Shown here piece after piece: positions 1-64,000 of a stretch of 64,000 nucleotides of DNA. The notes below the pieces were generated by a model, which saw only the letters and a list, made by a program, of their open reading frames with translations, searched no databases and was not told where the DNA came from. The DNA lies in contig OZ245892.1 of assembly GCA_965229605.1 (NCBI GenBank), forward strand, positions 1,608,102-1,672,101. The letters run 5' to 3'. The stretch is from Alphaproteobacteria bacterium (GTDB lineage: Bacteria; Pseudomonadota; Alphaproteobacteria; CBDDJK01). The translations under genes were made by a program, and so were the position numbers. Numbering within the stretch: the stretch's first letter is position 1; each line of letters starts with the position of its first letter.

Positions 1-2598
1 AATCTTATTCTTTCGACTTTGCGGACCAATTACTACCAGAAGGATGAAAACGGCAATCCGTCAGACTGTCTGGCCTTTAAATTTGCCAGCCAGGATATTG
101 AAGAATTGCCAAAGCCCGTGCCTTTGCGCGAGATTTTTGTCTATTCCCCGCGTTTTGAAGCGGTGCATTTGCGCTTTGGGCTGGTGGCCCGTGGCGGGCT
201 GCGCTGGTCAGACCGGCGCGAAGATTTCCGCACAGAAATTCTTGGTCTGGTTAAAGCCCAACAGGTTAAAAATGCGGTGATTGTGCCCGTGGGATCGAAA
301 GGCGGCTTTGTCTTGAAGCAACCACCGCCAGCCAGTGATCGTGCTGCTTTTATGGAAGAAGGGATCACCTGTTACAAAAGATTTATTGGCTCGATGCTGG
401 ATATCACTGATAATCTGGTTAAAGGCGCGGTTGTTCCGCCCAATGATCTGGTGCGCTATGATGCGGATGATCCCTATCTGGTGGTTGCGGCCGATAAAGG
501 CACGGCCAGCTTTTCCGACTATGCCAACGGGGTTGCCATTGAAAAAGGCTTTTGGCTGGGCGATGCCTTTGCGTCTGGCGGGTCGGTTGGCTATGACCAC
601 AAGCAGATGGGGATCACAGCCCGTGGGGGCTGGGAGGCCGTAAAGCGGCATTTCCGTGAACGTGGCAAAGACATTCAGAACGAAGATTTCACCGTGATCG
701 GGGTTGGCGATATGTCGGGAGATGTCTTTGGCAACGGGATGCTTTTATCGAAACATATTCGTTTGCAGGCGGCCTTTAACCATTTGCATATATTCCTGGA
801 CCCTGACCCGGATGCGGCGAGCAGCTTTAAAGAGCGCGAACGGCTGTTCGAGGATGTCAAGGGCTGGGGCGATTATAATCAAAAACTTTTATCGAAAGGC
901 GGTGGCATTTTTGAGCGCAGTGCCAAGTCGATTTCCCTTACCCCTGAAATCAAGGCCATGCTGGGTCTGTCGGAAGATCAGCTGCCACCGGCAACGCTTT
1001 TGAAGCATATTCTTAGAATGGATGCTGAATTGCTGTGGTTTGGCGGGATTGGCACCTATGTGAAGTCGGCGCAGGAAAGCCATGCCGATGTCGGGGATCG
1101 TGCCAATGATTCAATCCGCGTTGATGCGAATGAGCTAAATTGTCATGTGATCGGCGAAGGGGCCAATCTTGGGGTAACCCAGCAAGCACGGGTTGATTTT
1201 GCCCGGCACGGCGGGGCGGTTAATTCTGATGCCATTGACAATTCGGCGGGGGTTGATTGTTCGGACCATGAGGTCAATATCAAGATTCTGCTGAATGCGG
1301 CGATTGAAGGCGGGAGCTTGCCCGATGCAAAGCGCAATCCCTTGCTGGAGGATATGACCGATGAAGTCGCTGATCTGGTCTTGCGCAATAATTATCAGCA
1401 AACCGGCAGCCTGTCGGTGACCATGAGTGTTGCCAGCCAGAATCTGGACCGCCACCAGCGTTTGATGCGCGCTTTGGAGCGTCATGGCGGCCTTGATCGC
1501 GCTATCGAATTTTTACCCAATGAGGAAGAAATTCAGGAACGGATGCAACATAAGGAAGGCCTGACCCGTCCTGAACTGGCGGTGCTTCTGGCCTATGCCA
1601 AGAACTCGACCTATCAGATTATTCTGGATAGCACCCTTCCTGATGATTCCTATATGATGGATGATCTGGTCAATTATTTCCCGACTCCTTTACGCAAGGA
1701 TCATCTGAAAACCATTGAACAGCATAAACTGCGGCGCGAAATCACCGCAACCCAGATCACCAACTCCATGCTTAACCGCGCCGGACCAGATTTTATCAAT
1801 GAAACCGAACGGCTTACCGGGGCCTCCCCCGATGCGATTGCAAGGGCCTATGTCATTGTCCGGGATGCGTTTGACCTGCGGGCTTTCTGGAAAGCGATAG
1901 AAGAAACCGACAATCAGATGCCAGCCCAGCTACAATCGCGCATGTTCCATGAATCGCGCCGCACCCTGGAGCGCATGAGCGTCTGGTTCCTTAACCAATA
2001 CGGGCATGATCTCAATATGACCGATATGGTCCAGCGGTTTCATTCCACCTTGAAAACCTTTGCCGATAACCTGCCAAAGATTTTGCCTCCACCTGTTAAA
2101 AAGGAACTCGAAGACCGCCAGAAAAGCTTTGAAGGCCCAGGTAAAGGAGGACAAGGCGCACCTGCGGCTTTGTCACAACGTGCGGGCCAGCTGAAACTGC
2201 TTTCAACCGGCTGTGATGTTATAAGGCTTAATGAAGCAGCCCCCGACTGGTCTGTCATTAAACTCGGTCAGGTCTATACAAAAATCGGCAATCGTTTCTC
2301 CCTTGACCGGTTGCGCACAGCCGCCGATACCTTGCAGCGCGGGGAAAGCAACTGGAACCGCCTGGCCCTTTCAGCCCTGATTGATGATTTATGGGCCCTG
2401 CAATTCAGCTTTACCAAAATTGTCCTTGATCAGGCAAAACCCGATGAAGCTGATCCTTTGAAAAAATGGGAAGAAAGCAACGTCACGGCCTATACCCGGA
2501 TTGATCATTTGCTCAGCGATCTTGATGCGCTGGCAACGCTTGATCTGGCAATGCTGTCGGTTGCCAGCCGCGAGTTGCGGACCCTTATTCGGGATTAG
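1..2598 (+). CDS. NAD-specific glutamate dehydrogenase, large (about 1600-aa) class; C-terminal about 865 aa. The 5' end lies beyond the window start.
   Basis: The reading frame is open from base 1 with no stop; the ORF track 'start' at 19 is only a TTG. The translation matches the NAD-GDH large-family catalytic region (…PVGSKGGFV…, …ITARGGWEAV…GVGDMSGDVFGNG…). Confidence 0.85.
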   Translation, partial: NLILSTLRTNYYQKDENGNPSDCLAFKFASQDIEELPKPVPLREIFVYSPRFEAVHLRFGLVARGGLRWSDRREDFRTEILGLVKAQQVKNAVIVPVGSKGGFVLKQPPPASDRAAFMEEGITCYKRFIGSMLDITDNLVKGAVVPPNDLVRYDADDPYLVVAADKGTASFSDYANGVAIEKGFWLGDAFASGGSVGYDHKQMGITARGGWEAVKRHFRERGKDIQNEDFTVIGVGDMSGDVFGNGMLLSKHIRLQAAFNHLHIFLDPDPDAASSFKERERLFEDVKGWGDYNQKLLSKGGGIFERSAKSISLTPEIKAMLGLSEDQLPPATLLKHILRMDAELLWFGGIGTYVKSAQESHADVGDRANDSIRVDANELNCHVIGEGANLGVTQQARVDFARHGGAVNSDAIDNSAGVDCSDHEVNIKILLNAAIEGGSLPDAKRNPLLEDMTDEVADLVLRNNYQQTGSLSVTMSVASQNLDRHQRLMRALERHGGLDRAIEFLPNEEEIQERMQHKEGLTRPELAVLLAYAKNSTYQIILDSTLPDDSYMMDDLVNYFPTPLRKDHLKTIEQHKLRREITATQITNSMLNRAGPDFINETERLTGASPDAIARAYVIVRDAFDLRAFWKAIEETDNQMPAQLQSRMFHESRRTLERMSVWFLNQYGHDLNMTDMVQRFHSTLKTFADNLPKILPPPVKKELEDRQKSFEGPGKGGQGAPAALSQRAGQLKLLSTGCDVIRLNEAAPDWSVIKLGQVYTKIGNRFSLDRLRTAADTLQRGESNWNRLALSALIDDLWALQFSFTKIVLDQAKPDEADPLKKWEESNVTAYTRIDHLLSDLDALATLDLAMLSVASRELRTLIRD

Positions 2599-2620
2599 GC
2601 CGCTTCTTGTCCACCAGTCT

Positions 2621-3241
2621 ATGAGCGCAGAATCCAGAAATGACCGCCATCAGGAAAAGGCGGCAAAGATCAAGGCGGTCAAAGATAAAGTCTATGCCAC
2701 AAAAACCCAGGAAAAAGGCCTGATCATCGTCCATACCGGACCGGGGAAAGGCAAATCGTCGGCGGCATTTGGCATGGTGATGCGTGCGATTGCACACGGG
2801 ATGAAAGTCGGCGTTGTGCAATTTATCAAAGGGGCGGCCGATCAGGACAGCGGAGAGCGCAGACTGCTTGAAAAGCATTTTTCTAACTCCTGTGCGTTTC
2901 ATGTGGCGGGCGAAGGCTTTACCTGGGAGACTCAAGACCGCGCCCGTGATATTGAAAAAGCCGAAGCAGGCTGGGCAACCGCGCAGCAGCTTATTCTCGA
3001 GCCTTCTGTGCAACTGGTTGTGCTTGATGAAATCAATATCGCGCTGCGCTATGATTATTTAGATATCAATGCTGTCCTTGAATTTCTGCGCGAGAAAAAA
3101 CCGGCGATGACGCATGTGGTTTTAACCGGGCGCAATGCCAAGCCTGAACTGATTGAAATGGCTGATCTGGTCACTGAAATGACTCTGGTCAAACATCCTT
3201 TCCGTGGCGGGGTCAAGGCCCAGCCCGGCATTGAATTTTAG
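2621..3241 (+). CDS. cobO: cob(I)yrinic acid a,c-diamide adenosyltransferase (CobO/BtuR family)
   Basis: The ATG at 2621 gives MSAESRNDRHQE…IIVHTGPGKGKSSAAFGMVMRAIAHGMKVGVVQFIKG, which carries the P-loop and CobA/CobO signature. The longer ORF from 2501 overlaps the GDH 3' end and I rejected it. Confidence 0.85.
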   Translation: MSAESRNDRHQEKAAKIKAVKDKVYATKTQEKGLIIVHTGPGKGKSSAAFGMVMRAIAHGMKVGVVQFIKGAADQDSGERRLLEKHFSNSCAFHVAGEGFTWETQDRARDIEKAEAGWATAQQLILEPSVQLVVLDEINIALRYDYLDINAVLEFLREKKPAMTHVVLTGRNAKPELIEMADLVTEMTLVKHPFRGGVKAQPGIEF

Positions 3242-3255
3242 TTTAACGCCAGACC

Positions 3256-4758
3256 ATGCCAGGCTTGATGATTCAAGGAACCGGCTCCAATGTCGGGAAG
3301 TCGATGATTGTTGCCGGACTTTGCCGGGCCGCCGTGCGGCGCGGGATCAAAGTGGCCCCGTTCAAACCCCAGAATATGTCCAATAATGCGGCGGTTACCG
3401 TTGATGGCGGTGAAATAGGCCGTGCCCAGGCCTTGCAAGCCCTGGCCTGTCATCTACCGACCTCGGTTGATATGAATCCGGTATTGCTCAAACCGGAAGG
3501 CCAGCAATCGTCTCAGGTTATTGTGCAGGGAAAACGCCTGGAAACCGTTTCTGCCCGGGCCTATTCTGCATTGAAACCCCGGCTTTTACCAGCTGTGCTT
3601 GAAAGCTATCAGCGGCTGGAGCGAACCCATGGGTTGGTGCTGGTTGAAGGGGCTGGCAGCCCGGCTGAAGTGAACCTGCGGGCCAATGACATTGCCAATA
3701 TGGGCTTTGCCCATGCCGCAAATCTTCCGGTTGTGCTGGCCGGGGACATTGACCGGGGCGGCGTCATCGCCCAGCTGGTTGGCACCCATGCAATTTTACC
3801 GGCAGAAGATGAATCACGGATTAAAGGCTTTTTGATCAATAAATTCCGGGGCGATCCCCGGCTCTTCGATGATGGCTATCAGATGATTGAAGAACATACC
3901 GGCTGGCGCGGCTTCGGGGTTGTTCCCTATTTTGCCGAGGCCTGGAAACTGCCAGCCGAAGACGGGCAAGACCTGCTGCGCTATAATGACCATCATGATT
4001 CTAAAAAGAATCATTTTCATATTGTCTGTCTGGGTCTGCCGCATATTGCCAATTTTGATGATCTTGACCCGTTGGCACAAGAACCCGGCGTGAGCCTGAC
4101 CATGCTTAAATCAGGCGAAAGCCTGCCCGCAACCTGTGATCTGGTGATTATTCCAGGCAGCAAGGCCACCCGCCAAGACCTGATTTTCCTGAAAGACCAG
4201 GGCTGGGACATTGACCTGATGGCCCATATGCGGCGTGGCGGGAAAATTCTGGGGTTATGCGGGGGCTATCAAATGCTGGGAAGCGTGATCCGCGACCCGA
4301 AAGGATTGGAGCGTTTCACCCCAACCAACGCGCAATCCTCAAAAGACGAAACAGCCGGATTGAATCTGCTCCGGGTCGAAACCATCCTCAGCGCACAAAA
4401 GCACCTGACCCGCGTGCAAGCCCGACATAGCGAATCAGGGCTGACGATTGATGGCTATGAAATACATCTTGGAAAAACCAAGGGGCCGGATTGCGCCCGC
4501 CCCTTTGCCACGATCATTGAGGGCGATAAAACGCAGACAGAAGGGGCCTGTTCAGAAAATGGACAGATTCAAGGCACCTATCTGCACGGGCTTTTTACCA
4601 ATGATGATTTCCGGGCGCATTTCTTACGCGAACTTGGCGTGACGCAAGCCGGATCAACCCGTTACGAACAAACGCTTGATGAAACTTTGAATGCGCTTGC
4701 CGATCATCTGGAAGCGCATCTGGACTTGACGGGATTATTTGAACTGGCGGGAGGTTAG
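3256..4758 (+). CDS. cobQ: cobyric acid synthase
   Basis: The protein is 500 aa with the CobQ N-terminus ([20 protein letters not shown]), a dethiobiotin-synthase-like domain and a C-terminal GATase domain. It follows cobO. Confidence 0.9.
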
Positions 4759-5194
4759 GGCCAGGACTCATAAAATTCATCCATTCTGTTGGTCAAGAAA
4801 GGTAAAGATACAATGAAAACAAGCGAAAGCATAGTTTTAGCTACGGTGAGCTTGTTTGAAGCTGTAGATTTGCCTTTATTGACCAACCTTGTAAAGGCGC
4901 GGCAAATTTTTGTATCTGAACTTTCAAACCGCTTGCAATTAGCGATGGCTAGTGTACCGTTTCACTGATTTTCCGTCTCTTGCGGCTAGTCCGTTTGAAA
5001 ATCAGTGAAACATAAGGTGCACTAGCAAACTAACTTGCTAGTACTGCTTAATTTCAATAATTTGCTTATCGTAACTTGCGGACAGATTCGGCAAATTATT
5101 GAAATGCAGTACTAGTCACTGCACGCTTTTCAAGCCCATCTATCAAAAATTTGACACGCGCAGAACGGATGAATCTTATGGGTCCTGACCCTAA
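4755..5194. mobile_element. 440-bp structured non-coding element with imperfect 23-bp terminal inverted repeats (MITE-like). It lies between the convergent cobQ and nrdR.
   Basis: The left end TTAGGGCCAGGACTCATAAAATT (4755-4777) matches the reverse complement of the right end AATCTTATGGGTCCTGACCCTAA (5172-5194) at 20 of 23 positions. The interior is AT-richer than its surroundings. It holds two long imperfect hairpins (about 4949-5028 and 5038-5115) and a short hairpin between them, ctagcaaactaacttgctag. No ORF of 60 aa or more is present. Confidence 0.45.
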
Positions 5195-5652
5195 TTCTCT
5201 TTTGCGCTCAAGTCGCGGGCGACAAAATCAAGAAAATCCGTGGCCTCGCTAAAATCACGATAAACAGACGCAAAGCGGATATAGGCCACCTGATCAAGTT
5301 TCTGCAATTCCTCCATCACACATTCCCCGATAGAGGCCACCGGGACTTCCTGCTCGCCAACCGATTCCAGACGCCGGACAATCTCGTTGGCCACCATCTC
5401 GATCTTCTGCTGATCAATATTGCGCTTGCGCAAGGCGGTGCGCATGGAACGCACGATCTTTTCGCGCTCAAGCTGTTCGCGAGTCCCATCCTTTTTGATC
5501 ACCAGAAGCTCGCGCATCTGCACCCGCTCAAAGGTCGTGAAACGGGCACCACAACTGTTGCACTGGCGGCGGCGGCGGATGGCTCCACCGTCCTCGGTCG
5601 GGCGCGAATCACGCACCTGTGTATCATCATGTGAACAAAACGGACATTTCAT
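5191..5652 (-). CDS. nrdR: transcriptional repressor NrdR
   Basis: [42 protein letters not shown] shows the zinc ribbon and ATP-cone. Confidence 0.9.
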
Positions 5653-5715
5653 CTTGCTATCTCTGCGCCCGGTTTATGTCAGCGCATATCCTCCCGATTC
5701 AACCAAACGCCCATT

Positions 5716-7026
5716 TTAACCAAATGCCTGGTCATAAAGCGGGAAATTCCTGGTCAGAGAAATCACCTTTGCCCGGACAGCAGCTTCAACCTGGCTGTTG
5801 TCTTCCGGGTTGTCTTGCAAACCGCGCAGGACTTCCAGAATCAACTGCCCGGTCTGTTTAAATTCGGCTTCGCCAAAGCCCCGGGTGGTTGCTGCCGGAG
5901 TGCCAAGACGAATCCCGCTGGTTACCGTCGGCTTTTCAGGGTCGCCCGGAACCGCGTTTTTATTGCAGGTAATCAGGGCGCGCTCCAGGCTTTTATCGGC
6001 AGCAACACCGGTTAATCCCATCGGGCGCAAATCAACCAGCAGCAAATGGGTATCCGTGCCACCTGAAACAATATCCAGTCCGCCAGCCGATAATTCGCGG
6101 GCCAGAATATCCGCATTATGACAGACTGCCTTGATATAGGTTTTAAATGCGGGTTCCAGAGCTTCGCCAAAACCAACCGCCTTGCCAGCAATCGCATGCA
6201 TCAAAGGCCCGCCTTGCAGGCCGGGAAAGATCGCACTGTTGATTTTTTTCGCCACATCCTCGCGGTTGGTTAAAATCAGCCCGCCCCGGCTGCAACGCAG
6301 GGTTTTATGGGTTGTCGAGGTCACAACATCAGCAAACGGCAGGGGGTCGGGATGTTCGCCTGCTGCAACCAGGCCTGAAATATGGGCCATATCAACCAGC
6401 AAATACGCCCCGACCTCATCGGCAATCGCGCGGAATTTTTCAAAGTCAATCACCCGTGGATAGGCCGATCCGCCAGCAATAATCATTTTGGGTTTTTGGC
6501 GATGCGCCATCTCGGCCACCTGATCATAATCAAGATAACCATCTTGCACGCGTACCCCGTAGCCTTCGGCCTTAAACCATTTGCCAGACTGATTGGGCGG
6601 GGCCCCGTGGGTTAAATGCCCGCCATGGGCCAGCGACATGCCCAGAATCGGGTCTCCCGGTTGCAGCAGGCTCATGAAAACTGCCTGATTGGCCTGTGAT
6701 CCCGAATGTGGCTGAACATTGACAAATTCGGCCCCGAACAATTTCTTTGCCCGCGCAATCGCCAGCATTTCAATTTCATCAGCATGAACACAGCCACCAT
6801 AATAACGCCGCCCGGAATAGCCTTCGGCATATTTATTGGTGAAGACAGACCCGCTGGCCTGCATGACGGCTCTCGAAACAATGTTTTCAGAGGCGATCAG
6901 CTCAATCCCCTCGTGCTGGCGTGCCAGTTCACGCGATAGAATAGCCGCAGCCTCCTGATCAGAAGCATCAACCGCTTGGTCAAAAAATTCAGCCCAGTTC
7001 GGGGACTTGTTAAGCATAATCGCCAA
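5716..7026 (-). CDS. glyA: serine hydroxymethyltransferase
   Basis: The protein is 436 aa with the SHMT PLP motif region (…[15 protein letters not shown]-like '[15 protein letters not shown]'). Confidence 0.95.
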
Positions 7027-7046
7027 TCTCCATTTTGAGGAAAATA

Positions 7047-7487
7047 TTAAAGGGGGGCTGCCAGCTTGTCGATCCGCCGCTGGTGGCGGCCACCTTCAAA
7101 TGAACCCTTACAAAAGGCTTTAAAGATATCGATGGCTTGTTGTTGATCAAGAAACCTTGCCCCCAGAACCAGAACATTCGCATCATTATGGGACCTTGAA
7201 AGCTCGGCAATCTCAGGCGAATGACAAAGGGCCGCACGAATATGATGATGCCGGTTTGCTGCAATCGTCATGCCAATCCCGCTGCCGCAAATCAGGACCC
7301 CCGATCCTTCAGGGTCGTTTGCCAATGCATCCACAAGTTTATGCGCATAATCGGGATAATCAACCGATTCACCGCTATCCGGGCCAAGATCAATGACTGT
7401 TATCGCCTGTTGCTGCGCAACAGCGCCTAACGCCTGCTTAAGCCCGACACCCGCATGATCAGAGGCAAAATAAATAACCCTTGGCAT
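7047..7487 (-). CDS. rpiB: ribose-5-phosphate isomerase B
   Basis: The protein is 146 aa; [17 protein letters not shown]… and …[15 protein letters not shown] match the RpiB/LacAB family. Confidence 0.85.
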
Positions 7488-7498
7488 ATATTGTTTCT

Positions 7499-8017
7499 TT
7501 AAAACGGAATGTCGTCATCAAGCTCGTCAGCCCGACTGGCACTATCCCTGTCTGAGTTCCCGGCTGAATGACTCATGCCACTTGCCGGATTGCGCGCCGA
7601 CTCCGTCCCGCCATAACCCGGCTCATAGCTGGCCATACCACTACCTGCACCTCCTCCCGCATTATCTCCACGCCGGTCAAGCAACGTCAACTCTCCACGA
7701 TACCGCTGAAGAACAACCTCCGTCGAATAACGATCCGCTCCCGACTGATCCTGCCACTTGCGAGTCTGTAACTGACCCTCCAGATAAACCTTCGAACCCT
7801 TCTTCAAATATTGCTCGGCAATTTCGCCAAGCCTCTCGTTGAAAATAACAACACGATGCCACTCCGTCCGCTCCTGCGGGTTGCCGTCCCGATCCTTCCA
7901 GTTCTCAGACGTCGCAATGCTCAAATTAACTATACGACCCCCGCTCTGCATCGTCCGTACCTCCGGATCGCGACCCAGATTGCCAACCAAAATAACCTTG
8001 TTAACACTCGCTGCCAT
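7499..8017 (-). CDS. ssb: single-stranded DNA-binding protein
   Basis: The start at [21 protein letters not shown] gives an OB fold, a Gly-rich linker and the acidic C-terminal tail DDDIPF. Confidence 0.9.
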
Positions 8018-8137
8018 GGTCCACTCCTCAAAGCTCGGCAAAATTATACGCTCCGCCAGTTATCTCACCTCAGCACGGATCAGACAAGTTGATTCTCCCG
8101 ATCAGAGGAATTTCTAATCGCTGAAATGCAAATTTTC

Positions 8138-8166
8138 TTGACCTTCACCTATTGGCTACCTAGATT
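8138..8166 (+). promoter_or_regulatory. candidate sigma70-type promoter for trxA (TTGACC, 17 nt, TAGATT)
   Basis: The -35 and -10 hexamers show near-consensus spacing about 85 nt upstream of the trxA ATG. Confidence 0.35.
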
Positions 8167-8251
8167 GAATCAACAGACCAAACAGGACAATCCAGTCCCG
8201 AAAATACGTCCACCAAAATCTATCCACTCGCAACATATCAGGAGCCTCCGC

Positions 8252-8581
8252 ATGGCAACAAAAACTGTAACCGACGCCAGCTTTCAACAAGATGTTCTCC
8301 AATCACCCCATCCAGTCCTGGTCGACTATTGGGCCGAATGGTGCGCGCCATGCAAGATGATCGCTCCAGCACTTGAAGAACTCTCCAGCGATATGACCGG
8401 GAAACTCACCGTCGCAAAAATCAATATCGACGAAAACCCCGACACGCCAAGCAAATATGGAGTCCGGGGCATTCCAACCCTCATGCTGTTCAAAAACGGC
8501 GAAATTGTTGATATGAAAGTCGGTGCCATGTCCAAAAATCAGCTACAACGCTGGATCGAAGAAGAAGTTGAATCCGTATAA
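8252..8581 (+). CDS. trxA: thioredoxin
   Basis: [16 protein letters not shown]…[13 protein letters not shown] contains the WCxPC active site. A GGAG RBS precedes the ATG at 8252. Confidence 0.9.
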
Positions 8582-8623
8582 CATATAACGGAATCACTTT
8601 AAAAATCTCTCCAGAGAGTCATC

Positions 8624-9073
8624 ATGGCTGCGCAACATTCTGTCTGGCTGATCAATGGCCCTAATCTCAATCTGACGGGATACCGCCAGCCCGAGATTTA
8701 TGGCGCACGCACTTTGCCAGAAATTGATGAAGATGCCCGTGAATTTGCAAAGTCACTGGGCATTGCGCTAACCTGCAAACAATCCAATCATGAAGGGACC
8801 CTGATTGACTGGCTGCATGAGGCCAGATCCTCTGCCAACGGGGTTATTCTGAATGCCGGAGGCTATAGCCATACATCGGTTGCTCTGGCTGATGCGGTTG
8901 GTGCCTTTGACGGGCCAACGATTGAACTGCATTTGTCTAATATTCATGCCCGCGAGACTTTTCGCCAGCATTCGATGATTTCACGCGTTGCCGTCGGGCT
9001 GATTTGCGGGTTTGGGGCTGATGGCTACCGCCTGGCAATCAGCGCCATGCAGGTAATTTTAAACAAAAGCTGA
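8624..9073 (+). CDS. aroQ: 3-dehydroquinate dehydratase, type II
   Basis: The protein is 149 aa; …LINGPNLNLTGYRQPEIYG… and HLSNIHARE are AroQ signatures. Confidence 0.9.
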   Translation: MAAQHSVWLINGPNLNLTGYRQPEIYGARTLPEIDEDAREFAKSLGIALTCKQSNHEGTLIDWLHEARSSANGVILNAGGYSHTSVALADAVGAFDGPTIELHLSNIHARETFRQHSMISRVAVGLICGFGADGYRLAISAMQVILNKS

Positions 9074-9125
9074 TTTGGGGTATCAGCGGTAGTGTGATCG
9101 CACGAAAGGGATTACGAAAGGGATA

Positions 9126-9647
9126 TTGATGAATAAAGATACGGTTGACCTCAAATTCCTCAATGGGCTGGCCAGCCTGATGACAAAACACGGCATTGCC
9201 GAATTGCGGATTCGTGATGGCGAGCAGGAAATTGATCTTTCCCGTGATGGGGCGAGCAGCCCGTGGGAAAATCCTGACCCGCTTGTCAGCAGCTTGCAGG
9301 GACAAACCTTCCAAAATAATTATCAACACCCGCAGACAGATGAAAGGCCACCTGTCCAGCCTTCTTCAAACGCGTCTCCTGCCACCAATCAAGCGCCTGC
9401 AAGTCAGCCGCCTGCGGGAGCACTCACCTCCCCGATGGTTGGGACTGTCTATCTGGCGCCACAACCCGGTGCCCCCCGCTTTGTCGAGGTCGGTCAATCG
9501 GTCACACAAGGCCAGATTGTGCTGCTGATCGAGGCCATGAAAGTGATGAATCAAATTCAGGCCGCACAGGCCGGAACCGTGACAGAAATTCTGGTACAGG
9601 ATGGTCAGCCGGTTGAATATGGACAACCGCTTCTTGTGATCAGCTGA
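9126..9647 (+). CDS. accB: acetyl-CoA carboxylase biotin carboxyl carrier protein
   Basis: It has a Pro/Ala-rich linker and the biotinyl-lysine motif EAMKVMN. Confidence 0.9.
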   Translation: MMNKDTVDLKFLNGLASLMTKHGIAELRIRDGEQEIDLSRDGASSPWENPDPLVSSLQGQTFQNNYQHPQTDERPPVQPSSNASPATNQAPASQPPAGALTSPMVGTVYLAPQPGAPRFVEVGQSVTQGQIVLLIEAMKVMNQIQAAQAGTVTEILVQDGQPVEYGQPLLVIS

Positions 9648-9656
9648 TGGCTCATC

Positions 9657-11003
9657 ATGTTTGAAAAAATCCTTATTGCAAATCGTGGAGAAATCGCGCT
9701 GCGTATTCACCGCGCTTGCAAGGAGCTTGGCATAAATACTGTTGCAATCCATTCAACAGCCGATATGGATGCCATGCATGTAAGGCTTGCCGATGAGTCG
9801 GTCTGCATTGGGCCGCCACCGCCAAGGGATTCCTATTTAAATATGCAAGCCATCCTGTCTGCTGCCTTATTGACCGGGGCAGATGCGATCCATCCCGGCG
9901 TCGGGTTTTTATCTGAAAACGCCCGCTTTGCTGAAATGATTGAAGAACATGGCATGGTCTTTATTGGCCCGTCGGCTGAACATATCCGCTTGATGGGAGA
10001 TAAAATTCAGGCCAAGCAAGTGGCCAAGGAGCTTGGCCTGCCGGTGGTGCCCGGAAGTGACGGGGCTGTCAAAAGCAGCGAGGAAGCACAGGCGATTGCC
10101 AAGGAGATTGGTTTTCCGCTGATTATCAAGGCGGCTGCCGGAGGAGGAGGACGCGGCATGAAAGTCGCAACCCATCCTGACCAGCTGGCAGAGGCGATGG
10201 CTTTGTGCCAGGCCGAGGCCAAAGCCGCTTTTGGGGATGATGCGGTTTATCTTGAGCGTTATCTGGCCACCCCGCGCCATATTGAAATTCAGGTGCTTGG
10301 AGACGGGGCTGGACAATGTATCCATCTGGGAGAGCGCGATTGTTCCATTCAGCGTCGCCATCAAAAAATTATTGAGGAAACCCCGTCCCCTGGTCTGAAT
10401 GACGAGGTCCGCGATTCTATTGGGCAGATTGCGGCGGATGCTATGGCGCGCTTTAATTATCGCGGGGCCGGAACTATCGAGTTTTTATACGAAGAGAATG
10501 TGTTCGCCTTTATTGAAATGAATACCCGCCTTCAGGTTGAACATCCGATCACCGAGATGGTCACCGGCATTGATCTTGTGCGCGAACAAATCAAGATTGC
10601 AGCCGGGCATCCTTTATGTCTGACGCAAAAAGATGTCACCTTTAATGGCTGTGCGATTGAATGCCGGATCACGGCTGAACATCCCCGGACCTTTATGCCC
10701 TCGCCGGGGCGTATCGGCGATTATCACGCCGCAGGGGGGCCGGGTGTGCGTGTTGATAGCCATATTTATAGTGGTTATACAATCCCGCCATTTTATGATA
10801 GTCTGATTGCCAAACTGATTGTGCATGGTCATACGCGCAATGAATGTTTGCATCGCTTGAATCGTTCGCTAAATGAATATGCAATTAGCGGGATTGATAC
10901 GACTATTCCGCTTCACCGGGATATTATCGCACAAAAGGAATTTATTGACGGGATCTATAATATTCATTGGCTGGAGCAATGGATGTCTCAAAGCCAGAAT
11001 TAA
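9657..11003 (+). CDS. accC: acetyl-CoA carboxylase biotin carboxylase subunit
   Basis: The protein is 448 aa with an ATP-grasp fold. MFEKILIANRGEIALRI… is the canonical AccC N-terminus, and the gene follows accB. Confidence 0.95.
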   Translation: MFEKILIANRGEIALRIHRACKELGINTVAIHSTADMDAMHVRLADESVCIGPPPPRDSYLNMQAILSAALLTGADAIHPGVGFLSENARFAEMIEEHGMVFIGPSAEHIRLMGDKIQAKQVAKELGLPVVPGSDGAVKSSEEAQAIAKEIGFPLIIKAAAGGGGRGMKVATHPDQLAEAMALCQAEAKAAFGDDAVYLERYLATPRHIEIQVLGDGAGQCIHLGERDCSIQRRHQKIIEETPSPGLNDEVRDSIGQIAADAMARFNYRGAGTIEFLYEENVFAFIEMNTRLQVEHPITEMVTGIDLVREQIKIAAGHPLCLTQKDVTFNGCAIECRITAEHPRTFMPSPGRIGDYHAAGGPGVRVDSHIYSGYTIPPFYDSLIAKLIVHGHTRNECLHRLNRSLNEYAISGIDTTIPLHRDIIAQKEFIDGIYNIHWLEQWMSQSQN

Positions 11004-11187
11004 CAGCCGGAATTAAGGGGCAAAATCAGAATATGGCAGTATCAATAATCAGACTCAATATAGAGCAAGTATTAAAATCTCTATTTGAGTAGTTTTTCTA
11101 TTGAATATTTGCCAATGCTATGCTAAAAGAAACTGTTTGCTGCAGCGAACAAGGATATCAAGAGGTTCACATGAGGCCATATAAATC

Positions 11188-11264
11188 TAAATATTCAATG
11201 CGCCGTGCGACGGGTAAATATTCAATGCGCCGTGCGACGGGTAAATATTCAATGCGCCGCACGG
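11188..11264 (+). repeat. 27-bp tandem direct repeat, 2.8 copies (TAAATATTCAATGCGCCGTGCGACGGG)
   Basis: Two copies are exact and the third is partial. Each copy contains an in-frame ATG followed by CGCCG. Confidence 0.9.
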
Positions 11265-12889
11265 TCAGGCATTCGTTCTGGCTGGCCGCAGGTATTACGG
11301 TTGCGCTGAATCTGCCAAATGGCGCATTAAACTGGAATGCTGGTAACGACTATTCCGGCGCATATTCTTATGGCGCACACTCACATGGCCAGGCACAGCA
11401 CGGTCAGGCACAGGCAGCCTCCCTCTCAACTGAATTGCGTCTGATGCTGATGACGCATCCAGAACTCAAGGCCGCTGCCAAGCGCGTTGACATCGCGGAT
11501 CAAGCCGTGCGCGAAGCCCAGAGCAGCTTTTTTCCTGAAATCACCGTTTCCGGCGAAGTTGGCCCCAACACGGTCTCAACCCCGGGGGGACGCACCAACG
11601 AAACAGTCGAAGAACTGGACGGGCGCGTAGGCTCGTTGGAAGCCCGACAGATGCTTCTGGATTGGGGGGCCACCTGGAATGCGGTTGATGCCTCTAAAAT
11701 GGAAGCCGATGCAGCGCGGATCGGATTGAATCTGGCACGTCAGGAAGCACTTTTCACCGCCTCGCGGGCCTATATGGAAGTCATGCGCAACCGCGAGCTT
11801 ATTTCGGTGAACAACCGGAGAGAAGAAAGCATCCGCACCCAGACCCGCCTTGAGGACGAACGGGTGCGCAGCGGAGCCGGGGTTTCGATAGATGTCTTGC
11901 AAGCCAAGAAACGTCTGCAACGGGCCATCAATGAGCGGCTGGGAACCAAGCGTCGGCTTGAACGGGCCTCTGCAGCTTATAACAAGATTTTTGGTATTCC
12001 TGTTGAGGCAGGACCGCTTGAGGATGATGTGACCAACCAGCTGCTGATTCCGGCAACGATGGAACAGGCTCTGGAAATTGCCCGCGCCAATGCCCCTGAT
12101 TATCTGCGCGCCCTTCTGGCAGCGGATACTGCAAAGGAGCGTATCAACGAAGCCTGGGCCGATTTTCTTCCGACACTGGAACTGGTGGGGTCGATTGATT
12201 ATTCAGAAAATGATGGCAGCCGCGGGATTACCCGTGACACCCGTGGCTATCTTGAAATGAACTGGGATTTATTCAGTGGTTTCGGGACGGTTGCCGCCGT
12301 TGAGCGATTGACCGGAACATGGGGGGAAGCCCTTAGTCAGTCGGATGTTCAGCGGTTGAATGTCGATGAGAATGTTCGCGCGGCCTGGGGAAAGCTTGAA
12401 AATGCTCGGGAGCGTCAAGACCTTTATCGAAACGGGCAAACGCTTGCTGAGGAATTGCTGATTGCGCGCCAGAAACTGCGTGATTCGGGTAAAGAGACCG
12501 CGCTTGGTGTCCTTGATGCGGAAATTGAGGTCTTTCAGTCTGAAGTTGATTTGATCAATGCCAATTATGATGCCCGCGCTGCTGCGGTTGAGTTGGTCCG
12601 CTCGACGGGAATTTTAACACCTGCATCGCTTGGGATTGTCCTGACGGATGAAGACCTGAGCCGTTCTGATGCAGAAGAAATGGAGAGCGTTCTGCCTGAA
12701 GCCGTTCCGACGGTTTCGGCAGATCAGGAGCAAGAAGCCATGATGGGCGATGAAGGCTCCGATATGTCGATGACGCAAGAACAGGCTCAGGATGAAGCAG
12801 AGCCTTATTCCAGCCGCAGCGAGCTGGAATCGATGTTGGAGTTGTCGCCGGATTCGCCTTTTGCACCGACGGGTTCTGACGGGGTTTAA
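11252..12889 (+). CDS. TolC-family outer-membrane efflux protein with an acidic C-terminal tail
   Basis: Starting at 11252 gives MRRTVRHSFWLAAGITVALN, a signal-peptide-like N-terminus. TolC-like helical repeats follow (…HPELKAAAKRVDIADQAVREAQSSFFPEITVSG…). Upstream in-frame ATGs at 11171, 11198 and 11225 cannot be excluded. Confidence 0.6.
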   Translation: MRRTVRHSFWLAAGITVALNLPNGALNWNAGNDYSGAYSYGAHSHGQAQHGQAQAASLSTELRLMLMTHPELKAAAKRVDIADQAVREAQSSFFPEITVSGEVGPNTVSTPGGRTNETVEELDGRVGSLEARQMLLDWGATWNAVDASKMEADAARIGLNLARQEALFTASRAYMEVMRNRELISVNNRREESIRTQTRLEDERVRSGAGVSIDVLQAKKRLQRAINERLGTKRRLERASAAYNKIFGIPVEAGPLEDDVTNQLLIPATMEQALEIARANAPDYLRALLAADTAKERINEAWADFLPTLELVGSIDYSENDGSRGITRDTRGYLEMNWDLFSGFGTVAAVERLTGTWGEALSQSDVQRLNVDENVRAAWGKLENARERQDLYRNGQTLAEELLIARQKLRDSGKETALGVLDAEIEVFQSEVDLINANYDARAAAVELVRSTGILTPASLGIVLTDEDLSRSDAEEMESVLPEAVPTVSADQEQEAMMGDEGSDMSMTQEQAQDEAEPYSSRSELESMLELSPDSPFAPTGSDGV

Positions 12890-12970
12890 TTTTCCGGCTG
12901 AGTGTTGCCGCTGGAGTCTTTAAAGCGGTATTCCCTTAACTTCGCATGTCCTTAATTGCGCGTTTTTGGC

Positions 12971-13348
12971 TCAAGCAGCAGCACCTGTGGCGAGTTCAGT
13001 GACAGCCGCGATGATATCGGCATTGGCAAAAGGCTTGGTGATAAATTTATTGGCCCCGCATTCAAGCGCCGTGCGCCGGTCTTCGCGTTGCCCCTTGGCT
13101 GTAAGCATTAAAACAGGCACATGCGCGGTCTTTTCATCAGCACGGAGTCGACGCAGGATTTCATAGCCATCCAGGCCCGGCATCATCACATCCAGCACCA
13201 TGACATCGGGTGGACGCTCCAGCACAGCGGCCCAGGCCTGCTGACCATCAGACTGCACGCCGACTTCAAAGCCTGCGCGCTCCAGCACGAAGGACAAGGA
13301 TGTCACGATATTCGGTTCATCTTCAGCCAATAAAACATAGGCGGTCAT
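12971..13348 (-). CDS. single-domain (CheY-like) response regulator receiver protein
   Basis: MTAYVLLAEDEPNIV…VLDVMMPGLDGYEIL…VPVLMLTAKG shows the receiver aspartate context. There is no output domain and no adjacent kinase. Confidence 0.7.
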   Translation of the reverse strand: MTAYVLLAEDEPNIVTSLSFVLERAGFEVGVQSDGQQAWAAVLERPPDVMVLDVMMPGLDGYEILRRLRADEKTAHVPVLMLTAKGQREDRRTALECGANKFITKPFANADIIAAVTELATGAAA

Positions 13349-13370
13349 TTGCCCCTCCATCCCGTGCTTT

Positions 13371-13390
13371 TAGGGTCCTGACCCTAAGCC
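13371..13390. repeat. palindrome TTAGGGTC-CT-GACCCTAA, a solo copy of the TIR core of the 4755-5194 element
   Basis: GGGTCCTGACCCTAA is identical to 5180-5194. It lies upstream of the response-regulator start. Confidence 0.6.
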
Positions 13391-13553
13391 TTTCTTGCCT
13401 ATACAATAACAAAACAATAGCCAAAAACCGCGACAGGGGCAAATTGAATTATCTGGCAGATGAAAAGCGACTTGAAACAGATCGGGCGAATCACGCTAAT
13501 AGGCATATAAAATTATGCGGATCGCGTATAGAGAATAGAAAGGTGGTCAGTTT

Positions 13554-15338
13554 ATGCATGTTTATCGCACGCATCATTGTGCAGAATTACGCGCACAGGA
13601 TGCAGGTTCGAAGGCTCGTCTGTCCGGGTGGGTTCATCGCAAGCGCAACCACGGGCAGCTTCTTTTTATCGACCTGCGCGACCATCACGGATTGACGCAG
13701 TCTGTTGTTGATACGGAGAGCCCGCTGTTTGAAGAACTTGAGGCCTTGAGTCTGGAATCTGTGATCACTGTGACGGGTCAGGTGATTGACCGCACGCCGG
13801 AGACGGTGAATCCTGCCCTGCCGACGGGGGCTGTTGAGTTGCGGATTGAAGGTTTTGAGGTTCAGTCCCGGGCCAATCCCCTGCCGATGCCGGTTAATCA
13901 GGATGCGGGCTATCCTGAGGATATCCGGCTGCGTTACCGGTTTCTTGATTTAAGGCGGCCAGATTTGCATGACCAGATTGTGTTGCGCTCCAGGGTTATT
14001 GGCTATTTGCGCCAGCGCATGGGAGAGGCCGGATTTCTGGAGTATCAAACCCCGATCCTGACAGCTTCCAGCCCGGAAGGGGCGCGCGATTTTCTAGTGC
14101 CAAGCCGCATACATCCCGGGCAGTTTTATGCCCTGCCGCAGGCCCCGCAGCAATTCAAGCAATTATTGATGATTGCCGGTTTTGACCGTTATTTTCAGAT
14201 TGCGCCTTGTTTTCGTGATGAGGATTCGCGGGCAGACCGCAGCCCCGGGGAGTTTTACCAGCTTGACTTTGAAATGAGTTTTGTCACGCAGGACGATGTT
14301 TTTGAAGCGATTGAGCCGGTTCTGTATGATACATTTTCAACCTTTGCCAATGGCCGCACGGTTAGTCCGGCACCTTTTGTCCGCATTCCCTACCGGGAGG
14401 CCCTGGCCCGCTATGGAAGTGACAAGCCTGATTTGCGCAATCCCCTGACCCTTTGCGATGTCAGTGAAGTCTTTAAGGACAGCAGCTTCAAGGTTTTTGC
14501 GGGCATTGTTGCCAAAGGCGGGGAGGTTCAGGCGGTTCTGGCCAAAGGGGCTGGCGAGCAACCACGCAAATTCTTTGATGATCTGAACAGCTGGGCCAGA
14601 ACGCTGGAGCAGCCGGGCCTTGGCTATATTGCCTGGAAAGCAGACGGGACTGCAGCCGGGCCGATTGCCAAAAACCTTTCCGAAGACTCGCTGAAATCAC
14701 TTGAAAAAACCCTTGGAGCCACCCCCGGTGATGCCGTTTTCTTTGCCGCCGGTCCAAAACAGGGAGACGCCACCAAGCTCTTTGCCGGGCAAATTCGCAC
14801 ACGGCTTGGCACTTTGCTTGACCTGATTGATCCAGAACATTTTGCCTTTTGCTGGATTGTTGATTTCCCGATGTTTGAATGGGACGAAACCGCCCAAAAG
14901 ATTGATTTTTCGCATAATCCCTTTTCCATGCCGCAAGGCGGGCTGAAAGCCCTGCAAGAGCAAGACCCGCTGGATATTCTGGCCTATCAATATGACATTG
15001 TGTGTAACGGCATTGAACTTTCCTCCGGGGCTATTCGGAACCATTTGCCCGAGGTCATGTATAAAGCCTTTGAAATTGCCGGGCATGACCCGGCGGTTGT
15101 GGACACACGATTTGGCGGCATGATTAATGCTCTCAAACTTGGGGCCCCGCCGCATGGCGGCTCGGCTCCCGGGATTGACCGGATTGTCATGCTGCTGGCC
15201 GGAGCCTCCAATATCCGCGAGATTATTGCCTTCCCGATGAATCAGACGGCGCAGGATTTAATGATGGGGGCCCCTGCGCCAGTGTCAGAGCGTCAGTTGC
15301 GCGATGTCCATATTTCGCTTGATATCAAGGACACATGA
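13554..15338 (+). CDS. aspS: aspartate--tRNA ligase
   Basis: The protein is 594 aa with a class II aaRS fold and an AspRS N-terminal OB domain ([13 protein letters not shown]…[19 protein letters not shown]). Confidence 0.95.
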
Positions 15339-18010
15339 GCCCGCTTCCTTCCCCCAGCCCCGTTATCACCCAGATTGAAGGCATGATCCGTAAAGGGGAG
15401 ATGCAGCAGGCTATTCAGGCTGGCAGCGCAGCCCTTAAAGCGGTTTCACAGCCAAAGCGCACTAAAGCGTCTTCCAACCGGGTCCCGCCACGGCGAAAAA
15501 TACCCAAGGGCGGGCGCAAGAAAAATCCGCAAGCCCCTCAAAACCAAGCCAGTCAGCCAGAGGTCAGGCTGGATAAAGATCAACGCCAGCATGTCGCCTT
15601 TCTGGTGGCGGTTGCACAAGCCAATCTTGATGGCGGCAAGAAGACTCCAAAGGGAATCGAGGCTCTGCATGAACTGGTTGATATAGAATCGCCCTACCCG
15701 CCAGCCGCCGAGGCTCTGGGGCAATATTATTATAAAACCAGCGATCACGAGAAGACCATACGCTATTATGAAATAGCCATCAGCCAAGCGAAGAAAGTAA
15801 CTGAATCGCATTTCCATCTTGCAAGTGCCTATTTTAACAGCGGGAATGCAACGCAGGCTCTGAAGTGGCTGGCCCCTTATCTGGAGAAAAATCCTGATAA
15901 AATCGATGCCTGTATCCTGAAAGGGCAAGCGCATAACTTGCTTGGCCAGTCGGCCGAGGCCCTTGCCGCTTTTGAAAATGTCTTGAAGCAAGCCCCAAAA
16001 AATCAGCGCGCGCTCTATCTTCATGCGCTGGTTGCGCAAAAAATGGACAAGTCGGAACTGGTCATACAAAGCTGCCGGACGGCTCTAGCACTATCGCCCG
16101 GCAATGCTCAGATGTGGATGATGTTGGGCCTCGCCCTGCATAATCTGAACGATCAAAAAGCCGCCTATCTTGCAAATAATAAAGTCCGAAAGCTCACACG
16201 CAAAGACAACCGGACAGTCTATAATCAGGCCCGCCTGAATTGTGTGCGATTGCTTAACCTTATCGGAAAGCCAAAATTGGGACTGGCCATCTTCCTGCGC
16301 CAGGCCCGACTTGAACCGGTGACCAATAAATCGACCATGGATTTGGCCTATCAGGCCTATCGGGCCTCCAGCCGCGATATCGCGCTTGGCAGCTTGCAGG
16401 AAAAAATTGATCAGGGCAGTGACTACCCGGAATTTTTCCTCTTGCTGGGACGTTTGCAAAATCAGTCTGGCGATTTCACGGATGCTCAAAAAACCCTTGA
16501 AGCCGGGTTAAAAATACACCCGAAACATGCTCTGATGCGGATCAGGCTGGTAGAATCTTTCCTTGGCCGCAAGATGAATGAAGAAGCCGCACAGATTCTT
16601 GATGGATTTTCTAAAGACGATATCGCCGCTCTGGAGCCAGATGTGCGGATTCATTATTTTCTGCGCCGACGCACGCTGCTGTCACGCTATCCCGATAAAA
16701 AAGCCGAAGCCGCTGATATGCTCGATCATGCCCTTGGCACCGACCCGCAGGCAATGGATGCCTGGTTCGGGCGGGCCTTTGCCTATGATGCCGAACGCCG
16801 CTATGGCGCAAGCTTGGCGGTCTGTGATGAAAATGCCCGCCGCTTCCCCAATCAGGTTGAAACCTATGTTGCGCGTGGTCATGCTTTAAGCCACCTCAAT
16901 TTAGCCTCGGTATCCGTGCGTGACCTTGATCGCGGGCTGGCCCTTGACCCCAATTCAGTCAATGTCCATCGCAATATGTCGATCAGTAAATTGATGCTGC
17001 AAGACTATCCGCAGGGATTTTACGAATTTGACTGGCGGTGGAAAATGACAAACGATGGCAACTCAAATGCCATCAACACTCGCCAGCGACTTAAAGCCCC
17101 GCCCCTGACCAACCCGGAAGACGCACGCGGCAAGATTGTGCTGCTTTATGGCGAACAGGGCAACGGCGATGTCATCCAGTTTCTACGCTATGTGCCTGTC
17201 CTCGCCAGTTACGGGGCCACCATATGGATGATGGTTCAAAAAGTATATACCGGGATTTTACCGCTTCTTAAAAATTTCCCCGGCATAAAAGTCGTCTTGA
17301 AAGGTGAAACCCCCACCGATGATTTACGCTATGATTATCATGCCTCCCTGATGGACCTGCCGGGGCTTTTTGCAACCACACTGGACAATATCCCGCCGCC
17401 TGTTCCCTTTTACATTGACCCGGAGCGAAAAGAAAAATGGCGCAGCCGACTAAGCAGCTTGCCTGATCTTGGACCAAGAGTCGGGCTGGTCTGTGAAAGC
17501 GGGAAAGGATTTCTCAATAATATGCTGCGCTCCATCGGATTTGAGAATTTTCGCCCTCTTTTCGATATGCCGGTTCACTATATCTGTCTGCAAAAAGACA
17601 TCGCGCCAGAAGACCGCGAATGGCTGGATAAAATTCCAAACCTTTCCATTATCGGACCGGAATTTGAAAATTTTGCCGATACAGCTGCCGTCATCGAAGA
17701 ATTAAATCTGGTGATTTCAACCTGCACCTCAACCGCGCATCTTGCCATGACTCAAGGGGTCGCAACCATGACCATGCAGCCCTGGCGTGGCGACTGGCGC
17801 TGGGGCCTGCAAAGCCAAAAAAGTCTATGGTATGAAAGTGCCACGCTTGTCCGTCAACATCGCTCCCGCGACTGGTCAGCCGTCCTTGATCTCTTGCGCG
17901 GCAAGCTCTGGCGATGGATCGATGCAGGCTGCCCAAAGACACTGCCCGACCCCTTTGCTGTCAAGAGCGTACACATAGACGCCACCCTGCCTGACAATCA
18001 ACATGCCTGA
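15335..18010 (+). CDS. TPR-repeat protein with a C-terminal glycosyltransferase family 9 (heptosyltransferase-like) domain
   Basis: The ATG overlaps the aspS stop (ATGA). It has a Lys/Arg-rich N-terminal region and multiple TPR-like helices. The C-terminal …[24 protein letters not shown]… matches the GT9 -SNDSGPMHLAAAxGTPxVAL- signature. Confidence 0.55.
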
Positions 18011-18706
18011 TTGAAACTATTAAAAAAATTGCCTGTTCTATGGAAGCGCATTACTTGCTCTATTGCATCTTTTGCGTAAAAAAACTTAAAAATCAATAGC
18101 TTTACCCATGCCATAAAATTTCTTTTTCTTGCCCAAAAATCGATTTTGCTTTATTTCCAATAGACTGGACAGGTGAGTCAAATGAGACAATATCTGTCAA
18201 CAGTAATTATTACTGATTCCACAAAATATGATCCTTGATCGATTCAGCCCCCCCTTTTATATATGACCTATTGCAGTCAGATGGTGTCGAACAAAAGCAG
18301 ATGCAGAGCAAAAGCAAAGCAAATGCGGGGGTCGAACAAAGACGCAAATAGTGTATAGGCAACGCCCAATCTTGCAAGAAATGATGCACAGACGGGCCAT
18401 GGACCTGACACGAAAAAACTATACTATGTATTCAATATATGCGCGGTATTCAACGTGCATAGCAAGACATGTGGGGTGTCTGAGATAGAGATTATAAGTC
18501 ATGCGGGCTAATCACCTGCATTGCACAGGTTTAGTTTGCTTATAATATATTAATGCACCCGGGTTTTGCTGGTCTGATATTTAATGCCGCAAAGCAGGTG
18601 CTGACACACGATAACACATAAAGGGGCAACACCCGTTTGGCCGGTTTTTACCGGTGATCGGGAAGGGCGAAGCTGTATCGCTCGTTTAGGAAGGGATGGT
18701 GACGCA
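18011..18706 (+). promoter_or_regulatory. about 700-bp AT-rich non-coding region upstream of dnaA (dnaA promoter; possible origin-proximal region)
   Basis: It has no ORF and low GC. Two GANTC (GATTC) sites lie at 18215-18219 and 18241-18245. TGATTCCACAAA (18214-18225) is DnaA-box-like, and gtcgaacaaa occurs as a direct repeat. Confidence 0.35.
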
Positions 18707-20566
18707 ATGTCTCCAGAAAACAGACAAATGCTCAGGACTCATGTTCACACTGAAACAGGAGACACGGGTTCACCTGTCAATCTGTCTGCCGACCCGCCTG
18801 TTCCGCCTTCTTCAATTCCTTACCAACCCCTTGATCCTGCTAACCCAGCCCAAAAAACTTCTCTCCCTAACATCGAATATACTAACATTGAATATAAAGG
18901 CATCAACGATAAAGAGATCGAAGACGTTGCCTCTATTCGTGAAAAAATTTCTGCCGGAAAGAACAAGTTCTCACCTGATCCTATATCGCCGGGCGACTTA
19001 TTAGGCGCCTGGAAGCTTGCGGCCTATAAACTGAGCGGAGAATTCAGCCGTGCCACCGTAGACCGGGTTTTCTCCCAGCTCCAGCTACGCGACTATCGTG
19101 ATGGAATTGTCATTCTGGAAACCCGGAACGAGCTGGCCTTGCGCAGTGCCCGCGATGTCCATCTTGAAACCATTGAATCGGCACTTCAAGATGCCTTTCC
19201 CGGCACGCACCCTGTCAAGGGCGTGGACATTATCCTGGCCCCTCCGCGGCAGGCTGACGCAAATAACCCGGATGCACAGCTTATTCGGGCAGAAAATGCA
19301 GGCAAAGTCTTTACATTTCCTCCACATGGCGGGATGAATAACGGCTATGCGGCTCCGGCAGCAAACCTGCCCGGATCAGCGCGTGCAAAAACCCGCCGCT
19401 CCAGTCGCTTCTATATGCCGTCGCCTTTTTCTGAAGAAGACCCGCTTTATGCCGTCTATGCCCCGCTGGCGCACCCTCTTTTGCCGCGTCACCGGTTTGA
19501 TCACTTCATTATTGATGATACAAATCTGCTCCCCCATACAGTCGCCAAGCGTGCCGCTCTGGACAGTGAAAGCGATGACTTCAGCCCCCTGATTTTTCAT
19601 GGCGCCTCCGGTGTCGGGAAAACCCACCTGTTGCAGGCCATTGCCTATGAATTGGGAACCCACCATCCCGATGTCCCGACCATCTGTTTTCAAGCAAATA
19701 TCTTCAAGCACCAGTTCTATATGGCCATAAAAAACCGCGATACCGTCAGTTTCCGCGAAATGTTGCGCCAATTTGAAGTCTTGATCATTGATGATCTGCA
19801 CCGAATGCGCGGACAGCATCGGGCCCTTGAAGAAATTATGAATATTCTCGATGAATTTAAAACAATGGGTAAAAGAGTTTATCTTGCACTCAACCAGCCC
19901 CTGCACGAATTACAGGATTTTCCAGAAGCCCTGCTGACTCGTCTGGCCGGAGGGATGACCCTTGAAATTAAAGCCCCGGGCCATGCCTTGAAGCTCAAGG
20001 CGTTAAAACTTGAAGCCGAACGGCTTGGGCTTGCTTCAGTAATCCGGCCCGAAATCTATGATATGATCGTTCAGGAAACACAAGGCGGCGTGCGGGAACT
20101 CTATTGTATCGCCGTGCGGATGCAGGGAATGCAGGACTACCTGACACAGATCAGTGGAAAAAGCCCCTATGATGCAAATCCTGCTCAAGATTCTGCTTCT
20201 GCCTACTGGACAAAAGAACGAGTCCTCTCCCTGATACAAGAACAGCAAGGCGAGGCAAGGCGGGTCAAAATGTCCGATATTCTTGCCTTATGTTCGCAAC
20301 GCTTTGGGGTGACCCGTCAGGCTTTATTCTCTCGCCAGCGGTCCAGAAATATTTCGCGCTGCCGCCATGTTGCTGCCTATCTGGCAAAAAATATGACCAG
20401 TAAATCCTTGCCGGAAATCGGGCGTGATCTTGGCGGGCTTGATCATACCAGCGTGCTTTATGCCTTGCGCCAGATGGCCAGGAAGATGGAAGACGATGCA
20501 AGTTTTCGCGACGAGGTCGAAGACCTTGCAAGACGGCTGCGCTACGGCATAAAATACGAAGAATAG
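18707..20566 (+). CDS. dnaA: chromosomal replication initiator DnaA family protein (619 aa, with extended N-terminus and linker)
   Basis: Domain I-like …LGAWKLAAYKLSGEFSRATVDRVFSQLQLRDYRDGIVILETRNELALRS… is present. The AAA+ domain has Walker A GASGVGKTHLL and Walker B VLIIDDLH. Domain IV reads …ISRCRHVAAYLAKNMTSKSLPEIGRDLGGLDHTSVLYAL…. Confidence 0.8.
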   Translation: MSPENRQMLRTHVHTETGDTGSPVNLSADPPVPPSSIPYQPLDPANPAQKTSLPNIEYTNIEYKGINDKEIEDVASIREKISAGKNKFSPDPISPGDLLGAWKLAAYKLSGEFSRATVDRVFSQLQLRDYRDGIVILETRNELALRSARDVHLETIESALQDAFPGTHPVKGVDIILAPPRQADANNPDAQLIRAENAGKVFTFPPHGGMNNGYAAPAANLPGSARAKTRRSSRFYMPSPFSEEDPLYAVYAPLAHPLLPRHRFDHFIIDDTNLLPHTVAKRAALDSESDDFSPLIFHGASGVGKTHLLQAIAYELGTHHPDVPTICFQANIFKHQFYMAIKNRDTVSFREMLRQFEVLIIDDLHRMRGQHRALEEIMNILDEFKTMGKRVYLALNQPLHELQDFPEALLTRLAGGMTLEIKAPGHALKLKALKLEAERLGLASVIRPEIYDMIVQETQGGVRELYCIAVRMQGMQDYLTQISGKSPYDANPAQDSASAYWTKERVLSLIQEQQGEARRVKMSDILALCSQRFGVTRQALFSRQRSRNISRCRHVAAYLAKNMTSKSLPEIGRDLGGLDHTSVLYALRQMARKMEDDASFRDEVEDLARRLRYGIKYEE

Positions 20567-20577
20567 AGTCCTCTGCC

Positions 20578-21570
20578 ATGGCTTTGATGATGCTTGCCTT
20601 TCCGGGGCAGGGTTCGCAGGTTCCGGGGATGGCCCAGGCCTTTGCCGATGAATTTCAGGCTGCCCGCGAGGTGCTGCAGGAAGTTGATGATGCGCTGGAT
20701 CAGCACCTCAGTCGGCTTATGCACGATGGCCCGATGGAGGAATTGACCTTGACCGAGAATGCCCAGCCAGCCTTGATGGCGGCCTCGCTGGCGGCGGTGC
20801 GGGTTATTGAGTCTGAAACTTCAAGCCCGCTTTCACAATTTGCGCAATGTGCGGCCGGGCATAGTCTGGGGGAATATAGTGCCTATGCCGCGCTTGGAAC
20901 CTTTAGCATCGGGGATACGGCGCGACTTTTGCGCCAGCGTGGACAAGCCATGCAACAGGCGGTTCCGCCCGGAGAAGGGGCAATGGCTGCGCTGATCGGG
21001 CTTTCGCCGGATCAGGTTGACGCGGTTGTTGCAGAGGTTATGGACGGGTCTGACAGCGGCGAAGTCCTGGCCTTTGCCAATGATAATGGCGGCGGACAAG
21101 CGGTGGTGAGCGGAACGGCCAAGGCGGTCGAGCGCGCGATGGCTCTGGCAAAGGAACAAGGGGCCAAGCGCGCCTTGCCGCTTAGCGTATCGGCGCCTTT
21201 TCACTGTGCATTGATGCAACCGGCAGCGCATATTATGGAGGAAGCCCTGGCACAAACGGCGATAGCAAATCCTTCTTTACCTGTTTACAGCAATGTGACG
21301 GCTTCCCCGGTTAAAAAAACAGAGGATATTCCGCCCTTGCTGGTTGAGCAGGTGACAGGCCGTGTGCGCTGGCGAGAGTCTGTGTTGGCCATGACCGACC
21401 ATCTAAAGCAGCAAGCAGAAGAAGCGGATGAGGAAGCCAGCCCGCTTCTGGCCGAGTTGGGTACTGGCAAGGTTTTATCTGGCCTTGCCCGCCGGATTGC
21501 GCCGGAGCTCACAGGCTTTTCTGTGAGTGACCCGGAGGGGTTAAAGGTTTTCCTGAACCATATCGGCTGA
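20578..21570 (+). CDS. fabD: malonyl CoA-ACP transacylase
   Basis: MALMMLAFPGQGSQVPGM… is followed by the GHSLGEYSA active-site serine motif. Confidence 0.85.
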   Translation: MALMMLAFPGQGSQVPGMAQAFADEFQAAREVLQEVDDALDQHLSRLMHDGPMEELTLTENAQPALMAASLAAVRVIESETSSPLSQFAQCAAGHSLGEYSAYAALGTFSIGDTARLLRQRGQAMQQAVPPGEGAMAALIGLSPDQVDAVVAEVMDGSDSGEVLAFANDNGGGQAVVSGTAKAVERAMALAKEQGAKRALPLSVSAPFHCALMQPAAHIMEEALAQTAIANPSLPVYSNVTASPVKKTEDIPPLLVEQVTGRVRWRESVLAMTDHLKQQAEEADEEASPLLAELGTGKVLSGLARRIAPELTGFSVSDPEGLKVFLNHIG

Positions 21571-21617
21571 CCTGGTGCGCCCAACATGCGTGAATCTTAT
21601 AGCCCTGACCCCGGATT

Positions 21618-22121
21618 ATGGATATCCGTATAATCGCCATTGGCAAGTTCAAGCGCGGGCCCGAGCGCGATCTTTTCACCCATTATGCCACCCGAATTGG
21701 CCATAAATCCGCAGGCGGACCAAACTGGTCCTGCACCTTGATCGAATGTCCAGAGCCTCAGGTTGCAGACAGTGAACGCCGATTCCGCGAAGCCGGGTTG
21801 ATTGCTGACAAGCGGCGGCCTGTCACGCAACGCCCGGGCAAGCAGCGACCCCTTATGCCGCTTCTGGCCCTGGACGAGGGCGGAAAACAGGTCACCAGTA
21901 TCCAGCTGGCCAATCATCTGGAGCAATGGATGGAGTCTGGCGGCGTTGATATTGTGATTGGCGGGGCAGACGGGCTGGACCCGGCACTTGTTGAAAAAGC
22001 CGATCTGGTGATGGCTTTTGGGCGGGTGACCTGGCCGCATCTGCTGGTGCGCGGATTAATCGCCGAACAGCTTTATCGGGCCCGCATGATTCTGGCCAAT
22101 CACCCCTATCATCGGGCCTGA
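21618..22121 (+). CDS. rlmH: 23S rRNA (pseudouridine1915-N3)-methyltransferase RlmH
   Basis: The protein is 167 aa with a SPOUT fold, beginning MDIRIIAIGKFKRGP…. Confidence 0.8.
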   Translation: MDIRIIAIGKFKRGPERDLFTHYATRIGHKSAGGPNWSCTLIECPEPQVADSERRFREAGLIADKRRPVTQRPGKQRPLMPLLALDEGGKQVTSIQLANHLEQWMESGGVDIVIGGADGLDPALVEKADLVMAFGRVTWPHLLVRGLIAEQLYRARMILANHPYHRA

Positions 22122-22138
22122 TATCAGCCTCCTGAATA

Positions 22139-23407
22139 TTAGGCCCCTCTGGCCCGCAGACGACGTTCAAGGTCAAAAATCATCGGCAGCGCAAGCAATG
22201 TAACCGCACATGCAAGCAGCCCGACCAGCGCAATATTCTGAAGCTGTCCATCCCGCTCAACCAGTATAAACGAAGACATATAGGCCCCAAGCGCCATGGC
22301 CAGGCTCATCATGGTTGAATGTAGGGACATAAAGGCGCCGCGCTCCTCGGCTTTGGGGACGCGGGTTGCCGTTGCCTGCGCCGGAACCGTGCGCCCGGTC
22401 ATCGACACCATAAAGAGCACAAAGGGAATTGGTACCAGCAGGGAAGGCGATATTTCCACAAAATCTGTCCATAAGAATCCAAGCGTGATCGAGATAAAAT
22501 AGACAAAAGTGCCAAAAAGCAGCACGCTGGTTGCAGAGTATTTATCAGCAAAATTACCAGCAAGCCGCATGGTAAAGAAACTGGCAAATCCCCCGGCAAG
22601 ATAGAGGATTCCCAGCTGTTCGCGCGGATAGTCAAGATTCAACTGCAAATGGGCAGAAATATTTGGAATAACCAGAAAACCGGAGAAAAGCAGGATAAAA
22701 CTGACACCATAGGCCAGCATTGAATCAATATTTCTGGCCATCACCAGAATTCGCCGCACCCGCACCAGCAAGCTGCCCGGTTGACCAAGGGCCGCTTTCC
22801 ACGGCAAAAACCACCAGGTCATCAATAGAGCAAAGAGTGCCAAAGCCGCGATTGCAAAGAAAGACGCTTGCCAGCCCAGCCATTTGGAAATTTCAAGCCC
22901 GATAGGCACGCCCAGCACCGAAGCCGCCGCAAAAGCCCCGGATAATTTTCCCATGGCCTGACCCCGTCGTTCTGGCGGGACATAATCGGCGACAAGCGCA
23001 AGGGCAAGGGCCCCAATCGGGCCGCCAAAAATGCCTGCCGCAATACGCGCCGCAATCATGGTGCCTTTGTCAACAGCAAGCCCGCAGGCAAATGTTGCGA
23101 CTGCCAGCCCGCAAAGACAAAAAATAATCGCCTGACGGCGGGTATAATGATCAAGATAGAGGGCCGCAGCCAAAGCGGTTGCTGCCGAGGCAAAACTGTA
23201 AACCCCGGCAATCATGCCAATGTCCTGCATCGGGATGAAAAGATGTTTTGAAAAATCCGGCCCAAGCGGCAGGACGATCATGAAATCAACAATATTCACA
23301 AACTGGATCAGAGCCGCGATAAAAATGATCCGCTCCTCAGATATATTTGGGGCTGATATGTTTTTGGCTGGCATGTTTTTGTGGCGATCAGCCGCCTGCT
23401 CGCTCAT
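22139..23407 (-). CDS. MFS transporter
   Basis: The protein is 422 aa with about 12 predicted TM helices and typical MFS loops (…GGPIGALALALVADYVPPERRGQAMG…). Confidence 0.7.
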   Translation of the reverse strand: MSEQAADRHKNMPAKNISAPNISEERIIFIAALIQFVNIVDFMIVLPLGPDFSKHLFIPMQDIGMIAGVYSFASAATALAAALYLDHYTRRQAIIFCLCGLAVATFACGLAVDKGTMIAARIAAGIFGGPIGALALALVADYVPPERRGQAMGKLSGAFAAASVLGVPIGLEISKWLGWQASFFAIAALALFALLMTWWFLPWKAALGQPGSLLVRVRRILVMARNIDSMLAYGVSFILLFSGFLVIPNISAHLQLNLDYPREQLGILYLAGGFASFFTMRLAGNFADKYSATSVLLFGTFVYFISITLGFLWTDFVEISPSLLVPIPFVLFMVSMTGRTVPAQATATRVPKAEERGAFMSLHSTMMSLAMALGAYMSSFILVERDGQLQNIALVGLLACAVTLLALPMIFDLERRLRARGA

Positions 23408-23416
23408 GGTATCTTC

Positions 23417-23917
23417 TCATAAGCTCGCGGCAAATTGATCAAGCCGGGCATTGACCAGACCAACCGCGCCCGGGTCAAAAAAAGACGCCGCCAGACTGAC
23501 ATATTCGTTGATGATCACCGCCTGATCAAGGCCAGCCGGGGTACTCAATTCTTCAATCGCCAAAAGGATCAAGGCATCCAGCAAGGGCTCCGGGGCCGAC
23601 TTCCCAAGCGGGGTCAAAGATTCCAAAGCCGCCGTATGGGCCGGATGATTTTCACTCACCCCGCGCAGCAAACGCAAAAACAGGCTTTTATTGGCTTTTA
23701 AGTCATCGGCAAGCGCAAGCGCGCGGTGCTCATCCGGGAATAAACTGATCTGGGCACGGTAGTGGTCCTCGGCGGCCTGTTCCTCAAGCTGCGCCAGCGT
23801 CACGCCCGTCAAACGCATCTGGTAGAAACTTTGCAGGGCCAGCAGCCGTGCGGCCCGAAAAGCAGACGCAGCCTGCCCCCCCTTGACTGAACGGGCCGAA
23901 CGGGCGGAACTGGTCAT
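23417..23917 (-). CDS. nusB: transcription antitermination factor NusB
   Basis: The protein is 166 aa; …RAARLLALQSFYQM… is a NusB-family motif. Confidence 0.7.
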   Translation of the reverse strand: MTSSARSARSVKGGQAASAFRAARLLALQSFYQMRLTGVTLAQLEEQAAEDHYRAQISLFPDEHRALALADDLKANKSLFLRLLRGVSENHPAHTAALESLTPLGKSAPEPLLDALILLAIEELSTPAGLDQAVIINEYVSLAASFFDPGAVGLVNARLDQFAASL

Positions 23918-23931
23918 AAAATATTACAAAA

Positions 23932-25725
23932 TCAATAGACCCGCGCTTTAGGCGGGATGGGCGCAATATCGTTGCTCAGCGGCAGACTGTTGACCGGACG
24001 ATAATCAAACATAACCTCGCCTTTTTCATTGCACCAGGCCAGCGTATGTTTCATCCAGTTTTCATCATCGCGGTCCTGGAAATCTTCGCGGGCATGCGCC
24101 CCGCGCGATTCAGTCCGGTTCGCCGCACTTTTAACGGTTACCATCGCTTGCGGGATCAGATTTTCAAACTCCAGCGTTTCCATTAAATCCGTATTCCAGA
24201 TCATGGAGCGGTCATTGACCCGGATATCACCACGCTGCGCCCATATTTCTTCCAGCTTCTTTGCCCCTTCGTCCAATGTGTCGCCTGTTCGGAAGACAGC
24301 ACAATTTTCCTGCATGACCTTCTGCATGGCCAGGCGCATTTGTGCGGTCCCGACCTCCCCTTTTGCATGGCGCAGATCATCAAAGCGGGACAGGACGAAA
24401 TCAGTGCTAAAGGAAGCCGGTTCATGCACGGGCCCGCCGGGTTTCACCGTTTCTGCACAGCGATTGGCAACCGCTCGCCCGAATACGACAAGATCAAGCA
24501 GCGAATTTGACCCCAGACGATTGGCCCCATGCACCGACACACAGGCCGATTCCCCGGCTGCCATCAGGCCAGCAACCCGCGTGTTGGGATCACCGTCTTT
24601 CATTGTGATCACTTCGCCATGATAATTGGTCTGCAGCCCGCCCATATTATAATGACAGGTCGGCAAAACCGGAATTGGCTCACGCGTCACATCAACGCCA
24701 GCAAAAATATTGGCTGTTTCAGCAATTCCGGGCAACCGCTCGTTAATGACATCGGCATCCAGATGCTCCAGATGCAAATGAATATGGTCCTGATTTTTGC
24801 CAACGCCCCGGCCTTCGCGCACTTCAATCGTCATCGAACGCGAGACCACATCACGCGAAGCCAGATCCTTTGCCGACGGCGCATAGCGTTCCATGAAACG
24901 TTCACCCGCCTGATTGGTCAGATAGCCGCCTTCCCCGCGCACCCCTTCGGTGATCAGACAGCCTGCGCCGTAAATACCGGTCGGGTGGAACTGGACAAAT
25001 TCCATATCCTGCATTGGAATGCCAGCCCGCAAGGCCATGCCGCCGCCGTCTCCGGTGCAGCTATGGGCCGAGGTTGCCGAGAAATAGGCCCGTCCATAGC
25101 CCCCGGTTGCCAGCACCGTTTCTTTGGCCATAAAGCGATGCAGGGACCCGTCATCCAGGCACCAGGCCAGAACCCCGCAGACCTCTCCATCAGACGACAT
25201 CAAGAGATCAATGGCAAAATATTCGATATAAAATTCTGCCTGATGCTTTAACGACTGCTGATAGAGGGTATGCAAGATTGCATGTCCTGTCCGGTCGGCT
25301 GCGGCGCAAGTCCGCATGGCAGGGGGGCCTTCGCCATATTCGGTTGTCATACCGCCAAAGGGACGCTGATAGATTTTGCCTTCTTCGGTGCGGCTGAACG
25401 GAACCCCGTAATGTTCCAGCTCGATAATCGCCGGAGAGGCTTCGCGCACCATATATTCGATTGAATCCTGATCGCCCAGCCAGTCAGAGCCTTTTACCGT
25501 ATCATACATATGCCAGCGCCAGTCATCGGGTCCCATATTGCCAAGGGCGGCAGAGATTCCACCTTGTGCGGCAACGGTATGGCTACGGGTTGGAAATAAT
25601 TTGGTGATACAGGCAGTCCGCAATCCCTTTTGGGCGAGGCCAAAAGTCGCGCGCAAGCCCGCTCCTCCGGCACCGACAACAATGACATCATAGTAATGGT
25701 CTGTAAGAGGATAGGATTCAGCCAT
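23932..25725 (-). CDS. sdhA: succinate dehydrogenase flavoprotein subunit
   Basis: The protein is 597 aa, with FAD-binding …[15 protein letters not shown]… and FAD-His …[10 protein letters not shown]…. Confidence 0.95.
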
Positions 25726-25749
25726 AGCGCACCCTGTTTTTCATACTGA

Positions 25750-26145
25750 TTAAAGAAGAACAAGCAGCAAGGCCCAGAGACCCGCCGCCGCAAAAGCCAC
25801 GGACAGAAGTTTGACGCCATAGACCAGCGCGATTTTAACCGCTGGCTGATGGACGTAATCCTCAATCACGACTTGCAAGCCAAGTTGGGCATGATGAAAT
25901 CCGGCGATCAGGAACAGGGCAACAACAAGCCCGTTAAATGGAACCTCTATCCATGCAGACAAGGTTGCATAATCGGCTCTGGACAGCGCACTCAAGCAAA
26001 CCACCAGATAGAATGTCAGCGGAACCAGCGCAACGGCTGTCACGCGCTGAATGATAAAATGATGTGTGCCTGACTTGCCACTACCCAGCCCGCGTACGCG
26101 GGCGAGTGCAGATTGTTGATTAGCTTGATCGGTTTCGCTGCTCAT
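25750..26145 (-). CDS. sdhD: succinate dehydrogenase hydrophobic membrane anchor subunit
   Basis: The product is small and hydrophobic and sits between sdhC and sdhA. I chose the start at MSSETDQ, 4 nt after the sdhC stop; the alternative is 26184. Confidence 0.6.
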   Translation of the reverse strand: MSSETDQANQQSALARVRGLGSGKSGTHHFIIQRVTAVALVPLTFYLVVCLSALSRADYATLSAWIEVPFNGLVVALFLIAGFHHAQLGLQVVIEDYVHQPAVKIALVYGVKLLSVAFAAAGLWALLLVLL

Positions 26146-26149
26146 CGCT

Positions 26150-26536
26150 TTATCCAAAAACCCCATAGCCCACAAGCCAGGCAATCAAGGTGAGAACAGC
26201 TGCCACAATCACGCTTGCATGACCACTACGCCGGGACTGGATCAAGCCAAAGCCAAGGCCGAAATCCCACGCCAGATGGCGAATGCCATTGCACAGATGA
26301 TAGAATAAAGAAAAGCTCCAGCCCAGCAGGAAGAACTGCCCGACCCAGTGCCCCAGAATGGCCTGCGCCAGTGCAAAATTCTCAGGTCCCGATCCTAATG
26401 CCAGCAACCAGGCCACCATAGCAATCAATCCACCAGAAAGGGCAATGCCTGTTGCCCGGTGGAGGATCGAATAGATCATCGTCCATTCTCGCCGATAAAT
26501 ACCGAGATGGGGCGAAAGAGGTCTGGTATGGCTCAT
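26150..26536 (-). CDS. sdhC: succinate dehydrogenase cytochrome b556 subunit
   Basis: MSHTRPLSPHLGIYRREWTMIYSILHRATGIAL is the canonical SdhC N-terminus. Confidence 0.75.
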   Translation of the reverse strand: MSHTRPLSPHLGIYRREWTMIYSILHRATGIALSGGLIAMVAWLLALGSGPENFALAQAILGHWVGQFFLLGWSFSLFYHLCNGIRHLAWDFGLGFGLIQSRRSGHASVIVAAVLTLIAWLVGYGVFG

Positions 26537-26658
26537 TGGATATTCCAAGGATTAAAAGACTGGTTTCTATAGCATGATATGCTGAAAATTCAAATTACTA
26601 TGACCCGCCTCACCCTTTAATGCAAGTCCTCTTTAATGCGATTCCTCTGCGAAAAACC

Positions 26659-27621
26659 CTAGCCGGGGTTATAGACCCGGTCGGCCTCTGGATCGCCCGT
26701 TTCATAGCCTAAGCCCTTGATTTGCTGCCATGCCGCATCGGGAATATCCAGGGTTGCCCAGGCCAGAGTCTGGTCTATACGCTCCGGCTTGGTGATGCCA
26801 ATCAGCGTAGAGGTAATGCGCGGGTCCTTCATGGAAAATTGCAAAGCCGCCGCACCGGTTGGAACATTGTGATTGGCGCATATGGCCTCCAAAGCCTTGA
26901 CCGGGGCAAGCTTTTCTTCATTGGCATCCTGATAGGTAACCCGTGGCATAACCGCGCTGCCCTTGGCCAAAACACCCCCCGCAAAAGGGGCCGCATTCAA
27001 GATCGCAATGTTCTTTTCTGCCGCATAGTCAAACATTTCACCCGCCGAACGATTGAGCAGACTATAGCGGTTATGGCTGATCAGCGCATCAAAATCATAG
27101 GACTTCAAAAGAGGAAACATGATATCAATCCGCCCCATCGCCAGACCAACCGCCTTGGCAAGCCCTTCTTCTTTCAGTTTTAAAAGCTCTTCAATCGCGC
27201 CGCCGTCGCAGGTAATTTCTTCAAGATCACGCGCATGCTCGGGGTCATGAAAATGCAACAAGGGCACCCGATCAAGGCCAAGCCGCCCCAGACTTTCTTC
27301 AAGCGACTGGCGCACCCGGGCTTTATCAAAACGGCCTGTTGCCATCTCGCGGTCAAGCTTGGTGGCCAGCACAAATCCTTCCGGCAAACCACCATATTCA
27401 CGAATGGCCTTGCCAATCCGTTCCTCGCTGCGACCAAACCCGTAATTATTGGACGTATCAAGGAAATTAACCGGCCCGTCCAAAATCTTCAAAATCGTGT
27501 CAATCGCTTGGCGCTCCGACACTTCATAGCCATAGGTCTCTGGCATGTCGCCAAGACTGGAGGTGCCAAAACAAAGCGGGGTAACCTGCAATCCAGTCTG
27601 ACCAATGCGTCGCTGTTCCAT
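26659..27621 (-). CDS. aldo/keto reductase family oxidoreductase
   Basis: The protein is 320 aa; MEQRRIGQTGLQVTPLCFGTSSLG… is an AKR fold signature. Confidence 0.8.
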   Translation of the reverse strand: MEQRRIGQTGLQVTPLCFGTSSLGDMPETYGYEVSERQAIDTILKILDGPVNFLDTSNNYGFGRSEERIGKAIREYGGLPEGFVLATKLDREMATGRFDKARVRQSLEESLGRLGLDRVPLLHFHDPEHARDLEEITCDGGAIEELLKLKEEGLAKAVGLAMGRIDIMFPLLKSYDFDALISHNRYSLLNRSAGEMFDYAAEKNIAILNAAPFAGGVLAKGSAVMPRVTYQDANEEKLAPVKALEAICANHNVPTGAAALQFSMKDPRITSTLIGITKPERIDQTLAWATLDIPDAAWQQIKGLGYETGDPEADRVYNPG

Positions 27622-27667
27622 TTCCTTAATCCTTATGATGATTATATGCTGTCAATGCCGCTCTTTT

Positions 27668-28804
27668 TCACTTTTCCACCAGAGCCTGTTCAACAAATTG
27701 ATTGAACTTGTCCAATGCCCCTTCAAATCGCCCAAAAGTGAGGTGTTGATTGACCATGCTGCTTAATCCGGCTTGTATATTCTCTCCAATATCAAAATCC
27801 TCGCGCAGGGTTGTGGTGGTAATCGCATGGTTGCGCGCCCAATGATCATCCGATGAGTCCTGCGAATGAGGCACCAGCGTGCGCAGACAAACCTCTGTCT
27901 GGCTTTCACTTAACGGGCTGAAATTGAGCCAGGCGATATGGTCCTGCATCACCAAAAACTGATTGCAGGGAAAGATTGTATACAAAATATTGGCATGGTC
28001 CCGCAGTGACCAGCTTTCCCGGGGTTGATCTGCCAGTTTGGAAAGCGTTTCGCGTGGCAAGATAGAGCGCAAATGCCAGTCAAAAACCTGATAACTTGAC
28101 AGATTATCAATAAAATGCGGGCCAATCGTCTGGCGGTGCGCAACTTTGAAATGATAGGCTTCAAGCCCGCCTTCAATCAAAATTTTCCAGTTTGCGCCGT
28201 AAGTCCAGGATGTTTTTGCCGCAACACGATAATCATTAAGGGAAAGCCAGCCCAGCAAATCCTCTATCGGATCAAAGAAACCGCGATCAATCGGCAGAGC
28301 TTCCCGGTTTGGCGCAACCCATATAAGACCAAGTTTTTCAACCACCGCCAAAGGATGCAAGCCATAACGGGTCTGGTCAAGCGTTGGAAACCCGGTTGCG
28401 CCATGCGGCACCCGGCGCAGTGTTCCATCGGTTTCATAGGTCCAGGCGTGATAGGGGCAGGAAAAGAGTTTTTTCTGCCCGGTCTGTTCCGCCACCAGTT
28501 TGGAGCCGCGATGGCGACAGACATTTAGAAAAGCCCGTACAACCCCGTCTTTACCGCGTGATATAAGCACGGGAAGCCCGGCGAGTTGGCAGGTGACAAA
28601 ATCATAGGCACGGGCAAGTTCACTGGCATGGAAGCAGGCAAGCGGATATGTGCGAAAAACAAGGTCCTGTTCGGCCTGAAACCGCTCTGGCGAGATATAG
28701 CGTTCAACGGGTGAAAGCGCGACCTCACTATCAACAAAGGGCGATTTCTGCGCTTGCAAATCAATCAGTTCAGCCAGCAGGTCTTGCCTGGTTTTTTTGT
28801 CCAT
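27668..28804 (-). CDS. Rieske [2Fe-2S] non-heme-iron oxygenase alpha-subunit-like protein
   Basis: The Rieske motif CRHRGSKL…CPYHAW is present. At 378 aa it matches the size of the GbcA/CntA/Stc2-like monooxygenase clade. Confidence 0.75.
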   Translation of the reverse strand: MDKKTRQDLLAELIDLQAQKSPFVDSEVALSPVERYISPERFQAEQDLVFRTYPLACFHASELARAYDFVTCQLAGLPVLISRGKDGVVRAFLNVCRHRGSKLVAEQTGQKKLFSCPYHAWTYETDGTLRRVPHGATGFPTLDQTRYGLHPLAVVEKLGLIWVAPNREALPIDRGFFDPIEDLLGWLSLNDYRVAAKTSWTYGANWKILIEGGLEAYHFKVAHRQTIGPHFIDNLSSYQVFDWHLRSILPRETLSKLADQPRESWSLRDHANILYTIFPCNQFLVMQDHIAWLNFSPLSESQTEVCLRTLVPHSQDSSDDHWARNHAITTTTLREDFDIGENIQAGLSSMVNQHLTFGRFEGALDKFNQFVEQALVEK

Positions 28805-28818
28805 TCTCGTGCTGCCAG

Positions 28819-30348
28819 CTATTCGGATTCTTTAAGGCGGGCTTCCAGAAGATGTCGCTGCACTTTGCCGCTGGTTGAGCGCGGAAATTCACCGAAGCCA
28901 ATAAAATGGATGTCACGCGGATGTTTATAGCGGGCAAGCGATTGATCGCATAATTTGCGCAAGCGGGCTTCCGTGACAGTGGAATCCTCCCGCGCGACAA
29001 AGGCCACCGGCGTTTCCCCCCATTTGGGATCAGGGGCCTTGACAACGCCAGCTTCCAAAACACCAGGATCAGACAGCAAGATACGTTCTATTTCAGCCGG
29101 ATAGACATTTTCGCCCCCGGTCTTGATCAGATATTTGGCCCGGTCAACAAAATCCAGTGTGCCATCGGCGTGACGTTTGAATACATCACCCATATGAAAC
29201 CAGCCGCCGGAAAAAGCCTCTTCATTAACGGCAGGCGCATTCCAATAGCCTGAAAAGACGGTTGGCCCCCTGATCAAAAGCTCGCCGGGTTCCTCTAAAG
29301 CCGCTGATTCACCATCTGCATTTTCCAGCCGGATTTCGCAAAAGCTGCTTTGAATTTTGGACAGGCTTTGTGGCACCACGCCGGGTGCAATAATCCCCCG
29401 GCTGGCAGGCGGGATACCGGTTTCGGTGGCCCCGAATGTATTGCGATAGGGCGCATTCAATAGTTTGGTGACGGCAGCAAGCTGGTGCGGTGGCACCAAA
29501 TCAGCCATCGCCCCGCAAGCGGTCACCCCGGCAAGCCGGAAGCTTGGTCGTGCCAGGGCGCCTTCCAGGGCCGCAGTGAAACCTTCGATCATACCGGGGA
29601 TAAGGACGAGCCAGCCGATTTGATAATGTTTCAAGGCGGTCAAAATCGCCTGCACATCATAGCCATCAATAACAATCACCGCCCCGCCACGCAGCAGGGT
29701 CGCCAGTCCCTGATCGGTTGAGACCATATGAAAGAAAGGAGCCCAGGCGATAAAATGCCGGTCTGCGGGAATGTTAAATTCGGACCCGAAGACTTGGGCG
29801 CGGGCAATCATGGCGCGATGGCTAATTACTGCCCCTTTAGGCAGCCCGGTTGTGCCGCTGGTATAAAGGATGACCAGCCCGCTTTCCGGGTCAATCGGGC
29901 GCGGGCGAAAATCCACCGGATCACAGGCGGCAATCTTTTTGTCCAGTGCTGCGTCAATGAGAAGGACAGGCCGGTCAACCGCTGTGCTTAGAACCGGGGC
30001 CAGTTCCGGCTGGCTGATCAAGAGGGTCGGGTCAACCAGTTCAACACAATGGTGCAGTTCCGGGCCGGAAAGCCGCCAGTTGAGACAAGCGACAATGGCC
30101 CCTATCGCCCCGGCTGCCAGGAGCATTTCAACATAAAACGGGGAATTATGGGATAAAAGGGCGATGCGGTCGCCGGGCTTGACGTTGCGGGCTTCAAGGA
30201 AAAGGGCCAGCTTTTGAACCCGTTGCAAAAGATCAGCGTAGCTGGTTTGCTGATCCCCATAAATAAGAGCAGGTCGGTCCGGCACGCTGGCAGCCTGCGC
30301 CGAAAACAGGTCAAAGAGACTGGTCTTTCCAACTGTGTCTATGGACAA
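28819..30348 (-). CDS. AMP-dependent synthetase/ligase (acyl-CoA synthetase family)
   Basis: …ILYTSGTTGLPKGAVISHRA… is the adenylate-forming motif I. The protein is 509 aa. Confidence 0.8.
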   Translation of the reverse strand: MSIDTVGKTSLFDLFSAQAASVPDRPALIYGDQQTSYADLLQRVQKLALFLEARNVKPGDRIALLSHNSPFYVEMLLAAGAIGAIVACLNWRLSGPELHHCVELVDPTLLISQPELAPVLSTAVDRPVLLIDAALDKKIAACDPVDFRPRPIDPESGLVILYTSGTTGLPKGAVISHRAMIARAQVFGSEFNIPADRHFIAWAPFFHMVSTDQGLATLLRGGAVIVIDGYDVQAILTALKHYQIGWLVLIPGMIEGFTAALEGALARPSFRLAGVTACGAMADLVPPHQLAAVTKLLNAPYRNTFGATETGIPPASRGIIAPGVVPQSLSKIQSSFCEIRLENADGESAALEEPGELLIRGPTVFSGYWNAPAVNEEAFSGGWFHMGDVFKRHADGTLDFVDRAKYLIKTGGENVYPAEIERILLSDPGVLEAGVVKAPDPKWGETPVAFVAREDSTVTEARLRKLCDQSLARYKHPRDIHFIGFGEFPRSTSGKVQRHLLEARLKESE

Positions 30349-30408
30349 AACCGGACCCTCTCCTGCAAATGCTGTTTACTATATACCACACGCCTTTTTA
30401 TCGGCGCG

Positions 30409-30741
30409 TTATCTAATAGGGCCATCCCCTCCAGAGGGTGGGGGCAGACCAATCAAAATATCGCGCGGATCAGACAGGCCTTGCTGCCGTGCCAGTTCTT
30501 CCAGCAGATCAAGGTCCAGGGCCTTGCCATCAAGGCTGCGGACCTGAAATTCAAGCTGCTGGCGTTCGGCCTCCAGCCCGGTTAAATGGCTGCGGGCCAC
30601 GCCCACCTCGTCCTTCAACCGCTGCATCGATAAAAACCCGTAATTCCCTTGCAGGGTATGATACAGCATATAGCCGCAGATACACAACCCGATAAAAGGA
30701 AAGGCGGCAGTCCGGCAGATTTTTCGCAGTCTATACAGCAT
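30409..30741 (-). CDS. septum formation initiator (FtsB/DivIC-like) family protein
   Basis: The protein is 110 aa with an N-terminal TM segment followed by a coiled coil (…LKDEVGVARSHLTGLEAERQQLEFQVRSL…). Confidence 0.4.
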   Translation of the reverse strand: MLYRLRKICRTAAFPFIGLCICGYMLYHTLQGNYGFLSMQRLKDEVGVARSHLTGLEAERQQLEFQVRSLDGKALDLDLLEELARQQGLSDPRDILIGLPPPSGGDGPIR

Positions 30742-30803
30742 AACTCTGTATGCTGAAGTTTTAAACGCAAGTCAATATAAATAAAAAGCACGAATATTTA
30801 AAA

Positions 30804-31487
30804 TTACTTGGATTGAGCTCCCTCCACCTGGCTGGCCAGGGCTTTCATCTGCAGATCAAAGCCATCTTGAATATGGTCAATAAAGGCTTCAAGGGCTGCT
30901 GTCTTGTCTCCGGTCGCAACGATATCAACCAGTTCCATATGCGAACCAAGTGAGTCCTCTAAATTCACATTCTCGATAGCTGCAAAAAGACAAAAGGCCA
31001 TTGCCTTTCCCCAGATCATATCGAACATCTCCAGCAAGAACCGGTTGCCCGCCAACTCAATAAAGGCGCGATGAATGTTGCGATTGGCATCAAAATAGGC
31101 TTTGGCTGTTTTGTCTTTGACGGCTTCTTCGCGCTGTACGGTTGCCCTTAGAAAGTCGATGTCTTTTTGGGTATGATTGACGGCTACAATGCGGGCGCAC
31201 TGCCCCTCAATCGCGGCTCTTGACTGGTAGAGCTCGCGTATTTCCTGCGCATCCATCTGATAGAGGCGAAAGCTGCCTCTGGAGGAAACCTCCAGCACAC
31301 CTTCTTGCTCAAGACGCAGAAGGGCTTCGCGCACAGGGGTGCGGCTTATATGCATGTCAGCGGCGATTTTCTCTTGAATCAGGCTATCGGCAGGCCCGAT
31401 TTCCTGATTCATAATGGCATTAATCAGCTGATGATAGACTTCGTCGGCAAGGCGTGTGCGCTGTGGCTGGACAGTTTTGAATTTCAT
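30804..31487 (-). CDS. GntR-family transcriptional regulator (FadR/FCD C-terminal domain)
   Basis: The start MKFKTVQPQRTRLADEVYHQLINAIM… leads into a wHTH (…ISRTPVREALLRLEQEGVL…) and an FCD domain. It is divergent from the amine-catabolic operon. Confidence 0.8.
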   Translation of the reverse strand: MKFKTVQPQRTRLADEVYHQLINAIMNQEIGPADSLIQEKIAADMHISRTPVREALLRLEQEGVLEVSSRGSFRLYQMDAQEIRELYQSRAAIEGQCARIVAVNHTQKDIDFLRATVQREEAVKDKTAKAYFDANRNIHRAFIELAGNRFLLEMFDMIWGKAMAFCLFAAIENVNLEDSLGSHMELVDIVATGDKTAALEAFIDHIQDGFDLQMKALASQVEGAQSK

Positions 31488-31579
31488 AGCAAACCGGCTT
31501 TCGTTGAGTTTTCTGTCGTATACAGTATCCAGAGATACAATCGCAAGCATAATTCAAAATAGAGCTTGAAGATTTGCGC

Positions 31580-31595
31580 ATACTGTATACAGTAT
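31580..31595. promoter_or_regulatory. perfect 16-bp palindrome ATACTGTATACAGTAT, a candidate GntR-family operator
   Basis: It carries a GT-N-AC FadR/GntR-type core, lies in the divergent gntR / mgsA-like intergenic region, and overlaps the promoter and RBS region. Confidence 0.55.
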
Positions 31596-31615
31596 ACAAG
31601 AAAGGAGAATTTACG

Positions 31616-32575
31616 ATGTGCGGAATTGCAGGACGGATCCTCAATAGTCCCGGTAAAGCAGGTCAGGGCAAGGTGGGCCATGACCTGGTTGAATTGATGG
31701 ATGCGCAGGAGCATCGCGGTGCAGACAGCACCGGCTTTGCCATTTACGGTCCGGTGCGCGAGAGCGGTTATGTGCTGCGCGGGATGGGTTTTGCGAAGTC
31801 TTTGATGGAGTCGGACCTTGATGATTTCAAGCATGTCCTTCGCGACCATGGTTCGGACTTTCTTTCGGAGCCCGAGATTCTGGTTGATGAGAACAAACAC
31901 TATTGCTTTCGGATGGAGATTTCTGATCCAAGGAATTTGGCGGGCTGGATTGAGGATGCAGATACTTTGAGCCATCGGATCGAGGTGCAAAGTTGCGGCA
32001 GAAGCTTGGAGATCATCAAGGATATTGGCGGGGCCCGGCAGGTGGCAGACAAACATGGCGTGCGCGAGATGACGGGGACTCACGGGCTTGGACATGCCAG
32101 GCTTGCGACTGAAAGTTCGGTGCTTCCCAATGCGTCGCATCCTTTCTGGGCGAGGCCTTTTTCGGATGTTGCCATCGTTCACAACGGCCAGATAACTGAT
32201 TATTTTACCTGGCGGGAAAAGCTGGAAAGAGCGGGCTATCGTTTCTTGACGGCCAATGATTCAGAGTTGATAGCGGTGTGGGTTTCCGACCAGATGAAGG
32301 CGGGTTTGACCATGGAGCAGGCGCTTAAAAAGTCGATCACGTCGATTGACGGCGTGTTCACCTATATGATTGCGACGACGCAGGGGATTGGCTTTGCAAA
32401 GGACCGTTTTGCGATGAAGCCTCTTGTGGCTATTGACCGGGACGGCGATCTTTCCATGGCGACCGAGGAGCAAGCCGTCCGGCGCATAATCAACGAAGAG
32501 GCAGAGGTAATCAACTATGACGGCCCGTCGCTTACTGGCCTGTGGAGCATTGGAGACTGGAGGCTTGCCGCATGA
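31616..32575 (+). CDS. class II (Ntn) glutamine amidotransferase-like protein (GlxB / MgsA-like)
   Basis: The start MCGIAG has the N-terminal nucleophile Cys. At about 320 aa it is the first of a GlxBCD-like trio. An AAGGAG RBS precedes it. Confidence 0.7.
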   Translation: MCGIAGRILNSPGKAGQGKVGHDLVELMDAQEHRGADSTGFAIYGPVRESGYVLRGMGFAKSLMESDLDDFKHVLRDHGSDFLSEPEILVDENKHYCFRMEISDPRNLAGWIEDADTLSHRIEVQSCGRSLEIIKDIGGARQVADKHGVREMTGTHGLGHARLATESSVLPNASHPFWARPFSDVAIVHNGQITDYFTWREKLERAGYRFLTANDSELIAVWVSDQMKAGLTMEQALKKSITSIDGVFTYMIATTQGIGFAKDRFAMKPLVAIDRDGDLSMATEEQAVRRIINEEAEVINYDGPSLTGLWSIGDWRLAA

Positions 32576-33264
32576 GTAAAGTGGTTATTGACATTGGCAA
32601 TCGCCCGGTCAGGCAAGTCAATGAAGAGATCCTTGAGGCGGTATCTGGGGGGCAGGAAGTCCGGGTTGTGAATACTTTGTCCCGGCATAATCTGGGCGTA
32701 GGCTTGCCGGACAAGGCCAGGATCAGTTTTGAGGGATCGGTTGGCTATTATTGTGGAGGCCTGAATACAGGGGCTGAAATTTCGATAGAGCGCAACTGCG
32801 GGTGGGCGGTTGGCGAGGGGATGTCGAAGGGTCATATCACGGTTGGCGGGCGTGCTGGCATGTCGTGCGGTGCGGCGATGATGGGGGGGACAATCCACGT
32901 TAAGGGGGATACGGGTCCGCGCTGTGGTGTTGCGATGAAAGGCGGGAATATAATTGTTGAAGGCAAGATAGGCTACCAGTCGGGTTTTATGGCACATTCG
33001 GGCAAGATCATTGCGCTTGGCGGCGGCGGAGAAAGCTGCGCCGATGCGCTGTGGCAAGGTGAAGTCTGGGTTGCTGGCGAGGTAGAGAGCTTTGGCGTTG
33101 ATGTTAATGTGGTTGAGCCGACTGCAGAGGAGGTGGCCGAGGTTGATGCACTTCTGGAGCCACTTGGCCTGGTTGACAGCCGTCGTAACTGGCGCAAACT
33201 GGTTTCGGCACAGAGGCTTTGGTATTTTGAATCGAGGGATGCAAGCGCATGGCTGATGATCTGA
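32572..33264 (+). CDS. GXGXG-motif protein (glutamate synthase alpha C-terminal-domain-like; GlxC / MgsB-like)
   Basis: It contains repeated G-x-G motifs (…VGGRAGMSCGAAMMGGTIHVKGDTGPRCGVAMKGGNIIVEGKIG…). The ATG overlaps the upstream stop (ATGA). Confidence 0.7.
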   Translation: MSKVVIDIGNRPVRQVNEEILEAVSGGQEVRVVNTLSRHNLGVGLPDKARISFEGSVGYYCGGLNTGAEISIERNCGWAVGEGMSKGHITVGGRAGMSCGAAMMGGTIHVKGDTGPRCGVAMKGGNIIVEGKIGYQSGFMAHSGKIIALGGGGESCADALWQGEVWVAGEVESFGVDVNVVEPTAEEVAEVDALLEPLGLVDSRRNWRKLVSAQRLWYFESRDASAWLMI

Positions 33265-34679
33265 AAAAATCTTATGACTATCCCTTTGAGTTACCGGATG
33301 AGGAAGAAATCCGCTTTAATGATGCTGGGGCCATTGAAGGCCGTCCGGCAGGTGTTCCAAGTTCGTATGATGAAGGGGGCTCGACCCGCTGGACGCCGGA
33401 GGCAATATCCGAAGTCCATGCGCTGGCACAGCTTGGCCGTTATCAGGTGCGCGGTTACAATACGTTCAATAAAAGGATGCCGACCTTTGATGACCTGACG
33501 TTCGTTCCGGCAACCATGACACGCTTGCCGCTGGAAGGATACCGGGAAAGCTGCGACACCACGACCATTCTGGGAGGCGGTCGCGGACCGGATGTGGTGG
33601 CAAGGCCGCTTGAATTGAAAATACCGATCTATATCGCCTCTATGTCCTTTGGCGCATTGTCGGCCTCGGCAAAGGCGTCACTTGGCTTTGGCGCCTCGAA
33701 AGTCGGCACGATGACCTGTACGGGCGAAGGCGGCATGCTGGAAGAAGAGCGTGAAGCGTCACAAAAACTGGTCTATCAGATGTCACCTGCCCGCTATGGC
33801 ATTGACCTTGATCACCTTAGAAGGGCCGATGGTCTTGAAATCGTTGTCGGACAAGGGGCCAAGCCGGGGACAGGCGGCTTATTGCTTGGCATGAAGGTCA
33901 GTCCCCGTGTCTCGCAGATGCGCACTTTGCCAGAAGGCGTAGACCAACGCTCGACAATTCGACATCCTGATTTCCTGGGTGCCGATGATCTTTCTGTCAA
34001 AATTGAAGAACTTCGGATCGCGACAAATTATCAGGTGCCGATTTCCCTCAAGATGGGCGCGACACGTCCACGCTATGATGTGGCGATTGCTGCCAAGGCC
34101 GGGGCAGATATTATCGTTGTCGACGGGGCCGAGGGGGGAACCGGAGCCTCACCAGAATTATTACTCAATCACACAGGCATTCCCAATATGAGTGCTATTC
34201 GGGCCGCACGCGAAAGCCTTGATGAATGTGGCATGTCCGGCAAGGTCAGCCTTGTGGCTGCGGGCGGTATTCGCTCGGGCGTTGATGCAGCCAAATGTCT
34301 GGCTCTGGGGGCTGATGCTGTGATGATTGGCAATGCCGCAATGATCGCCATGGGCTGTAACTCCCCCCGCTATATTGAGGATTATAAGAAACTCGGCACC
34401 TCGCCGGGGGCCTGTCATCATTGTCATACCGGCATGTGTCCGGTCGGGGTGGCAACTCAGGACCCTGAACTGGAGAAACGCATGAATCCAAAAGCGGGGG
34501 CAGAGCGTGTGGCGCGTTATTTGACAGCGATGACGATGGAAATCACGGCGCTGGCCAAAGCCTGCGGGAAATCATCGGTCCATAATCTTGAAGTTGAGGA
34601 TCTTCGCGCCTTGAGTTTTGAGGCTTCTGCCTTTACCGGGGTGAAGATGGCAGGCATTGATCGAGCCTTTGAGTGGTGA
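33249..34679 (+). CDS. FMN-binding glutamate synthase domain-2 family protein (GlxD / MgsC-like)
   Basis: The protein is 476 aa; …IVVGQGAKPGTGGLLLGMKVS… is a GltB domain-2 signature. It overlaps the upstream gene by 16 nt. Confidence 0.75.
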   Translation: MADDLKKSYDYPFELPDEEEIRFNDAGAIEGRPAGVPSSYDEGGSTRWTPEAISEVHALAQLGRYQVRGYNTFNKRMPTFDDLTFVPATMTRLPLEGYRESCDTTTILGGGRGPDVVARPLELKIPIYIASMSFGALSASAKASLGFGASKVGTMTCTGEGGMLEEEREASQKLVYQMSPARYGIDLDHLRRADGLEIVVGQGAKPGTGGLLLGMKVSPRVSQMRTLPEGVDQRSTIRHPDFLGADDLSVKIEELRIATNYQVPISLKMGATRPRYDVAIAAKAGADIIVVDGAEGGTGASPELLLNHTGIPNMSAIRAARESLDECGMSGKVSLVAAGGIRSGVDAAKCLALGADAVMIGNAAMIAMGCNSPRYIEDYKKLGTSPGACHHCHTGMCPVGVATQDPELEKRMNPKAGAERVARYLTAMTMEITALAKACGKSSVHNLEVEDLRALSFEASAFTGVKMAGIDRAFEW

Positions 34680-34686
34680 TCAAATC

Positions 34687-35379
34687 ATGAAAATTGCTGT
34701 CCTTGATCTGACAACCCATCCCGAGAAATATTTAGGTGGCCTGCCCCGGATTTACACGCAGATTGACCGCTGGCTTTCGCCCTGTCTGCCGGAGGCTGAA
34801 TTGGTGGCCTATGATATTGCGGAAGGCGGTCAAAAACTTCCTTCAACCGCCGACTTTGACGGGCTTGTGGTGAGCGGTTCTGAACTTGGAGTCTATGATG
34901 AAGCGGTCTGGATGCAGCCGCTTCGACGATTATTAAAAGATGCAAAAGCAGCCAAAAAGCCTGTATTCGGCATTTGTTTTGGTCATCAGATCATGGCAGA
35001 CACCTTTGGCGGAAAAGCAGAAAAGGCAGAAGTGGGCAGCCAGCTGGGCGCAAGGTCATTCACAGATTCAAACGGCAGTAAAATTGATGCCTATGTCTGG
35101 CATCAGGATCAGGTGACAAAAGTGCCACCGGGGGCCAGCGTTGTTGCCTCTGCCAGCTATTGTCCAGTCGCCGCCCTTGACTATGATTTTCCGGCAATGT
35201 CTGTTCAGTTTCACCCTGAATATAGCGAAACTCACCTTCGGGAGCTTTATGACCGGCTCCCTGAAACCATCCTCTCTGAGGAATCGCGCAAGAAAGCCGT
35301 GGAGTCTTTTAAAGGGGTCACCGTTCCCGCTGATCTTCATGCGCAGGAAGTCGCGGCTTTTTTCAGAAAACATATCTAG
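34687..35379 (+). CDS. class I glutamine amidotransferase-like protein (PuuD/IpuF-like gamma-glutamyl-amide hydrolase candidate)
   Basis: …KPVFGICFGHQIMAD… contains the Cys nucleophile of the GATase1 / peptidase C26 fold, and a C-terminal His/Glu region follows. Confidence 0.6.
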   Translation: MKIAVLDLTTHPEKYLGGLPRIYTQIDRWLSPCLPEAELVAYDIAEGGQKLPSTADFDGLVVSGSELGVYDEAVWMQPLRRLLKDAKAAKKPVFGICFGHQIMADTFGGKAEKAEVGSQLGARSFTDSNGSKIDAYVWHQDQVTKVPPGASVVASASYCPVAALDYDFPAMSVQFHPEYSETHLRELYDRLPETILSEESRKKAVESFKGVTVPADLHAQEVAAFFRKHI

Positions 35380-35388
35380 GATCAGGAG

Positions 35389-36531
35389 CTAACGACCGCT
35401 TGGACTTTCCTTCGGGCTTAATTTGCGGCGACCCTTCACCTTGAAACGCTCCGCCGTGCCATAATCTTTCAGCGCGACACCGGCCACAAAATCGCCGAAC
35501 ACTGGACCATGTTTGAACAGATGCCCGGAGCATCCACCCGCAAACAGAACATTTTTATGCTCAGGATGCCAGTCAACAATGAAATGTGTGTCCGGGGTCA
35601 GGATCACCTGATTAAACTTGGAATCAACCACGCGCTGGCCAATCAGACCCGGCAAACGATGCTGGATATAGCTTCTGGTTTTGTTAAGCGCGTTCTTTTC
35701 AATCAAACGCTCGTCATTATTGATATCAATCGGCGTATGGGGAATGACAACCGCTGCCTTGACCCCCGACCCTTCTGATGACGGAATACCAAAGGACCCC
35801 TGCCCGTGATCAATCCAGCACGGCATATTTTCCATATCAAACTGGTCTGACCCGTCCGGCGTTGACGTATAAAGAACATTAATGCCCATGATAACTGAAA
35901 TTGGCGCGATGGTTTTACGAAACATTTCTGCCATCCAGGCCCCGGTTGCAATCACGATGATATCGGCTTCAAGGGGTTTGCCATCCAGCATCGGGCGTTC
36001 GTTCACATCGGTGGTGACGGTGCCGCGCAGGACCTTTCCACCCTCTTTCTTAAAAAGCGCAAGCGTGGTTATGACACAGCGATGCGCCATCAAAAGTCCC
36101 GCCTCCGGCTCAAACAGCGCATATTGAATTTCATCAACCTTGAACTGAGGAAACCGCGCACGGATATCGGCCTGCGAAAACCGGTAATAGGGGACTCCAA
36201 CCTTGTCAAACGTCTGCGAGGTTGCATCCTCCCAGTCGCAATGCCCCCCGGTCGCAAGGATCAGGGCCCCGCATTCATACATCAGGTTCTGGCCGGTTTC
36301 GGCCTGCAATTCCAGCCAGCGAGACCGGCTTTCACGCGCCCAGCGTGTGTAGAATTCATCGCGCCCGGAAATCGCCCGGATAACCCGGTTATAGTCGCTG
36401 GAGGCGGCTCTTGCATGGCCGGGCTCCCAACGGTCGATCAAGGTCACCTGCGCGCCCCGGCGCTGAAGATGAAGGGCCGTCATGGTGCCAGCAATGCCGC
36501 CACCGACAACATAAACTTTTTCTCTTAGCAT
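35389..36531 (-). CDS. FAD-dependent oxidoreductase (DadA / PuuB / sarcosine-oxidase-beta family)
   Basis: The start MLREKVYVVGGGIAGTMTALHL gives a GxGxxG dinucleotide fold. The longer ORF to 36597 reads through the operator palindrome and I rejected it. Confidence 0.7.
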   Translation of the reverse strand: MLREKVYVVGGGIAGTMTALHLQRRGAQVTLIDRWEPGHARAASSDYNRVIRAISGRDEFYTRWARESRSRWLELQAETGQNLMYECGALILATGGHCDWEDATSQTFDKVGVPYYRFSQADIRARFPQFKVDEIQYALFEPEAGLLMAHRCVITTLALFKKEGGKVLRGTVTTDVNERPMLDGKPLEADIIVIATGAWMAEMFRKTIAPISVIMGINVLYTSTPDGSDQFDMENMPCWIDHGQGSFGIPSSEGSGVKAAVVIPHTPIDINNDERLIEKNALNKTRSYIQHRLPGLIGQRVVDSKFNQVILTPDTHFIVDWHPEHKNVLFAGGCSGHLFKHGPVFGDFVAGVALKDYGTAERFKVKGRRKLSPKESPSGR

Positions 36532-36549
36532 GCTAAAATCACCCTTGCC

Positions 36550-36577
36550 GTATACTGTATAATTGTATACAGTATAC
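36550..36577. promoter_or_regulatory. inverted repeat GTATACTGTATA-ATTG-TATACAGTATAC, the same operator motif, between the FAD oxidoreductase (-) and the GS-like/BMC operon (+)
   Basis: The 12-bp arms are reverse complements of each other and share ACTGTATAC with the 31580 site. A weaker copy, cgtatacagtatcc, lies at 31517-31530. Confidence 0.55.
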
Positions 36578-36684
36578 AAAATGCAGCTTATTGGCAAGCC
36601 CTGTGCCAGAGTATAATAAAGAGATGATAGCGCATAATAAAGGCATCATAGGGCGCAATAACGAGCTAAAAAGGGAGGACTAAC

Positions 36685-37992
36685 ATGCCAGATCAAGATT
36701 TTTCACTGCCAGAAGGGACACATACCGTTGTTCTGGGTTTAGGCGATCTTAACGGGATCATGCGCGGCAAGCGCATACCTTCAAGCCATTGGGACACCAT
36801 CTGCAAAAACGGCAATGCCTTGTCTATTGCGCTTTTTGCATTGGATATGACGTGTGATGTCTGGGATACGCCCTATGTCAATTTTGATAACGGCTATCCT
36901 GACATGCATATGTTCCCGTCAACCAAGCCGATTGCGCTGCCCTGGGAGCCCGGGGTTGCCATGGCATTTGCCCGCGTTGAGGGCATGGACCATAAGCCTG
37001 TTCCGATTGACCCGCGCAATGCGCTTGTTTCTCAGGTGGAGCGTGCAGAAAAGATGGGATTTACGCTTCAGGTCGGGACCGAGCTGGAGTTTCATCTGCT
37101 TGACCCGGAAACGCTGGAGCCAAGAGATCAGGGCATTCAGGTGTACGGTCTGGAACGGGCAGCCGAGCTTGAGCATGTTCTTGGCCCCATCAGACGCCAG
37201 ATCAACGAATGCGGGATTCCGATTGAACAATCGAACCCGGAATATGCGCCGGGCCAGGTTGAGGTGAATATCCGCTATGCGGATGCGCTGCTTGCGGCTG
37301 ACCGGGTTGTGATGTTCCGCACGCTGGTCAAGCAGTTGGCGGCTGCCCATGGCTACAAGGCGACATTTATGGCCAAACCGTTTTTTGAACATTCCGGCAA
37401 TGGTTTCCATGCCCATTATTCTCTCTGGAAAGACGGCAAGAATACTTTTGCCAATGGGGGGAAGCTGAGCGACACGGGTCGTCATTTCCTTGGTGGTATG
37501 CAAAGCCGGATGGCTGAAAATGCGGTCTGTGGCTCTGCCACGGTCAATGGCTATCGCCGCCGCCAGCCTTTCAGTTTCTGCCCGATTAACACAAGCTGGG
37601 GCATCGACAACCGCACGGTCGGCCTGCGCGTGATTGAAGGCAGTGACAGTGCGGTGCGGGTTGAAAAGCGTGATGCGGGGGCGGATTGCAATCCCTATTA
37701 TCTGCTGGCAGCCGATATTGCTGCGGGTCTTGATGGCATAGAGAAATCTATCGAGCCCGGCCCGATATGTGAAGGCAACGGGTATGAACTGGAAGATGAA
37801 CCGCCGATTCCGACTGATCTTGGCACGGCCATCAAGCTGGCCCGGGAGTCGGACTGGTTAAAGAATGTGATGGGCGAGATGCGCTGGGAGCTTTACCTGC
37901 AACAAAGTGAAAGGGAGCTGGCGTTTTTCAACGATTATCTTGCCAATCAGGTGACATCGCATGAGCGCGCGCGGTATTTGAGTAATTTCTGA
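36685..37992 (+). CDS. glutamine synthetase family protein (GmaS/PuuA-like gamma-glutamyl-amide synthetase candidate)
   Basis: The protein is 435 aa with a GS catalytic-domain region (…NPEYAPGQVEVNIRYADAL…FMAKPFFEHSGNGFHAHYSLW…). Its size matches GmaS-type GS-III-like enzymes. Confidence 0.8.
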   Translation: MPDQDFSLPEGTHTVVLGLGDLNGIMRGKRIPSSHWDTICKNGNALSIALFALDMTCDVWDTPYVNFDNGYPDMHMFPSTKPIALPWEPGVAMAFARVEGMDHKPVPIDPRNALVSQVERAEKMGFTLQVGTELEFHLLDPETLEPRDQGIQVYGLERAAELEHVLGPIRRQINECGIPIEQSNPEYAPGQVEVNIRYADALLAADRVVMFRTLVKQLAAAHGYKATFMAKPFFEHSGNGFHAHYSLWKDGKNTFANGGKLSDTGRHFLGGMQSRMAENAVCGSATVNGYRRRQPFSFCPINTSWGIDNRTVGLRVIEGSDSAVRVEKRDAGADCNPYYLLAADIAAGLDGIEKSIEPGPICEGNGYELEDEPPIPTDLGTAIKLARESDWLKNVMGEMRWELYLQQSERELAFFNDYLANQVTSHERARYLSNF

Positions 37993-38264
37993 TGAAGCTT
38001 GCGATTGTCACAGGAACGGTTACGGCAACGGCGAAAGACCCGCAGCTTGTGGGTCAGAAGCTGCTGGTTTGCGACTGCATTGATGCGTCGGGAAAGGTGA
38101 CGGAGCCTGCCCTGGTTGCAACCGATTCACTTGGTGCTGGTGTTGGCAACAAGGTCCTGGTTGTTACAGGCTCTGCTGCCAGAATGCTGAGCGGCACGTC
38201 TGGTGTGCCGGTGGATGCGGCGATATGCGGAATTATTGATCAGGTTGAAGTAAAATCTAAATAG
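37992..38264 (+). CDS. bacterial microcompartment vertex (pentamer) protein, EutN/CcmL/PduN family (BMC-P)
   Basis: [29 protein letters not shown]…[22 protein letters not shown] is the classic PF03319 pattern. The ATG overlaps the GS-like stop (TGATG). Confidence 0.85.
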
Positions 38265-38284
38265 TTAACCAAAGGAGAAATAAA

Positions 38285-38581
38285 ATGGCTAAACCAACCC
38301 CCGGGCAAGCAGCCCTTGGTATGATTGAGACTCGCGGTCTTGTAGCTTCGATGGAAGCGGCGGATGCGATGGTGAAGGCTGCGAGTGTAAATATTGTGGC
38401 CCAGCATAGAGCGGGCGGCGGTCTTGTTGCGACGCTGGTGCGTGGAGAGGTCGGCGCGGTTAAAGCGGCGACTGATGCGGGCGCGACGGCTGCCAACAAG
38501 GTTGGCGAGGTTGTATCGGTTCATGTGATTGCCCGCCCGCATGACGAGCTTGAGGCGATTATAGACGGTCTTTCCGGCTAG
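38285..38581 (+). CDS. bacterial microcompartment shell hexamer protein, PduA/EutM/CcmK type (BMC-H)
   Basis: …[29 protein letters not shown]…[15 protein letters not shown]…[10 protein letters not shown] is the PF00936 signature. A strong AAGGAG RBS precedes it. Confidence 0.9.
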
Positions 38582-38613
38582 GCATCAAGTGACAAGCAAT
38601 CGCGGCCCCCATA

Positions 38614-39816
38614 ATGAGTTCGGGCATGAGTTCGGAATTTATTGAGTTTGCTGAAGCCGCCGCAGCGGGTCGGAAGGGCGCAGAAGCCGCTCCCCGGCTC
38701 AATTTGCAAAAAGTGGCTGTTTTGGGCGGGCAGGCTGATGCCCGGCTTTTTGCCGGACTTTGCCTTTCAGAAGGGGCAGAGGTCACGCTTTTTTCGGCTT
38801 ACGGCAGCGAGCTTTCTGCACTGCGTAGCGGGTCCGGTATAAGCCTGCGCGGAGCCGGACCGGTCGGGGTTTATCAGGTTGACCGCAAAGACAGCCCGTC
38901 GGTTCGCTTGACGGCCGAGCTTGATGTGGCGGTAAATGATGCGGACCTCATCTTTCTGACCGGCCCCATTCATAAACAGCGCACCTATGCGATGGTGCTG
39001 GCCGATCACCTTAAAGACGGTCAGGTGCTTGTCCTTTGCCCCGGCAGATCATTGGGGGCTTTAGAAACCGCCTGGATGCTGCGCATTGGGGGGTGTCGTG
39101 CGGACATTACCATTGTTGAAATTCAGGGACTTCCCTACTGGATTGCTCAGGAAGGGTCGGTGCTGCATTTAAGCGAACGCGGAAAGCTGCAAACTGCCAC
39201 CCTGCCCAGAAACCGCCCCGCTGTTGTTGAGGCACTCAACCGCTTCTTTCCTCATCTTCACCCCGTGGACAATGTGCTTGCATCAGGCTTTTCAGACGGC
39301 TCTGCACTGGTCGAATTTCCAGCCCTGCTTTTAGGTGGCCCGGCCATGGGGTCCGGTGCCTTGAAAATCCCGATGGGCGGAACACCACTTGAAGAGAACA
39401 CGAATTTTGCCAATCTGATTGGTTCTGAACAACGCACTTTAATTGAAAAGCTGGCAGCCGAACGCATCGCCGTTGCCGAAAGGTTCGGGGTGCGCATAAT
39501 GCCTGACGTTGATTCATGGATAGACTCATACGCCGGGGCCAGCAAAGGAAGCGGCTGCCGACCGGTGCCGGGTGCAGAAGAAGCAAAAGCGATTTTGCGG
39601 GATGGCGTGATCGGTTCACTGGTGCCTTTGATTTCTGCGGCAGAGCTTGCCGGGGTCGATGTTCCACTCACGCGCTCCATGGTCACAATCGCGTCAAACC
39701 TGTTGGGCGCAGATATCGCTTCTGCCGGGCGGCGGCTGGATACGATTGGCATTCGCGACAATGAACTGGACAGTGCCAGGCTGCGGATGGATGAAATTGC
39801 GACAGGAAATGCATAA
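38614..39816 (+). CDS. NAD(P)-binding opine-dehydrogenase-like / ApbA-N-like protein of unknown function
   Basis: The Rossmann N-terminus is KVAVLGGQADARLFAG, and the 400-aa size and pattern recall octopine/nopaline dehydrogenase-like proteins. The N-terminal SEFIEFAEAAAAGRKG looks like an amphipathic helix followed by a linker. Confidence 0.35.
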   Translation: MSSGMSSEFIEFAEAAAAGRKGAEAAPRLNLQKVAVLGGQADARLFAGLCLSEGAEVTLFSAYGSELSALRSGSGISLRGAGPVGVYQVDRKDSPSVRLTAELDVAVNDADLIFLTGPIHKQRTYAMVLADHLKDGQVLVLCPGRSLGALETAWMLRIGGCRADITIVEIQGLPYWIAQEGSVLHLSERGKLQTATLPRNRPAVVEALNRFFPHLHPVDNVLASGFSDGSALVEFPALLLGGPAMGSGALKIPMGGTPLEENTNFANLIGSEQRTLIEKLAAERIAVAERFGVRIMPDVDSWIDSYAGASKGSGCRPVPGAEEAKAILRDGVIGSLVPLISAAELAGVDVPLTRSMVTIASNLLGADIASAGRRLDTIGIRDNELDSARLRMDEIATGNA

Positions 39817-41195
39817 TGGATGCTGACCTGAAATCAATCGCTGCCGCCAGACATTGTGCGGAAACGGCTTTCCAGGCCTATCAGCAGTTTCTTGGGACAG
39901 AGGTATCGCAGGTTGATGCGATTGTTCAGGCCATGGCCGAGGCGATTGACCCGGAAGCCGCACGGCTTGGGAAAATGGCGGCAGATGAAACCGGCTACGG
40001 TAATGCCGAACATAAGCGGATCAAGGACCTGATGAATGCCAGAGGCACCGCAAGCTGGCTAAGAGAAGTTAAAACGCTGGGGCTTTTGTGGCGGGACGAT
40101 GCCACCAAAGTCGCTGCTTTTGGTGAACCGATGGGGGTTGTCGCCGCCTTGATTCCGGTGACCAACCCGACCTCGACCATCATCTTCAAGGTCTTGTCTG
40201 CGGTGAAGGCAGGCAATGCTATCGTCTGCGCCCCGCATCCACGTGCGGTGAAATGCGGAATTGAAGTCATTAAAATCATGTCCACCGTCGCAGAACAGAT
40301 GGGCGCCCCGAAAGGGCTTATCCAATGTCTGGATCAGGTAACCATTCAGGGCACAGCGGAACTCATGAGCCACCGCAGAACATCGGTTGTGATGGCAACC
40401 GGTGGACCCGCCATGGTGAAAGCGGCCTATTCAAGCGGCAAACCGACGCTGGCAGTGGGGGCAGGCAATGTGCCCTGTTATGTTCATAAATCCATGCGCG
40501 GTGAACTCGCAGAAGTCGCGGCACAGATCGTCGCGTCAAAATCATTCGACTATGGCACCGCTTGCGTGGCGGAACAGGCCGTCATTGCGGACCCTGAAAT
40601 CGCACGCGACCTGCGCCATGAACTCAAACTGGCCGGGGCTTATTTCTGCACGCCGGGCGAAGCGGACCGGCTGGCAAAAGTTATTTTCACCGGCAAACAG
40701 ACCATGGACCCTGCCCGTGTCGGTCAGTCTCCATTCGTGCTCGCCGAATGTGCAGGATTTTCCATCCCGCCAAAAACCACCTGTCTTGTCAGCAACGAAA
40801 CCGAAATTGGCTGGAACCGGCCTTTGTCTGCTGAAAAACTCAATCCGGTGCTGGCCTTCTATGAAGCCCGAGACGGTGATCATGGCGTCGAACTGGCGAA
40901 CAAAATTGCAAAATTCGGCGGGTGGGGACATTCATCTGTCGTCCATACGCATGATCCTCAAATTATTGCAAAATTTTCCCGTATTCCGACCGCCCGCGTG
41001 CTGGTCAATGTGCCCGCCCTTCATGGCGGGGCGGGCTATGCAACCGACCTGGAACCCTCCTTTATGCTGGGAACGGGGACCTGGTCCGGGTCCATGACAT
41101 CAGACAATGTCACCGCTTTGCACCTGATCAATATCAAACGGGTCGCCTATGGAAATCGACCCTGGCGAGACATTTATGAGGAGTACGGGGTTTGA
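39816..41195 (+). CDS. CoA-acylating aldehyde dehydrogenase (EutE/PduP family)
   Basis: The protein is 459 aa. …VVMATGGPAMVKAAYSSGKPTLAVGAGNVP… and the catalytic Cys context (…DYGTACVAEQAV…) are typical of BMC-associated acylating ALDH. The start overlaps the upstream stop (TAATG). Confidence 0.8.
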   Translation: MDADLKSIAAARHCAETAFQAYQQFLGTEVSQVDAIVQAMAEAIDPEAARLGKMAADETGYGNAEHKRIKDLMNARGTASWLREVKTLGLLWRDDATKVAAFGEPMGVVAALIPVTNPTSTIIFKVLSAVKAGNAIVCAPHPRAVKCGIEVIKIMSTVAEQMGAPKGLIQCLDQVTIQGTAELMSHRRTSVVMATGGPAMVKAAYSSGKPTLAVGAGNVPCYVHKSMRGELAEVAAQIVASKSFDYGTACVAEQAVIADPEIARDLRHELKLAGAYFCTPGEADRLAKVIFTGKQTMDPARVGQSPFVLAECAGFSIPPKTTCLVSNETEIGWNRPLSAEKLNPVLAFYEARDGDHGVELANKIAKFGGWGHSSVVHTHDPQIIAKFSRIPTARVLVNVPALHGGAGYATDLEPSFMLGTGTWSGSMTSDNVTALHLINIKRVAYGNRPWRDIYEEYGV

Positions 41196-41815
41196 GCAAT
41201 ATAACCATCCGCGCCATGATGCAGATTGACAATCTGCAACCAAAATTTGCTGCCTATAACGGGGCAACGGTTCAAGGGTCCATTCCGCTTTCAGGCGACA
41301 CCGTCCTTATCGGTGAACTGGCCCCGGGCAACGGCGTTTTTGGCCTGATTGACCGGGCCTTGAAAGCCTCGGCGGTTGAAGCCACCTCCCAGATCGTTGA
41401 ACGGGAATTTGGCTTTTTCATCCTGCGCTCGCCGTCCAATGCCGAAGTCAGCATGGCCAGAGATTCTATCCTGTCCGAACTTGGCGCGACCCTGTCTGAT
41501 CGCCTTAAACCTGAAATCAGCTCAACCCAGATTATCACCTCGGTTGAACCCCATCAGGCACAGCTTCTCAACAAATGGCGAAAAGGGTCGCTTCTGGTTC
41601 CCGGACAAACCCTCGGCATTATCGAATGTGCGCCTGCGGCCTATATTTCGATTGCGGCAAACGAGGCCGAAAAAGCCGCAGAAATAGATATGGTCGAAAT
41701 CCGTGCGGTTGGACGCTTTGGTCGGCTTTTTATCTCGGGGTCGGAAAATTCGGTAAAGACCGCCGTTGAGGCCGCCATTAAAGCCATTGATGCCGTTGAT
41801 GGAAAATCCGGCTAA
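41192..41815 (+). CDS. tandem-BMC-domain shell protein (BMC-T)
   Basis: The protein is 207 aa with two BMC-like halves. The second half, …GIIECAPAAYISIAANEAEKAAEIDMVEIRAVGRFGRLFISGSENSVKTAVEAAI…, fits the BMC fold. The start is a TTG overlapping the ALDH stop (or the ATG at 41216). Confidence 0.65.
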   Translation: MSNITIRAMMQIDNLQPKFAAYNGATVQGSIPLSGDTVLIGELAPGNGVFGLIDRALKASAVEATSQIVEREFGFFILRSPSNAEVSMARDSILSELGATLSDRLKPEISSTQIITSVEPHQAQLLNKWRKGSLLVPGQTLGIIECAPAAYISIAANEAEKAAEIDMVEIRAVGRFGRLFISGSENSVKTAVEAAIKAIDAVDGKSG

Positions 41816-43002
41816 TGGCAGGACGAATTGTCGGATCGGAACTGATTGAGGATGCCCGCCAGCGCGGACGGATCGTCTTTGAAGTGCTGCCTGATGATAT
41901 CATCACCGCGCTTGCCCGGGAAACTGCCGAGCGTCTTGGCATAAAGCTGGTAAACGGGCCCATCGAAAAACCCGCCGCTGTCAGGACAGATGGACAGTCT
42001 GCAATGCGGCGTGGATTATATCGGCGCGGCGCAAAATGGGTGGCCCCACGCAGATCGCTTTCTGCGACAACCAGACGCTTTACAAAAATCGGCCTGATCG
42101 GGGCTGGAGGCGTTGGCACCAACATTGCCCATCTGGCCGCCATGAGCGATATGGCAGACGAAATCACGCTGGTTGATATTGCACCGGGCATTGCGGCGGC
42201 AACCGCGCTTGATCTCAATCACGCCAGCGGCATCACCCGAAGCCGCGCCCGCTGCATCGGCAGTGAAGACCTGAGTGCTATTTCCGGGTCAGATGTTGTC
42301 GTTGTAACGGCTGGAAGGGCGCGCACGCCTGGCATGAGTCGCAGTGATTTAATTGAAACAAATGCACGGGTCATTCGTTCTGCTGGCGAGGCGATAAAAA
42401 CGGTCGCCCCCCATGCCATCGCCCTTGTTGTCACCAATCCGCTTGATGAAATGACTGTCGAGATGTTGCGGGCAACCGGTTTTCCACGAGAACGGGTGCT
42501 TGGCATGGCTGGCACACTTGATTCCAGCCGCTTCAGACATGCGCTTGCCCGGGCAGCCGGAGTCACGCCAGCAGATGTTGAAGCGATTACGCTTGGCAGC
42601 CATGGCGAGGAAATGGCCCCCATCCCTTCCCTGGCCCGGATCAAAGGACGTGCGCTCACAACCTGTTTGAGCGAGGATCAGATTAACGCCTGTGTTCAAG
42701 AGGCGGTGACAGGTGGCGGACAGGTTGTTGCGTTGAAAAAATCCGGTTCCGCCACAATCGCGCCCGCCCATGCAACCATCGAGATTATGAATCATCTGCG
42801 GGGTGCCCTTAGTGGATCTGTGCCTGTATCGGTGATGCTCAAGGGGGAATATGGGATTTCCGATGTCGTTTTGGGGGTACCAGCGCATCTTGGGCAGAGT
42901 GGCTTGCTGGAAGTTGAAGAATTGCGCCTTTCTGAACAGGAATTGACCGCACTCAGAAAAGCGGCAGGTGCGATCAAAGAACGTATCGGGATAAACGGAT
43001 GA
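41815..43002 (+). CDS. L-lactate/malate dehydrogenase family protein with an about 95-aa N-terminal extension
   Basis: The LDH/MDH core runs from KIGLIGAGGVGTNIA…ITLVDI…VVVTAGRARTPGMSRSDL…LDSSRFRHAL. The N-terminal about 95 aa (MAGRIVGSELIEDARQRGRIVFEVLPDDIITALARETAERLGIKLV…) is not part of the LDH fold. The start overlaps the BMC-T stop (TAATG). Confidence 0.75.
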   Translation: MAGRIVGSELIEDARQRGRIVFEVLPDDIITALARETAERLGIKLVNGPIEKPAAVRTDGQSAMRRGLYRRGAKWVAPRRSLSATTRRFTKIGLIGAGGVGTNIAHLAAMSDMADEITLVDIAPGIAAATALDLNHASGITRSRARCIGSEDLSAISGSDVVVVTAGRARTPGMSRSDLIETNARVIRSAGEAIKTVAPHAIALVVTNPLDEMTVEMLRATGFPRERVLGMAGTLDSSRFRHALARAAGVTPADVEAITLGSHGEEMAPIPSLARIKGRALTTCLSEDQINACVQEAVTGGGQVVALKKSGSATIAPAHATIEIMNHLRGALSGSVPVSVMLKGEYGISDVVLGVPAHLGQSGLLEVEELRLSEQELTALRKAAGAIKERIGING

Positions 43003-43403
43003 TTATCAAACACCGAGCCGGTGGACGGTTTGAGGAAATCGGGTCCTATTCGCGGGCAAAGCGGGTTGGCCCCTTTGTTTATGTGGCTGGCACGACTGCC
43101 ATCGAACCAAGCGGGAAACTGCATGCCCCCGGCGATACCTATGCGCAATCAATCTTTATTCTGGGACGCATTGAAAATGCCTTAAAGGAAGTTGGCGCAA
43201 ATCTGACCCATGTGGTCCGCACCCGCGCCTATTTGACGGATATGTCGCAGGCTGGTGGCTTTGTTCGTGCGCATGGCGAGGTTTTTAAATATATTGATCC
43301 GGTGCTGACAGGCGTTGAAGCCGGACTGACCCAGCCCGGCATGATGGTCGAAATTGATGTCGATGCCATCATTCATAATGCCGATGGCGTGATCGACTAT
43401 TAG
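42999..43403 (+). CDS. ridA: RidA family (YjgF/L-PSP) reactive enamine/imine deaminase
   Basis: The protein is 134 aa; …VYVAGTTAIEP…AQSIFILGRIENALKEVGANLTHVVRTRAYLTDM… is the RidA signature. The ATG overlaps the upstream stop (ATGA). Confidence 0.8.
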   Translation: MIIKHRAGGRFEEIGSYSRAKRVGPFVYVAGTTAIEPSGKLHAPGDTYAQSIFILGRIENALKEVGANLTHVVRTRAYLTDMSQAGGFVRAHGEVFKYIDPVLTGVEAGLTQPGMMVEIDVDAIIHNADGVIDY

Positions 43404-43418
43404 GGACCCAAACCTGGT

Positions 43419-44126
43419 TCACGCCCCAAAATAACTTTTTGCCAGCATATCATCTTTGGACAATTCTGCCGCCGTTCCACTCGCCGTTATATGTCCGCTT
43501 TCCAGCACATATAATCTCTGGGCAAGCGAAAGGGCAAAATTCGCATTTTGCTCGGTCACAATAACCGTCAGGCCAAACTCGGCACTCAATCGCTTTAAAA
43601 CCTCGGCAATCTCCAGACAGATTTTTGGCGCAAGACCTATCGTCGGCTCGTCAACCAGAAGAATCCTCGGCGAGGTCATCATGGCCCGGCCCAGCGAAAC
43701 CATCTGACGCTCTCCACCAGACTGGGTTGAGGTCTCCTGATTTTTGCGCTCCGCAAGACGCGGAAACAACTGCTCAACGGCTGCAAGATTTTTCGCGATA
43801 TCGTCTCTTGCGCTATAGGCTCCGACAAGCAAATTATCGCGCACCGACATATGGGGAAAGAGATTAAAACGCTCCGGCGCATAGCCAAGACCCTGCTCAA
43901 CCATATATTTTGGCTTCTTGCCTGTGACATCAATACCCTCCAGCTTGATCGTCCCACGGCACGAAACCAGCCCCATGATACTATCCAGAAGCGTCGATTT
44001 GCCAGCCCCGTTTGCGCCAACAATCGCAATGGTTTCCCCCTCCTCAACATGCAAATTAATATCCGTGAGGGCTTGAGCCTTGCCGTAAAAAGCACTCAGA
44101 TTTTCAATCTCGAGCAATGACATCAA
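43419..44126 (-). CDS. ABC transporter ATP-binding protein, LivF-type (branched-chain amino acid/amide family)
   Basis: Walker A GANGAGKSTLL and the LSGGERQ signature are present. The protein is 235 aa. Confidence 0.8.
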   Translation of the reverse strand: MMSLLEIENLSAFYGKAQALTDINLHVEEGETIAIVGANGAGKSTLLDSIMGLVSCRGTIKLEGIDVTGKKPKYMVEQGLGYAPERFNLFPHMSVRDNLLVGAYSARDDIAKNLAAVEQLFPRLAERKNQETSTQSGGERQMVSLGRAMMTSPRILLVDEPTIGLAPKICLEIAEVLKRLSAEFGLTVIVTEQNANFALSLAQRLYVLESGHITASGTAAELSKDDMLAKSYFGA

Positions 44127-44854
44127 GCGGCTCCCAGGTAAGAGGAACGCACAGATTCATCCGCAAGAACATCCTTGAAGCTGCCTTGTGCCAGCAAGCT
44201 GCCGCGCTCAATCGCAAGGGCACGGTCCACAAGCGGCTCCATCGCCGGAAGATCATGACTGACCATCAAAAAGGTGAAACCGTCCTTGCGCAGCTTTTGA
44301 ATGACCTCTGATATCATGGAAATTTCACCCCGGGTGAGACCGGCAAACACCTCGTCCAGCAAGAGTATTTTTGCCCCCGTCGCCAATGTACGCGCAAATT
44401 CAAGTTTGCGCAGATCCCCCATCGCAAGCTCAGAAACCTGCCGCTCAAGGTCTGTGGGCGAAAAACCAACAGCTTCAGCAAGTTCCTGTTCTTTATTGAG
44501 ATCGCTTTTGGCAAAAATCATCCGCAAAATACTGTCCGGCATAAGACCCACCCGAATATTCTCCCGAACCGTCAGGTCCCCAAAAGGCTTGGGTACCTGA
44601 TAGGTGCGGCTCACCCCTTTTGAAATCCTCTGCGCCGTGCCAAGCTTTGAAATCTCCTTGCCAAACAATTTGATCGACCCGCTGGTCTGAATATGCTCCC
44701 CCATAATCAAGGAGAAAATCGTGGTCTTGCCTGCACCATTCGGGCCAATCAGACCCAGCGACTCGCCTTCAAACAGATCAAAACTCAGATCATTGGTAGC
44801 AACCAGCCCGCCAAACTTCTTGACCAGATTGCGCACCTCAATGACAGCACTCAT
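44123..44854 (-). CDS. ABC transporter ATP-binding protein, LivG-type
   Basis: The start MSAVIEVRNLVKKFGG follows a GAGGGG RBS, and Walker A GPNGAGKTT is present. I rejected the longer ORF to 44992. Confidence 0.8.
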   Translation of the reverse strand: MSAVIEVRNLVKKFGGLVATNDLSFDLFEGESLGLIGPNGAGKTTIFSLIMGEHIQTSGSIKLFGKEISKLGTAQRISKGVSRTYQVPKPFGDLTVRENIRVGLMPDSILRMIFAKSDLNKEQELAEAVGFSPTDLERQVSELAMGDLRKLEFARTLATGAKILLLDEVFAGLTRGEISMISEVIQKLRKDGFTFLMVSHDLPAMEPLVDRALAIERGSLLAQGSFKDVLADESVRSSYLGAA

Positions 44855-45795
44855 CAAGCTTTTCCCCTCAACCGTGTAATGGCAGTTTCCACAATCGCCA
44901 CAATGCCTTTCGGCTGATACATATATAAAACCAGCGCAATCCCGCCATAGACGAAATAACGCTCGGCTCCTGGCAGAAAAGGCCGCAGCCACTCCAATAG
45001 AAATACAAGGAAAAAAGCCCCGAAGATTGGGCCGATAATGGTCCCGGCCCCGCCAATCAGGGCCGCAACCAGAATTGTGAACAGGAAATTGATGTCAAAC
45101 AATGCACGCGGGGCAAGCGACCCCAGATAGTGAACATAAAATGCACCCGACACACCGGCAACAAAAGCAGAAACCAGAAAGGCAAAAGCTTTCAGCCTGG
45201 TCGTGGACAAGCCGGACCCCGCAACACTCTCTTCATTCATGCCGATGGCCCAAAGGGCGGTGCCAACCCGGGTCCGCATAAGCAACCAGGCCCCGATGGA
45301 CAAAACCAGCAAAACGGAAACGGCAAGATAATAGCCGTTTTCAGCCCCCCGCGTAAGGGTTTGAATGCCAGACATTCCGCGTGTGCCGCCGGTCAGATCA
45401 GGGCGGATAACCTGAACCAGCTGATACATCAATTCCATGAAGGCAAGGGTAACCAAAGCAAAATAGGAGCCTTTGATGCGCAGTGCGGGCATTAAAATAA
45501 TCAGCCCGGCGATCATGGTGACAATGACCGCGATTGGAATGGAAAACTCCACAGGGACATCAAAACGCTTGCTGAGAATGGCGGTTGTATAAGCGGCGAT
45601 CCCGATCAGGAACGGATGACCAAAACTTATATAGCCTGTTCGCCCGGACAGAATGTCCCAGGAAACCGCAAAAGCTGCAAGATAACAGGCAAATATCATG
45701 GTTCTTAATGTGCCTTTTGAAACCAGTTCCGGCAGCAGCAGCAGCCCCAGAATAAAGGCCCCCCAAAGGGCGATATGATGGAATCGCAAATTCAT
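44854..45795 (-). CDS. ABC transporter permease, LivM-type
   Basis: It is a 313-aa polytopic membrane protein whose stop overlaps the livG-type start. Confidence 0.75.
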   Translation of the reverse strand: MNLRFHHIALWGAFILGLLLLPELVSKGTLRTMIFACYLAAFAVSWDILSGRTGYISFGHPFLIGIAAYTTAILSKRFDVPVEFSIPIAVIVTMIAGLIILMPALRIKGSYFALVTLAFMELMYQLVQVIRPDLTGGTRGMSGIQTLTRGAENGYYLAVSVLLVLSIGAWLLMRTRVGTALWAIGMNEESVAGSGLSTTRLKAFAFLVSAFVAGVSGAFYVHYLGSLAPRALFDINFLFTILVAALIGGAGTIIGPIFGAFFLVFLLEWLRPFLPGAERYFVYGGIALVLYMYQPKGIVAIVETAITRLRGKA

Positions 45796-45807
45796 TTAAT
45801 TTTCTGC

Positions 45808-46659
45808 TTAGCTTTCCGCGCGGCCAAAGATTCCTTGCGGGCGCAAAACAAGCACACCGATAATCAGCAGCATGGTAAAGACGCCCCGAAGCTCGGGCGC
45901 CCAGAGCGAAACAACGATGACTTCAAGAAATCCGATGATATGGGCCACCAGCAAGGTGCCGATAATTGAACCAATACCGCCGACAATCACGACTGCAACC
46001 GATATAATCAGGGGGGCAACCCACATCCCCGGGTAAAGCTGGGTGTATGATGCGAAGAAAACCCCGCCCAGCGCACCAAGCCCACCAGAAATTCCCCAGG
46101 TAATCAGGTTGATGCGATCTGGATCAACCCCGGAAATAGCCGCCCCCTTCGGGTCCATGGACACGGCTTGCATGGCCCGCCCCGTATGGGTGCGACTGAT
46201 ATAGAAGTAAAGGGCGATAATCACGGCCCAGCTGATCAGTGCTGCAACCAGAATATTAAAGGTAACTTGCGCGCCAGCAACGGTGATAACGCCTGGAATG
46301 ATCGGCAAAAGAATCTTCGAGCTGTCTCCGAACAACAGAATAATGCCTGCCTGAATGATAACAGCGACGATCAGTGTTGAAATTTCAACCGCAACATGAT
46401 TGCCTTTAAGCGGTTTGACAATGAACCGATGCTTCAGGCAGCCGATCAGAATGCCGATAAAGACTGCTCCCAGGATACCGATAAACTGCGGCATTCCAAG
46501 CAGCTGAGAAAGCCAGAAATAGCCATAGCCGCCTGCCATAATATATGCACCATAGGCAAGATTGAGTGTTCGCCCGACAGAAAATATCAACATAAATCCC
46601 ATCGATATCAGGGCATATAATCCACTCAAGAGCATACCCTGAATAATGATTTGCATCAT
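45808..46659 (-). CDS. ABC transporter permease, LivH-type
   Basis: It is a 283-aa polytopic membrane protein. Confidence 0.75.
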   Translation of the reverse strand: MMQIIIQGMLLSGLYALISMGFMLIFSVGRTLNLAYGAYIMAGGYGYFWLSQLLGMPQFIGILGAVFIGILIGCLKHRFIVKPLKGNHVAVEISTLIVAVIIQAGIILLFGDSSKILLPIIPGVITVAGAQVTFNILVAALISWAVIIALYFYISRTHTGRAMQAVSMDPKGAAISGVDPDRINLITWGISGGLGALGGVFFASYTQLYPGMWVAPLIISVAVVIVGGIGSIIGTLLVAHIIGFLEVIVVSLWAPELRGVFTMLLIIGVLVLRPQGIFGRAES

Positions 46660-46733
46660 TGATTTTAAACCTGTTGATAGATAAGGGCGATCATTTGACC
46701 GCCCTTATCTTGCACATATAGGTCTTGCACAGG

Positions 46734-48020
46734 TTAGTTTGACGGCACCCAGCTTGGCAGGTCAAACGTGGTGTTGGCATATTCAAACGGATAGACCACG
46801 CCGACAGAACCGTCTTCTTTCCATTGAATAACAACCATTGAAGGCTGTGCATCCTCATACGGTGCACTCAAATCAAAAAGCGCATTTTGCGGATAGGTCC
46901 GATTGGTCACTTCTTCAACCTCGCCATGCTGCCAGAATCCATAACGCAGCCAGAGTTTACCGTCTTTCTCCAGTTTGAGGTCTTGCTTCAGCATAGCCTT
47001 GTTCCAGGCCTTTGCTTCAAAGCCGCCTGCTTCTTCCGCAGCGGCCATCGCCTGCTTGAGTCCGTAATAGGCGTTAAAGCCGTTGAAATGAGGAATCTCC
47101 GGACGCGAAGTATATTTGGCCTGATAGGTATCGATAAATTTCTGGCTGACAGGATCAAGCTCAAACCCGACCGAAGGAACCGGGCTCAAGGTGGAAATGC
47201 CGCCACCGGCACCGCCTGTATCCCCCCAATATTCCAGACCCAAGGCAGAAACATTGATGCCGGTCATCGCCATTGGCACTTGCAGTTTCACATATTGTGA
47301 CGACATCACCTGCGAATTAACCGAAGAAATCTGATAGATGAAGTCTGCGCCCGTTTCCTGTGCTTTTGAAAAGATCGGCGCAAAGTCTACCGTGTTCACA
47401 TCATATTTGATGATATCCTTGACTTCAATGCCGGCAACAGGTGACAGCGCATCAGTGACCAGACCCGTGATGGCTTCACCAAAGGCCGTGTCTTCAGCAA
47501 GGACAACGACACTGTCAAACCCCATTTGTTTCTTGAGCACGTCCGCGCCAAACTGAATATAAAGCGTTGCAAGGGCCTCATCAGACGCAATATTCATAAA
47601 GTACGGAGCCATTAAATCAGGGTCTTCAACCACCATATCAATGATGCCGATATAAGAGGTCCAGGTGTCCAGAGTCGGGATTTGATATTCCTGCATACGC
47701 GGCAACCACCCCAATGACACATCGTCGATTGAACCAGAGATAATAAAGTCTACCTCTTCGGTTTCAGCAAGATATTCATAAGCCTTCACGCCTTCAGTGG
47801 GGTCTTCACCGGTATCTGCCTTGACCAGGGTTATTTTTTGCCCGCCGAGCACGCCGCCTCCGGCGTTTAGCTCTTCGATAGCAATTTCAGCCCCCCGCAA
47901 GGTGGAAAGCCCCGTATCAGAACTCAAAGAGCCGATAAAGCCGACTTTGATATCTGCTGATGCGGATGTCGCAATCAGGGCTGCCGAGACACCAGCAGCC
48001 AGCGTTTTCAATAGTTTCAT
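46734..48020 (-). CDS. ABC transporter periplasmic substrate-binding protein (LivK/amide-urea PBP1 family)
   Basis: The start MKLLKTLAAGVSAALIATSASA is a signal peptide after a GAGGAG RBS, followed by …DIKVGFIGSLSSDTGLSTLRGAEIAIEELN…. Confidence 0.7.
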   Translation of the reverse strand: MKLLKTLAAGVSAALIATSASADIKVGFIGSLSSDTGLSTLRGAEIAIEELNAGGGVLGGQKITLVKADTGEDPTEGVKAYEYLAETEEVDFIISGSIDDVSLGWLPRMQEYQIPTLDTWTSYIGIIDMVVEDPDLMAPYFMNIASDEALATLYIQFGADVLKKQMGFDSVVVLAEDTAFGEAITGLVTDALSPVAGIEVKDIIKYDVNTVDFAPIFSKAQETGADFIYQISSVNSQVMSSQYVKLQVPMAMTGINVSALGLEYWGDTGGAGGGISTLSPVPSVGFELDPVSQKFIDTYQAKYTSRPEIPHFNGFNAYYGLKQAMAAAEEAGGFEAKAWNKAMLKQDLKLEKDGKLWLRYGFWQHGEVEEVTNRTYPQNALFDLSAPYEDAQPSMVVIQWKEDGSVGVVYPFEYANTTFDLPSWVPSN

Positions 48021-48111
48021 TCTTTCACTCCTCTTTTTATATATGAATGATGTTTGTGTACATGGATACAATATATGATATAAGCAAACTCTAACCGAAA
48101 AAGACAGCCTT

Positions 48112-48921
48112 TTATTGATCAAAAGAATGTCTAAAGAAAACCCGAAGCTGATCGGTTACAATTTCCGGGTTTTCCAGATTAGAAATATGCCCGGCGTCTG
48201 GAATAACAGACAAGCTCCCTCTTTGAACACGCGCAGCAATCTCTGCCGAATAAGCGATAGGTGTTTCGTTGTCCTCCGCCCCGACCATGGCAAGAACCGG
48301 GCAGGCAATGTCCGGGAGCTTGTCCAGAGCATTATGGGCCCCGACCAGTCGGACAGAATGTTCAAGGCCGCTGCGTCGTGCCCTTGACATAGCACTTATA
48401 CAGGCAACCAAAGCGTCTTTGGAACAGGCCGGACCCGTCATCGCCGCACATAGCTCGGCACTCAATTCTTCTATCTTCACGCCAGCCGCAAGCCTGGCCA
48501 GTAGCGGATCAACAAATTCCTCAGGCTTCATGTCGCCGCTAAAGCCAAACTTCGGCGAACTGTCGAGGATGGCAACAGACGTGCAGATTTCCGGGTGTAC
48601 CTCTACAAAATGCTGCAAAATCATACCGCCCAGCGACAGTCCTGCAAAATGAGCCTTTTGCAGTCCCAGCTGTTGCGTGACGAAACGATGCAGTATCGCG
48701 ACAATTTCATCCATGTCAGAATCCGGGGAAACGTCTGAACTCTCGCCAAAGCCGGGCATGTCCCAGGCAATGCAGCGGAATTCATCTGAAAGATCAGTCA
48801 GTTGCGGCTCCCAAGAAGTCGCAGAGCCAACCAATGCATGGAGGAAAATAATCGGGGGGCCCGAAGTGCCTGCCTCCAGAAAAGAGATACCCCCCGCCAT
48901 GTGTTTTGAAATTGAGGTCAT
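48112..48921 (-). CDS. alpha/beta-fold hydrolase
   Basis: …PPIIFLHALVGSATSWEPQ… is followed by the nucleophile elbow GLSLGG. The start at MTSISKH is inferred. Confidence 0.7.
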   Translation of the reverse strand: MTSISKHMAGGISFLEAGTSGPPIIFLHALVGSATSWEPQLTDLSDEFRCIAWDMPGFGESSDVSPDSDMDEIVAILHRFVTQQLGLQKAHFAGLSLGGMILQHFVEVHPEICTSVAILDSSPKFGFSGDMKPEEFVDPLLARLAAGVKIEELSAELCAAMTGPACSKDALVACISAMSRARRSGLEHSVRLVGAHNALDKLPDIACPVLAMVGAEDNETPIAYSAEIAARVQRGSLSVIPDAGHISNLENPEIVTDQLRVFFRHSFDQ

Positions 48922-49037
48922 CTCGCAAGCCGTTTTATTTTTATTGCATTTGGAGCCGCAGAATGTATGAATAGGCTTATGTATACATGGATACATGCCC
49001 GTGTAAAGCCCCGGAATAAAGCCCTTGTGTAACGCCG

Positions 49038-50258
49038 ATGCCTAAACAATCTAAAGAACCCCTTCATGGTCCTTTACATGGTCTTAGAGTGCTTGATCTA
49101 AGCCGCGTTCTGGCGGGGCCGACTGCAACCCAGCTTTTGGGAGATTACGGGGCCGAGGTCTTGAAAATTGAACGCCCGGAGGTTGGAGATGACACCCGCA
49201 GCTGGGGCCCGCCGTTTTTGCCGGACGAGAGCGGGAAGCCAAGCCGTGAAAGCGGCTATTATCTATGTGCCAACCGCAATAAACGATCAATCGCCGTTGA
49301 TATCGCATCGGGGCGCGGGCAAAAAATCATCTATGCCCTGCTTGGCAAGTGCGATGTCCTGATTGAAAATTTCAAGCCTGGCGGGCTGGCAAAATACGGT
49401 CTTGCCTATGAGGATGTGAAGGACAAATTTCCCGAACTGATCTATTGCTCGATTTCAGGCTTTGGACAGACGGGACCGAATGCACATAAGGCCGGTTATG
49501 ATCTTATGGCACAGGCTTATGGCGGTATAATGAGCTTGACGGGGGAGCCAGAGGGACCGCCGATGAAAGTCGCTGTGGCAATCGCCGACGTGATGACCGG
49601 CATGTATGCGGCAACCGCTATTCTGGCTGCTATTCAGCATAAGAGGCAGACGGGCGAAGGCCAGCATATAGATATTGCGCTTGTGGATTGTCAGATGGCC
49701 TGGCTGATCAATCAAGGCACCAATTATCTGATGAATGGGGAGGTGCCGAAGCGACGCGGCAACGACCATCCTAATATTGTGCCTTATCAGGTGTTCGAGG
49801 TGGCAGATGGTTATGCGGTGGTTGCGGTTGGCAACGACAGCCAGTTTGAGCGGTTTTGTAATGTTATTGGCTGTCCTGACCTTGCCAGCGATCCGCGCTA
49901 TCAAACAAATGCGTCCCGTCTTGAAAACCGCGAAGAACTTATTACGCTTTTATCGCAGCGGTTGCGGACAATCAGTCGTGACGGGTTGATTGAAGGCATG
50001 GAAGCCAACGGGATTCCTGGCGGGCCAATCAATGATCTTGCAGATGTTTTTAACAGTGATCAGGTCAAGGCGCGGGATATGAAACTGACCATGAAGCATC
50101 CGGCGTCGGCGAATGGAACCGTTGACTTGATCGGCAACCCGGTTAAATTTTCTAAAACCCCTGTGACCTACCGGACGCCGCCGCCGCTCTGTGGAGCCGA
50201 TACCAAAGCTGTTTTGTCAGAACTGGCGCCAGAGTTTCTGGAAGATGATATGCAATGA
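49038..50258 (+). CDS. CaiB/BaiF family III CoA-transferase (formyl-CoA-transferase-like)
   Basis: …LHGLRVLDLSRVLAGPTATQLLGDYGAEVLKIERP… is the canonical family-III N-terminus. The protein is 406 aa. Confidence 0.8.
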   Translation: MPKQSKEPLHGPLHGLRVLDLSRVLAGPTATQLLGDYGAEVLKIERPEVGDDTRSWGPPFLPDESGKPSRESGYYLCANRNKRSIAVDIASGRGQKIIYALLGKCDVLIENFKPGGLAKYGLAYEDVKDKFPELIYCSISGFGQTGPNAHKAGYDLMAQAYGGIMSLTGEPEGPPMKVAVAIADVMTGMYAATAILAAIQHKRQTGEGQHIDIALVDCQMAWLINQGTNYLMNGEVPKRRGNDHPNIVPYQVFEVADGYAVVAVGNDSQFERFCNVIGCPDLASDPRYQTNASRLENREELITLLSQRLRTISRDGLIEGMEANGIPGGPINDLADVFNSDQVKARDMKLTMKHPASANGTVDLIGNPVKFSKTPVTYRTPPPLCGADTKAVLSELAPEFLEDDMQ

Positions 50259-51619
50259 GCCAGTCGAGCAAGCGCGATCTTTTTGGTGCCCCGGTATCGC
50301 ACCCGGATAATGCAGATATCGCCACCTTTGGGGAAGCGGCAGAACGGATGCTGGCCTATCGGCCTGACCCGGTTGGTATCCTTAAAGAGCTTTTGGAAAA
50401 ATCGCCGGATTTTATCATGGCCCGCTGCTTTCTTGCGGGGATATATCTGACTGCCAGTGATATGCGGCGCAGGCCTGCCCTGCTGGAGCAGCTTTTGATC
50501 TTGAAAGAACAGGTCGGGCAGGCGAATGAACGCGAGCGGCAACATATCACCGCCCTTTCGCTATGGGCCGAAGGAAATTTTTTCGCCGCAAGCCGGGCTT
50601 ATGCTGATATTCTTGCCGATTATCCGCGTGATCTTGTCGCCTTGCAGATTGGTCATCAGACCGACTTTCTGCTGGGGCAAGTGACCTCCACCCGCGACCG
50701 GCCAGCACGGGTGCGCCCGCATTGGACCAGCGAGGATTCCCAACTCAGCTTTATTCTCGGGATGCAGGCTTTTGGCATGGAAGAAGCCGGACATTATGCC
50801 GCCGCACAAACCTTGGCCGAACAGGCAGTTGCGCTTAACCCGAGCGATAGCTGGTCGGTTCATGCGCTGGCCCATTGCTTTGAAATGCAGGGCAAAACCG
50901 AAGAGGGCATTAAATTTATGACAGGCTGCGAGGCGCATTGGGGGCAGGATAGCTATATGTCTATTCATAATCGCTGGCACCTGATGCTCTATCATATGGA
51001 ACGCTGCGAATTTGACTCTGTTCTGGAAGCGCATGGCAGATTTATGACGATAACGGCTGACAATGAACTGATGGATGCGCATGATTCTGTTGCGCTGCTC
51101 CAGCGTTTGCGGATTGCCGGGGTGGATGTCGGTTCACGCTGGAACGCGGTGGCAGATTATTATGCGCAGGTGCGCGATCAGGCCTATATGGCGTTTAACG
51201 ATATTCATGGCATGATGGCCTTTACGGCTGCGGGTCGCCTGGACGATGCTCGGGCGCAAATTGCAGCCCTTGAAACCCATGTTGCCAATCATCAGGATGA
51301 TCGCGCCACCATTATTGAAATGGTCGGACTGCCGCTTGTGCGCGGATTTTTTGCCCATGGGACCGGGGACTATAAAGGGGCAAAGACCTGGCTTGGACAG
51401 GCCAGACATTCAAGCCGCGCCATCGGCGGGTCAGACGCCCAACGCGATATTATCAGTCAAACGCTTCTTGATGCCGCCGTGAAAGACGGAGATAGCGGGC
51501 TTGCTGCCGCCCTGATCGCCGAACGCCGAGCCTCAAAACCCCACTCCCCACTGCTAAATCATTTTGAACGCGCACAACATCCTCAAGGAAATCGAGTCTC
51601 ATTCAATATGAACGAGTGA
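50255..51619 (+). CDS. TPR-like helical repeat protein of unknown function
   Basis: The ATG overlaps the CoA-transferase stop (ATGA). The protein is helical and repeat-rich with no catalytic motifs. Its C-terminal coding segment is duplicated at 52804-52879. Confidence 0.4.
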   Translation: MSQSSKRDLFGAPVSHPDNADIATFGEAAERMLAYRPDPVGILKELLEKSPDFIMARCFLAGIYLTASDMRRRPALLEQLLILKEQVGQANERERQHITALSLWAEGNFFAASRAYADILADYPRDLVALQIGHQTDFLLGQVTSTRDRPARVRPHWTSEDSQLSFILGMQAFGMEEAGHYAAAQTLAEQAVALNPSDSWSVHALAHCFEMQGKTEEGIKFMTGCEAHWGQDSYMSIHNRWHLMLYHMERCEFDSVLEAHGRFMTITADNELMDAHDSVALLQRLRIAGVDVGSRWNAVADYYAQVRDQAYMAFNDIHGMMAFTAAGRLDDARAQIAALETHVANHQDDRATIIEMVGLPLVRGFFAHGTGDYKGAKTWLGQARHSSRAIGGSDAQRDIISQTLLDAAVKDGDSGLAAALIAERRASKPHSPLLNHFERAQHPQGNRVSFNMNE

Positions 51620-51657
51620 ACTTGAAAACCATCACGTTATGGTTTACCATTTAATGC

Positions 51658-52632
51658 ATGAAACTTGATAAGCTCACTGATAAAAAAAAGCACCTCGACG
51701 GCTTTCGCCCGTTACCGGATACGCTTGTCCGGAACCTCGATGATTGGTTCCGGGTAGAGCTCACTTATACAAGCAACGCGATTGAGGGAAATACGCTCAC
51801 ACGCAGGGAAACGGCCTTAGTCGTTGAAAAAGGGCTTGCCGTCGGCGGTAAATCCCTTACCGAGCATTTGGAAGCAACAAACCATGCTCATGCACTGGAC
51901 TGGGTGAAAGAACAAGTGAAGCGCAAGCCCACTAGCCTGACAGAGAAAGACATCTTGCATATCCATGATGTGATCTTGAAAGGCATTGATGATGCGAATG
52001 CAGGGCATTACCGCTCTGTACCCGTCAGGATTTCTGGTTCAGCCGTTGTTTTTCCTAACCCACGCAAGGTGCCTGATTTAATGCAGGATTTTGCGGAGTG
52101 GCTTTCACGTGATCAGGGTCTTCACCCGGTTGAGTTAGCGGCTGAGGCCCATTATCGCCTTGTCACCATTCACCCTTTTGTTGATGGTAATGGCCGTAGC
52201 GCACGTTTACTGATGAACATGATTTTACTGATGAGCGGATACCCTGCAGCCATTATTAGAAAGCGTGACCGCTTGGCGTATATTGGCTCATTGGAAAAAG
52301 CGCAGCTTGGTGGCTCCAAAGACGACTATTTCAAAATCATTGCCAAGGCGGCTGACAGGTCTCTGGATATTTATTTGAAAGCTGCTGCTGGTGAAGAGGC
52401 AGAGCCTGCCGACAGTGACCAACTGCTTAAAATCGGTGAGCTGGCCAAGCGGGTTGGTGAGAGAAATTCCACCATCAGGCACTGGACCAAAGAAGGCTTG
52501 CTGCAAGTGGCTGAGGTAACGGAAGCAGGATACCAACTTTACGCGTCCGAGATGATCGAACGCATAAAACAAATCCACGCACTCAAAGAGCAGCGCTTTA
52601 CATTGCAGGAAATCAAAGAAAAGCTCTCTTGA
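51658..52632 (+). CDS. Fic family protein with a C-terminal MerR-type HTH domain
   Basis: The Fic motif HPFVDGNGRSARLLMN is present. The C-terminus …LLKIGELAKRVGERNSTIRHWTKEGLL…, followed by a coiled coil, is a MerR-family HTH. Confidence 0.8.
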   Translation: MKLDKLTDKKKHLDGFRPLPDTLVRNLDDWFRVELTYTSNAIEGNTLTRRETALVVEKGLAVGGKSLTEHLEATNHAHALDWVKEQVKRKPTSLTEKDILHIHDVILKGIDDANAGHYRSVPVRISGSAVVFPNPRKVPDLMQDFAEWLSRDQGLHPVELAAEAHYRLVTIHPFVDGNGRSARLLMNMILLMSGYPAAIIRKRDRLAYIGSLEKAQLGGSKDDYFKIIAKAADRSLDIYLKAAAGEEAEPADSDQLLKIGELAKRVGERNSTIRHWTKEGLLQVAEVTEAGYQLYASEMIERIKQIHALKEQRFTLQEIKEKLS

Positions 52633-52666
52633 TCAACAAACCCACTGCTAAAAATTGAAAATTCTG

Positions 52667-52803
52667 CATGGTAATCCCCCTAAAATTTAGAGTTGCTTTG
52701 CAGTAGAATTTTCTATCGTTAAGACGAAGGAGATTTTACGATAAAACAGAAACGCTTTAGCGAAATCCAGATCATGCAGATATTGAAACAGGCCGAGGGT
52801 GGT
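52667..52803 (+). mobile_element. IS3-family (IS407-group-like) left-end remnant: putative IR, RBS and the first about 22 codons of OrfA with a degenerate ATA start
   Basis: AAGGAGATTTTACG-ATA-AAACAGAAACGCTTTAGCGAAATCCAGATCATGCAGATATTGAAACAGGCCGAGGGTGGT encodes (M/I)KQKRFSEIQIMQILKQAEGG, matching the IS407-group OrfA N-terminus MKKRFT(D/E)EQII..LKEAEAG. It then fuses to a duplicated host segment. Confidence 0.45.
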
Positions 52804-52879
52804 GGGCTTGCGGCGGCCCTGATCGCCGAATGCCGCGCGTCAAAACCCCATTCGCCACTGCTCAACCATTTTGCACGAA
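52804..52879 (+). repeat. 76-bp imperfect direct duplicate of 51495-51570 (the 3' coding end of the 50255-51619 gene)
   Basis: gggcttgc[gt]gc[cg]gccctgatcgccgaa[ct]gccg…tcaaaacccca[ct]tc[cg]ccactgct[ac]aa[ct]cattttg[ac]acg is about 85% identical, and the two copies flank the Fic-MerR gene. Confidence 0.7.
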
Positions 52880-52915
52880 AACCCCTATAAATCAAAAGCC
52901 TGAACAGTTAAAAAA

Positions 52916-54790
52916 TCACTTGTGCTGATCAAGCATTCCTAAAACAGCTTTATAGTTTGTGATCTGGTCTGCGGTTAAAAGACCTTTTTCATAGGGTCCG
53001 ACCAGAATATCTTTGGCTTTTAGTAAATGCTCTTTAGCCGACTCTTTATCAACAAATGACATTGCTATATAGGAATAGGCGAGGTCTCCTTGCCATTGCA
53101 TATTGCTGGAGTCCTGGCTGGCAAGTTCTTTTCGTATCGCTAACCCGTCTTGATAAGAGTTCAAGGCCTCCGCAAGGTCACCCTGCGCCTGCTGAATATT
53201 CCCAATATTATCATAAGAAATAGATAAATCGCGCTGCCATTGCTTATTACCCGGGTCCTCTTTGACCAGCTCTTTGGCTATCCTCAAAGCGTCTTGATAG
53301 GATTTTAATGCCCCTGCAAGGTCACCCTGCGCCTCTTCAATTTTCCCAATTTTCATATACGAAACCAATAAATCGCGCTGCCATTGCTTATTGCTGGGGT
53401 CTTCTCTGACAAGGTCTTGGGCTATCTTCAAATCCTGTTTATATGACTTCAACGCCCCTTCAAGGTCGCCCTGCGCCTTTTGAATATCCCCAATCTTATT
53501 AAAAGAAACCGATAAATCGCGCTGCCATTCCTTATTGGTTGGGTCCTCTTTGGCCAGTTCTTTAGCTATCTTCAAATCCTGTTTATACGACTTCAACGCC
53601 CCCGCAAGGTCACCCTGCGCCTGCTGAATATTCCCAATATTATCATAAGAAATAGATAAATCACGCTGCCATTCCTTATTGCCAGGGTCCTTTCTGGCAA
53701 GGTCTTTTCGTATTGCTAACCCGTCTTGATAAGAGTTCAAGGCCTCCGCAAGGTCACCCTGCGCCTGCTGAATATTCCCAATATTATCATAAGAAATAGA
53801 TAAATCACGCTGCCATTCCTTATTGGTTGGGTCTTCTTTGGCAAGGTCTTTTCGTATTGCTAACCCGTCTTGATAGGATTTTAACGCCGCCGCAAGGTCA
53901 CCCTGCGCCTTTTGAATATCCCCAATTTTATTATAGGAAACCGATAAATCGCGCTGCAATTCCTTATTGCTCGGGTCCTCTCTGGCAAGTTTTTGGGCAA
54001 TGTTTAACCCGTCTTGATATGATCTTAGTGCTGCCTCAAGGTCACCCTGCACCTCTTGAATCCTGCCAATATCATCTTTTGCCCAGGCAATATTTCTTTG
54101 GTTATTTTCCGATTCTGCGACCTTTAATGCATTCATAAAAATTTCTTTGGCTTTCTCACTCTGGCCCGTTACTTCCAGATCACGACCATAGGTGATGAGA
54201 TAGATAAAATTATCGGGGGCCAGGGTTGCGGCTTCTTCAAGATATGGGCGGGCGCGGACTGGATCATTGGCAAAAATAAGGGTGGCGGTGACAAAAGCCA
54301 GCCTTGCCAGTTCACGATCAGCCGTATCTTTTGTGCTTTGATATTTGCTACGCAAAGGCTCCAGGATACGCACCGATTGCTCAGGGTCGCCCTTATTCGC
54401 TGCCTTCAATGCGCGATTTAAAACATCTTCTGCATCTTTAATTGCTTTATCAGCTGCCAGTTGTCTTAAATCCTCAGCAGCCCGTTCAATTTTTTGTGGA
54501 TCAATGCTCCGGGGCGATTGCTCGTCTGCCCTGTCTATTTGGGACGTGTTATATCTTCCAATGGCTTGAAAATATTCGTCAAGTATCGCGGGGCTCGTAT
54601 CCTGTGGCATCGAAACTTCCATGCCATCAGGCGTTTTTATAGAGATTTTTTGATCACCCGATTGATCTGAATTATTTCTTGAATTAGCTTGCCTGAATAG
54701 AAAACCGCCAATTACTTTTAACAATCCACGAAATAAACCCATCTCATTCGCTGTAAGGGTGTTCAACCATTCCCGAAAATCTGTCAGCAT
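52916..54790 (-). CDS. TPR/Sel1-like repeat protein with about 7.5 near-identical 48-aa (144-bp) tandem repeats
   Basis: The unit NKEWQRDLSISYDNIGNIQQAQGDLAEALNSYQDGLAIRKDLAKEDPT is repeated. The DNA period of 144 bp was measured between cgcgctgcc anchors at 53230, 53374, 53518, about 53663, 53807 and 53950. The N-terminal region is non-repetitive. Confidence 0.6.
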   Translation of the reverse strand: MLTDFREWLNTLTANEMGLFRGLLKVIGGFLFRQANSRNNSDQSGDQKISIKTPDGMEVSMPQDTSPAILDEYFQAIGRYNTSQIDRADEQSPRSIDPQKIERAAEDLRQLAADKAIKDAEDVLNRALKAANKGDPEQSVRILEPLRSKYQSTKDTADRELARLAFVTATLIFANDPVRARPYLEEAATLAPDNFIYLITYGRDLEVTGQSEKAKEIFMNALKVAESENNQRNIAWAKDDIGRIQEVQGDLEAALRSYQDGLNIAQKLAREDPSNKELQRDLSVSYNKIGDIQKAQGDLAAALKSYQDGLAIRKDLAKEDPTNKEWQRDLSISYDNIGNIQQAQGDLAEALNSYQDGLAIRKDLARKDPGNKEWQRDLSISYDNIGNIQQAQGDLAGALKSYKQDLKIAKELAKEDPTNKEWQRDLSVSFNKIGDIQKAQGDLEGALKSYKQDLKIAQDLVREDPSNKQWQRDLLVSYMKIGKIEEAQGDLAGALKSYQDALRIAKELVKEDPGNKQWQRDLSISYDNIGNIQQAQGDLAEALNSYQDGLAIRKELASQDSSNMQWQGDLAYSYIAMSFVDKESAKEHLLKAKDILVGPYEKGLLTADQITNYKAVLGMLDQHK

Positions 54791-54889
54791 TATATTCCCT
54801 GATATCCAATATAAGCGGCCCTTATTAAGGGTTTATCTGTATATATGAACGTTCGCAAGTCTATTATGATAAACAGAAAAAAAGGGGGA

Positions 54890-54966
54890 TGGTGGGCCTG
54901 GCAGGATTTGAACCCGCGACCAAACCGTTATGAGCGGTTCGCTCTGACCAACTGAGCTACAGGCCC
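54890..54966 (-). tRNA. tRNA with anticodon CAU (Met, or Ile2 if lysidine-modified), with encoded CCA
   Basis: The reverse complement is GGGCCTGTAGCTCAGTTGGTCAGAGCGAACCGCTCATAACGGTTTGGTCGCGGGTTCAAATCCTGCCAGGCCCACCA. It forms a cloverleaf with a CU-CAU-AA anticodon loop and a T-arm GGTTCAAATCC. Confidence 0.85.
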
Positions 54967-55005
54967 TTTATCAGGGAAAAACAGTCTATACAGGAAAATA
55001 GCGGT

Positions 55006-57258
55006 TTAGTAATCCAGAAAACTGCGCAATTTCCGTGACCGGGAAGGATGTTTCAGCTTGCGCAGAGCCTTGGCTTCGATCTGGCGAATACGCTCCCGTG
55101 TAACAGAAAACTGCTGGCCGACTTCTTCAAGCGTATGGTCGGTATTCATCCCGATGCCAAAACGCATGCGCAAGACCCGCTCTTCCCGCGGGGTCAGGGT
55201 GGCCAGCACCCGGGTGGTGGTTTCGCGCAAATTGGAATGGGTCGCCTTGTCGGCTGGCAAAAGCGCGTTTTTATCTTCGATAAAATCACCCAGATAGGAA
55301 TCATCCTCATCGCCGACCGGGGTTTCCAGCGATATCGGCTCTTTGGCAATTTTCATCACCTTGCGGACTTTTTCAAGCGGCATCAGCAGCCGCACCGCCA
55401 GTTCCTCCGGCGTGGGTTCGCGGCCAATTTCATGCTGCATCAGGCGCGACGTGCGCACCAGCTTGTTGATGGTTTCAATCATATGGACTGGAATACGAAT
55501 AGTCCGGGCCTGATCAGCTATCGAGCGGGTAATGGCCTGACGAATCCACCAGGTGGCATAGGTTGAAAATTTATAGCCGCGCCGATATTCAAATTTATCA
55601 ACCGCTTTCATCAGGCCAATATTGCCTTCCTGAATCAAATCAAGAAACTGCAAGCCGCGATTGGTGTATTTTTTGGCTATCGAAATCACCAGCCGCAGAT
55701 TGGCTTCAACCATTTCTTTCTTGGCGCGGGCCGATTCACGCTCGCCCTGCTGCACCGCCTTGCAAATCCGGCGAAACTCGCCAATCGGCATCAAAGCCCG
55801 CTCGGCCTGTTCAGCAATCTCGGCCCGGGTCTTTTCAATCGCCTCCCCATGGGTTTCCGCAAATTTGGCAAAAGCCTTCGATTTCTTCGCAATATCCTCC
55901 AGCCAGCCGGGATAATGCTCCCGCCCGTAATAAGCCGCAAGAAAATCTGGACGACTCACCCCGCAATCTACTGCCAGCCGCATCAATTTACCCTCACGGA
56001 CAACCAGCTCTTTATTGATGTTGTAAAGCTCATCCATCAAATCAACAATCCGGGCATCATTCAACCGAACCGCCTGCATCAAGGTGATCAGGGTCCGGCG
56101 ATGACGGTCATAACTGCGCTCGGTCGCCCGATTCGGACTGCGCCCCTGCTGCAAAGACAGAAACCTCTTGTCCTGAACCTGTTGCAACTTCCGATACGCC
56201 GCTGCAATCTGTTCAAAAAGATCCAGCACCTCTGGCTTCAAATGAGTCTCCATCGCCTGCATGGACATGCCGGGCTCGTTAAATTCATCGCCCTCGCTAT
56301 CTTCTTCTGACGCCTCGTCAGAATCATCGCTCTTGTCCGCCAACTCCGACTCATTCGCCCCCGAATTGTCATTGGCCGGGGCCTCCATATCAAGATCATC
56401 CCCGCGATCCGACTCCTCCGCGCTCTCTTCCTCATCAATCTCCGGCCCGTTGTTCATCGTCGCATCAAGATCAATCACATCACGAAGCAAATACTCCCCA
56501 CTTTGCAACTGATCATGCCATTGGGCTATCGCACGCATCGTCAATGGACTCTCGCACAAAGCCCCGATCATATTCTCCCGCCCGCGCTCAATACGCTTGG
56601 CAATCGCAATCTCCCCCTCACGCGAAAGCAACTCAACCGACCCCATATCGCGCAAATACATCCGAACCGGATCATCCGTGCGACCCGCATCGCTGGTCTG
56701 AACATTGCCAGACGTTTCACTCTCACTGTCAGAGTCGCTGCCCTCCCCCTCTTGCGGCTGGTCCGCAGACTTTTGCTCTGCCGCGCTGACCTCGTCCCCC
56801 TCCATCACCGAAATGCCCATGTCAGACAAAGCCGTCATCGTGTCTTCAATCTGCTCCGAATTCACATGCTCCGGCGGAAGGGCCTTGTTCAATTCATCTA
56901 TCGTAATATAACCCCGCGCCTTGCCCTGACGAATCAATTTCTTCAAGGCACTGCGGACATCCGCACTGATATCCGTCCCGGAATCCGTCGTGGTCTCCTT
57001 GGAATCAACATTGGCAGAATCAGCATTTGCAGGGTTGGCTTCATTGGCAGAATTGGCTTCACTGGCCGGAGAAGATTTTTCTTCCTTCACGTCAGACTTG
57101 GCAGCACTGGCCTTAGCAGATTTGCTCTTTGCAGAACCGGTTTTAGAAGTACTCTTGGCCCCGCTCTTGGAAGCACTCGCTTTCACAGGTGTAGCGACTT
57201 CTTCTTCTTCAACAGCTTTGGCAGCAGATTTTGCGCGCGCTCGGCTTCTTTCGGTCAT
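55006..57258 (-). CDS. rpoD: RNA polymerase primary sigma factor
   Basis: The protein is 750 aa with an acidic N-terminal region 1.1 and the conserved 2.x-4.x regions (…[58 protein letters not shown]…). Confidence 0.95.
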
Positions 57259-57387
57259 GGGTCACCTTCTGTCTCGACCAGCAAAGGTCTGTTTTCCTGT
57301 TGTTCGTACATCGTGAAAAAAACACGCTATATCATCGGTTTTACGATTATACTCCCGTCTATTTCACGCAAATCCTGTTCCACGCAA

Positions 57388-57434
57388 ATCCCCAATTTTT
57401 TTAACCCCAATTTCTTTAACCCCAATTTCTTTAA
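57388..57434. repeat. three tandem copies of a 15-bp unit CCCCAATTTCTTTAA (the first degenerate), in the dnaG-rpoD intergenic region
   Basis: Exact copies lie at 57405-57419 and 57420-57434. An adjacent direct repeat cacgcaaatcc occurs twice at about 57366-57390. Confidence 0.7.
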
Positions 57435-57454
57435 CATGGTCTCTTTAATATGGG

Positions 57455-59545
57455 CTAATCAAATAAATCAGCAATCGAATCAGCCTCAATAACCGTTAGA
57501 TCAAATTGCTCCTTCAAAGCATTCAGCTTGCCAGCTCTGTCTGCAAGGTCACTCGATACAGAGCCACTGTTTGCAGATGCACCATTTGCAGACTCCCGGG
57601 CATAACGCTGCGCATCCTCGGCCAACTGCCGTTGACGCTGGCCAATCAGCAACCGCATCACCAGATCGCGCGCCTGCCGGGTTAATTCATAGTCATCCAC
57701 CGGGCCAAATGTATCACTTGCATCCGGCTTATTCATCATACTTCTATCGCCGTCAAGAGACTTTGATATTTGCGAACGCCTCAAGGCTTTGGGGATCAGC
57801 CGTTGAACGCTTTCATCCTCCATCTGATCCAGCAAGGCTTGATGACCATTCGCACGCATTTTCTGAATGATCGTTTCTTGAGAGGGCATGTCTTGAGCAA
57901 GCGTCTGCGTCATATGCACATCCCCTGTTGTTCGATCAGTTGGTGTTGGATCAGATGATAAAGCGGCTGCTTCATCATAGATATCTGCACTTGCTATTTG
58001 TAAATCAATTCGGAATTTGTCAAGGTCTGCATCGAAAGGAAATTGCGCCAATTCCTCATCCAGGCTCAAGGCAAGGCGGGGCTGGGAAAGAAGAACATGC
58101 AAAATAATCAGTTGAATCAAGCGGTCCATGCCTTTGACTTTACCCCGCAGCTTTTGACCCAGAGCCTGCCCGACGATTGAATTATGGCGACCGGCTGAAT
58201 AGCCACCGCCTATGCCTGCTCTTGCAGATTTTGGAGTCCAGGTCCTCTGGGCACGAACAAGGTCCCAGAACTTTCCTTTTATGGCAGAGCCAAAATGACG
58301 GCGCGTGGTCGGATCGGCAATAAGCGCAATCAGGCGATCAAGGTTTTTCTCCAGCCGGGCTTTATGATCGGGAGTTGCAAGATCAAGTCCTTCGGCCTGT
58401 GCGCGGGTGAGCATATCTTCAAGCGGGATAGACTGGTCAATCAACCGTTGAATTTGGCGTACCGCTTCTGAACGATCAGCACTGTTCTGGATAAGGCTGT
58501 CCGGGTCTTCTCCGGCGGGCAAGAGCATAAAGGCCAGTGATTTCCCGGGGCTTAAAACAGGCAAGGATCGCTCGGCAGCGCGGGCTGCAGCCTTTAGCCC
58601 GGCACTATCGCCATCCAGACAAAAGCATGGCCGGTCAGAAAGCCGCCAGGCCAGTGTCAGTTGATCCTCGGTCACCGCAGTTCCAAGCGGAGCCATCGAC
58701 CCGGCAAACCCGGCCTGCCACAAAGCAATCACATCGGTATAGCCTTCAACCAGCAACACGGCCTGACCAGACCGCGCCGCCACCTGTGCGCCGGGGTAAT
58801 TATACAGCGTACGGCCTTTATCAAATAAAGCGGTCTCTGGAGAATTGATATATTTCCCGACCCGTGCAGCCTTGGCATCGCCCAGAAAACGCCCGCCAAA
58901 AGCAATCACCCGTCCCTTTGGATCAAAAATAGGAAACATCAGCCGATTCCTGAATAAAGGATAGGGATCGCCATGACCCTCTGGTTTGCGCAAAAGACCG
59001 GCCTCGACAAGCTGTGCAGACTCAATTCCGGCCTTTTCGGCTGCGCTCAAAAAGCGTGACCTCTCTTCGTCCGCAAAACCAAGCCGGAAATGATGCCGGG
59101 CCTCCGCCCCAATCGCACGATCCTCAAAATAGGCCCGCGCCCCCGAACCTTCCGGGCTGTTCAGCCTTTCTTGAAAATAGCCACAGGCAAACTCCATGAC
59201 CGCATGCAAATCAGCGGCTTTATGCTCTTTCTGTCTGGATTCAGGATCAGGGCTTGGCAAGCTGACTCCAGCAATATCTGCCAACCTGCGCACGGCTTCA
59301 TGAAATTCAACTCCGTCCTGACGCATGATCCAGGTGAAATGACTGCCATGCTCCCCTGATGAAAAACAATGGTAATAGCCCTCGTCATCGCGGACATGAA
59401 AGGAAGGAGTCTTCTCCTGAATAAAAGGCGACAGGCCCCACCAGTCGTTTGGTCGCCGTTGCTTTAGCTGGACATCACGCCCCACCAGCTCGGAGAGCGG
59501 AATCCGCATTTTGATCTGTTCAAGCAGTGAGTCTGAAAAATACAT
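57455..59545 (-). CDS. dnaG: DNA primase
   Basis: It has a CHC2 zinc finger (…YHCFSSGEHGSHFTWIM…), a TOPRIM domain (…LVEGYTDVIAL…) and a C-terminal helicase-binding domain. The start may be the internal MRIPLSEL at 59509. Confidence 0.9.
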   Translation of the reverse strand: MYFSDSLLEQIKMRIPLSELVGRDVQLKQRRPNDWWGLSPFIQEKTPSFHVRDDEGYYHCFSSGEHGSHFTWIMRQDGVEFHEAVRRLADIAGVSLPSPDPESRQKEHKAADLHAVMEFACGYFQERLNSPEGSGARAYFEDRAIGAEARHHFRLGFADEERSRFLSAAEKAGIESAQLVEAGLLRKPEGHGDPYPLFRNRLMFPIFDPKGRVIAFGGRFLGDAKAARVGKYINSPETALFDKGRTLYNYPGAQVAARSGQAVLLVEGYTDVIALWQAGFAGSMAPLGTAVTEDQLTLAWRLSDRPCFCLDGDSAGLKAAARAAERSLPVLSPGKSLAFMLLPAGEDPDSLIQNSADRSEAVRQIQRLIDQSIPLEDMLTRAQAEGLDLATPDHKARLEKNLDRLIALIADPTTRRHFGSAIKGKFWDLVRAQRTWTPKSARAGIGGGYSAGRHNSIVGQALGQKLRGKVKGMDRLIQLIILHVLLSQPRLALSLDEELAQFPFDADLDKFRIDLQIASADIYDEAAALSSDPTPTDRTTGDVHMTQTLAQDMPSQETIIQKMRANGHQALLDQMEDESVQRLIPKALRRSQISKSLDGDRSMMNKPDASDTFGPVDDYELTRQARDLVMRLLIGQRQRQLAEDAQRYARESANGASANSGSVSSDLADRAGKLNALKEQFDLTVIEADSIADLFD

Positions 59546-59575
59546 TCCCTTTTCTAGCTTGCGATAGTCACAAAC

Positions 59576-60958
59576 TCAACAGGCCTCATCAAGAGCAGAG
59601 GCTAGCCGATCCATCATCATTTCTATTTCTTCATGGGTGATGATCAGGGGCGGGCAAACCGCAACAATATCGCCAGCCAGAGCCCGCACAATCAACCCGT
59701 GCTTTTCGCATAAGGCCCCGACCTTTGCCCCCATGCCCTGTGCGGGATCAAAACTCTGGCGAGTCTTTTTGTCAGCCACCAGCTCAAGCGCACCGATCAG
59801 GCCAAGCCCGCGGGCTTCTCCAACCAGAGGATGATCTGAAAATTCTTTCAGCCTTGACTGAAAATAAGGAGAGATACTTTTCACATGATCAAGAATGGAG
59901 CGTTCTTCATAGATTTTCAGGACCTCGCTGGCAATCGCAGTCCCGACCGGATGACCGCTATAGGTATAGCCCATCCCGAAAGCCCCGTGGCGACCAGAGT
60001 TTTCGATCACAGCTTCCGAGATTTCCCGGTTCAGCATAGTGGCCGAAAGCGGAAAATAGGCCGAGGTCAGTTGCTTGGCCACGGTCACAATATCGGGGTC
60101 AATCGACAGGGTTTCGCTGCCAAACATATTACCCGTGCGGCCAAAGCCACAGATCACTTCGTCTGCAACCATCAAGATATTATGGCGGCGCAAAACAGCC
60201 TGTATGGCTTCAAAATAACCATCAGGCGGCACAATCACCCCGCCTGCACCCATCACGGGCTCGGCAATAAAGGCCGCAATCGTCTCTGGCCCTTCCCGCT
60301 CGATCAATTCCTCAAGCTGGCGCACCAGATCAGCACAAAATTCCTTTTCACTCATATCCGGGTCCGGTGCCCGGTAATGGTGCGGACAGGCCGTATGCAG
60401 CACACCCTCCATCGGCAAATCAAAATCAGCATGAAGGATCGGCAAACCGGTCAGGCTGGCAGACGCAAGCGTCACCCCGTGATAGCCTTTCAATCGGGAA
60501 ATAATTTTCTTCTTTTTAGGCTTGCCAATCGCATTCATATAATAGCGGATGACCTTGATGGCTGTGTCATTGGCCTCGGACCCTGAATTGGCAAAAAGCA
60601 CCTTGTCCATCGCCCGTTCACTGCCTGCCCCGGCACTGCCTGCGCCCGGCGCGAGTGCACAAAGCTGCCCGGCAAGTTCAATTGCAGGCGGGTGCGACTT
60701 ATGGGCAAAAACATGGCTAAAAGATAGCTTCTGCATCTGTGTGCTGGCAGTTTTCACCAGCCGCTCTTCCCCATAGCCAAGCCCGCAGCACCATAAGCCA
60801 GCCAGCCCTTCAATATAGCGATTACCGGCGTGATCGGTGATCCAGACCCCTTTTGCCGATTCCATCACCATCGGGCCTTTGTCGCGATGCTTAACCAAAT
60901 TTGTATAAGGATGGATCATATGCGCGATATCGCGCGCTTCAAGCGAATTTGGGATCAT
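59576..60958 (-). CDS. class III PLP-dependent aminotransferase (omega-amino acid:pyruvate aminotransferase-like)
   Basis: The start MIPNSLEARDIAHMIHPYTN… fits the family. The conserved …FIAEPVMGAGGVIVPPDGYF… and …LMVADEVICGFGRTG… carry the PLP lysine context. I rejected the longer ORF from 61129. Confidence 0.8.
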   Translation of the reverse strand: MIPNSLEARDIAHMIHPYTNLVKHRDKGPMVMESAKGVWITDHAGNRYIEGLAGLWCCGLGYGEERLVKTASTQMQKLSFSHVFAHKSHPPAIELAGQLCALAPGAGSAGAGSERAMDKVLFANSGSEANDTAIKVIRYYMNAIGKPKKKKIISRLKGYHGVTLASASLTGLPILHADFDLPMEGVLHTACPHHYRAPDPDMSEKEFCADLVRQLEELIEREGPETIAAFIAEPVMGAGGVIVPPDGYFEAIQAVLRRHNILMVADEVICGFGRTGNMFGSETLSIDPDIVTVAKQLTSAYFPLSATMLNREISEAVIENSGRHGAFGMGYTYSGHPVGTAIASEVLKIYEERSILDHVKSISPYFQSRLKEFSDHPLVGEARGLGLIGALELVADKKTRQSFDPAQGMGAKVGALCEKHGLIVRALAGDIVAVCPPLIITHEEIEMMMDRLASALDEAC

Positions 60959-61127
60959 GAGTCTGCCCGCCAAAATTTTGGTTAAACGAATTCTATATGA
61001 AACAAAACCATATCTTTCAAGATACAGTGAGACAGGCCAACGTGCCAGAAGATTATTTTCTCCCCCTATTTTTGACTGAATATTTGAACAAACGTATTTC
61101 AAGTAATCAATATTTAATTTACTTGAC

Positions 61128-61156
61128 ATTTTTGCATAAAATAAATATTCATAAAG
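61128..61156 (+). promoter_or_regulatory. candidate promoter for ccrM (TTGACA, 17 nt, TATTCA)
   Basis: A consensus -35 sits in the AT-rich 220-bp upstream region. The -10 is weaker. Confidence 0.3.
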
Positions 61157-61179
61157 TAATCAAGGTCAGGAGATTATCC

Positions 61180-62286
61180 ATGAAAGCCAATTCTTCCTCT
61201 GTCATTTCGCTGCCCGTCAATCAGGTGATGGAAGGCGATTCAATATCCCTGCTGCGCCAGTTCCCGGAAGCGTCGGTTGATATGATCTTTGCCGACCCGC
61301 CGTATAACCTGCAGCTTTCGCAAACGGACTTGCGCCGCCCGGACAATAGCAAGGTTGATGGAGTTACCGCCGACTGGGACCGGTTTGATGATTTTGATGA
61401 ATATGACCGCTTTTCCCGGGACTGGCTGGCAGCCGCCCGGCGGGTGCTGAAACCGGATGGTACCTTATGGGTGATTGGCAGCTATCATAATATCTTCCGG
61501 CTTGGCACAGCCTTGCAGAATATGGGATTCTGGATTTTGAATGATGTAATCTGGACAAAATCCAATCCGATGCCAAATTTCAGAGGCCGCCGCTTTACCA
61601 ATGCCCATGAAACATTGATCTGGGCGGCCCGTGATCAGGACAGCAAATATTGTTTTAATTATGCGGCAATGAAATCTTTAAACGATGCCTTGCAGATGCG
61701 CAGTGACTGGCATCTTCCGATTTGCACCGGCGGGGAACGGCTGAAAAAAGCTGATGGATCAAAGGCCCATCCCACGCAAAAGCCTGAATCGCTTTTACAC
61801 AGAATTATTCTTTCTTCGAGCGAGGCCGGAGATATTGTGCTTGATCCTTTTGGTGGCACCGGGACAACCGCTGCTGTCGCCAAAAGGTTAGGGCGACGCT
61901 ATGTGGTGATCGAGCGCGATCCGGCCTATGCTGCCTTGATCAAGGAACGGTTGCATAAGACCCCGATGGCGGTTGACAAGGAGGCCATAAGTCACACCGA
62001 TGCCCGCAAAAAGGAATTGCGTGTGCCGTTCGGGCATTTGGTAGAGCGCGGCCTTCTGGAGGCCGGGACAATTCTGGTCAGCCCTTGCGGGCGGCATACG
62101 GCGAAGGTCCGGGCGGACGGGTCCTTGATTTCGGATAAATATAAAGGCTCCATCCATCAGGTCGGGGCGCAGGTGCAAGGCGCACCGACGTGCAACGGCT
62201 GGACCTATTGGATGATTGACAGTCGGGATTCGCCGGTTTCGATTGATCTTCTGCGCCAGCAAGTGCGGGCAGAACTGGCCGGATAG
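61180..62286 (+). CDS. ccrM: N6-adenine DNA methyltransferase, CcrM-like (GANTC-specific family)
   Basis: The start MKANSSSVISLPVNQVMEGDSISLLRQFPEASVDMIFADPPYNLQL contains the DPPY motif. Long stretches match the CcrM pattern (RPDNSKVD…WVIGSYHNIFR…WILNDVIWTKSNPMPNFRGRRF…AHPTQKPESLL…GDIVLDPFGGTGTT). An AGGAG RBS is at 61166. Confidence 0.85.
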   Translation: MKANSSSVISLPVNQVMEGDSISLLRQFPEASVDMIFADPPYNLQLSQTDLRRPDNSKVDGVTADWDRFDDFDEYDRFSRDWLAAARRVLKPDGTLWVIGSYHNIFRLGTALQNMGFWILNDVIWTKSNPMPNFRGRRFTNAHETLIWAARDQDSKYCFNYAAMKSLNDALQMRSDWHLPICTGGERLKKADGSKAHPTQKPESLLHRIILSSSEAGDIVLDPFGGTGTTAAVAKRLGRRYVVIERDPAYAALIKERLHKTPMAVDKEAISHTDARKKELRVPFGHLVERGLLEAGTILVSPCGRHTAKVRADGSLISDKYKGSIHQVGAQVQGAPTCNGWTYWMIDSRDSPVSIDLLRQQVRAELAG

Positions 62287-62295
62287 CAACGACTA

Positions 62296-63495
62296 TTAAA
62301 GACTCTGGCTGGACCAGTCAGCCAGCCGCACAAGAGCCTCTTGCAGGCGTTCCGTGCTGGCCGCAAAAGAAAAGCGGATATGGCCTTCACCCGCCCCGCC
62401 AAAGCCGGGACCGCCGACAATAGCAATGCCTGCTTCTTCAAGCAGTCGCTTTTCAACAAGATCGGCAGAAAGGCCGGTTGCCTGAATATCGGCAAAGGCA
62501 TAAAAGGCCCCGCCCGGATTATTGCAGGCAAAACCCGGGATATCATTAAGCCCTTTGACAAAAAGATTGCGGCGTTCTTCAAAGGCCTGACGCATGGTAG
62601 CAACAGAATCCTGCGGGCCTTGTAAAGCAGCAATGGCTGCCTGTTGAGCCACCGCATTGACGCAGGAATGGCTATTGACACAAAATCGTTCGGCCAGAGA
62701 AATCAGATGTTCTGGCCAGACCGCAAAGCCCAGCCGCCAGCCGGTCATGGCATAGCGTTTCGACCAGCCATCAAGCAGGATAAGCTGATTTTTCAACTTG
62801 GGAAAACGCAGGAAACTATGATGTTCATGGCCATCAAATAAGAGGCCTTCATAGATTTCATCACTCAAGAGCGCACAATCAGGATGATCGGCCAGAATAT
62901 CAGCAATCTTTGTGGCTTGCGCCGAAGACAAGATGCCGCCGGTTGGATTGCCCGGACTATTGATAATTACCAGCGATGTTTTGTCCGTGATCAGATCGGC
63001 CAGATCAGAAGGCTGTGGCGCAAAATCATGGCGTGAAGACAAGCGCAATGGCACCGCCTTTGCCCCGGTATAATCAATCAGGGAGCGATAGATCGGGAAT
63101 CCCGGATCAGGGTAAATAATCTCTCGCCCCGGCGCACCAAACATCAAAATTGCCTGAAACATGGTGACTTTGCCGCCAGGCACAACGAGAACACGCGCCG
63201 GGTCTATATCAACGCCATGTCGGCGTTGCAGGTCCTGCGAAGCCGCCTGACGCAAAGCCGAGATACCCGGGGCCGGGGTATAGCCATGATGACCGGCGGC
63301 AATCGCTTCTTTGGCAGCTTCCAGAATATGATCAGGCGGCGAAAAATCGGGCTGCCCGATACCAAGATTGATAATATCCTTTCCTTCGGCACGTAGAGCC
63401 TCTGCCCGGGCGAGAACCCCGAATGCGCTTTCTGTTCCAAGTCGTGAAAAAGCAGGAACCGGCTGTGGACCCATGGTGGACAATTTCACCTCCAT
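62296..63495 (-). CDS. class I/II PLP-dependent aminotransferase (aspartate/aromatic aminotransferase-like)
   Basis: The protein is 399 aa with a fold-type I aminotransferase pattern (…NLGIGQPDF…, …SKRYAMTGWRLGF…). Confidence 0.75.
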   Translation of the reverse strand: MEVKLSTMGPQPVPAFSRLGTESAFGVLARAEALRAEGKDIINLGIGQPDFSPPDHILEAAKEAIAAGHHGYTPAPGISALRQAASQDLQRRHGVDIDPARVLVVPGGKVTMFQAILMFGAPGREIIYPDPGFPIYRSLIDYTGAKAVPLRLSSRHDFAPQPSDLADLITDKTSLVIINSPGNPTGGILSSAQATKIADILADHPDCALLSDEIYEGLLFDGHEHHSFLRFPKLKNQLILLDGWSKRYAMTGWRLGFAVWPEHLISLAERFCVNSHSCVNAVAQQAAIAALQGPQDSVATMRQAFEERRNLFVKGLNDIPGFACNNPGGAFYAFADIQATGLSADLVEKRLLEEAGIAIVGGPGFGGAGEGHIRFSFAASTERLQEALVRLADWSSQSL

Positions 63496-63512
63496 TTTTA
63501 TGTAGTGGCGTT

Positions 63513-64000
63513 TTATGCGGGCGGCGTTCCGGGACCCGGGGCGGCAATTCCTTCAATCGCCACATCAATACAGGCAGGCTTGCCACTTTCTATGGCCCGG
63601 GTCAGGGCGGCATCAAAATCACCCAGATCAGTGACATATTCCCCGTGCGCACCAAGGGCTGCCGCCGCCAGATCATAACGTGCCGCGCTTAAATCACATC
63701 CGGTCAGGCGTTTAGCCCCATATTCGCGTAATTGAAGCTGGTTTTCTGCATTCCAGCAACGATCATTGCCAATAATCAAAATGAGCGGCAAATCCTCACG
63801 CACCGCCGTTTCAAATTCACTCAGATGGAACCCGGCACTTCCATCGCCACTCAGTGCAAAAACCGGAGCCGTCTTGTCATGGGCGCGGGCTGCCATCCCA
63901 TAGGGAAGCGCGCAGCCAATCACCCCGCCTGACCCGCAAATCACCCGCCGTTTAGACTGCAAAACCGCTTGCGCCCATTGACCAAATTCACCGCCATCAC
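63513..64000 (-). CDS. thiamine-pyrophosphate enzyme (acetolactate-synthase-like) C-terminal TPP-binding domain. The N-terminus lies beyond the window end.
   Basis: …GDGSAGFHLSEFETAVREDLPLILIIGNDRCW… is the TPP GDG-(x)n-NN motif. The frame is open to base 64000. Confidence 0.6.
   Translation of the reverse strand, partial: DGGEFGQWAQAVLQSKRRVICGSGGVIGCALPYGMAARAHDKTAPVFALSGDGSAGFHLSEFETAVREDLPLILIIGNDRCWNAENQLQLREYGAKRLTGCDLSAARYDLAAAALGAHGEYVTDLGDFDAALTRAIESGKPACIDVAIEGIAAPGPGTPPA

Follow-up and report, generated by a model that had tools for sequence, protein, structure and literature searches.

A nested non-autonomous DNA transposon as the probable origin of the structured spacer between convergent cobQ and nrdR genes in an alphaproteobacterium

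The convergent genes cobQ and nrdR of this alphaproteobacterium are separated by a long and strongly structured spacer, which raises the question of what kind of element has come to lie between them. A sequence-only reading had offered three answers: a non-autonomous transposable element, a structured sRNA gene with a bidirectional terminator, or a REP/BIME-like unit. Within the window analysed, a stretch of 64,000 nt, the feature is, with a probability of roughly 90 %, a non-autonomous DNA transposon (MITE) that has a second small element nested inside it (Table 1). The inverted repeats described at the spacer ends (20 of 23 positions) are genuine, with the 23-mer TTAGGGCCAGGACTCATAAAATT at 4755-4777 of the forward strand found again at 5172-5194 of the reverse strand with three mismatches, and with no match in any of 100 shuffled sequences. 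Once the target bases are included, this repeat reaches 34 nt at 88 % complementarity (4755-4788 and 5161-5194). The interior is indeed AT-rich (40.5 % GC versus 52.4 % for the window), and the predicted fold of the whole 440 nt attains -185 kcal/mol on the forward strand (z = -14.4 against shuffles) and -189 kcal/mol on the reverse strand (z = -15.1). Long inverted repeats (seed 11) occur in the window solely at this spacer. The MITE proper covers 434 bp (4758-5191) rather than 440 bp, with the T-TA and TA-A at its edges being target sequence. A separate idea, that the two halves represent an ancient inverted duplication, was discarded, as their alignment beyond the terminal inverted repeat (TIR) scores 39 compared to 31 +/- 7 for shuffles.

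Table 1. Positions of the MITE, its component parts, the flanking genes and a remnant of a further copy within the window
Feature	Position	Strand	Basis
cobQ (cobyric acid synthase-like; CbiA/GATase_3)	3256..4758	+	ORF; Pfam families of orthologue
Duplicated target TA, left copy	4756..4757		Empty versus filled alleles
Composite MITE (probable), 434 bp: outer 271-bp element plus 163-bp nested insertion	4758..5191		Presence/absence polymorphism; cas1 copies at 97 % identity
Left TIR, GACTCAT as in right ends (IRR) of related IS	4758..4788		Terminal 14 nt versus IS5-family ends, 11-14/14
Subterminal hairpin I2, arms 4788-4812 and 4863-4887	4788..4887	+	Predicted fold; more stable on + strand
Incidental ORF MKTSES..., 51 aa here, 70 aa in 271-bp form	4814..4969	+	Gene callers, many copies; coding unsupported
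Hairpin H3 of outer element, arms ~4897-4948 and 5116-5159	4897..5159	-	Apical loop interrupted by inner element
Inner 161-bp element, two tandem hairpin units	4952..5112		Absent with clean junction in L003 and every 271-bp copy
Predicted IHF site, perfect match to consensus WATCAANNNNTTR (TATCAAAAATTTG)	5141..5153	+	Inside the family's most conserved block
Right TIR, GACCCAT on complement as in left ends (IRL) of related IS	5161..5191		Inverted-repeat match; IS-end comparison
nrdR	5191..5652	-	ORF; stop TAG is complement of 5191-5193
Duplicated target TA, right copy	5192..5193		Empty versus filled alleles
Remnant of another copy, TA-GGGTCCTGACCC-TA inside T..A	13371..13386		12-nt palindromic tip between two TAs

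Sister strains from the same metagenome (L006 and L011) display the site in its empty state, AAAGAGAAT-TA-ACCTCC (GAGAAT-TA-ACCTCC), in which the ends of nrdR and cobQ share 4 bp (TTAA) and the stop codon of cobQ is TAA. Filled alleles read AAT-TA-[GGGTC...GACCC]-TA-ACC, such that the insertion lies at the TA of the TTAA within the overlap of these two convergent genes. Due to the MITE beginning with a G, both stop codons change from TAA to TAG upon insertion: that of cobQ (4756-4758) now consists of the target TA and the first G of the MITE, and that of nrdR (complement of 5191-5193) of the target TA and the last MITE base. Each 23-bp end thus harbours the stop of its flanking gene, as had been noted, and the NrdR and CobQ proteins are unaltered. 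The two genes have nevertheless been moved 432 bp apart, with a strong hairpin now present at the 3′ end of each. The MITE is likewise absent at nrdR/cobQ from the more distant strains L017 and L018 (91-93 % identity), and its presence here is therefore the derived state; empty alleles of this site are accordingly seen in L006, L011 and L018.

Copies are not restricted to this locus. Amongst the available loci of one population, full copies number seven, each at its own insertion point and together spread over six genomic regions, and a further four sites carry remnants. Searches with the protein predicted from the internal ORF served to locate other copies. The 271-bp form occupies four other loci, including the spacer between rpiB and glyA in L004, that between trx and ssb in L006 (both at 95-96 % identity) and the region between MotA/ExbB-like and OmpA-like genes (L021), which lies about 100 kb away on the contig of L005. 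The 434-bp composite occurs twice more, both times inside cas1 (L035/L036; 97 % identity), and removal of both copies restores an uninterrupted Cas1 of 311 aa. Within the window, a family-profile nhmmer search recovered the single copy at 4758-5191, and strain variants covering 14-36 kb of the window (SdhA-centred loci) contain no MITE copies; a RidA-like protein of the window, used as a query for further strain variants, returned no matches. Were the ends conserved simply as gene termini, one would expect a single copy held in place across relatives with no empty site, and instead both empty sites and copies at other loci were found.

Duplication of the TA is directly visible against empty alleles at three sites (nrdR/cobQ, rpiB/glyA and trx/ssb), with trx/ssb existing in empty, full and 15-nt remnant states within the population. 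The remnant within the window lies upstream of a response-regulator gene; L004, L008 and L011 have it as well, but none of the other strains does. At glyA a remnant now supplies the start codon. Diverged relatives (~65-75 % identity) are present in other assemblies (L019, L020, L022, L023, L027 and L028), which extends the family to at least five other lineages, and L001 carries a solo end. The features of a MITE are therefore all in evidence: a small element (271 or 434 bp) without a transposase gene, TIRs, a target-site duplication seen by comparing filled and empty alleles, and insertion polymorphism across multiple unrelated loci. Of the three original suggestions, it is this one that the empty sites, the copies elsewhere and the TA duplication uphold.

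Insertion targets are TTAA, TTAG and CTAA for the MITE, and CTAG for the inner element. Flanks deviate from TA...TA in both cas1 copies (CA...TA), in L022 (TA...TT) and in L028, where neither is TA; in no case has the flanking A or T itself been altered, and strict TA duplication fits these cases imperfectly. The CA...TA of cas1 prompted consideration of a model without duplication, in which AGGG...CCCT is inserted between T and A. This was rejected on account of leucine at both Cas1 junctions: amongst intact Cas1 homologues this residue is invariant at junction 1 (9/9 aligned) and occurs at junction 2 in the two closest relatives, making pre-insertion TTA/CTA codons, and hence TA targets, more likely. 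The T-to-C change repeated at both cas1 copies is not accounted for by the TA-duplication model.

The scattered intergenic palindromes of 12 nt (GGGTC-NN-GACCC) appear, superficially, REP-like, and could suggest a REP/BIME-like unit for whose maintenance a RAYT (TnpA-REP) enzyme would be responsible. However, these palindromes are MITE tips flanked by TA, at one site occurring alongside a full copy and an empty site. REP/BIME units are imperfect palindromes of 20-40 bp, with neither TIRs nor target-site duplication and with an associated RAYT; the present element spans 271-434 bp, has 31-nt TIRs and TA flanks, and its ends match those of insertion sequences (ISs) with a DDE transposase, of IS5 type, rather than any RAYT system. 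A REP/BIME origin is consequently extremely improbable, and this part of the sequence-only reading falls away.

The basic unit of the family is the MITE of 271 bp, which possesses 31-nt TIRs with the tip GGGTCAGGAC[C/T]CAT. The two consecutive long hairpins sharing CTAG, as first described, do exist (arms 4948-4973/4997-5026 and 5038-5065/5091-5115); they belong, however, not to this unit but to the inner element. The latter consists of two related hairpin units of ~75 bp in tandem, B (4949-5026) and A (5038-5115), which align with a score of 55 compared to 23 +/- 6.7 for shuffles. Its target was C-TA-G, with TA now at 4950-51 and 5113-14 and hence CTAG on both sides, and its site is the apical loop of H3, the second internal hairpin of the outer element. 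The uninterrupted junction GACTAGCC is retained in L003 and in all 271-bp copies. The inner element is 99-100 % identical across all long copies, and the 434-bp composite has moved as one unit.

With regard to how the MITE is mobilised, its terminal 14 nt, GGGTCAGGACCCAT, correspond to the ends of seven ISs, including ISPam4, at 11-14 of 14 positions, and up to 20 of 24 terminal nucleotides are common to the MITE of L027 and the IS of L058. The tips recur in six full ISs (831-868 bp), which are flanked by TA on both sides within CTAG, TTAG or TTAA, and in MITE and ISs alike the left and right ends differ in having C or T, respectively. In L050, TA-GGGTCAGGACCCATTAATC is followed by a frameshifted IS5-family transposase, which matches NF033580 at 206 bits (cut-off 110) and contains PF13340 (DUF4096) and PF01609 (DDE_Tnp_1). 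The two frames of the partner-IS transposase are joined at A AAA AGG GGG, and the protein is 86 % identical to an ISPam4-family transposase encoded, between the same ends, on plasmid pAMI2 of Paracoccus. Frameshifting across two ORFs is given as the hallmark of the IS427 group within the IS5 family, and members of this group also have an IHF-like site in the IRL (PMC3281130). Shared tips, TA within YTAR and a frameshifted IS5-family DDE transposase all place the putative partner in this group. Given the common 14-nt tips and the TA duplication at YTAR, the transposase of an IS of this kind (831-868 bp, IS427-group type, ISPam4-like) is the probable mobiliser, as judged by sequence comparison. 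No IS427-group-type transposase was found in the window or in ~430 kb of largely redundant DNA from the same organism. Likeness between MITE and IS is confined to the terminal 14-20 nt, with unrelated interiors, and the MITE is thus not a simple deletion derivative of the IS. Tourist-type MITEs of eukaryotes (PIF/Harbinger, relatives of IS5) offer a parallel, being short TIR-sharing elements that are cross-mobilised by an IS5-like DDE transposase at a T/A-rich palindromic target, as here, but with a TWA duplication of 3 bp.

Duplication of TA might equally bring to mind a transposase of the IS630/Tc1-mariner type, a family for which TA duplication is classical and with which the pneumococcal RUP is linked; moreover, TA is found at the termini of RUP, Correia and ERIC (PMC2229807). 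Nonetheless, the IS5-family ISs compared here also duplicate TA, so that this property alone does not discriminate, whilst the targets are YTAR and not merely TA. The tips of the IS5-family ISs agree with those of the MITE in 11-14 of 14 nucleotides, down to the C on one side and the T on the other, and no IS630-type element with such ends was encountered amongst the elements compared. Mobilisation by an IS630-type enzyme is thus very unlikely. An IS110/bridge-RNA-type element was also considered and rejected, with targets sharing YTAR alone, TIRs being long and the two hairpins being favoured on opposite strands.

If the IS427-group assignment holds, the MITE would be moved in trans by the DDE transposase of an ISPam4/IS1248-like element, which would bind both TIRs, possibly aided by IHF at the conserved internal site, make a cut staggered by 2 nt at the target TA and join the ends. 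The predicted IHF site is only suggestive in its location, because the consensus occurs four times in the 64 kb against 3.2 expected. At nrdR/cobQ, the 271-bp element has inserted at the TA of TTAA, and the 161-bp double hairpin sits in turn at a CTAG in the apical loop. Later loss of copies by deletion between short repeats may have generated the remnants of 12-32 nt.

The extreme folding z-scores, the sequence blocks conserved across lineages and the prediction of the MKTSES ORF, with an upstream AAGG, in 15 protein clusters could instead indicate a conserved structured sRNA gene, or a gene for a small protein (70 aa), native to the locus. This is contradicted by the existence of an empty site and by insertions at several loci that are unrelated to one another. 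At E<=1, the window copy matches only two plant miRNA models in Rfam 15, at 24 and 20 bits where the gathering thresholds are 140 and 95, which is chance, and the 271-bp form has no match, meaning that neither form belongs to a described RNA family. Nor does the ORF behave as a protein-coding gene, and it was rejected as such. Substitutions are evenly spread over the three codon positions (13/18/15 in L020, 8/9/9 in L019 and 2/9/5 in L021), non-synonymous codons exceed synonymous ones without sign of purifying selection (27:5, 15:6 and 12:3, respectively), compensatory changes in the stems rewrite the peptide (LLTNL / FPANP / FLFGL), and one copy is frameshifted. As the origin of the sequence, a native sRNA or small-protein gene is largely refuted and highly improbable; what survives of the sRNA/bidirectional-terminator proposal is a possible secondary role.

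Such a role is considered because the structure itself has been retained. The three stems are kept between lineages, with compensatory changes in 42 of 105 pairs, where shuffles give 15.2 +/- 2.5 and sliding of the partners gives 4-11. In hairpin I2 (helices 3-5), 14 of 36 pairs show compensatory changes, the basal stem covarying and the apical part being conserved in sequence; H3 corresponds to helices 7-9 of the same analysis. Conservation is higher in the MITE interior than in the inner TIR, and this, like covariation of such strength, would not be anticipated for a purely selfish MITE. In seven of seven lineages I2 has its greater stability on the forward strand (G.U versus A.C at 10 versus 2 pair positions), whilst H3, in its uninterrupted 271-bp form, is more stable on the reverse strand, again in all seven (4 versus 10 pair positions). 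Each hairpin is thereby favoured on the strand reading inward.

From this it might be proposed that the host has exapted the element as a mobile, two-sided 3′-end hairpin module that works through RNA (by terminating transcription, insulating or stabilising mRNA), with transcripts from either flank first meeting the hairpin optimised for their own strand. Conservation of all three stems and the opposite strand preferences of I2 and H3 would fit this, as would the many insertions at gene 3′ ends or within operons, and the known MITEs Correia and ERIC do affect flanking mRNAs (PMC2229807). Conversely, a scan for promoter and terminator consensus sequences found no canonical intrinsic terminator (stem plus U-run) for either flanking gene, empty alleles persist in the population, and copies also lie in promoter regions or, for cas1, disrupt the gene. 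The same mirror asymmetry would be expected if ssDNA hairpins at the ends matter for transposition, template switching can homogenise palindrome arms without selection, and the sample is small at seven lineages. Exaptation of this kind is accordingly unlikely, although a secondary RNA-level role for the MITE, e.g. as a bidirectional 3′-end hairpin, is possible. A mobile, mirror-symmetric RNA-structure cassette, in which the hairpin of each half is selected on the inward-reading strand, is similarly unlikely. If true, it would provide a stable 3′ hairpin to transcripts from either side wherever it inserted, with its tips contributing a stop codon (TA+G) to a gene running in and an ATG start to one leading out. 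This would explain why stop codons, operon interiors and even the start codon of a gene tolerate it.

As a kind of element, a bacterial MITE cross-mobilised by an IS is well known; as a sequence family, the present one appears to be undescribed, with no match in Rfam, none to plasmids by blastn, and only irrelevant hits in a literature search for its terminal sequence. Its main value is as a very clean natural example, with filled, empty, nested and remnant states existing in one strain population, an insertion precisely at two overlapping stops that preserves both genes, and two copies that knock out cas1. It further connects a family of MITEs with IS5 elements of the IS427 group and displays structural covariation that is unusually strong for a MITE interior. 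For annotation, it accounts for a structured spacer of 432 bp and for spurious hypothetical proteins of 51-117 aa in public databases.

The IS427-group ISs (ISPam4 of Paracoccus aminophilus pAMI2; IS1248-like) share with the MITE the termini GGGTCAGGACCCAT... / ...ATGAGTCCTGACCC, a position 12 that is C at the left end but T at the right one, flanking TAs within YTAR targets, alphaproteobacterial hosts and an IHF-like site near one end, but measure 831-868 bp and encode a frameshifted DDE transposase, whereas the MITE (271/434 bp) has none. Similarities to RUP (pneumococcus, linked to IS630-Spn1), Correia/NEMIS (Neisseria) and ERIC (enterobacteria) include small size, lack of coding capacity, TIRs, TA duplication, long stem-loop transcripts, insertion beside and within genes, and contiguous ORFs that fuse to host ORFs; Correia additionally has an IHF site in its 155-bp form and length variants that differ by an internal segment, as here (PMC2229807). 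These elements are unrelated in sequence to the present MITE, which is about twice as long, has a putative partner of the IS5 family and not IS630, and adopts a three-stem fold with two internal hairpins in place of a single end-to-end stem. CIR of Caulobacter/Brucella is likewise alphaproteobacterial, folds into two hairpin arms that are independent of each other and has terminal TAs, but is ~110 bp, lacks a TIR and has a conserved loop GANTC, a motif not conserved in the present family. RPE of Rickettsia, also an alphaproteobacterial palindromic repeat, enters coding sequence and contributes codons; it differs in being 100-150 bp and in frame inside proteins, whereas the MITE supplies stop and start codons at gene boundaries.

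Amongst representative genomes, a TIR pattern detected only one solo end (in an alphaproteobacterial MAG) and one probable chance match, a set from which the source species is evidently absent. In JGI metagenomes the same pattern found no matches, because the inner TIRs of relatives have diverged. Several TIR matches in viral contigs were dismissed as chance, for example a phage GroEL gene encoding MGPDP. Scanning the JGI metagenomes with the conserved internal block yielded four real members of the family, together with seven chance matches.

The 432-bp spacer that separates cobQ from nrdR in the window ends in inverted repeats, as the sequence-only reading had described: its 23-mer recurs on the opposite strand with 3 mismatches, a match given by none of the shuffles, and the terminal inverted repeat (TIR) reaches 34 nt at 88 % complementarity, with both stop codons located inside the repeats as that reading had placed them. 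The AT-rich interior and strong folding are likewise borne out, with a GC content of 40.5 % versus 52.4 % for the window and a folding z of −14 to −15 on either strand. The spacer is the sole site of long inverted repeats in the 64-kb window (seed 11), and a profile search of the window returned the element copy at this position and no other.

A protein present on 21 contigs matches the window NrdR at 100 % identity, and the next relatives (~70 % identical) come from uncultured or marine Rhodospirillales-like Alphaproteobacteria. Those contigs provided ten strain-level variants of the locus (nrdR–glyA identity of 95–97 %) and two more distant ones (91–93 %). The empty sites looked for under a transposon reading were indeed present in L006, L011 and L018: the first two read AAAGAGAAT-TA-ACCTCC, with nrdR and cobQ overlapping by 4 bp (TTAA), and L018 has TTAG, whereas filled alleles read AAT-TA-[GGGTC...GACCC]-TA-ACC. 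Comparison of filled and empty alleles thus delimits the element to 4758–5191, with TA duplicated, and because its first base is G, both stops are converted from TAA to TAG. As the distant strains lack the element, its presence is the derived state. The most divergent strain (L017, 10440–10485) has nrdR and cobQ parted not by the element but by 22 bp from the 3′ end of nrdR, duplicated in tandem (GATTTAAGCGCAAAAGAGAATT twice), an independent route to un-overlapping the two stop codons.

The element is a MITE, as the sequence-only reading had proposed, since it displays all of the defining features that could be tested here; the features of REP/BIME units, also offered by that reading, are not those of this element. 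The family is new but its kind is known: the element behaves as do RUP, Correia and ERIC, the classical bacterial MITEs flanked by TA (PMC2229807). The copies at other loci, which that reading had suggested seeking, are listed in the table; those at rpiB/glyA, trx/ssb, L021 and cas1 belong to one and the same population as the window.

Flanking genes, alleles, copies and family members of the MITE (L-numbers are loci or contigs fetched for comparison)
Feature	Location	Strand	Size	Remark
cobQ	3256–4758 (window)	+		convergent with nrdR
nrdR	5191–5652 (window)	−		convergent with cobQ
nrdR/cobQ, long form	window, L004, L005, L007–L010, L012		434 bp	
nrdR/cobQ, short form	L003		271 bp	
nrdR/cobQ, empty	L006, L011, L018			
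nrdR/cobQ, empty	L017			22-bp tandem duplication of nrdR 3′ end
rpiB/glyA copy	L004 8351–8622		271 bp	inserted after ATGCT of glyA itself
trx/ssb copy	L006		271 bp	strain empty at nrdR/cobQ
L021 copy	~100 kb away, contig also holding L005			at TAA stop of MotA/ExbB-like gene, 2 nt before next ATG
cas1 copies (two)	inside cas1, type II CRISPR-Cas locus		434 bp	97 % identity
Family member L019	NCBI GCA_964445195.1			different 141-bp nested insert
Family members L020, L022, L027	other assemblies			
Family member L023			186 bp	
Family member L028	record with AACY accession prefix			

The rpiB/glyA site is empty in the window (orthologous position about 7020–7030). In L008, L010 and L012 (about 8608–8642), a deletion between AATGGA microhomologies has removed the native glyA (SHMT) ribosome-binding region and start codon along with most of the MITE, leaving the last 32 nt of the copy, which form the start of glyA (ATG AGT CCT GAC CCT AAC); SHMT in these strains has 436 aa rather than 433, and the N-terminus MSPDPNK... 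instead of MLNK.... At trx/ssb, a 15-nt remnant occurs in L007, L008, L009 and L012, and L017 is empty (TTTAATT). A different allele at this site (window about 8060–8125), ATTTCAGCGATTAGAAATTCCTCTGATC for GCATCTTTAATT, is found in the window and five strains (L003, L004, L005, L010 and L011), and is neither a remnant nor an empty site. Three more sites, window 13371–13386 among them, have remnants that read TA-GGGTC NN GACCC-TA; as the TIR tip is itself palindromic, deletion between its repeated halves gives exactly these 12-mers. No copies were found in the four strain variants covering window 14–36 kb. The hot-spot region for the MITE lies 5–14 kb from a 697-bp non-coding stretch (18010–18707) that may be the chromosomal replication origin, and that precedes dnaA (18707–20566; 619 aa; orthologue with Bac_DnaA domains).

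At the cas9, cas1, cas2 locus (L035/L036, 3716–5585), cas1 is broken by two copies in direct orientation, and excising both yields an open 311-aa Cas1; cas1 is intact in a sister genome (94 % identity; L037 5001–5948). Both copies are flanked by CA...TA, with CA on the same flank. Intact Cas1 has Leu at junction 1 in 9/9 aligned homologues and at junction 2 in the two closest relatives, so the original codons were probably TTA and CTA, within targets TTAA and CTAA. A repeated T-to-C change beside the same end of two copies is odd, and could reflect gene conversion between the cas1 copies, 400 bp apart, or imprecision at that end. In 5/5 departures from TA...TA, it is the outer base that has changed.

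The two consecutive long CTAG-bearing hairpins of the sequence-only reading correspond to a nested inner element. L003 lacks exactly 163 bp, with the junction GACTAGCC, which is uninterrupted in every 271-bp copy at other loci; in the long form, CTAG flanks each side of the extra piece, which comprises window 4952–5112 plus one TA. This piece is made up of two hairpin units, each ~75 bp long and related to one another (alignment score of 55 versus 23 ± 6.7 for shuffles), and is inserted in the apical loop of the second hairpin of the outer element. Five CTAG sites within 167 bp (4949–5115; at 4949, 4987, 5022, 5038 and 5112) mark the borders of the hairpin units and of a palindromic linker of 12 nt, CTAGCAAACTAACTTGCTAG. 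By comparison with the 12-nt remnants that the outer element leaves, this linker may be what is left of a third unit. In L019 (1364–1504) the other, 141-bp hairpin element has TGTA repeats on either side and keeps the frame of the incidental ORF, giving a 117-aa predicted protein. Small palindromic elements seem to have nested in this MITE recurrently.

With regard to mobilisation, viral contigs searched for the 18-nt tip returned chance matches for the most part, one to phage GroEL among them. An IMG/VR contig (L048, 8315–8584) holds a 268-bp element that has the 20-nt TIR and the TA flanks of the MITE and an interior unrelated to it, so that one transposase type probably serves several MITE families. 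On contig L050, TA-GGGTCAGGACCCATTAATC precedes an IS5-family transposase in two frames (NF033580, 206 bits, cut-off 110; DUF4096 and DDE_Tnp_1), relatives of which led to six complete ISs of 831–868 bp with ends GGGTCAGGACCCATTGA... and ...ATGAGTCCTGACCC, flanked by TA...TA in CTAG, TTAG or TTAA. The closest annotated relative on plasmids, an 'IS5-like element ISPam4 family transposase' of Paracoccus aminophilus pAMI2, is 86 % identical and has the same ends. MITE and IS tips are identical at 11–14 of 14 positions and have in common a difference at position 12, C on the left and T on the right; the inner TIR and interior differ. The TA duplication had at first pointed to an IS630/Tc1-mariner-type transposase as mobiliser, but the tip match and the YTAR target speak more for an IS5 transposase of the IS427-group type, and the testable features of such a link were all found. 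No gene of this type is present in the host DNA searched (the window and about 430 kb, largely redundant), and mobilisation of the MITE by an IS427-group-type enzyme is inferred; the tie to an IS5-type transposase would be like that of the eukaryotic Tourist MITEs. In the IS427 group of the IS5 family, a frameshift motif accompanies two overlapping ORFs and the IRL has an IHF-like site; cointegrate formation is reported for IS1248 (PMC3281130).

Relatives were sought with the translation of a gene-caller-predicted ORF in the element, which retrieved 15 clusters (P0123–P0137) of 51–117-aa hypothetical proteins; diverged members came from the contigs of these proteins and from scanning DNA with a conserved internal block. 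Most of these have TA flanks within TTAA, TTAG or CTAA, and several give the upstream gene its TAG stop or the downstream gene its ATG start (ATG-RGT-CCT-GAC-CCT-A). The ORF lacks the hallmarks of a coding gene: substitutions fall evenly over codon positions (13/18/15, 8/9/9 and 2/9/5), non-synonymous codons predominate, the peptide is altered wherever the stems have undergone compensatory changes, and a frameshift is present in one copy. The 'hypothetical proteins' of at least 15 clusters from ENA, JGI and NCBI gene calls are translations of the MITE, and annotation artefacts. The structured sRNA gene also considered by the sequence-only reading found no match in an Rfam search of the element, and no Rfam family fits it.

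Only structural conservation and strand asymmetry go beyond the ordinary for such an element. Nine copies from six lineages were aligned, and their common fold comprises the outer TIR stem and two internal hairpins, I2 and H3, with 96.2 % of cells pairing and double-sided changes at 42/105 pairs, versus 15.2 ± 2.5 for shuffles and 4–11 for slid partners. The basal stem of I2 is wholly different between lineages, yet still complementary (GGTCAA/TTGACC, AGCCGG/CCGGCT and GCCGAACAGG/CTTGTTCGGC), and its apical part is nearly invariant in sequence. Homogenisation of the arms by template switching could mimic such covariation. In 7/7 lineages tested, I2 has its greater stability on the window + strand, and in 7/7 H3 has it on the − strand, with G.U versus A.C pair positions of 10:2 for I2 and 4:10 for H3, and a balance in the TIR stem. 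Each internal hairpin is thus favoured on the strand reading inward from the nearer end, which fits RNA hairpins formed as transcripts come in from either flank, as well as single-stranded DNA hairpins, one per transposon end. A host function may be regarded as possible. The most conserved block of the family contains a perfect IHF consensus (5141–5153).

Follow-up and report, generated by a model that had tools for sequence, protein, structure and literature searches.

What does a bacterial microcompartment do when its shell genes lie next to genes for attaching an amine to glutamate, and do the two sets of genes belong together? The question is raised by a chromosomal locus of a marine Rhizobiaceae-like alphaproteobacterium, found in the 64,000-nt stretch of contig OZ245892.1 analysed here (the window). 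The locus was compared with those of more than 80 related genomes, the main counts being made over 80 related loci (1.43 Mb). Ruegeria profundi, Hoeflea alexandrii and Sulfitobacter aestuariivivens are among the carriers in culture. A 98%-identical locus on an ENA contig (L081) was used as a check, and its independent gene calls reproduce the same genes as in the window. In the profile check that a first-pass annotation of this DNA had proposed, all the genes that it named proved real, located where it had placed them and above Pfam gathering thresholds. Its inventory was nevertheless incomplete, as it missed an opine-dehydrogenase (opine-DH)-fold protein, a malate dehydrogenase, RidA and a Liv transporter.

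Shell operon and locus type

The shell operon and the gene divergent from it are the following.

35389..36531, minus strand: monomeric-sarcosine-oxidase (MSOX)-like FAD oxidoreductase, transcribed away from the GS-BMC operon (Pfam DAO, 159 bits)
36685..37992, plus strand: glutamine-synthetase (GS)-family ligase, candidate gamma-glutamyl-amine synthetase, first shell-operon gene (Pfam Gln-synt_C, 294 bits)
37992..38264, plus strand: BMC-P pentamer (vertex) shell protein (Pfam EutN_CcmL PF03319, 96 bits versus a cutoff of 25)
38285..38581, plus strand: BMC-H hexamer shell protein (Pfam BMC PF00936, 87 bits versus 24.5; EutM-like, 113 bits)
38626..39816, plus strand: opine-DH-fold (6PGDH-superfamily) protein, candidate signature enzyme (Pfam Octopine_DH, 34.5 bits versus a cutoff of 30)
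39816..41195, plus strand: CoA-acylating aldehyde dehydrogenase (ALDH) without encapsulation peptide (EP) (Pfam Aldedh; TIGR02518 EutE-type, 474 bits)
41192..41815, plus strand: BMC-T shell protein, tandem permuted and CcmP/CsoS1D-like (BMC-Tdp; Pfam PF00936, 42 bits versus 24.5)
41815..43002, plus strand: malate-dehydrogenase (MDH)-type enzyme with an 89-aa domain like the EutQ N-terminus (Ldh_1_N starts at residue 90)
42999..43403, plus strand: RidA-family imine/enamine deaminase, last shell-operon gene (Pfam Ribonuc_L-PSP, 78 bits)

The order DAO(-)|GS-P-H-ODH-ALDH-T-MDH-RidA is invariant across the related loci. Overlaps of 1–4 nt are found at the GS/BMC-P, ODH/ALDH, ALDH/BMC-T, BMC-T/MDH and MDH/RidA junctions. 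The GS stop and the BMC-P start share 1 nt (TGATG), and GS thus belongs to the shell operon. The BMC-T protein scores 202 bits with the NCBIfam CcmP model, under the cutoff of 340, and its L081 counterpart presents PF27545 (CsoS1D_N) plus BMC domains. Judged by its genes, this is a genuine protein-shelled microcompartment locus of the MIC2 type.

MIC2, for "metabolosome with incomplete core", was catalogued by Sutter et al. in 2021 with 22 loci (PMC8217296). Its gene content is an AldDh without EP, an LDH/MDH that is extended at its N-terminus, a 6PGDH-superfamily protein bearing a short EP, a GS, and a single copy of BMC-H, of BMC-P and of BMC-Tdp (PMC8217296). The window locus matches five of these five features, and the taxonomy agrees too. 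The architecture is therefore already catalogued and not new, contrary to the novelty that had been implied by comparison with the classical types. The 2021 entry states no function or substrate (PMC8217296), no assignment was found in later papers of the literature searched, and MIC2 has never been characterised. The earlier statement that PDU, EUT and GRM signature enzymes, PduL and Fe-ADH are absent was correct: EutBC, PduCDE, a glycyl-radical enzyme, PduL/Pta and Fe-ADH are found neither among the large annotated ORFs between 26.6 and 52.6 kb nor in the set of genes that is conserved over the 80 related loci. New here, from sequence comparison, are a conserved 20-bp palindromic putative operator, the evidence for a single GntR regulon, the co-travel of the modules, and the lineage-variable transporter and amide-hydrolase families.

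A putative operator common to the modules

Upstream of the shell operon lie a regulator gene, a trio of genes related to GlxBCD/MgsABC and an accessory gene. Putative operator copies are located in the two intergenic regions.

30804..31487, minus strand: GntR/FCD-family transcriptional regulator, 227 aa (Pfam GntR 54 bits, FCD 82 bits)
31516..31599, no strand: putative operator copies, GntR|GlxB intergenic region (31516-31532 degenerate; 31576-31599 with exact TGTATACAGTATACAA at 31584-31599)
31616..32575, plus strand: GlxB/MgsA-like Ntn (class II) amidotransferase (Pfam GATase_6 59.6 bits, GATase_7 54.5 bits)
32572..33264, plus strand: GlxC/MgsB-like GXGXG-motif subunit (Pfam GXGXG, 62 bits; 230-aa call in L081)
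33249..34679, plus strand: GlxD/MgsC-like FMN subunit, GltB domain 2 (Pfam Glu_synthase, 329 bits)
34687..35379, plus strand: class-I glutamine-amidotransferase (GATase)-like protein, accessory (Pfam GATase 75 bits, Peptidase_C26 36.6 bits)
36563..36579, no strand: putative operator in the promoter region between divergent DAO and GS (36564-36579 is an exact TGTATACAGTATACAA)

The GntR reading frame is open up to 31550, the 227-aa call being that of L081, and the gene adjoins the Glx trio in every trio-bearing locus. The GlxB-like protein begins MCGIAG, with the Cys as mature N-terminus, and its orthologues are 68–84% identical. The GlxD-like subunit is among the best-conserved proteins of the system (80–95% identity across loci, 70% in the deep-branching L083).

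The conserved system runs past 43403 into a LivKHMGF-type ABC transporter.

43419..48020, minus strand: LivF-LivG-LivM-LivH-LivK-type (HAAT family) ABC importer (Pfam ABC_tran twice, BPD_transp_2 twice, Peripla_BP_6); genes at 43419-44123, 44123-44854, 44854-45795, 45808-46659 and binding protein (SBP) at 46734-48020, called in L081 too
48112..48921, minus strand: alpha/beta-hydrolase, lineage-specific, between the operator-like site and LivK (Pfam Abhydrolase_1, 90 bits)
48980..48995, no strand: tentative operator-like site TGTATACATGGATACA upstream of the hydrolase-Liv operon, with half-site spacing off by 1 nt

This importer follows RidA in about 50 of the 80 loci with 60–86% identity, mostly in line and with the operator ahead; it is inverted in the window and in L018, and an APC permease takes its place in one lineage. 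The alpha/beta-hydrolase (PcaD-like at 107–123 bits, under cutoffs) is present in L081 and missing from the other 80 loci.

In the window, the exact 16-mers stand at both promoters, and 7 matches were counted versus 0.09 expected from shuffles. The operator consensus is the 20-bp palindrome GTATACTGTATACAGTATAC. It is found at DAO|GS in 76 of the 80 related loci (at most 3 mismatches), at GntR|GlxB (56 matches) and, as a clean copy, between RidA and LivK in 48 loci; only 11 matches fall elsewhere in the 1.43 Mb. Its presence at the GlxB, MSOX-like/GS and, in related loci, Liv promoters indicates that the locus forms one GntR/FCD-controlled regulon with a putative operator, which upholds the control of the divergent operons by one GntR system that had been put forward.

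Could the GntR, Glx and class-I GATase genes instead be an ordinary nitrogen-assimilation cluster that adjoins a MIC2 locus by accident, with no relation to it? The trio does have its own transcript, and in 19 of the 59 loci with a full upstream flank no trio was found within 10 kb upstream, only that flank being scanned. However, the two promoters carry an identical operator, and the trio is beside the BMC genes in the other 40 loci. The linkage outlasts inversion, the trio being still adjacent in L046 and L050. It also holds in deeply diverged loci whose gene order is rearranged: in L086 the trio lies downstream of RidA, and L083 and L087 have it together with an ODH-like protein that is only 32–39% identical. 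GntR, GlxBCD, the MSOX-like oxidase, GS and RidA accompany the shell genes even at 32–42% opine-DH-like identity. The DAO|GS operator persists even in loci without an adjacent trio, which implies that the regulator is encoded elsewhere in these. We thus regard a chance neighbourhood as very improbable. The common operator, the adjacency and the linkage in diverged loci argue against a transcription of the GS/Mgs-like genes that would be independent of the shell genes, and the relation proposed in the first-pass annotation stands. The linkage of all modules is conserved, while the transporter and amide-hydrolase families vary by lineage.

Enzymes probably linked to the lumen

The opine-DH-like protein matches PDB 1bg6 over its full length (E=1.9e-18). 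Its AF2 model (pLDDT 85.9) has a helix at residues 3–14 followed by a disordered linker, and Foldseek returns 1bg6 first (E=5.5e-21, TM 0.82), then octopine, pseudopaline and staphylopine dehydrogenases. An N-terminal MSxEFxxFAEA motif and a variable linker are kept within the clade and missing in non-BMC relatives; in the model, the helix is a candidate encapsulation-peptide-like element. The stop of this gene overlaps the start of the ALDH gene. With its peptide and this translational coupling, the opine-DH-like protein probably acts inside the shell. In the clade of the window, Glu or Asp (Glu in the window) replaces the canonical catalytic His, which is retained in deep EP-bearing relatives, and the dinucleotide-binding motif reads GGQADA in the window. 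The protein may have a different chemistry or a partly structural role.

The closest kin of the ALDH are acetylating acetaldehyde dehydrogenases: it scores 448 bits with the AdhE N-domain and 416 bits with PDB 5j78, an acetylating acetaldehyde dehydrogenase, versus only 175 bits for PduP. In contrast to Escherichia coli EutE, it lacks the first ~23 residues. The MDH exceeds the cutoff of NCBIfam NF004863 malate dehydrogenase (316 versus 283 bits), and its top 13 matches in the PDB are all deposited as malate dehydrogenases. Its catalytic and specificity motifs (AGRARTPGMSR, LDSSRFR, GSHGE) are kept in 66 orthologues. Its N-terminal domain resembles the N-terminus of E. coli EutQ (30% across 69 aa at a pairwise E of 0.001), and this enzyme is a candidate lumenal NAD+ recycler. 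The position of RidA is kept in every related locus that reaches it, and the gene is also found in the deep-branching L083, L086 and L087. Encapsulation, or some link to the lumen, is most likely for the opine-DH-like protein, MDH and RidA.

Another possible substrate is an imported secondary-amine amino acid (N-(carboxyalkyl) or N-alkyl) such as marine invertebrate or algal opines. Primary catabolism would then fall to the opine-DH-fold enzyme together with the MSOX-like oxidase, and the freed amine would be processed by GS, the Glx trio and the hydrolase. Among solved structures the EP-bearing enzyme is indeed nearest to opine dehydrogenases, its deep relatives having a canonical His, and MSOX-family enzymes cleave N-alkyl amino acids, the carboxylate binders being conserved in the locus flavoprotein. 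HAAT-family binding proteins typically take amino-acid-like ligands, and the carriers are marine, including sponge-associated Rhodobacter MAGs. However, canonical opine cleavage yields a 2-oxo acid and no aldehyde for the ALDH, the His is replaced in the clade of the window, the Liv binding protein has no NCBIfam match, and the ABC system gives way to the APC permease in one lineage. We consider an opine-type substrate unlikely.

A proposed route from amine to acyl-CoA

GS scores under the NCBIfam cutoffs for GSIII/GlnT (237 versus 470 bits), GlnA (208 versus 429) and PuuA (207 versus 650). The flavoprotein, previously described as DadA/PuuB-like, resembles instead monomeric sarcosine oxidase and N-methyltryptophan oxidase (NCBIfam N-methyl-L-tryptophan oxidase 189 bits, under the cutoff of 257; PDB 1el5 MSOX, E=2e-33). 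It keeps Arg49, Arg52, Lys265 and Lys348, of which Arg52 and Lys348 are carboxylate binders in MSOX, while Cys315, His269 and Tyr317 are not conserved. All loci whose contigs extend far enough carry its gene, oriented divergently from GS. No EP could be recognised in this enzyme; its C-terminal tail is conserved and poorly modelled by AF2. The class-I GATase-like protein, a candidate gamma-glutamyl-amide hydrolase, is encoded by 26 of the 40 loci that have the trio, with only 42–65% identity. Where it is missing, the L083 locus has a GGACT-family gene (PF06094) and the L087 locus an amidase gene (PF01425). The occurrence by lineage of three unrelated amide-cleaving families argues for a gamma-glutamyl-amide intermediate.

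Such an intermediate would also occur in a Puu-like route. GS would gamma-glutamylate the amine as PuuA does, the flavoprotein, like PuuB, would oxidise the distal end to a gamma-glutamyl aldehyde, the compartment would house the oxidation of this aldehyde, and glutamate would be freed last by the amide hydrolase, acting like PuuD. There would be no N-substituted glutamate, and the Glx trio would serve nitrogen salvage only. GS, a DAO-family flavoprotein, an ALDH and a class-I GATase/Peptidase_C26-like hydrolase do make up the Puu enzyme set, the GS/flavoprotein divergent pair is universal, and the recruitment of three hydrolase families fits as well. However, GS is far from the gamma-glutamylputrescine synthetase cutoff given above, the ALDH, a CoA-acylating EutE/AdhE-type enzyme, scores 33 bits versus 850 for PuuC, the flavoprotein is MSOX-like with its amino-acid-carboxylate binders, and 14 of the 40 trio-bearing loci have no hydrolase. 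The far better conservation of the trio, with its FMN subunit, and the common operator would be left unexplained. A Puu-like route thus has only a small chance of being correct.

The sequence of reactions proposed earlier, from an amine through a gamma-glutamyl amide and an N-alkylglutamate to an aldehyde and acyl-CoA, is still the best model, though by inference only. We give about an even chance to an N-methylglutamate-pathway-like route that would end in an aldehyde-trapping metabolosome with a lumenal MDH regenerating NAD+. The precedent for this chemistry is GmaS with MgsABC in the N-methylglutamate pathway. The compound imported by the Liv-type ABC system (or by the APC permease) would be a primary amine or some amino compound whose amine is free, and the GS-family ligase would join it, with ATP, to the gamma-carboxyl of glutamate. 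GlxBCD, homologous to N-methylglutamate synthase MgsABC, would convert the gamma-glutamyl amide to an N-substituted glutamate and ammonia, while the accessory hydrolase (GATase1, or the GGACT-family protein or amidase in two other lineages) could free the amine again. Oxidative cleavage of the amine-side C-N bond would then give glutamate and an aldehyde. Candidates for this step are the opine-DH-fold protein, which bears an EP, is coupled to the ALDH and is probably inside the shell, and the MSOX-like flavoprotein with its carboxylate-binding residues. Enzymes that share the fold of opine-DH or ketopantoate reductase usually react at the carboxylate-bearing carbon; on an N-alkylglutamate this would produce 2-oxoglutarate and the amine, and no aldehyde. 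Inside the shell of BMC-P, BMC-H and BMC-Tdp, the ALDH would convert the aldehyde to acyl-CoA. NADH would be re-oxidised in the lumen by MDH, targeted via its EutQ-like domain, with reduction of oxaloacetate to malate, and reducing equivalents would exit as malate. RidA would clear reactive imine/enamine by-products. Points against the model are this usual site of reaction of the opine-DH fold, the sub-cutoff GS, the opine-DH-like protein with its replaced His, the MSOX-like enzyme without a recognisable EP, the 19 of 59 loci with no trio in the 10 kb upstream, and the lack of a CoA-recycling enzyme among the genes conserved in the system over the 80 loci. The probable co-regulation of the shell genes with genes for amine-to-glutamate attachment suggests a testable function for MIC2.

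Gene content and assignment to a catalogued microcompartment type

The first-pass annotation had read this stretch as a bacterial-microcompartment (BMC) locus coupled to a gamma-glutamyl-amine or N-alkylglutamate pathway. ORF listing and profile searches recovered all the genes that it named, and the same set came out of gene calling done independently on a 2.5-Mb ENA contig of 98% identity. The shell genes that it had called all match well above the Pfam thresholds. Three genes inside the interval that it covered had gone unmentioned; they encode an opine-dehydrogenase-fold protein, a malate-dehydrogenase-type protein and RidA.

Genes of the locus in the window (a, named in the first-pass annotation and recovered by ORF listing and profile searches)
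30804-31487 (-), GntR/FCD regulator (a)
31616-32575 (+), Ntn-type amidotransferase, GlxB, product starting MCGIAG (a)
32572-33264 (+), GXGXG protein, GlxC (a)
33249-34679 (+), GltB-type FMN subunit, GlxD (a)
34687-35379 (+), class-I amidotransferase-like protein, GATase1 (a)
35389-36531 (-), DAO-family flavoprotein, DAO (a)
36685-37992 (+), glutamine-synthetase-family ligase, GS; Gln-synt_C 294 bits (a)
37992-38264 (+), BMC-P shell protein, P (a)
38285-38581 (+), BMC-H shell protein, H (a)
38626-39816 (+), opine-dehydrogenase-fold protein, ODH
39816-41195 (+), CoA-acylating aldehyde dehydrogenase, ALDH (a)
41192-41815 (+), tandem-domain BMC-T shell protein, T (a)
41815-43002 (+), malate-dehydrogenase-type protein with an extra 89-residue N-terminal domain, MDH
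42999-43403 (+), RidA
43419-48020 (-), LivKHMGF-type ABC transporter, inverted relative to related loci
46734-48020 (-), Liv binding protein, part of this transporter

From GS to RidA, neighbouring genes overlap by 1-4 nt or are separated by 20-44 nt, so that they make up a single operon; the stop codon of GS runs into the start codon of BMC-P. The window lies on a chromosome, since the genes for RpoD, DnaG, AspRS, SHMT and SdhA are all found in it. No further PF00936 or PF03319 proteins occur among the large annotated ORFs between 18.7 and 52.6 kb, and the locus holds no riboswitch or other Rfam match. The only Rfam match of the window above the gathering score is a tRNA gene at 54893-54966 (-), with 72.7 bits. 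Elsewhere in the window, an unusually long DnaA-like protein of 619 aa, with Bac_DnaA ATPase and C-terminal HTH domains, is encoded at 18707-20566 (+) beside an acyltransferase-domain gene, and a Fic/DOC domain and a C-terminal MerR-type HTH domain share a single ORF at 51658-52632 (+).

This gene content corresponds to the microcompartment type MIC2, defined by Sutter, Melnicki, Schulz, Woyke & Kerfeld (2021, Nat Commun 12:3809, Supplementary Data 2; PMC8217296) from 22 loci of Acidithiobacillia, Alpha- and Gammaproteobacteria and two Actinobacteria. In that definition (PMC8217296), MIC2 has a PF00171 aldehyde dehydrogenase (AldDh) devoid of an encapsulation peptide (EP), a PF00120 glutamine synthetase, a PF02866 LDH/MDH with a ~70-aa EutQ-like N-terminal extension, and a 6PGDH-superfamily protein bearing a short helical N-terminal EP. 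In the window, the ALDH (Aldedh, 80 bits) aligns over residues 2-456 to positions 1-454 of a EutE-type model and has no EP, and the GS matches PF00120 (Gln-synt_C, 294 bits). In the MDH-type protein Ldh_1_N begins at residue 90, and the EutQ-like similarity of the preceding domain is weak (30% identity of the N-terminal 69 aa to the E. coli EutQ N-terminus, pairwise E=0.001). The opine-dehydrogenase-like protein matches PF02317 (34.5 bits, opine-DH/KPR fold) and has a conserved N-terminal motif with an AF2-predicted helix at residues 3-14. The minimal shell is likewise present, with a single BMC-H, a single BMC-P and a single BMC-Tdp. Judged by its gene content the locus can be assigned to MIC2, as every feature is found and none of the defining features differs; the Alpha- and Gammaproteobacterial hosts agree, and the LDH/MDH extension spans ~70-90 aa between catalogue and window. 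The earlier proposal of a non-classical metabolosome thus stands, although shells paired with a GS-family enzyme were already on record.

The catalogue gives no function for MIC2. Its text and HMM list mention no Glx trio, MSOX-like oxidase, RidA, amide hydrolase, transporter or regulator for this type; among the HMMs, models for GATase1 and the Liv binding protein are lacking as well, and the only DAO model listed belongs to MIC6 (PMC8217296). In the openly readable full-text literature we found no later paper giving MIC2 a function, and none linking microcompartments to N-methylglutamate, opine dehydrogenase or gamma-glutamylation. The MIC2 type itself is already known but uncharacterised; what is added here is its regulon, a longer list of genes, a predicted cargo and a set of cultured carriers.

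Conserved neighbourhood and shared operator

With the opine-dehydrogenase-like protein as query and one genome per species, relatives were found in 140 species-level genomes, against the 22 MIC2 loci of 2021; the MIC2 family now comprises 613 protein clusters. The hosts are marine and belong to the Rhodobacterales (Ruegeria, Sulfitobacter, Amylibacter, Aliishimia), the Hyphomicrobiales (Hoeflea, Nitratireductor, Ahrensia, Microbaculum) and the Gammaproteobacteria (Granulosicoccus, Halioglobus, Chromatiales). Cultured carriers include Ruegeria profundi ZGT108, Ruegeria sp. ANG-R, Hoeflea alexandrii, Hoeflea poritis E7-10, Sulfitobacter aestuariivivens TSTF-M16, Aliishimia ponticola MYP11, Microbaculum marinum and Nitratireductor sp. 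XY-223.

Eighty loci at 55-72% identity were fetched for comparison. By tblastn synteny, the block DAO(-), GS-P-H-ODH-ALDH-T-MDH-RidA has the same order wherever the contig allows. GntR-GlxB-GlxC-GlxD lies directly upstream in 40 of the 59 loci with full flank, GATase1 also being carried by 26 of these 40, and a LivKHMGF-type ABC transporter lies 3' of RidA in about 50 of the 80. No conserved substitute module was found in the 19 loci without the upstream trio. All-versus-all ORF clustering of the 80 loci revealed no other conserved enzyme; its only additions were a small Cys-rich protein, in 15 loci, and SDR genes of sporadic occurrence. The Cys-rich protein (~116 aa, cluster c20; 6488-6838 in locus L033, plus 14 other loci) is encoded between the GATase1 and flavoprotein genes and is absent from the window; in the Ruegeria loci L033, L048, L062 and L066 an operator-like site lies just upstream of its gene.

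The family of the opine-dehydrogenase-like protein is small, with 49 matches at E<=1e-30 when 1.84 billion representative proteins were scanned in full by HMMER. Distant members lie in rearranged loci.

Distant loci (identity of the opine-dehydrogenase-like protein; gene order)
P0276 contig (33%): GS-P-H-ODH-ALDH
L083 (32%; GC 64.5%): GGACT, RidA, GntR, GlxBCD, DAO(-), GS-P-H-ODH-ALDH
L086 (42%): GntR-GlxBCD downstream of RidA
L087 (39%): GlxBCD with an APC-family amino-acid permease, GntR, RidA, DAO(-), then GS-P-H-ODH-ALDH-T-MDH, an unannotated 68-aa ORF and an amidase

Through deep divergence and rearrangement, the shell is thus accompanied by GS, the trio, the flavoprotein, RidA and the regulator. 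The transporter family varies among lineages (ABC or APC), as does the amide-cleaving enzyme (GATase1, GGACT or amidase). A GGACT-family (gamma-glutamylamine-cyclotransferase-like) gene lies at 1005-1445 in L083, and L087 carries an APC-family permease with a DUF3156 partner (3927-5309) and an amidase (14586-15749); they replace the GATase1 and ABC transporter of the window. Of the indirect evidence for a gamma-glutamyl amide as a real intermediate, the best is that three unrelated amide hydrolases have been recruited.

A 16-mer, TGTATACAGTATACAA, occurs exactly twice in the window, between GntR and GlxB (31584-31599) and between the divergent DAO and GS genes (36564-36579), and GntR has a degenerate copy upstream of its start. 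At up to 3 mismatches, the window holds 7 matches versus 0.09 expected by chance. Scanning 1.43 Mb across the 80 loci with the same tolerance gave 76 matches between DAO and GS, 56 between GntR and GlxB, 48 between RidA and LivK and 11 anywhere else, with a 20-bp palindrome, GTATACTGTATACAGTATAC, as consensus. By this phylogenetic footprint, the Glx operon, flavoprotein, shell operon and importer belong to one predicted regulon, whose sites the GntR protein would presumably bind. Loci without an adjacent trio have the operator too; in those genomes the regulator, and probably the trio as well, would by implication be encoded elsewhere. The operator and synteny data leave practically no room for the view that the Glx genes and the shell locus are mere neighbours.

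A related site with half-site spacing off by one lies at 48980-48995, upstream of an alpha/beta-hydrolase gene (48112-48921, -) that stands between it and LivK in the window lineage only. A family-III CoA-transferase gene (49038-50258, +) diverges from the same short intergenic region; its product resembles succinate-glutarate CoA-transferase (472 bits, below the cutoff of 750). Both may have joined the regulon in this lineage only. The segment 26659-30348 (-), which lies just upstream of GntR, encodes an aldo-keto reductase, a Rieske oxygenase alpha subunit (GbcA-like, 126 bits, far below the cutoff) and an AMP-forming acyl-CoA ligase. The oxygenase and ligase genes occur also on the 98%-identical contig, whose fetched stretch stops before the reductase, and none of the three adjoins the locus in other related genomes. 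We rejected these three enzymes, together with the alpha/beta-hydrolase and the CoA-transferase, as core parts of the system, because they are lineage-specific and not conserved in related loci.

Candidate enzymes and known counterparts

The AF2 model of the opine-dehydrogenase-like protein (pLDDT 85.9) consists of the N-terminal helix 3-14, a disordered linker and a two-domain fold. Its best structural match is N-(1-D-carboxyethyl)-L-norvaline dehydrogenase (CENDH, 1bg6; Foldseek E=5.5e-21, TM 0.82; phmmer E=1.9e-18), followed by octopine, pseudopaline, staphylopine and yersinopine dehydrogenases and then by ketopantoate reductases, and its PF02317 score is above threshold. The full-length fold is thus shared with opine dehydrogenases such as CENDH, octopine dehydrogenase (3c7a) and the staphylopine/pseudopaline enzymes, as would suit a rival reading in which an opine-type substrate is imported. 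However, identity is only ~23%, the window protein has an added N-terminal EP and an atypical dinucleotide-binding motif, and CENDH His202 (motif N-x3-x-H-P) aligns to Glu (VEFP; invariant E230 in A1). This catalytic His is Glu or Asp throughout the alpha/gamma-proteobacterial MIC2 clade; it is kept in non-BMC relatives, which have no N-terminal extension, and in deep EP-bearing relatives. The clade also has a 10-14-aa insertion after the His position and a deletion of the CENDH Arg292 segment (Arg292/Asp297 region). These changes at and near the active site suggest a neofunctionalised member of the fold rather than a canonical opine dehydrogenase.

The ALDH is nearest to acetylating acetaldehyde dehydrogenases and AdhE, not PduP, and has no counterpart to the N-terminal EP of EutE; it is shorter than the E. 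coli enzyme by about the first 23 residues. The MDH-type protein passes NF004863 (316 bits, cutoff 283), its best PDB matches are malate dehydrogenases, and it can be classed as an LDH-like malate dehydrogenase. The motifs AGRARTPGMSR, LDSSRFR and GSHGE are conserved in 66 orthologues; we take them to hold the specificity Arg (LDH numbering 102), R109, D168, R171 and H195. Both the Arg that separates MDH from LDH and the catalytic motifs are thus kept.

Against the curated models for GSIII/GlnT, GlnA and PuuA, the GS stays under the cutoff each time. It reaches 237 bits against TIGR03105 (GSIII/GlnT, GmaS-type; cutoff 469.6), 136-145 bits against the PDB GmaS entries and 190 bits against an uncharacterised GS, and is about equidistant from all solved relatives; by these scores it is a superfamily member and not a GmaS/GSIII equivalog. 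The trio comprises an Ntn amidotransferase with Cys1, a GXGXG subunit and an FMN GltB-domain subunit, and corresponds to the N-methylglutamate synthase set at the domain level only.

Neither the locus nor the set of genes conserved across the 80 loci contains the MgdABCD heterotetramer, only the monomeric MSOX-like flavoprotein. The latter aligns over its full length to monomeric sarcosine oxidase (E=2e-33), scores 189 against the NCBIfam MTOX model (cutoff 257) and retrieved close orthologues only in a homologue search. Compared with 1el5, it keeps Arg49, Arg52, Lys265 and Lys348, which presumably include the carboxylate binders and the oxygen-activation lysine; Arg52, Lys265 and Lys348 are invariant among its orthologues. 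The flavinylation Cys315 is replaced by Asn, His269 by Val and Tyr317 by Val. In 57 of 57 orthologues the C-terminus is an invariant SPSGR tail after a conserved TAERF motif, outside the sarcosine-oxidase-aligned region; it may serve in targeting or as a lid over the active site. The AF2 model run to judge this tail as an EP was poor (pLDDT 54.7).

The locus shares with the N-methylglutamate pathway (GmaS, MgsABC, MgdABCD) a GS-family ligase and a three-subunit GltB-derived enzyme encoded together, then an enzyme potentially cleaving the N-alkyl group oxidatively. It differs in having a monomeric MSOX-like flavoprotein and an opine-dehydrogenase-fold protein instead of MgdABCD, and a candidate CoA-acylating ALDH in a predicted protein shell where that pathway has folate-linked C1 metabolism. 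A second rival is a route like those for gamma-glutamylputrescine (Puu) or isopropylamine (Ipu), in which a GS-family ligase likewise activates the amine and a class-I amidotransferase-like hydrolase can remove the glutamyl group. However, the window ALDH is CoA-acylating, scores are far under the PuuA (NF045547, 207 versus 650) and PuuC (NF007352, 33 versus 850) cutoffs, and neither the Glx trio nor the shell has a counterpart there. Among microcompartments, the MIC2 AldDh is phylogenetically nearest to that of MIC1, then RMM1 (PMC8217296). All three types have a BMC-Tdp protein, MIC1 shares an MDH-type enzyme with the same N-terminal domain, and RMM1 also degrades an amine (1-amino-2-propanol). 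In contrast, RMM1 generates its aldehyde by a kinase and a class-III aminotransferase-like phospho-lyase and MIC1 has a Zn-ADH and a HAD hydrolase, all absent from the window locus, and neither has the GS/Glx module.

Proposed route and its meaning

We propose an N-methylglutamate-pathway-like route ending in a metabolosome. An imported amine would be gamma-glutamylated by GS at the expense of ATP, GlxBCD would convert the product to an N-substituted glutamate, and oxidative cleavage would release glutamate and an aldehyde. The aldehyde would be oxidised inside the shell in a CoA-dependent manner, lumenal MDH would regenerate NAD+ and RidA would clean up imines. We infer that the opine-dehydrogenase-fold protein, ALDH and MDH are encapsulated. 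Because it bears an EP and is translationally coupled to the EP-less ALDH, the opine-dehydrogenase-like protein probably acts in the lumen immediately ahead of ALDH. Against this simple reading, the opine-dehydrogenase fold normally acts at the carboxylate-bearing carbon, which on an N-alkylglutamate would give 2-oxoglutarate and the amine; its catalytic His is replaced; and the MSOX-like enzyme, the better chemical analogue of N-methylglutamate dehydrogenase, bears no recognisable EP. No CoA-recycling enzyme is conserved in the system; the CoA-transferase at 49038-50258 could bear on this step. For these reasons we give the overall model about even chances, and any particular assignment of the aldehyde-forming step is considerably less probable than that. 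The first-pass interpretation is thus supported in part.

The acetaldehyde-type ALDH is a weak hint at a small aliphatic aldehyde. None of the candidate amines (methylamine, ethylamine, ethanolamine, 1-amino-2-propanol or aminoacetone, taurine, 2-aminoethylphosphonate, polyamines) or amino-acid-type substrates (lysine via a saccharopine-like intermediate, marine opines) is favoured, and the Liv binding protein has no NCBIfam match and only uncharacterised PDB relatives.

A more specific reading, which taken as a whole is tentative and rather doubtful, is that MIC2 could be a new functional class of metabolosome, using glutamate as covalent amine carrier by way of a GmaS/MgsABC-like module. Within the shell, an encapsulated, neofunctionalised opine-dehydrogenase-fold enzyme would free the aldehyde from the N-substituted glutamate; malate dehydrogenase, not alcohol dehydrogenase, would supply lumenal NAD+ through a malate/oxaloacetate redox shuttle across the shell; and a phosphotransacylase would be unneeded.

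MIC2 is among roughly a dozen catalogued microcompartment types without an assigned function, and the shared operator joins its shell operon to a GmaS/MgsABC-like module, an MSOX-like oxidase, RidA and an importer. If the model holds, amine catabolism via N-substituted glutamate would join the known uses of microcompartments, together with a new mode of lumenal NAD+ recycling. As the system is common in marine Rhodobacterales, Hyphomicrobiales and host-associated Gammaproteobacteria, it may bear on marine organic-nitrogen turnover.

Follow-up and report, generated by a model that had tools for sequence, protein, structure and literature searches.

An alphaproteobacterial operon that very probably encodes a MIC2-type microcompartment, and its conserved gene neighbourhood

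[quoted passage not shown] Its NAD+ recycling has been stated to be unsettled (PMC11626177), and our literature search found no paper tying MIC2 to any substrate. Among minimal shells, the engineered HO shell is built with BMC-T1, whose trimer has a single layer (PMC10853475).

We found that eight + strand genes at positions 36685-43403 of the window (the whole 64-kb stretch of DNA analysed) very likely constitute a chromosomal microcompartment locus of the MIC2 class, in identity and architecture, because the gene set agrees in every point with what has been published on MIC2. By its gene content the locus thus appears to be of an already known type, that of Sutter et al., and not a new one. 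The first-pass annotation had the junctions, gene coordinates and shell count right but did not recognise a catalogued microcompartment. The operon consists of the following genes:

36685-37992, + strand: GS-like ATP-dependent ligase, putative gamma-glutamyl-amine synthetase, first gene (Gln-synt_C, 294 bits)
37992-38264, + strand: BMC-P pentamer (vertex) shell protein (EutN_CcmL, 96 bits, full length)
38285-38581, + strand: BMC-H hexamer shell protein (BMC domain, 87 bits; own AGGAG ribosome-binding site in an unstructured 20-nt gap, fold z +1.4)
38614-39816, + strand: opine-dehydrogenase-superfamily NAD(P) oxidoreductase, ODH-like (Octopine_DH; start probably 38626)
39816-41195, + strand: CoA-acylating aldehyde dehydrogenase, AldDH, EutE/PduP type (TIGR02518, 474 bits)
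41192-41815, + strand: BMC-T shell protein of the double-stacking permuted (Tdp; CcmP/CsoS1D) class, TTG start (from PDB matches and orthologue domains)
41815-43002, + strand: LDH-like malate dehydrogenase, MDH-like (passes NF004863, 316 > 283)
42999-43403, + strand: Rid (YjgF/UK114) family protein, last gene (PF01042, 78 bits)

The Pfam calls are, in order, Gln-synt_C, EutN_CcmL, BMC, Octopine_DH, Aldedh, BMC, Ldh_1_N/C and Ribonuc_L-PSP, so that the shell genes are interleaved with a GS-like ligase, an ODH-like enzyme, a CoA-acylating aldehyde dehydrogenase, an MDH-like enzyme and a Rid-family protein. Neither PduL/Pta nor an alcohol dehydrogenase was found within the 64-kb window.

The genes are joined by five start/stop overlaps of 1-4 nt and two short gaps. 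Overlaps of -1 occur at GS-like/BMC-P (TGATG), ODH-like/AldDH (TAATG) and BMC-T/MDH-like (TAATG), and 4-nt overlaps at AldDH/BMC-T (TTGA, using the TTG start) and MDH-like/Rid (ATGA, -4). BMC-P and BMC-H are separated by 20 nt with AAAGGAGA as ribosome-binding site, and BMC-H and ODH-like by 32 nt, or by 44 nt if translation starts at Met5 as in 120 homologues; this second gap has no recognisable Shine-Dalgarno sequence. The overlaps are hence those first described, but a strong ribosome-binding site, claimed for the short gaps, is present in only one of the two (BMC-P/BMC-H). We compared these junctions with those of relatives, using 178 species genomes that carry a relative of the operon's ODH-like enzyme, from which 80 loci were fetched. 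The GS/BMC-P gap was ≤4 nt in 78/78 related loci (-1 in 52), ODH/AldDH was -1 in 48/75, AldDH/BMC-T was -4 in 34/72, BMC-T/MDH was -1 or -4 in 51/69 and MDH/Rid was -4 in 41/68, and the real gaps were nearly always kept (BMC-P/BMC-H in 75/78 loci, BMC-H/ODH in 79/79). Because the pattern is kept across 68-79 related loci, the packing is more than chance. Between 30300 and 44300, promoter-like matches (15 vs 9.8±3.3 in shuffles) and terminator-like matches (22 vs 16.1±4.5) were not enriched, and no significant hairpin was detected in the BMC-P/BMC-H gap, the BMC-H/ODH gap or 3' of the last gene (z +1.4, +0.9 and +1.3). The proposed single operon from the GS-like gene to Rid is supported by the junctions and their conservation, and matches to promoters or terminators, which had been named as its refutation, show no enrichment. 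The sequence therefore supports GS-like through Rid as a probable single transcription unit, tightly and translationally coupled.

The shell classes BMC-P, BMC-H and BMC-T are each represented in the window by a single gene, as first counted. Permissive tblastn revealed no further shell gene in the 64 kb, and more than three shell genes were present in 0/80 related loci (±10 kb), so the extra paralogs that had been raised as a counter-argument did not appear there. This supports a minimal one-H/one-T/one-P set, which may suffice for a shell. The PDB matches of BMC-T were CcmP (4ht5, E 4e-47), HO-5816, CsoS1D and MSM0275, and its orthologues contain PF27545 CsoS1D_N plus a BMC domain. The earlier likening to an HO-type minimal set is therefore apt by gene count, but BMC-T here is of the double-stacking CcmP/CsoS1D type and not HO T1; moreover, the natural HO set has one H, three P and three T proteins, whereas the MIC2 locus has one of each.

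Among the operon proteins, a canonical encapsulation peptide is confined to the ODH-like enzyme, whose N-terminus consists of MSSEFIEFAEAAAA followed by a variable linker. In the homologues (396 aa), M1, F5 and F8 are invariant and the linker varies, and the AF2 model (pLDDT 80.8) has a helix at residues 3-16 followed by a disordered stretch. When an ODH profile was searched against 1.84 billion representatives, matches above ∼165 bits aligned from profile position 1-15, and weaker matches of ∼360 aa began at position 28-30 and therefore do not have the peptide; distant peptide-bearing members had the same GS-P-H-ODH-AldDH context. The best fold match was CENDH (1bg6, E 4e-20), a catabolic secondary-amine dehydrogenase and the nearest to the ODH-like enzyme. 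In the ODH-like clade an invariant Glu stands where CENDH has its catalytic His202, and therefore the reaction may be a different one altogether. As a rule, opine dehydrogenases oxidise the carbon that bears the carboxyl group, which would yield 2-oxoglutarate and the amine but no aldehyde. The analogy for aldehyde-forming regiochemistry comes from the glutamate-forming saccharopine dehydrogenase, which belongs to a family unrelated to the ODH-like enzyme.

AldDH residues 2-456 correspond to positions 1-454 of the 488-position TIGR02518 profile, with the catalytic Cys in FDYGTACVAEQ; examination of its termini showed no N-terminal extension. The MDH-like protein has a conserved 88-residue N-terminal extension made up of a small alpha/beta domain (residues 5-47) and a basic tail. 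Its R170, R176, D236, R239 and H263 (= R102, R109, D168, R171 and H195) are invariant in 50 homologues, and all oxaloacetate-binding residues are kept. The last protein had been labelled RidA, which goes too far: it reaches only 47 of 106 bits against TIGR00004, and in 45 sequences the column of the catalytic Arg105 holds Leu, Thr, Met or Val, so that it is a Rid-family protein without an Arg105 equivalent.

What, then, lies around the operon? The neighbouring features are:

30804-31550, - strand: GntR/FCD (FadR-subfamily) transcription regulator (Pfam GntR + FCD; start uncertain, 227 aa in the gene call of the near-identical MAG)
31579-31598: operator-like palindrome CATACTGTATACAGTATACA in the GntR/mgsA-like intergenic region, with a half-site also at 31519-31529
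31616-32575, + strand: MgsA-like class-II (Ntn) amidotransferase subunit (Pfam GATase_6/7; 42/80 loci)
32542-33264, + strand: MgsB-like GXGXG subunit (Pfam GXGXG; 44/80 loci)
33249-34679, + strand: MgsC-like FMN glutamate-synthase-domain subunit (Pfam Glu_synthase, 329 bits; 45/80 loci)
34657-35379, + strand: class-I glutamine-amidotransferase-like/peptidase-C26-like protein, putative gamma-glutamyl-amide hydrolase (Pfam GATase, Peptidase_C26; 33/80 loci)
35389-36531, - strand: monomeric sarcosine-oxidase/N-methyltryptophan-oxidase-like FAD enzyme, DAO, divergent to the operon (Pfam DAO)
36549-36579: operator, two TATAC(T/A)GTATA palindromes in the spacer separating the divergently transcribed DAO and GS-like genes
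43419-48020, - strand: HAAT-family (Liv-type) ABC importer with two ATPases, two permeases and a 428-aa periplasmic binding protein (Pfam Peripla_BP_6; gene calls in locus L082)

The MgsA-like protein starts M-C-G-I and keeps the catalytic Cys1; the MgsB-like protein (230 aa) likely starts at 32572, overlapping the mgsA-like stop (gene call in L082); and the MgsC-like protein is 80-95% identical across relatives. The hydrolase-like gene, with GICFGHQ and FHPE catalytic motifs, probably starts at 34687. DAO scored below cut-off with NCBIfam SolA (189 bits) and soxA_mon (162 bits) and matched MSOX (1el5, E 2e-33); its C-terminal tail (...RRKLSPKESPSGR) is invariant, and it has no canonical amphipathic-helix encapsulation peptide. 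TATACWGTATA occurs six times in the window (0.2 expected), each time either at a promoter of the regulon or next to the GntR gene (30732). ATACTGTATACAGAATAC is conserved in the DAO-GS intergenic regions of relatives (exact GTATAC in 64/77), and GTATAC is found in 37/37 of their GntR-MgsA regions; the two promoter regions thus have the operator in common.

The arrangement DAO|GS-P-H-ODH-AldDH-T-MDH-Rid is syntenic in the 80 loci (Rhodobacterales, Rhizobiaceae, Granulosicoccaceae, Halioglobus, Geminicoccaceae), where gene order and tight junctions are kept. DAO is nearly always present (77/80 loci), as is the GS-like gene (79/80), and an amino-acid-type transporter usually is. GntR (upstream in about 41/80) and the N-methylglutamate-synthase-like genes accompany over half of the loci (only about 55% within 10 kb). 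The importer is inverted here, whereas most relatives have it in the direction of the operon (LivKHMGF 3' of Rid, + strand; 52-57/80). A distant locus, L087 (ODH 40% and GntR 35% identical), keeps GntR, MgsABC, DAO, Rid and all BMC genes, with Rid adjoining DAO outside the BMC operon; its importer is of a different family, and importers of both families are more typically associated with amino acids than with simple alkylamines. By this conservation and the shared operator, the operon belongs to a conserved GntR/FCD regulon with DAO, MgsABC, the hydrolase-like gene and an amino-acid-type importer.

The GS-like protein does not reach the NCBIfam cut-offs for GS I (GlnA), GSIII (237/470) and gamma-glutamylputrescine synthetase (PuuA-type; 207 bits), and its best PDB match is 5dm3 (190 bits), with GmaS 7cql at 145 bits. 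Ethylamine and propylamine are among the substrates of GmaS-type ligases (PMC7948447). Because its regulon contains importers, an amine-oxidase-type flavoenzyme and N-methylglutamate-synthase-like genes, we see a signature of gamma-glutamyl-amine catabolism. The 'biosynthetic-type' label originally given to this protein is at odds with these scores and this company; it may tentatively be regarded as a catabolic enzyme like the gamma-glutamyl-amine ligases.

The conserved neighbours suggest breakdown of an amine-type nutrient via a toxic aldehyde. An imported amine or amino-acid-like compound would be ATP-ligated to glutamate by the GS-like enzyme, and MgsABC would convert the gamma-glutamyl amide to an N-alkylglutamate-type secondary amine. 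The encapsulated ODH-like enzyme would cleave this oxidatively to a short-chain aldehyde and glutamate, and AldDH would trap the aldehyde as acyl-CoA. An encapsulated MDH may re-oxidise NADH with oxaloacetate (malate/oxaloacetate NAD+ recycling), in place of the missing alcohol dehydrogenase. Without a phosphotransacylase, CoA and acyl-CoA would have to cross the shell, plausibly via a gated Tdp pore. The flavoenzyme and Rid may form a cytosolic oxidase/imine-hydrolase pair, on the same C-N bond class or at an upstream step. Taken whole, MIC2 with this mechanism is probably the best explanation; the amine to aldehyde to acyl-CoA route itself is an even call, and the individual enzyme assignments are tentative.

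MSOX-family enzymes and the related catalytic subunit of N-methylglutamate dehydrogenase perform N-dealkylation to an aldehyde. By family precedent, the MSOX-like flavoenzyme would thus be the more natural aldehyde-forming enzyme, which speaks against our explanation. Also against it are the usual chemistry of opine dehydrogenases, the Glu in place of His202, the presence of MgsABC and GntR near only some 55% of the loci, and the leaning of both importer families towards amino acids. DAO and Rid could N-dealkylate an N-alkylglutamate at or on the shell, with the ODH-like and MDH-like enzymes as NADH-consuming partners supplying AldDH with NAD+. This chemistry fits the family exactly, DAO is near-universal in the loci and under the operon's operator, its invariant tail could serve docking, and Rid adjoins DAO in L087. 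We nevertheless consider it rather unlikely: DAO is divergently transcribed and without the encapsulation peptide, aldehyde freed outside the shell defeats the usual metabolosome logic, and two NADH sinks against one source are unbalanced. A Puu/Pau-like route is improbable, although all four Puu protein types (GS-like, DAO-family oxidase, aldehyde dehydrogenase, peptidase-C26-like hydrolase) are in the regulon. Here a diamine or amino alcohol would be gamma-glutamylated, its free end becoming a gamma-glutamyl-aldehyde handled by the compartment before the hydrolase removes the glutamyl group. It leaves MgsABC, ODH-like and MDH-like without a role, the oxidase is MSOX-like (secondary amines) and not PuuB-like, AldDH is CoA-acylating and PuuC is not, and the hydrolase is the least conserved member.

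Could the compartment instead degrade an imported marine opine, or another N-(carboxyalkyl) amino acid, by the ODH-like enzyme, with GS-like/MgsABC assimilating the amine? The kinship to CENDH, a catabolic opine-type dehydrogenase, and the amino-acid-type importers are consistent with this, as are the carriers: to judge from organism names, most of them live in the sea, and some (Lentibacter algarum, Hoeflea alexandrii, Candidatus Rhodobacter oscarellae) are associated with algae, dinoflagellates or sponges. Canonical cleavage would give a 2-oxo acid and not an aldehyde, however, leaving the acylating AldDH and the shell unexplained, and the catalytic His is Glu in this clade; we hold this reading to be quite improbable. 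Least credible is an anabolic compartment along the lines of the original view, in which the minimal shell would enclose a glutamine synthetase of biosynthetic type that is co-translated with the shell proteins. The GS-like protein fails the GS equivalog cut-offs and, on examination of its termini, has no extension or encapsulation peptide; the regulon is centred on importers, oxidases and an acylating AldDH, and gene sets that combine GntR/FCD control with an importer are typically catabolic. What does speak for that view is the conserved GS-like/BMC-P overlap (TGATG), with its tight spacing in every one of the 78 loci compared.

The first-pass annotation described the genes from the GS-like ligase to the Rid protein as a single operon whose members are joined either by start/stop overlaps or by short gaps with strong ribosome-binding sites (RBS). 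The gene coordinates were borne out by the ORF listing and by direct reading of the junctions, and each of the assigned families was confirmed by Pfam. The eight genes are:

36685-37992, + strand, GS-like ligase
37992-38264, + strand, BMC-P
38285-38581, + strand, BMC-H
38614-39816, + strand, 400-aa Octopine_DH-domain protein (ODH-like)
39816-41195, + strand, aldehyde dehydrogenase (AldDH)
41192-41815, + strand, BMC-T, TTG start
41815-43002, + strand, Ldh/Mdh-family protein (MDH-like)
42999-43403, + strand, L-PSP/Rid protein

At five junctions the neighbouring genes share 1 or 4 nt, exactly as quoted. The description of the gaps holds for BMC-P/BMC-H (20 nt, with the RBS AAAGGAGA) but not for BMC-H/ODH, where 32 nt contain no clear Shine-Dalgarno sequence; this second gap grows to 44 nt if the ODH-like protein starts at Met5, as 120 homologues of 394-404 aa suggest. 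The junction geometry is kept among relatives: the GS and BMC-P genes are never more than 4 nt apart (78/78 loci), and the only regular gaps are those flanking BMC-H, as would suit a major shell protein that is translated strongly and on its own. Promoter-like and terminator-like matches were not enriched relative to shuffled sequences; both gaps and the stretch 3' of the last gene also folded no better than shuffles. Two overlapping terminator-like hairpins with T-runs (38727-38756) lie at the Rossmann motif of the ODH-like gene. As they fall within a coding region and such matches are not enriched relative to shuffles, we treated them as chance; they are probably a by-product of the coding sequence.

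Judged by its sequence features, the locus belongs to a catalogued type of bacterial microcompartment, MIC2 ('metabolosome with incomplete core'), for which 22 loci were listed (Sutter et al. 2021, Nat Commun 12:3809, Supplementary Data 2). The catalogue gives as MIC2 enzymes an AldDH without encapsulation peptide, a pfam02866 Ldh/Mdh with an ~70-aa N-terminal extension, a 6-PGDH-like-superfamily protein with a short helical N-terminal peptide and a pfam00120 glutamine synthetase, in hosts from the Acidithiobacillia, Alpha- and Gammaproteobacteria, plus two Actinobacteria. Each defining feature that could be tested was found here. The pfam00171 enzyme (Aldedh) has no N-terminal extension, since its residues 2-456 cover positions 1-454 of the 488 in the acylating ACDH model. 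Ldh_1_N begins only at residue 90 of the MDH-like protein, after an extension that is conserved in homologues, and the 6-phosphogluconate-DH-like protein (Octopine_DH) opens with a conserved MSxxFAEFAEAA helix and a variable linker. The pfam00120 gene (Gln-synt_C, 294 bits) adjoins BMC-P in 78/78 loci, and the shell proteins belong to the BMC families, with CsoS1D_N plus BMC in orthologues of the trimer. As for the incomplete core, neither a phosphotransacylase (PduL/Pta) nor an alcohol dehydrogenase occurs among the ORFs of the window, and de novo clustering returned no PTAC or ADH among the gene families conserved over 80 related loci.

The core of this locus thus does not differ from published MIC2: the AldDH, the extended Ldh/Mdh (~70-90 aa), the 6-PGDH-like/opine-DH-like protein, the GS and the Proteobacterial hosts are common to both. 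Accordingly, the flagged gene set and its minimal P/H/T shell are already in the 2021 catalogue, and the finding itself adds little. What the published description does not contain, and this locus does, are an MSOX-like flavoenzyme, Rid, MgsABC, a GntR regulator with an operator, and an importer. By AldDH phylogeny, the catalogue places MIC1 and then RMM1 (RMM1/AAUM) nearest to MIC2. MIC1 has the extended Ldh/Mdh as well but, unlike this locus, a Zn-ADH. RMM1 also breaks down an amine (1-amino-2-propanol/aminoacetone) to an aldehyde and on to an acyl-CoA, and the RMM shell proteins MSM0275 and MSM0271 match the BMC-T of this locus; RMM, however, uses a kinase and a phospho-lyase aminotransferase where this locus has a GS-like ligase and an opine-DH-like enzyme. 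Our literature search found no functional work on MIC2 and no paper after the catalogue that gives it a function, and a 2024 paper (PMC11626177) counts MIC2 with those types for which the route of NAD+ regeneration has yet to be settled. MIC2 is still a functional orphan with respect to its substrate, signature reaction and NAD+ recycling route, and the remaining interest lies in a testable functional hypothesis and in a distribution wider than reported.

The shell had been likened to a minimal set of the HO type, a reading that was right in part. One H, one T and one P gene are indeed present, with no other shell gene in the 64-kb window, and no satellite loci are reported for MIC2 genomes (Sutter et al. 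2021). The BMC-T matches CcmP, HO-5816, CsoS1D and RMM MSM0275 (E 1e-39 to 1e-47) and its orthologues combine PF27545 CsoS1D_N with BMC, which places it in the double-stacking class. The engineered minimal HO shell, in the account of Hagen et al. 2018 cited in PMC10853475, likewise consists of one hexamer, one trimer and one pentamer (BMC-H + BMC-T1 + BMC-P), but its T1 is a single-layer trimer, whereas the trimer here is CcmP/CsoS1D-like. Moreover, the natural HO organelle has 1 H, 3 P and 3 T (Sutter et al. 2021), while at this locus the minimal set is the natural state. A natural three-gene minimal shell with a gated Tdp trimer would be an attractive chassis for shell engineering. Overall, the observation of the first-pass annotation was confirmed, and its interpretation only partly so.

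A profile search found relatives of the ODH-like protein in 178 species-level genomes, compared with the 22 catalogued loci. We fetched 80 of these loci and probed them by tblastn with the proteins of the window. The hosts are mostly marine Rhodobacterales, Rhizobiaceae (Ahrensia, Hoeflea), Granulosicoccaceae, Halioglobus and Geminicoccaceae, and several carriers are cultured marine isolates. Cultured carriers include Ruegeria profundi ZGT108, Ruegeria sp. ANG-R, Sulfitobacter aestuariivivens TSTF-M16, Lentibacter algarum B3M08, Hoeflea alexandrii, Aliishimia ponticola MYP11 and Microbaculum marinum KCTC 52363. Gene order is strictly syntenic: a divergent gene of the MSOX-like flavoenzyme family (DAO; 35389-36531, - strand, in the window) stands before the operon in 77/80 loci, followed by GS (79), BMC-P (79), BMC-H (79), ODH (80), AldDH (76), BMC-T (72), MDH (69) and Rid (68), with missing genes coinciding with contig ends. 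Upstream, GntR (-) and MgsABC (+) are found in 41-45/80 loci and the class-I amidotransferase-like gene in 33/80. In most loci (52-57/80) the operon is followed by a Liv-type ABC importer in the same orientation. That importer is inverted in the window (43419-48020) and in one relative (L019); the Rid gene and the first importer ATPase gene of the window converge, their stop codons only 15 nt apart, and have no terminator hairpin between them. A distant locus, L087 (40% identity in ODH, 52% in GS, 35% in GntR), retains GntR, MgsABC, DAO and Rid along with a complete set of BMC genes, with Rid adjoining GntR/DAO rather than the end of the BMC operon and an APC-family permease in place of the ABC system. 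Tested as an ethanolamine permease, it reached 72 bits where the cut-off is 382, and that identity was rejected. Further distant peptide-bearing ODH-like proteins also lie in a GS-P-H-ODH-AldDH context. De novo ORF clustering of the 80 loci gave no further widely conserved family apart from an ~120-aa Cys-rich protein (C-x2-C ... C ... CPN), which in 14 loci is encoded in the interval from the amidotransferase-like gene to DAO and is absent from the window. Amidases occur in only 2-3/80 loci and were discarded as a core feature; amidase-signature genes adjoin two loci (L081 and L087), one of them frameshifted. In L081, which has no MgsABC nearby, an IS/transposase lies directly upstream of DAO. 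Positions in these relatives' loci are:

L034, 6473-6838, ~120-aa Cys-rich protein (one of 14 loci)
L036, 5450-5854, ~120-aa Cys-rich protein
L040, 4530-4892, ~120-aa Cys-rich protein
L045, 6470-6856, ~120-aa Cys-rich protein
L081, 5359-6732 and 19545-21191, IS/transposase and amidase-signature observations
L087, 14338-15749, amidase-signature observation

The palindrome TATAC(T/A)GTATA has 6 matches in the window against 0.2 expected. These sites map to the GntR/mgsA region, to the intergenic region between DAO and GS, and to a point shortly past the 3' end of the GntR gene:

36549-36579, operator palindrome
31579-31598, operator palindrome
31519-31529, further operator half-site
30732-30742, further operator palindrome

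Relatives keep ATACTGTATACAGAATAC between DAO and GS (exact GTATAC in 64/77), and GTATAC is present in 37/37 of their GntR/MgsA intergenic regions. The operator is conserved across families, often between inverted CCTTGCC...GGCAAGG, and its form fits that of operators bound by FadR-subfamily GntR proteins. Because the palindrome is common to the DAO/GS and GntR/mgsA regions, there is good support for joint control of the flavoenzyme, the BMC operon and the MgsABC unit through this putative operator. A conserved regulon of this kind (GntR operator, MgsABC-like proteins, MSOX-like oxidase, Rid and importers) turns the gap around MIC2 into concrete experiments.

Among the enzymes, the GS-like ligase, which has no terminal extension, fell below the cut-offs for GS III, GlnA and gamma-glutamylputrescine synthetase; against TIGR03105 (GmaS / GS type III) it reached 237 bits, with a cut-off of 469.6. 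Among structures, 5dm3, a GS-like protein that is uncharacterised, matches it better (190 bits) than GmaS 7cql does (145 bits). The MgsA-like subunit keeps its N-terminal Cys, and the class-I amidotransferase-like protein its Cys/His/Glu motifs. The N-methylglutamate pathway of methylamine utilisation (GmaS, MgsABC, MgdABCD) likewise pairs a GS-like ligase with a three-subunit, glutamate-synthase-like MgsABC of the same domain split. Its four-subunit MgdABCD is missing at this locus, which has a monomeric MSOX-like enzyme, and in canonical form it includes no shell, acylating AldDH, ODH-like or MDH-like enzyme. Since the ligase is not a GmaS equivalog, methylamine and formaldehyde are unlikely substrates; GmaS-type ligases also accept ethylamine and propylamine (PMC7948447). 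The importer binding protein was uninformative as a substrate clue, with only weak Liv/urea matches in NCBIfam and, as its best PDB match, an unliganded 'extracellular ligand-binding receptor' (4zpj, E 1e-10).

The ODH-like protein begins with a conserved helix (M1, F5 and F8 invariant) and a variable, disordered linker. By both structure and sequence its best match is N-(1-D-carboxyethyl)-L-norvaline dehydrogenase (CENDH, 1bg6), followed by octopine dehydrogenase and ketopantoate reductases. It shares the two-domain fold of CENDH (TM 0.82 normalised to 1bg6, 23% identity) and a full-length profile match (E 1e-20), but its clade differs from CENDH and octopine dehydrogenase in carrying an N-terminal encapsulation peptide. 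The family is small (64 clusters at E<=1e-30 among 1.84 billion representatives), and its peptide-bearing members separate from ordinary peptide-less opine dehydrogenases (~360 aa). With CENDH residues numbered as we take the literature to number them, the catalytic His202 aligns with an invariant Glu230 of the ODH-like clade (SALVEFPALL, 39301-39315), and R325/D326 lie one or two alignment positions off R292/D297. Near relatives have Asp/Glu in the His202 column, whereas the most distant relatives, with or without the peptide, have His. Glu at this position suggests an altered chemistry.

The AldDH is CoA-acylating and EutE/AdhE-like (474 bits). The MDH-like protein scored above the NCBIfam cut-off for a malate dehydrogenase subfamily (NF004863, 316 vs 283), and the equivalents of Arg102 (dicarboxylate specificity), Arg109, Asp168, Arg171 and His195 are invariant in 50 homologues. 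Its 88-residue N-terminal extension is strongly conserved and was modelled by AF2 (pLDDT 72) as a small beta-alpha-beta-beta-alpha-beta domain with a basic tail. The EutQ/cupin homology claimed for the extension in the catalogue was not confirmed: a Pfam search of four homologues (E<=10) turned up no relevant family, the best Foldseek match of the model to the PDB had an E of 0.19, and a word-indexed homologue search with the extension returned only same-family fragments.

The divergent DAO gene encodes a monomeric-sarcosine-oxidase/SolA-like flavoenzyme. Its C-terminal tail, ...RRKLSPKESPSGR (DRFK-x3-R(R/K)KLSPKESPSGR; 35389-35460), reaches past the region that aligns with monomeric sarcosine oxidase, was invariant in all homologues examined and is possibly a docking or targeting motif. 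The name RidA given to the last gene of the operon stood only at the level of the Rid family. Arg105 (E. coli numbering), which in RidA binds the substrate carboxylate, is the mark of the archetypal 2-iminoacid deaminase; its equivalent, in a column located with what we take to be the E. coli RidA reference sequence, is missing in 45/45 sequences, the window protein (Leu) and 44 homologues (L/T/M/V overall), and the TIGR00004 score was 47 bits against a cut-off of 106.

We infer that the regulon joins two cytosolic steps of the N-methylglutamate pathway to a metabolosome core. An ATP-dependent gamma-glutamyl-amide ligase would act in the cytosol, followed by an MgsABC-type converter of the amide to an N-alkylglutamate. 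As the sole non-core enzyme with a canonical encapsulation peptide, the ODH-like protein would be expected, on the usual pattern of BMCs, to be the signature enzyme that generates the aldehyde; it would oxidatively cleave an N-alkylglutamate-type secondary amine to an aldehyde and glutamate. The AldDH would then turn the aldehyde into an acyl-CoA, and the encapsulated MDH would re-oxidise NADH with oxaloacetate, while in the cytosol a related C-N oxidation, with imine hydrolysis, would fall to the flavoenzyme/Rid pair. The mechanism has its weak points. It demands a particular regiochemistry of an opine-dehydrogenase fold, the MSOX-like enzyme is a competing candidate for the N-dealkylase, MgsABC is absent within 10 kb in ~45% of the loci, and the importers look amino-acid-like. 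A more far-reaching reading, possible but rather unlikely, is that MIC2 is the first BMC with an encapsulated NAD-dependent secondary-amine (N-alkylglutamate/opine-type) dehydrogenase as its signature enzyme, fed by cytosolic gamma-glutamylation and an N-methylglutamate-synthase-like step and regenerating NAD+ through an encapsulated MDH. If true, a malate/oxaloacetate redox shuttle would operate across a protein shell in place of the sacrifice of aldehyde to alcohol, and an orphan organelle in at least 178 mostly marine species would have a function.

Some genes elsewhere in the window are worth recording. Upstream, the - strand (26659-30348) encodes the alpha subunit of a Rieske oxygenase, an AMP-dependent ligase and an aldo/keto reductase. 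Of these, the Rieske and ligase genes at the least recur in a MAG contig of 98% identity (L082), and the other MIC2 loci do not share them. The lowest-GC stretch (0.477) of the window's first 50 kb encodes, next to housekeeping genes (AspRS, FabD), a 619-aa protein (18707-20566) that has a DnaA ATPase domain and a DnaA C-terminal HTH. Finally, a single ORF at 51658-52632 carries both a Fic/DOC domain and, at its C-terminus, a MerR-type HTH.
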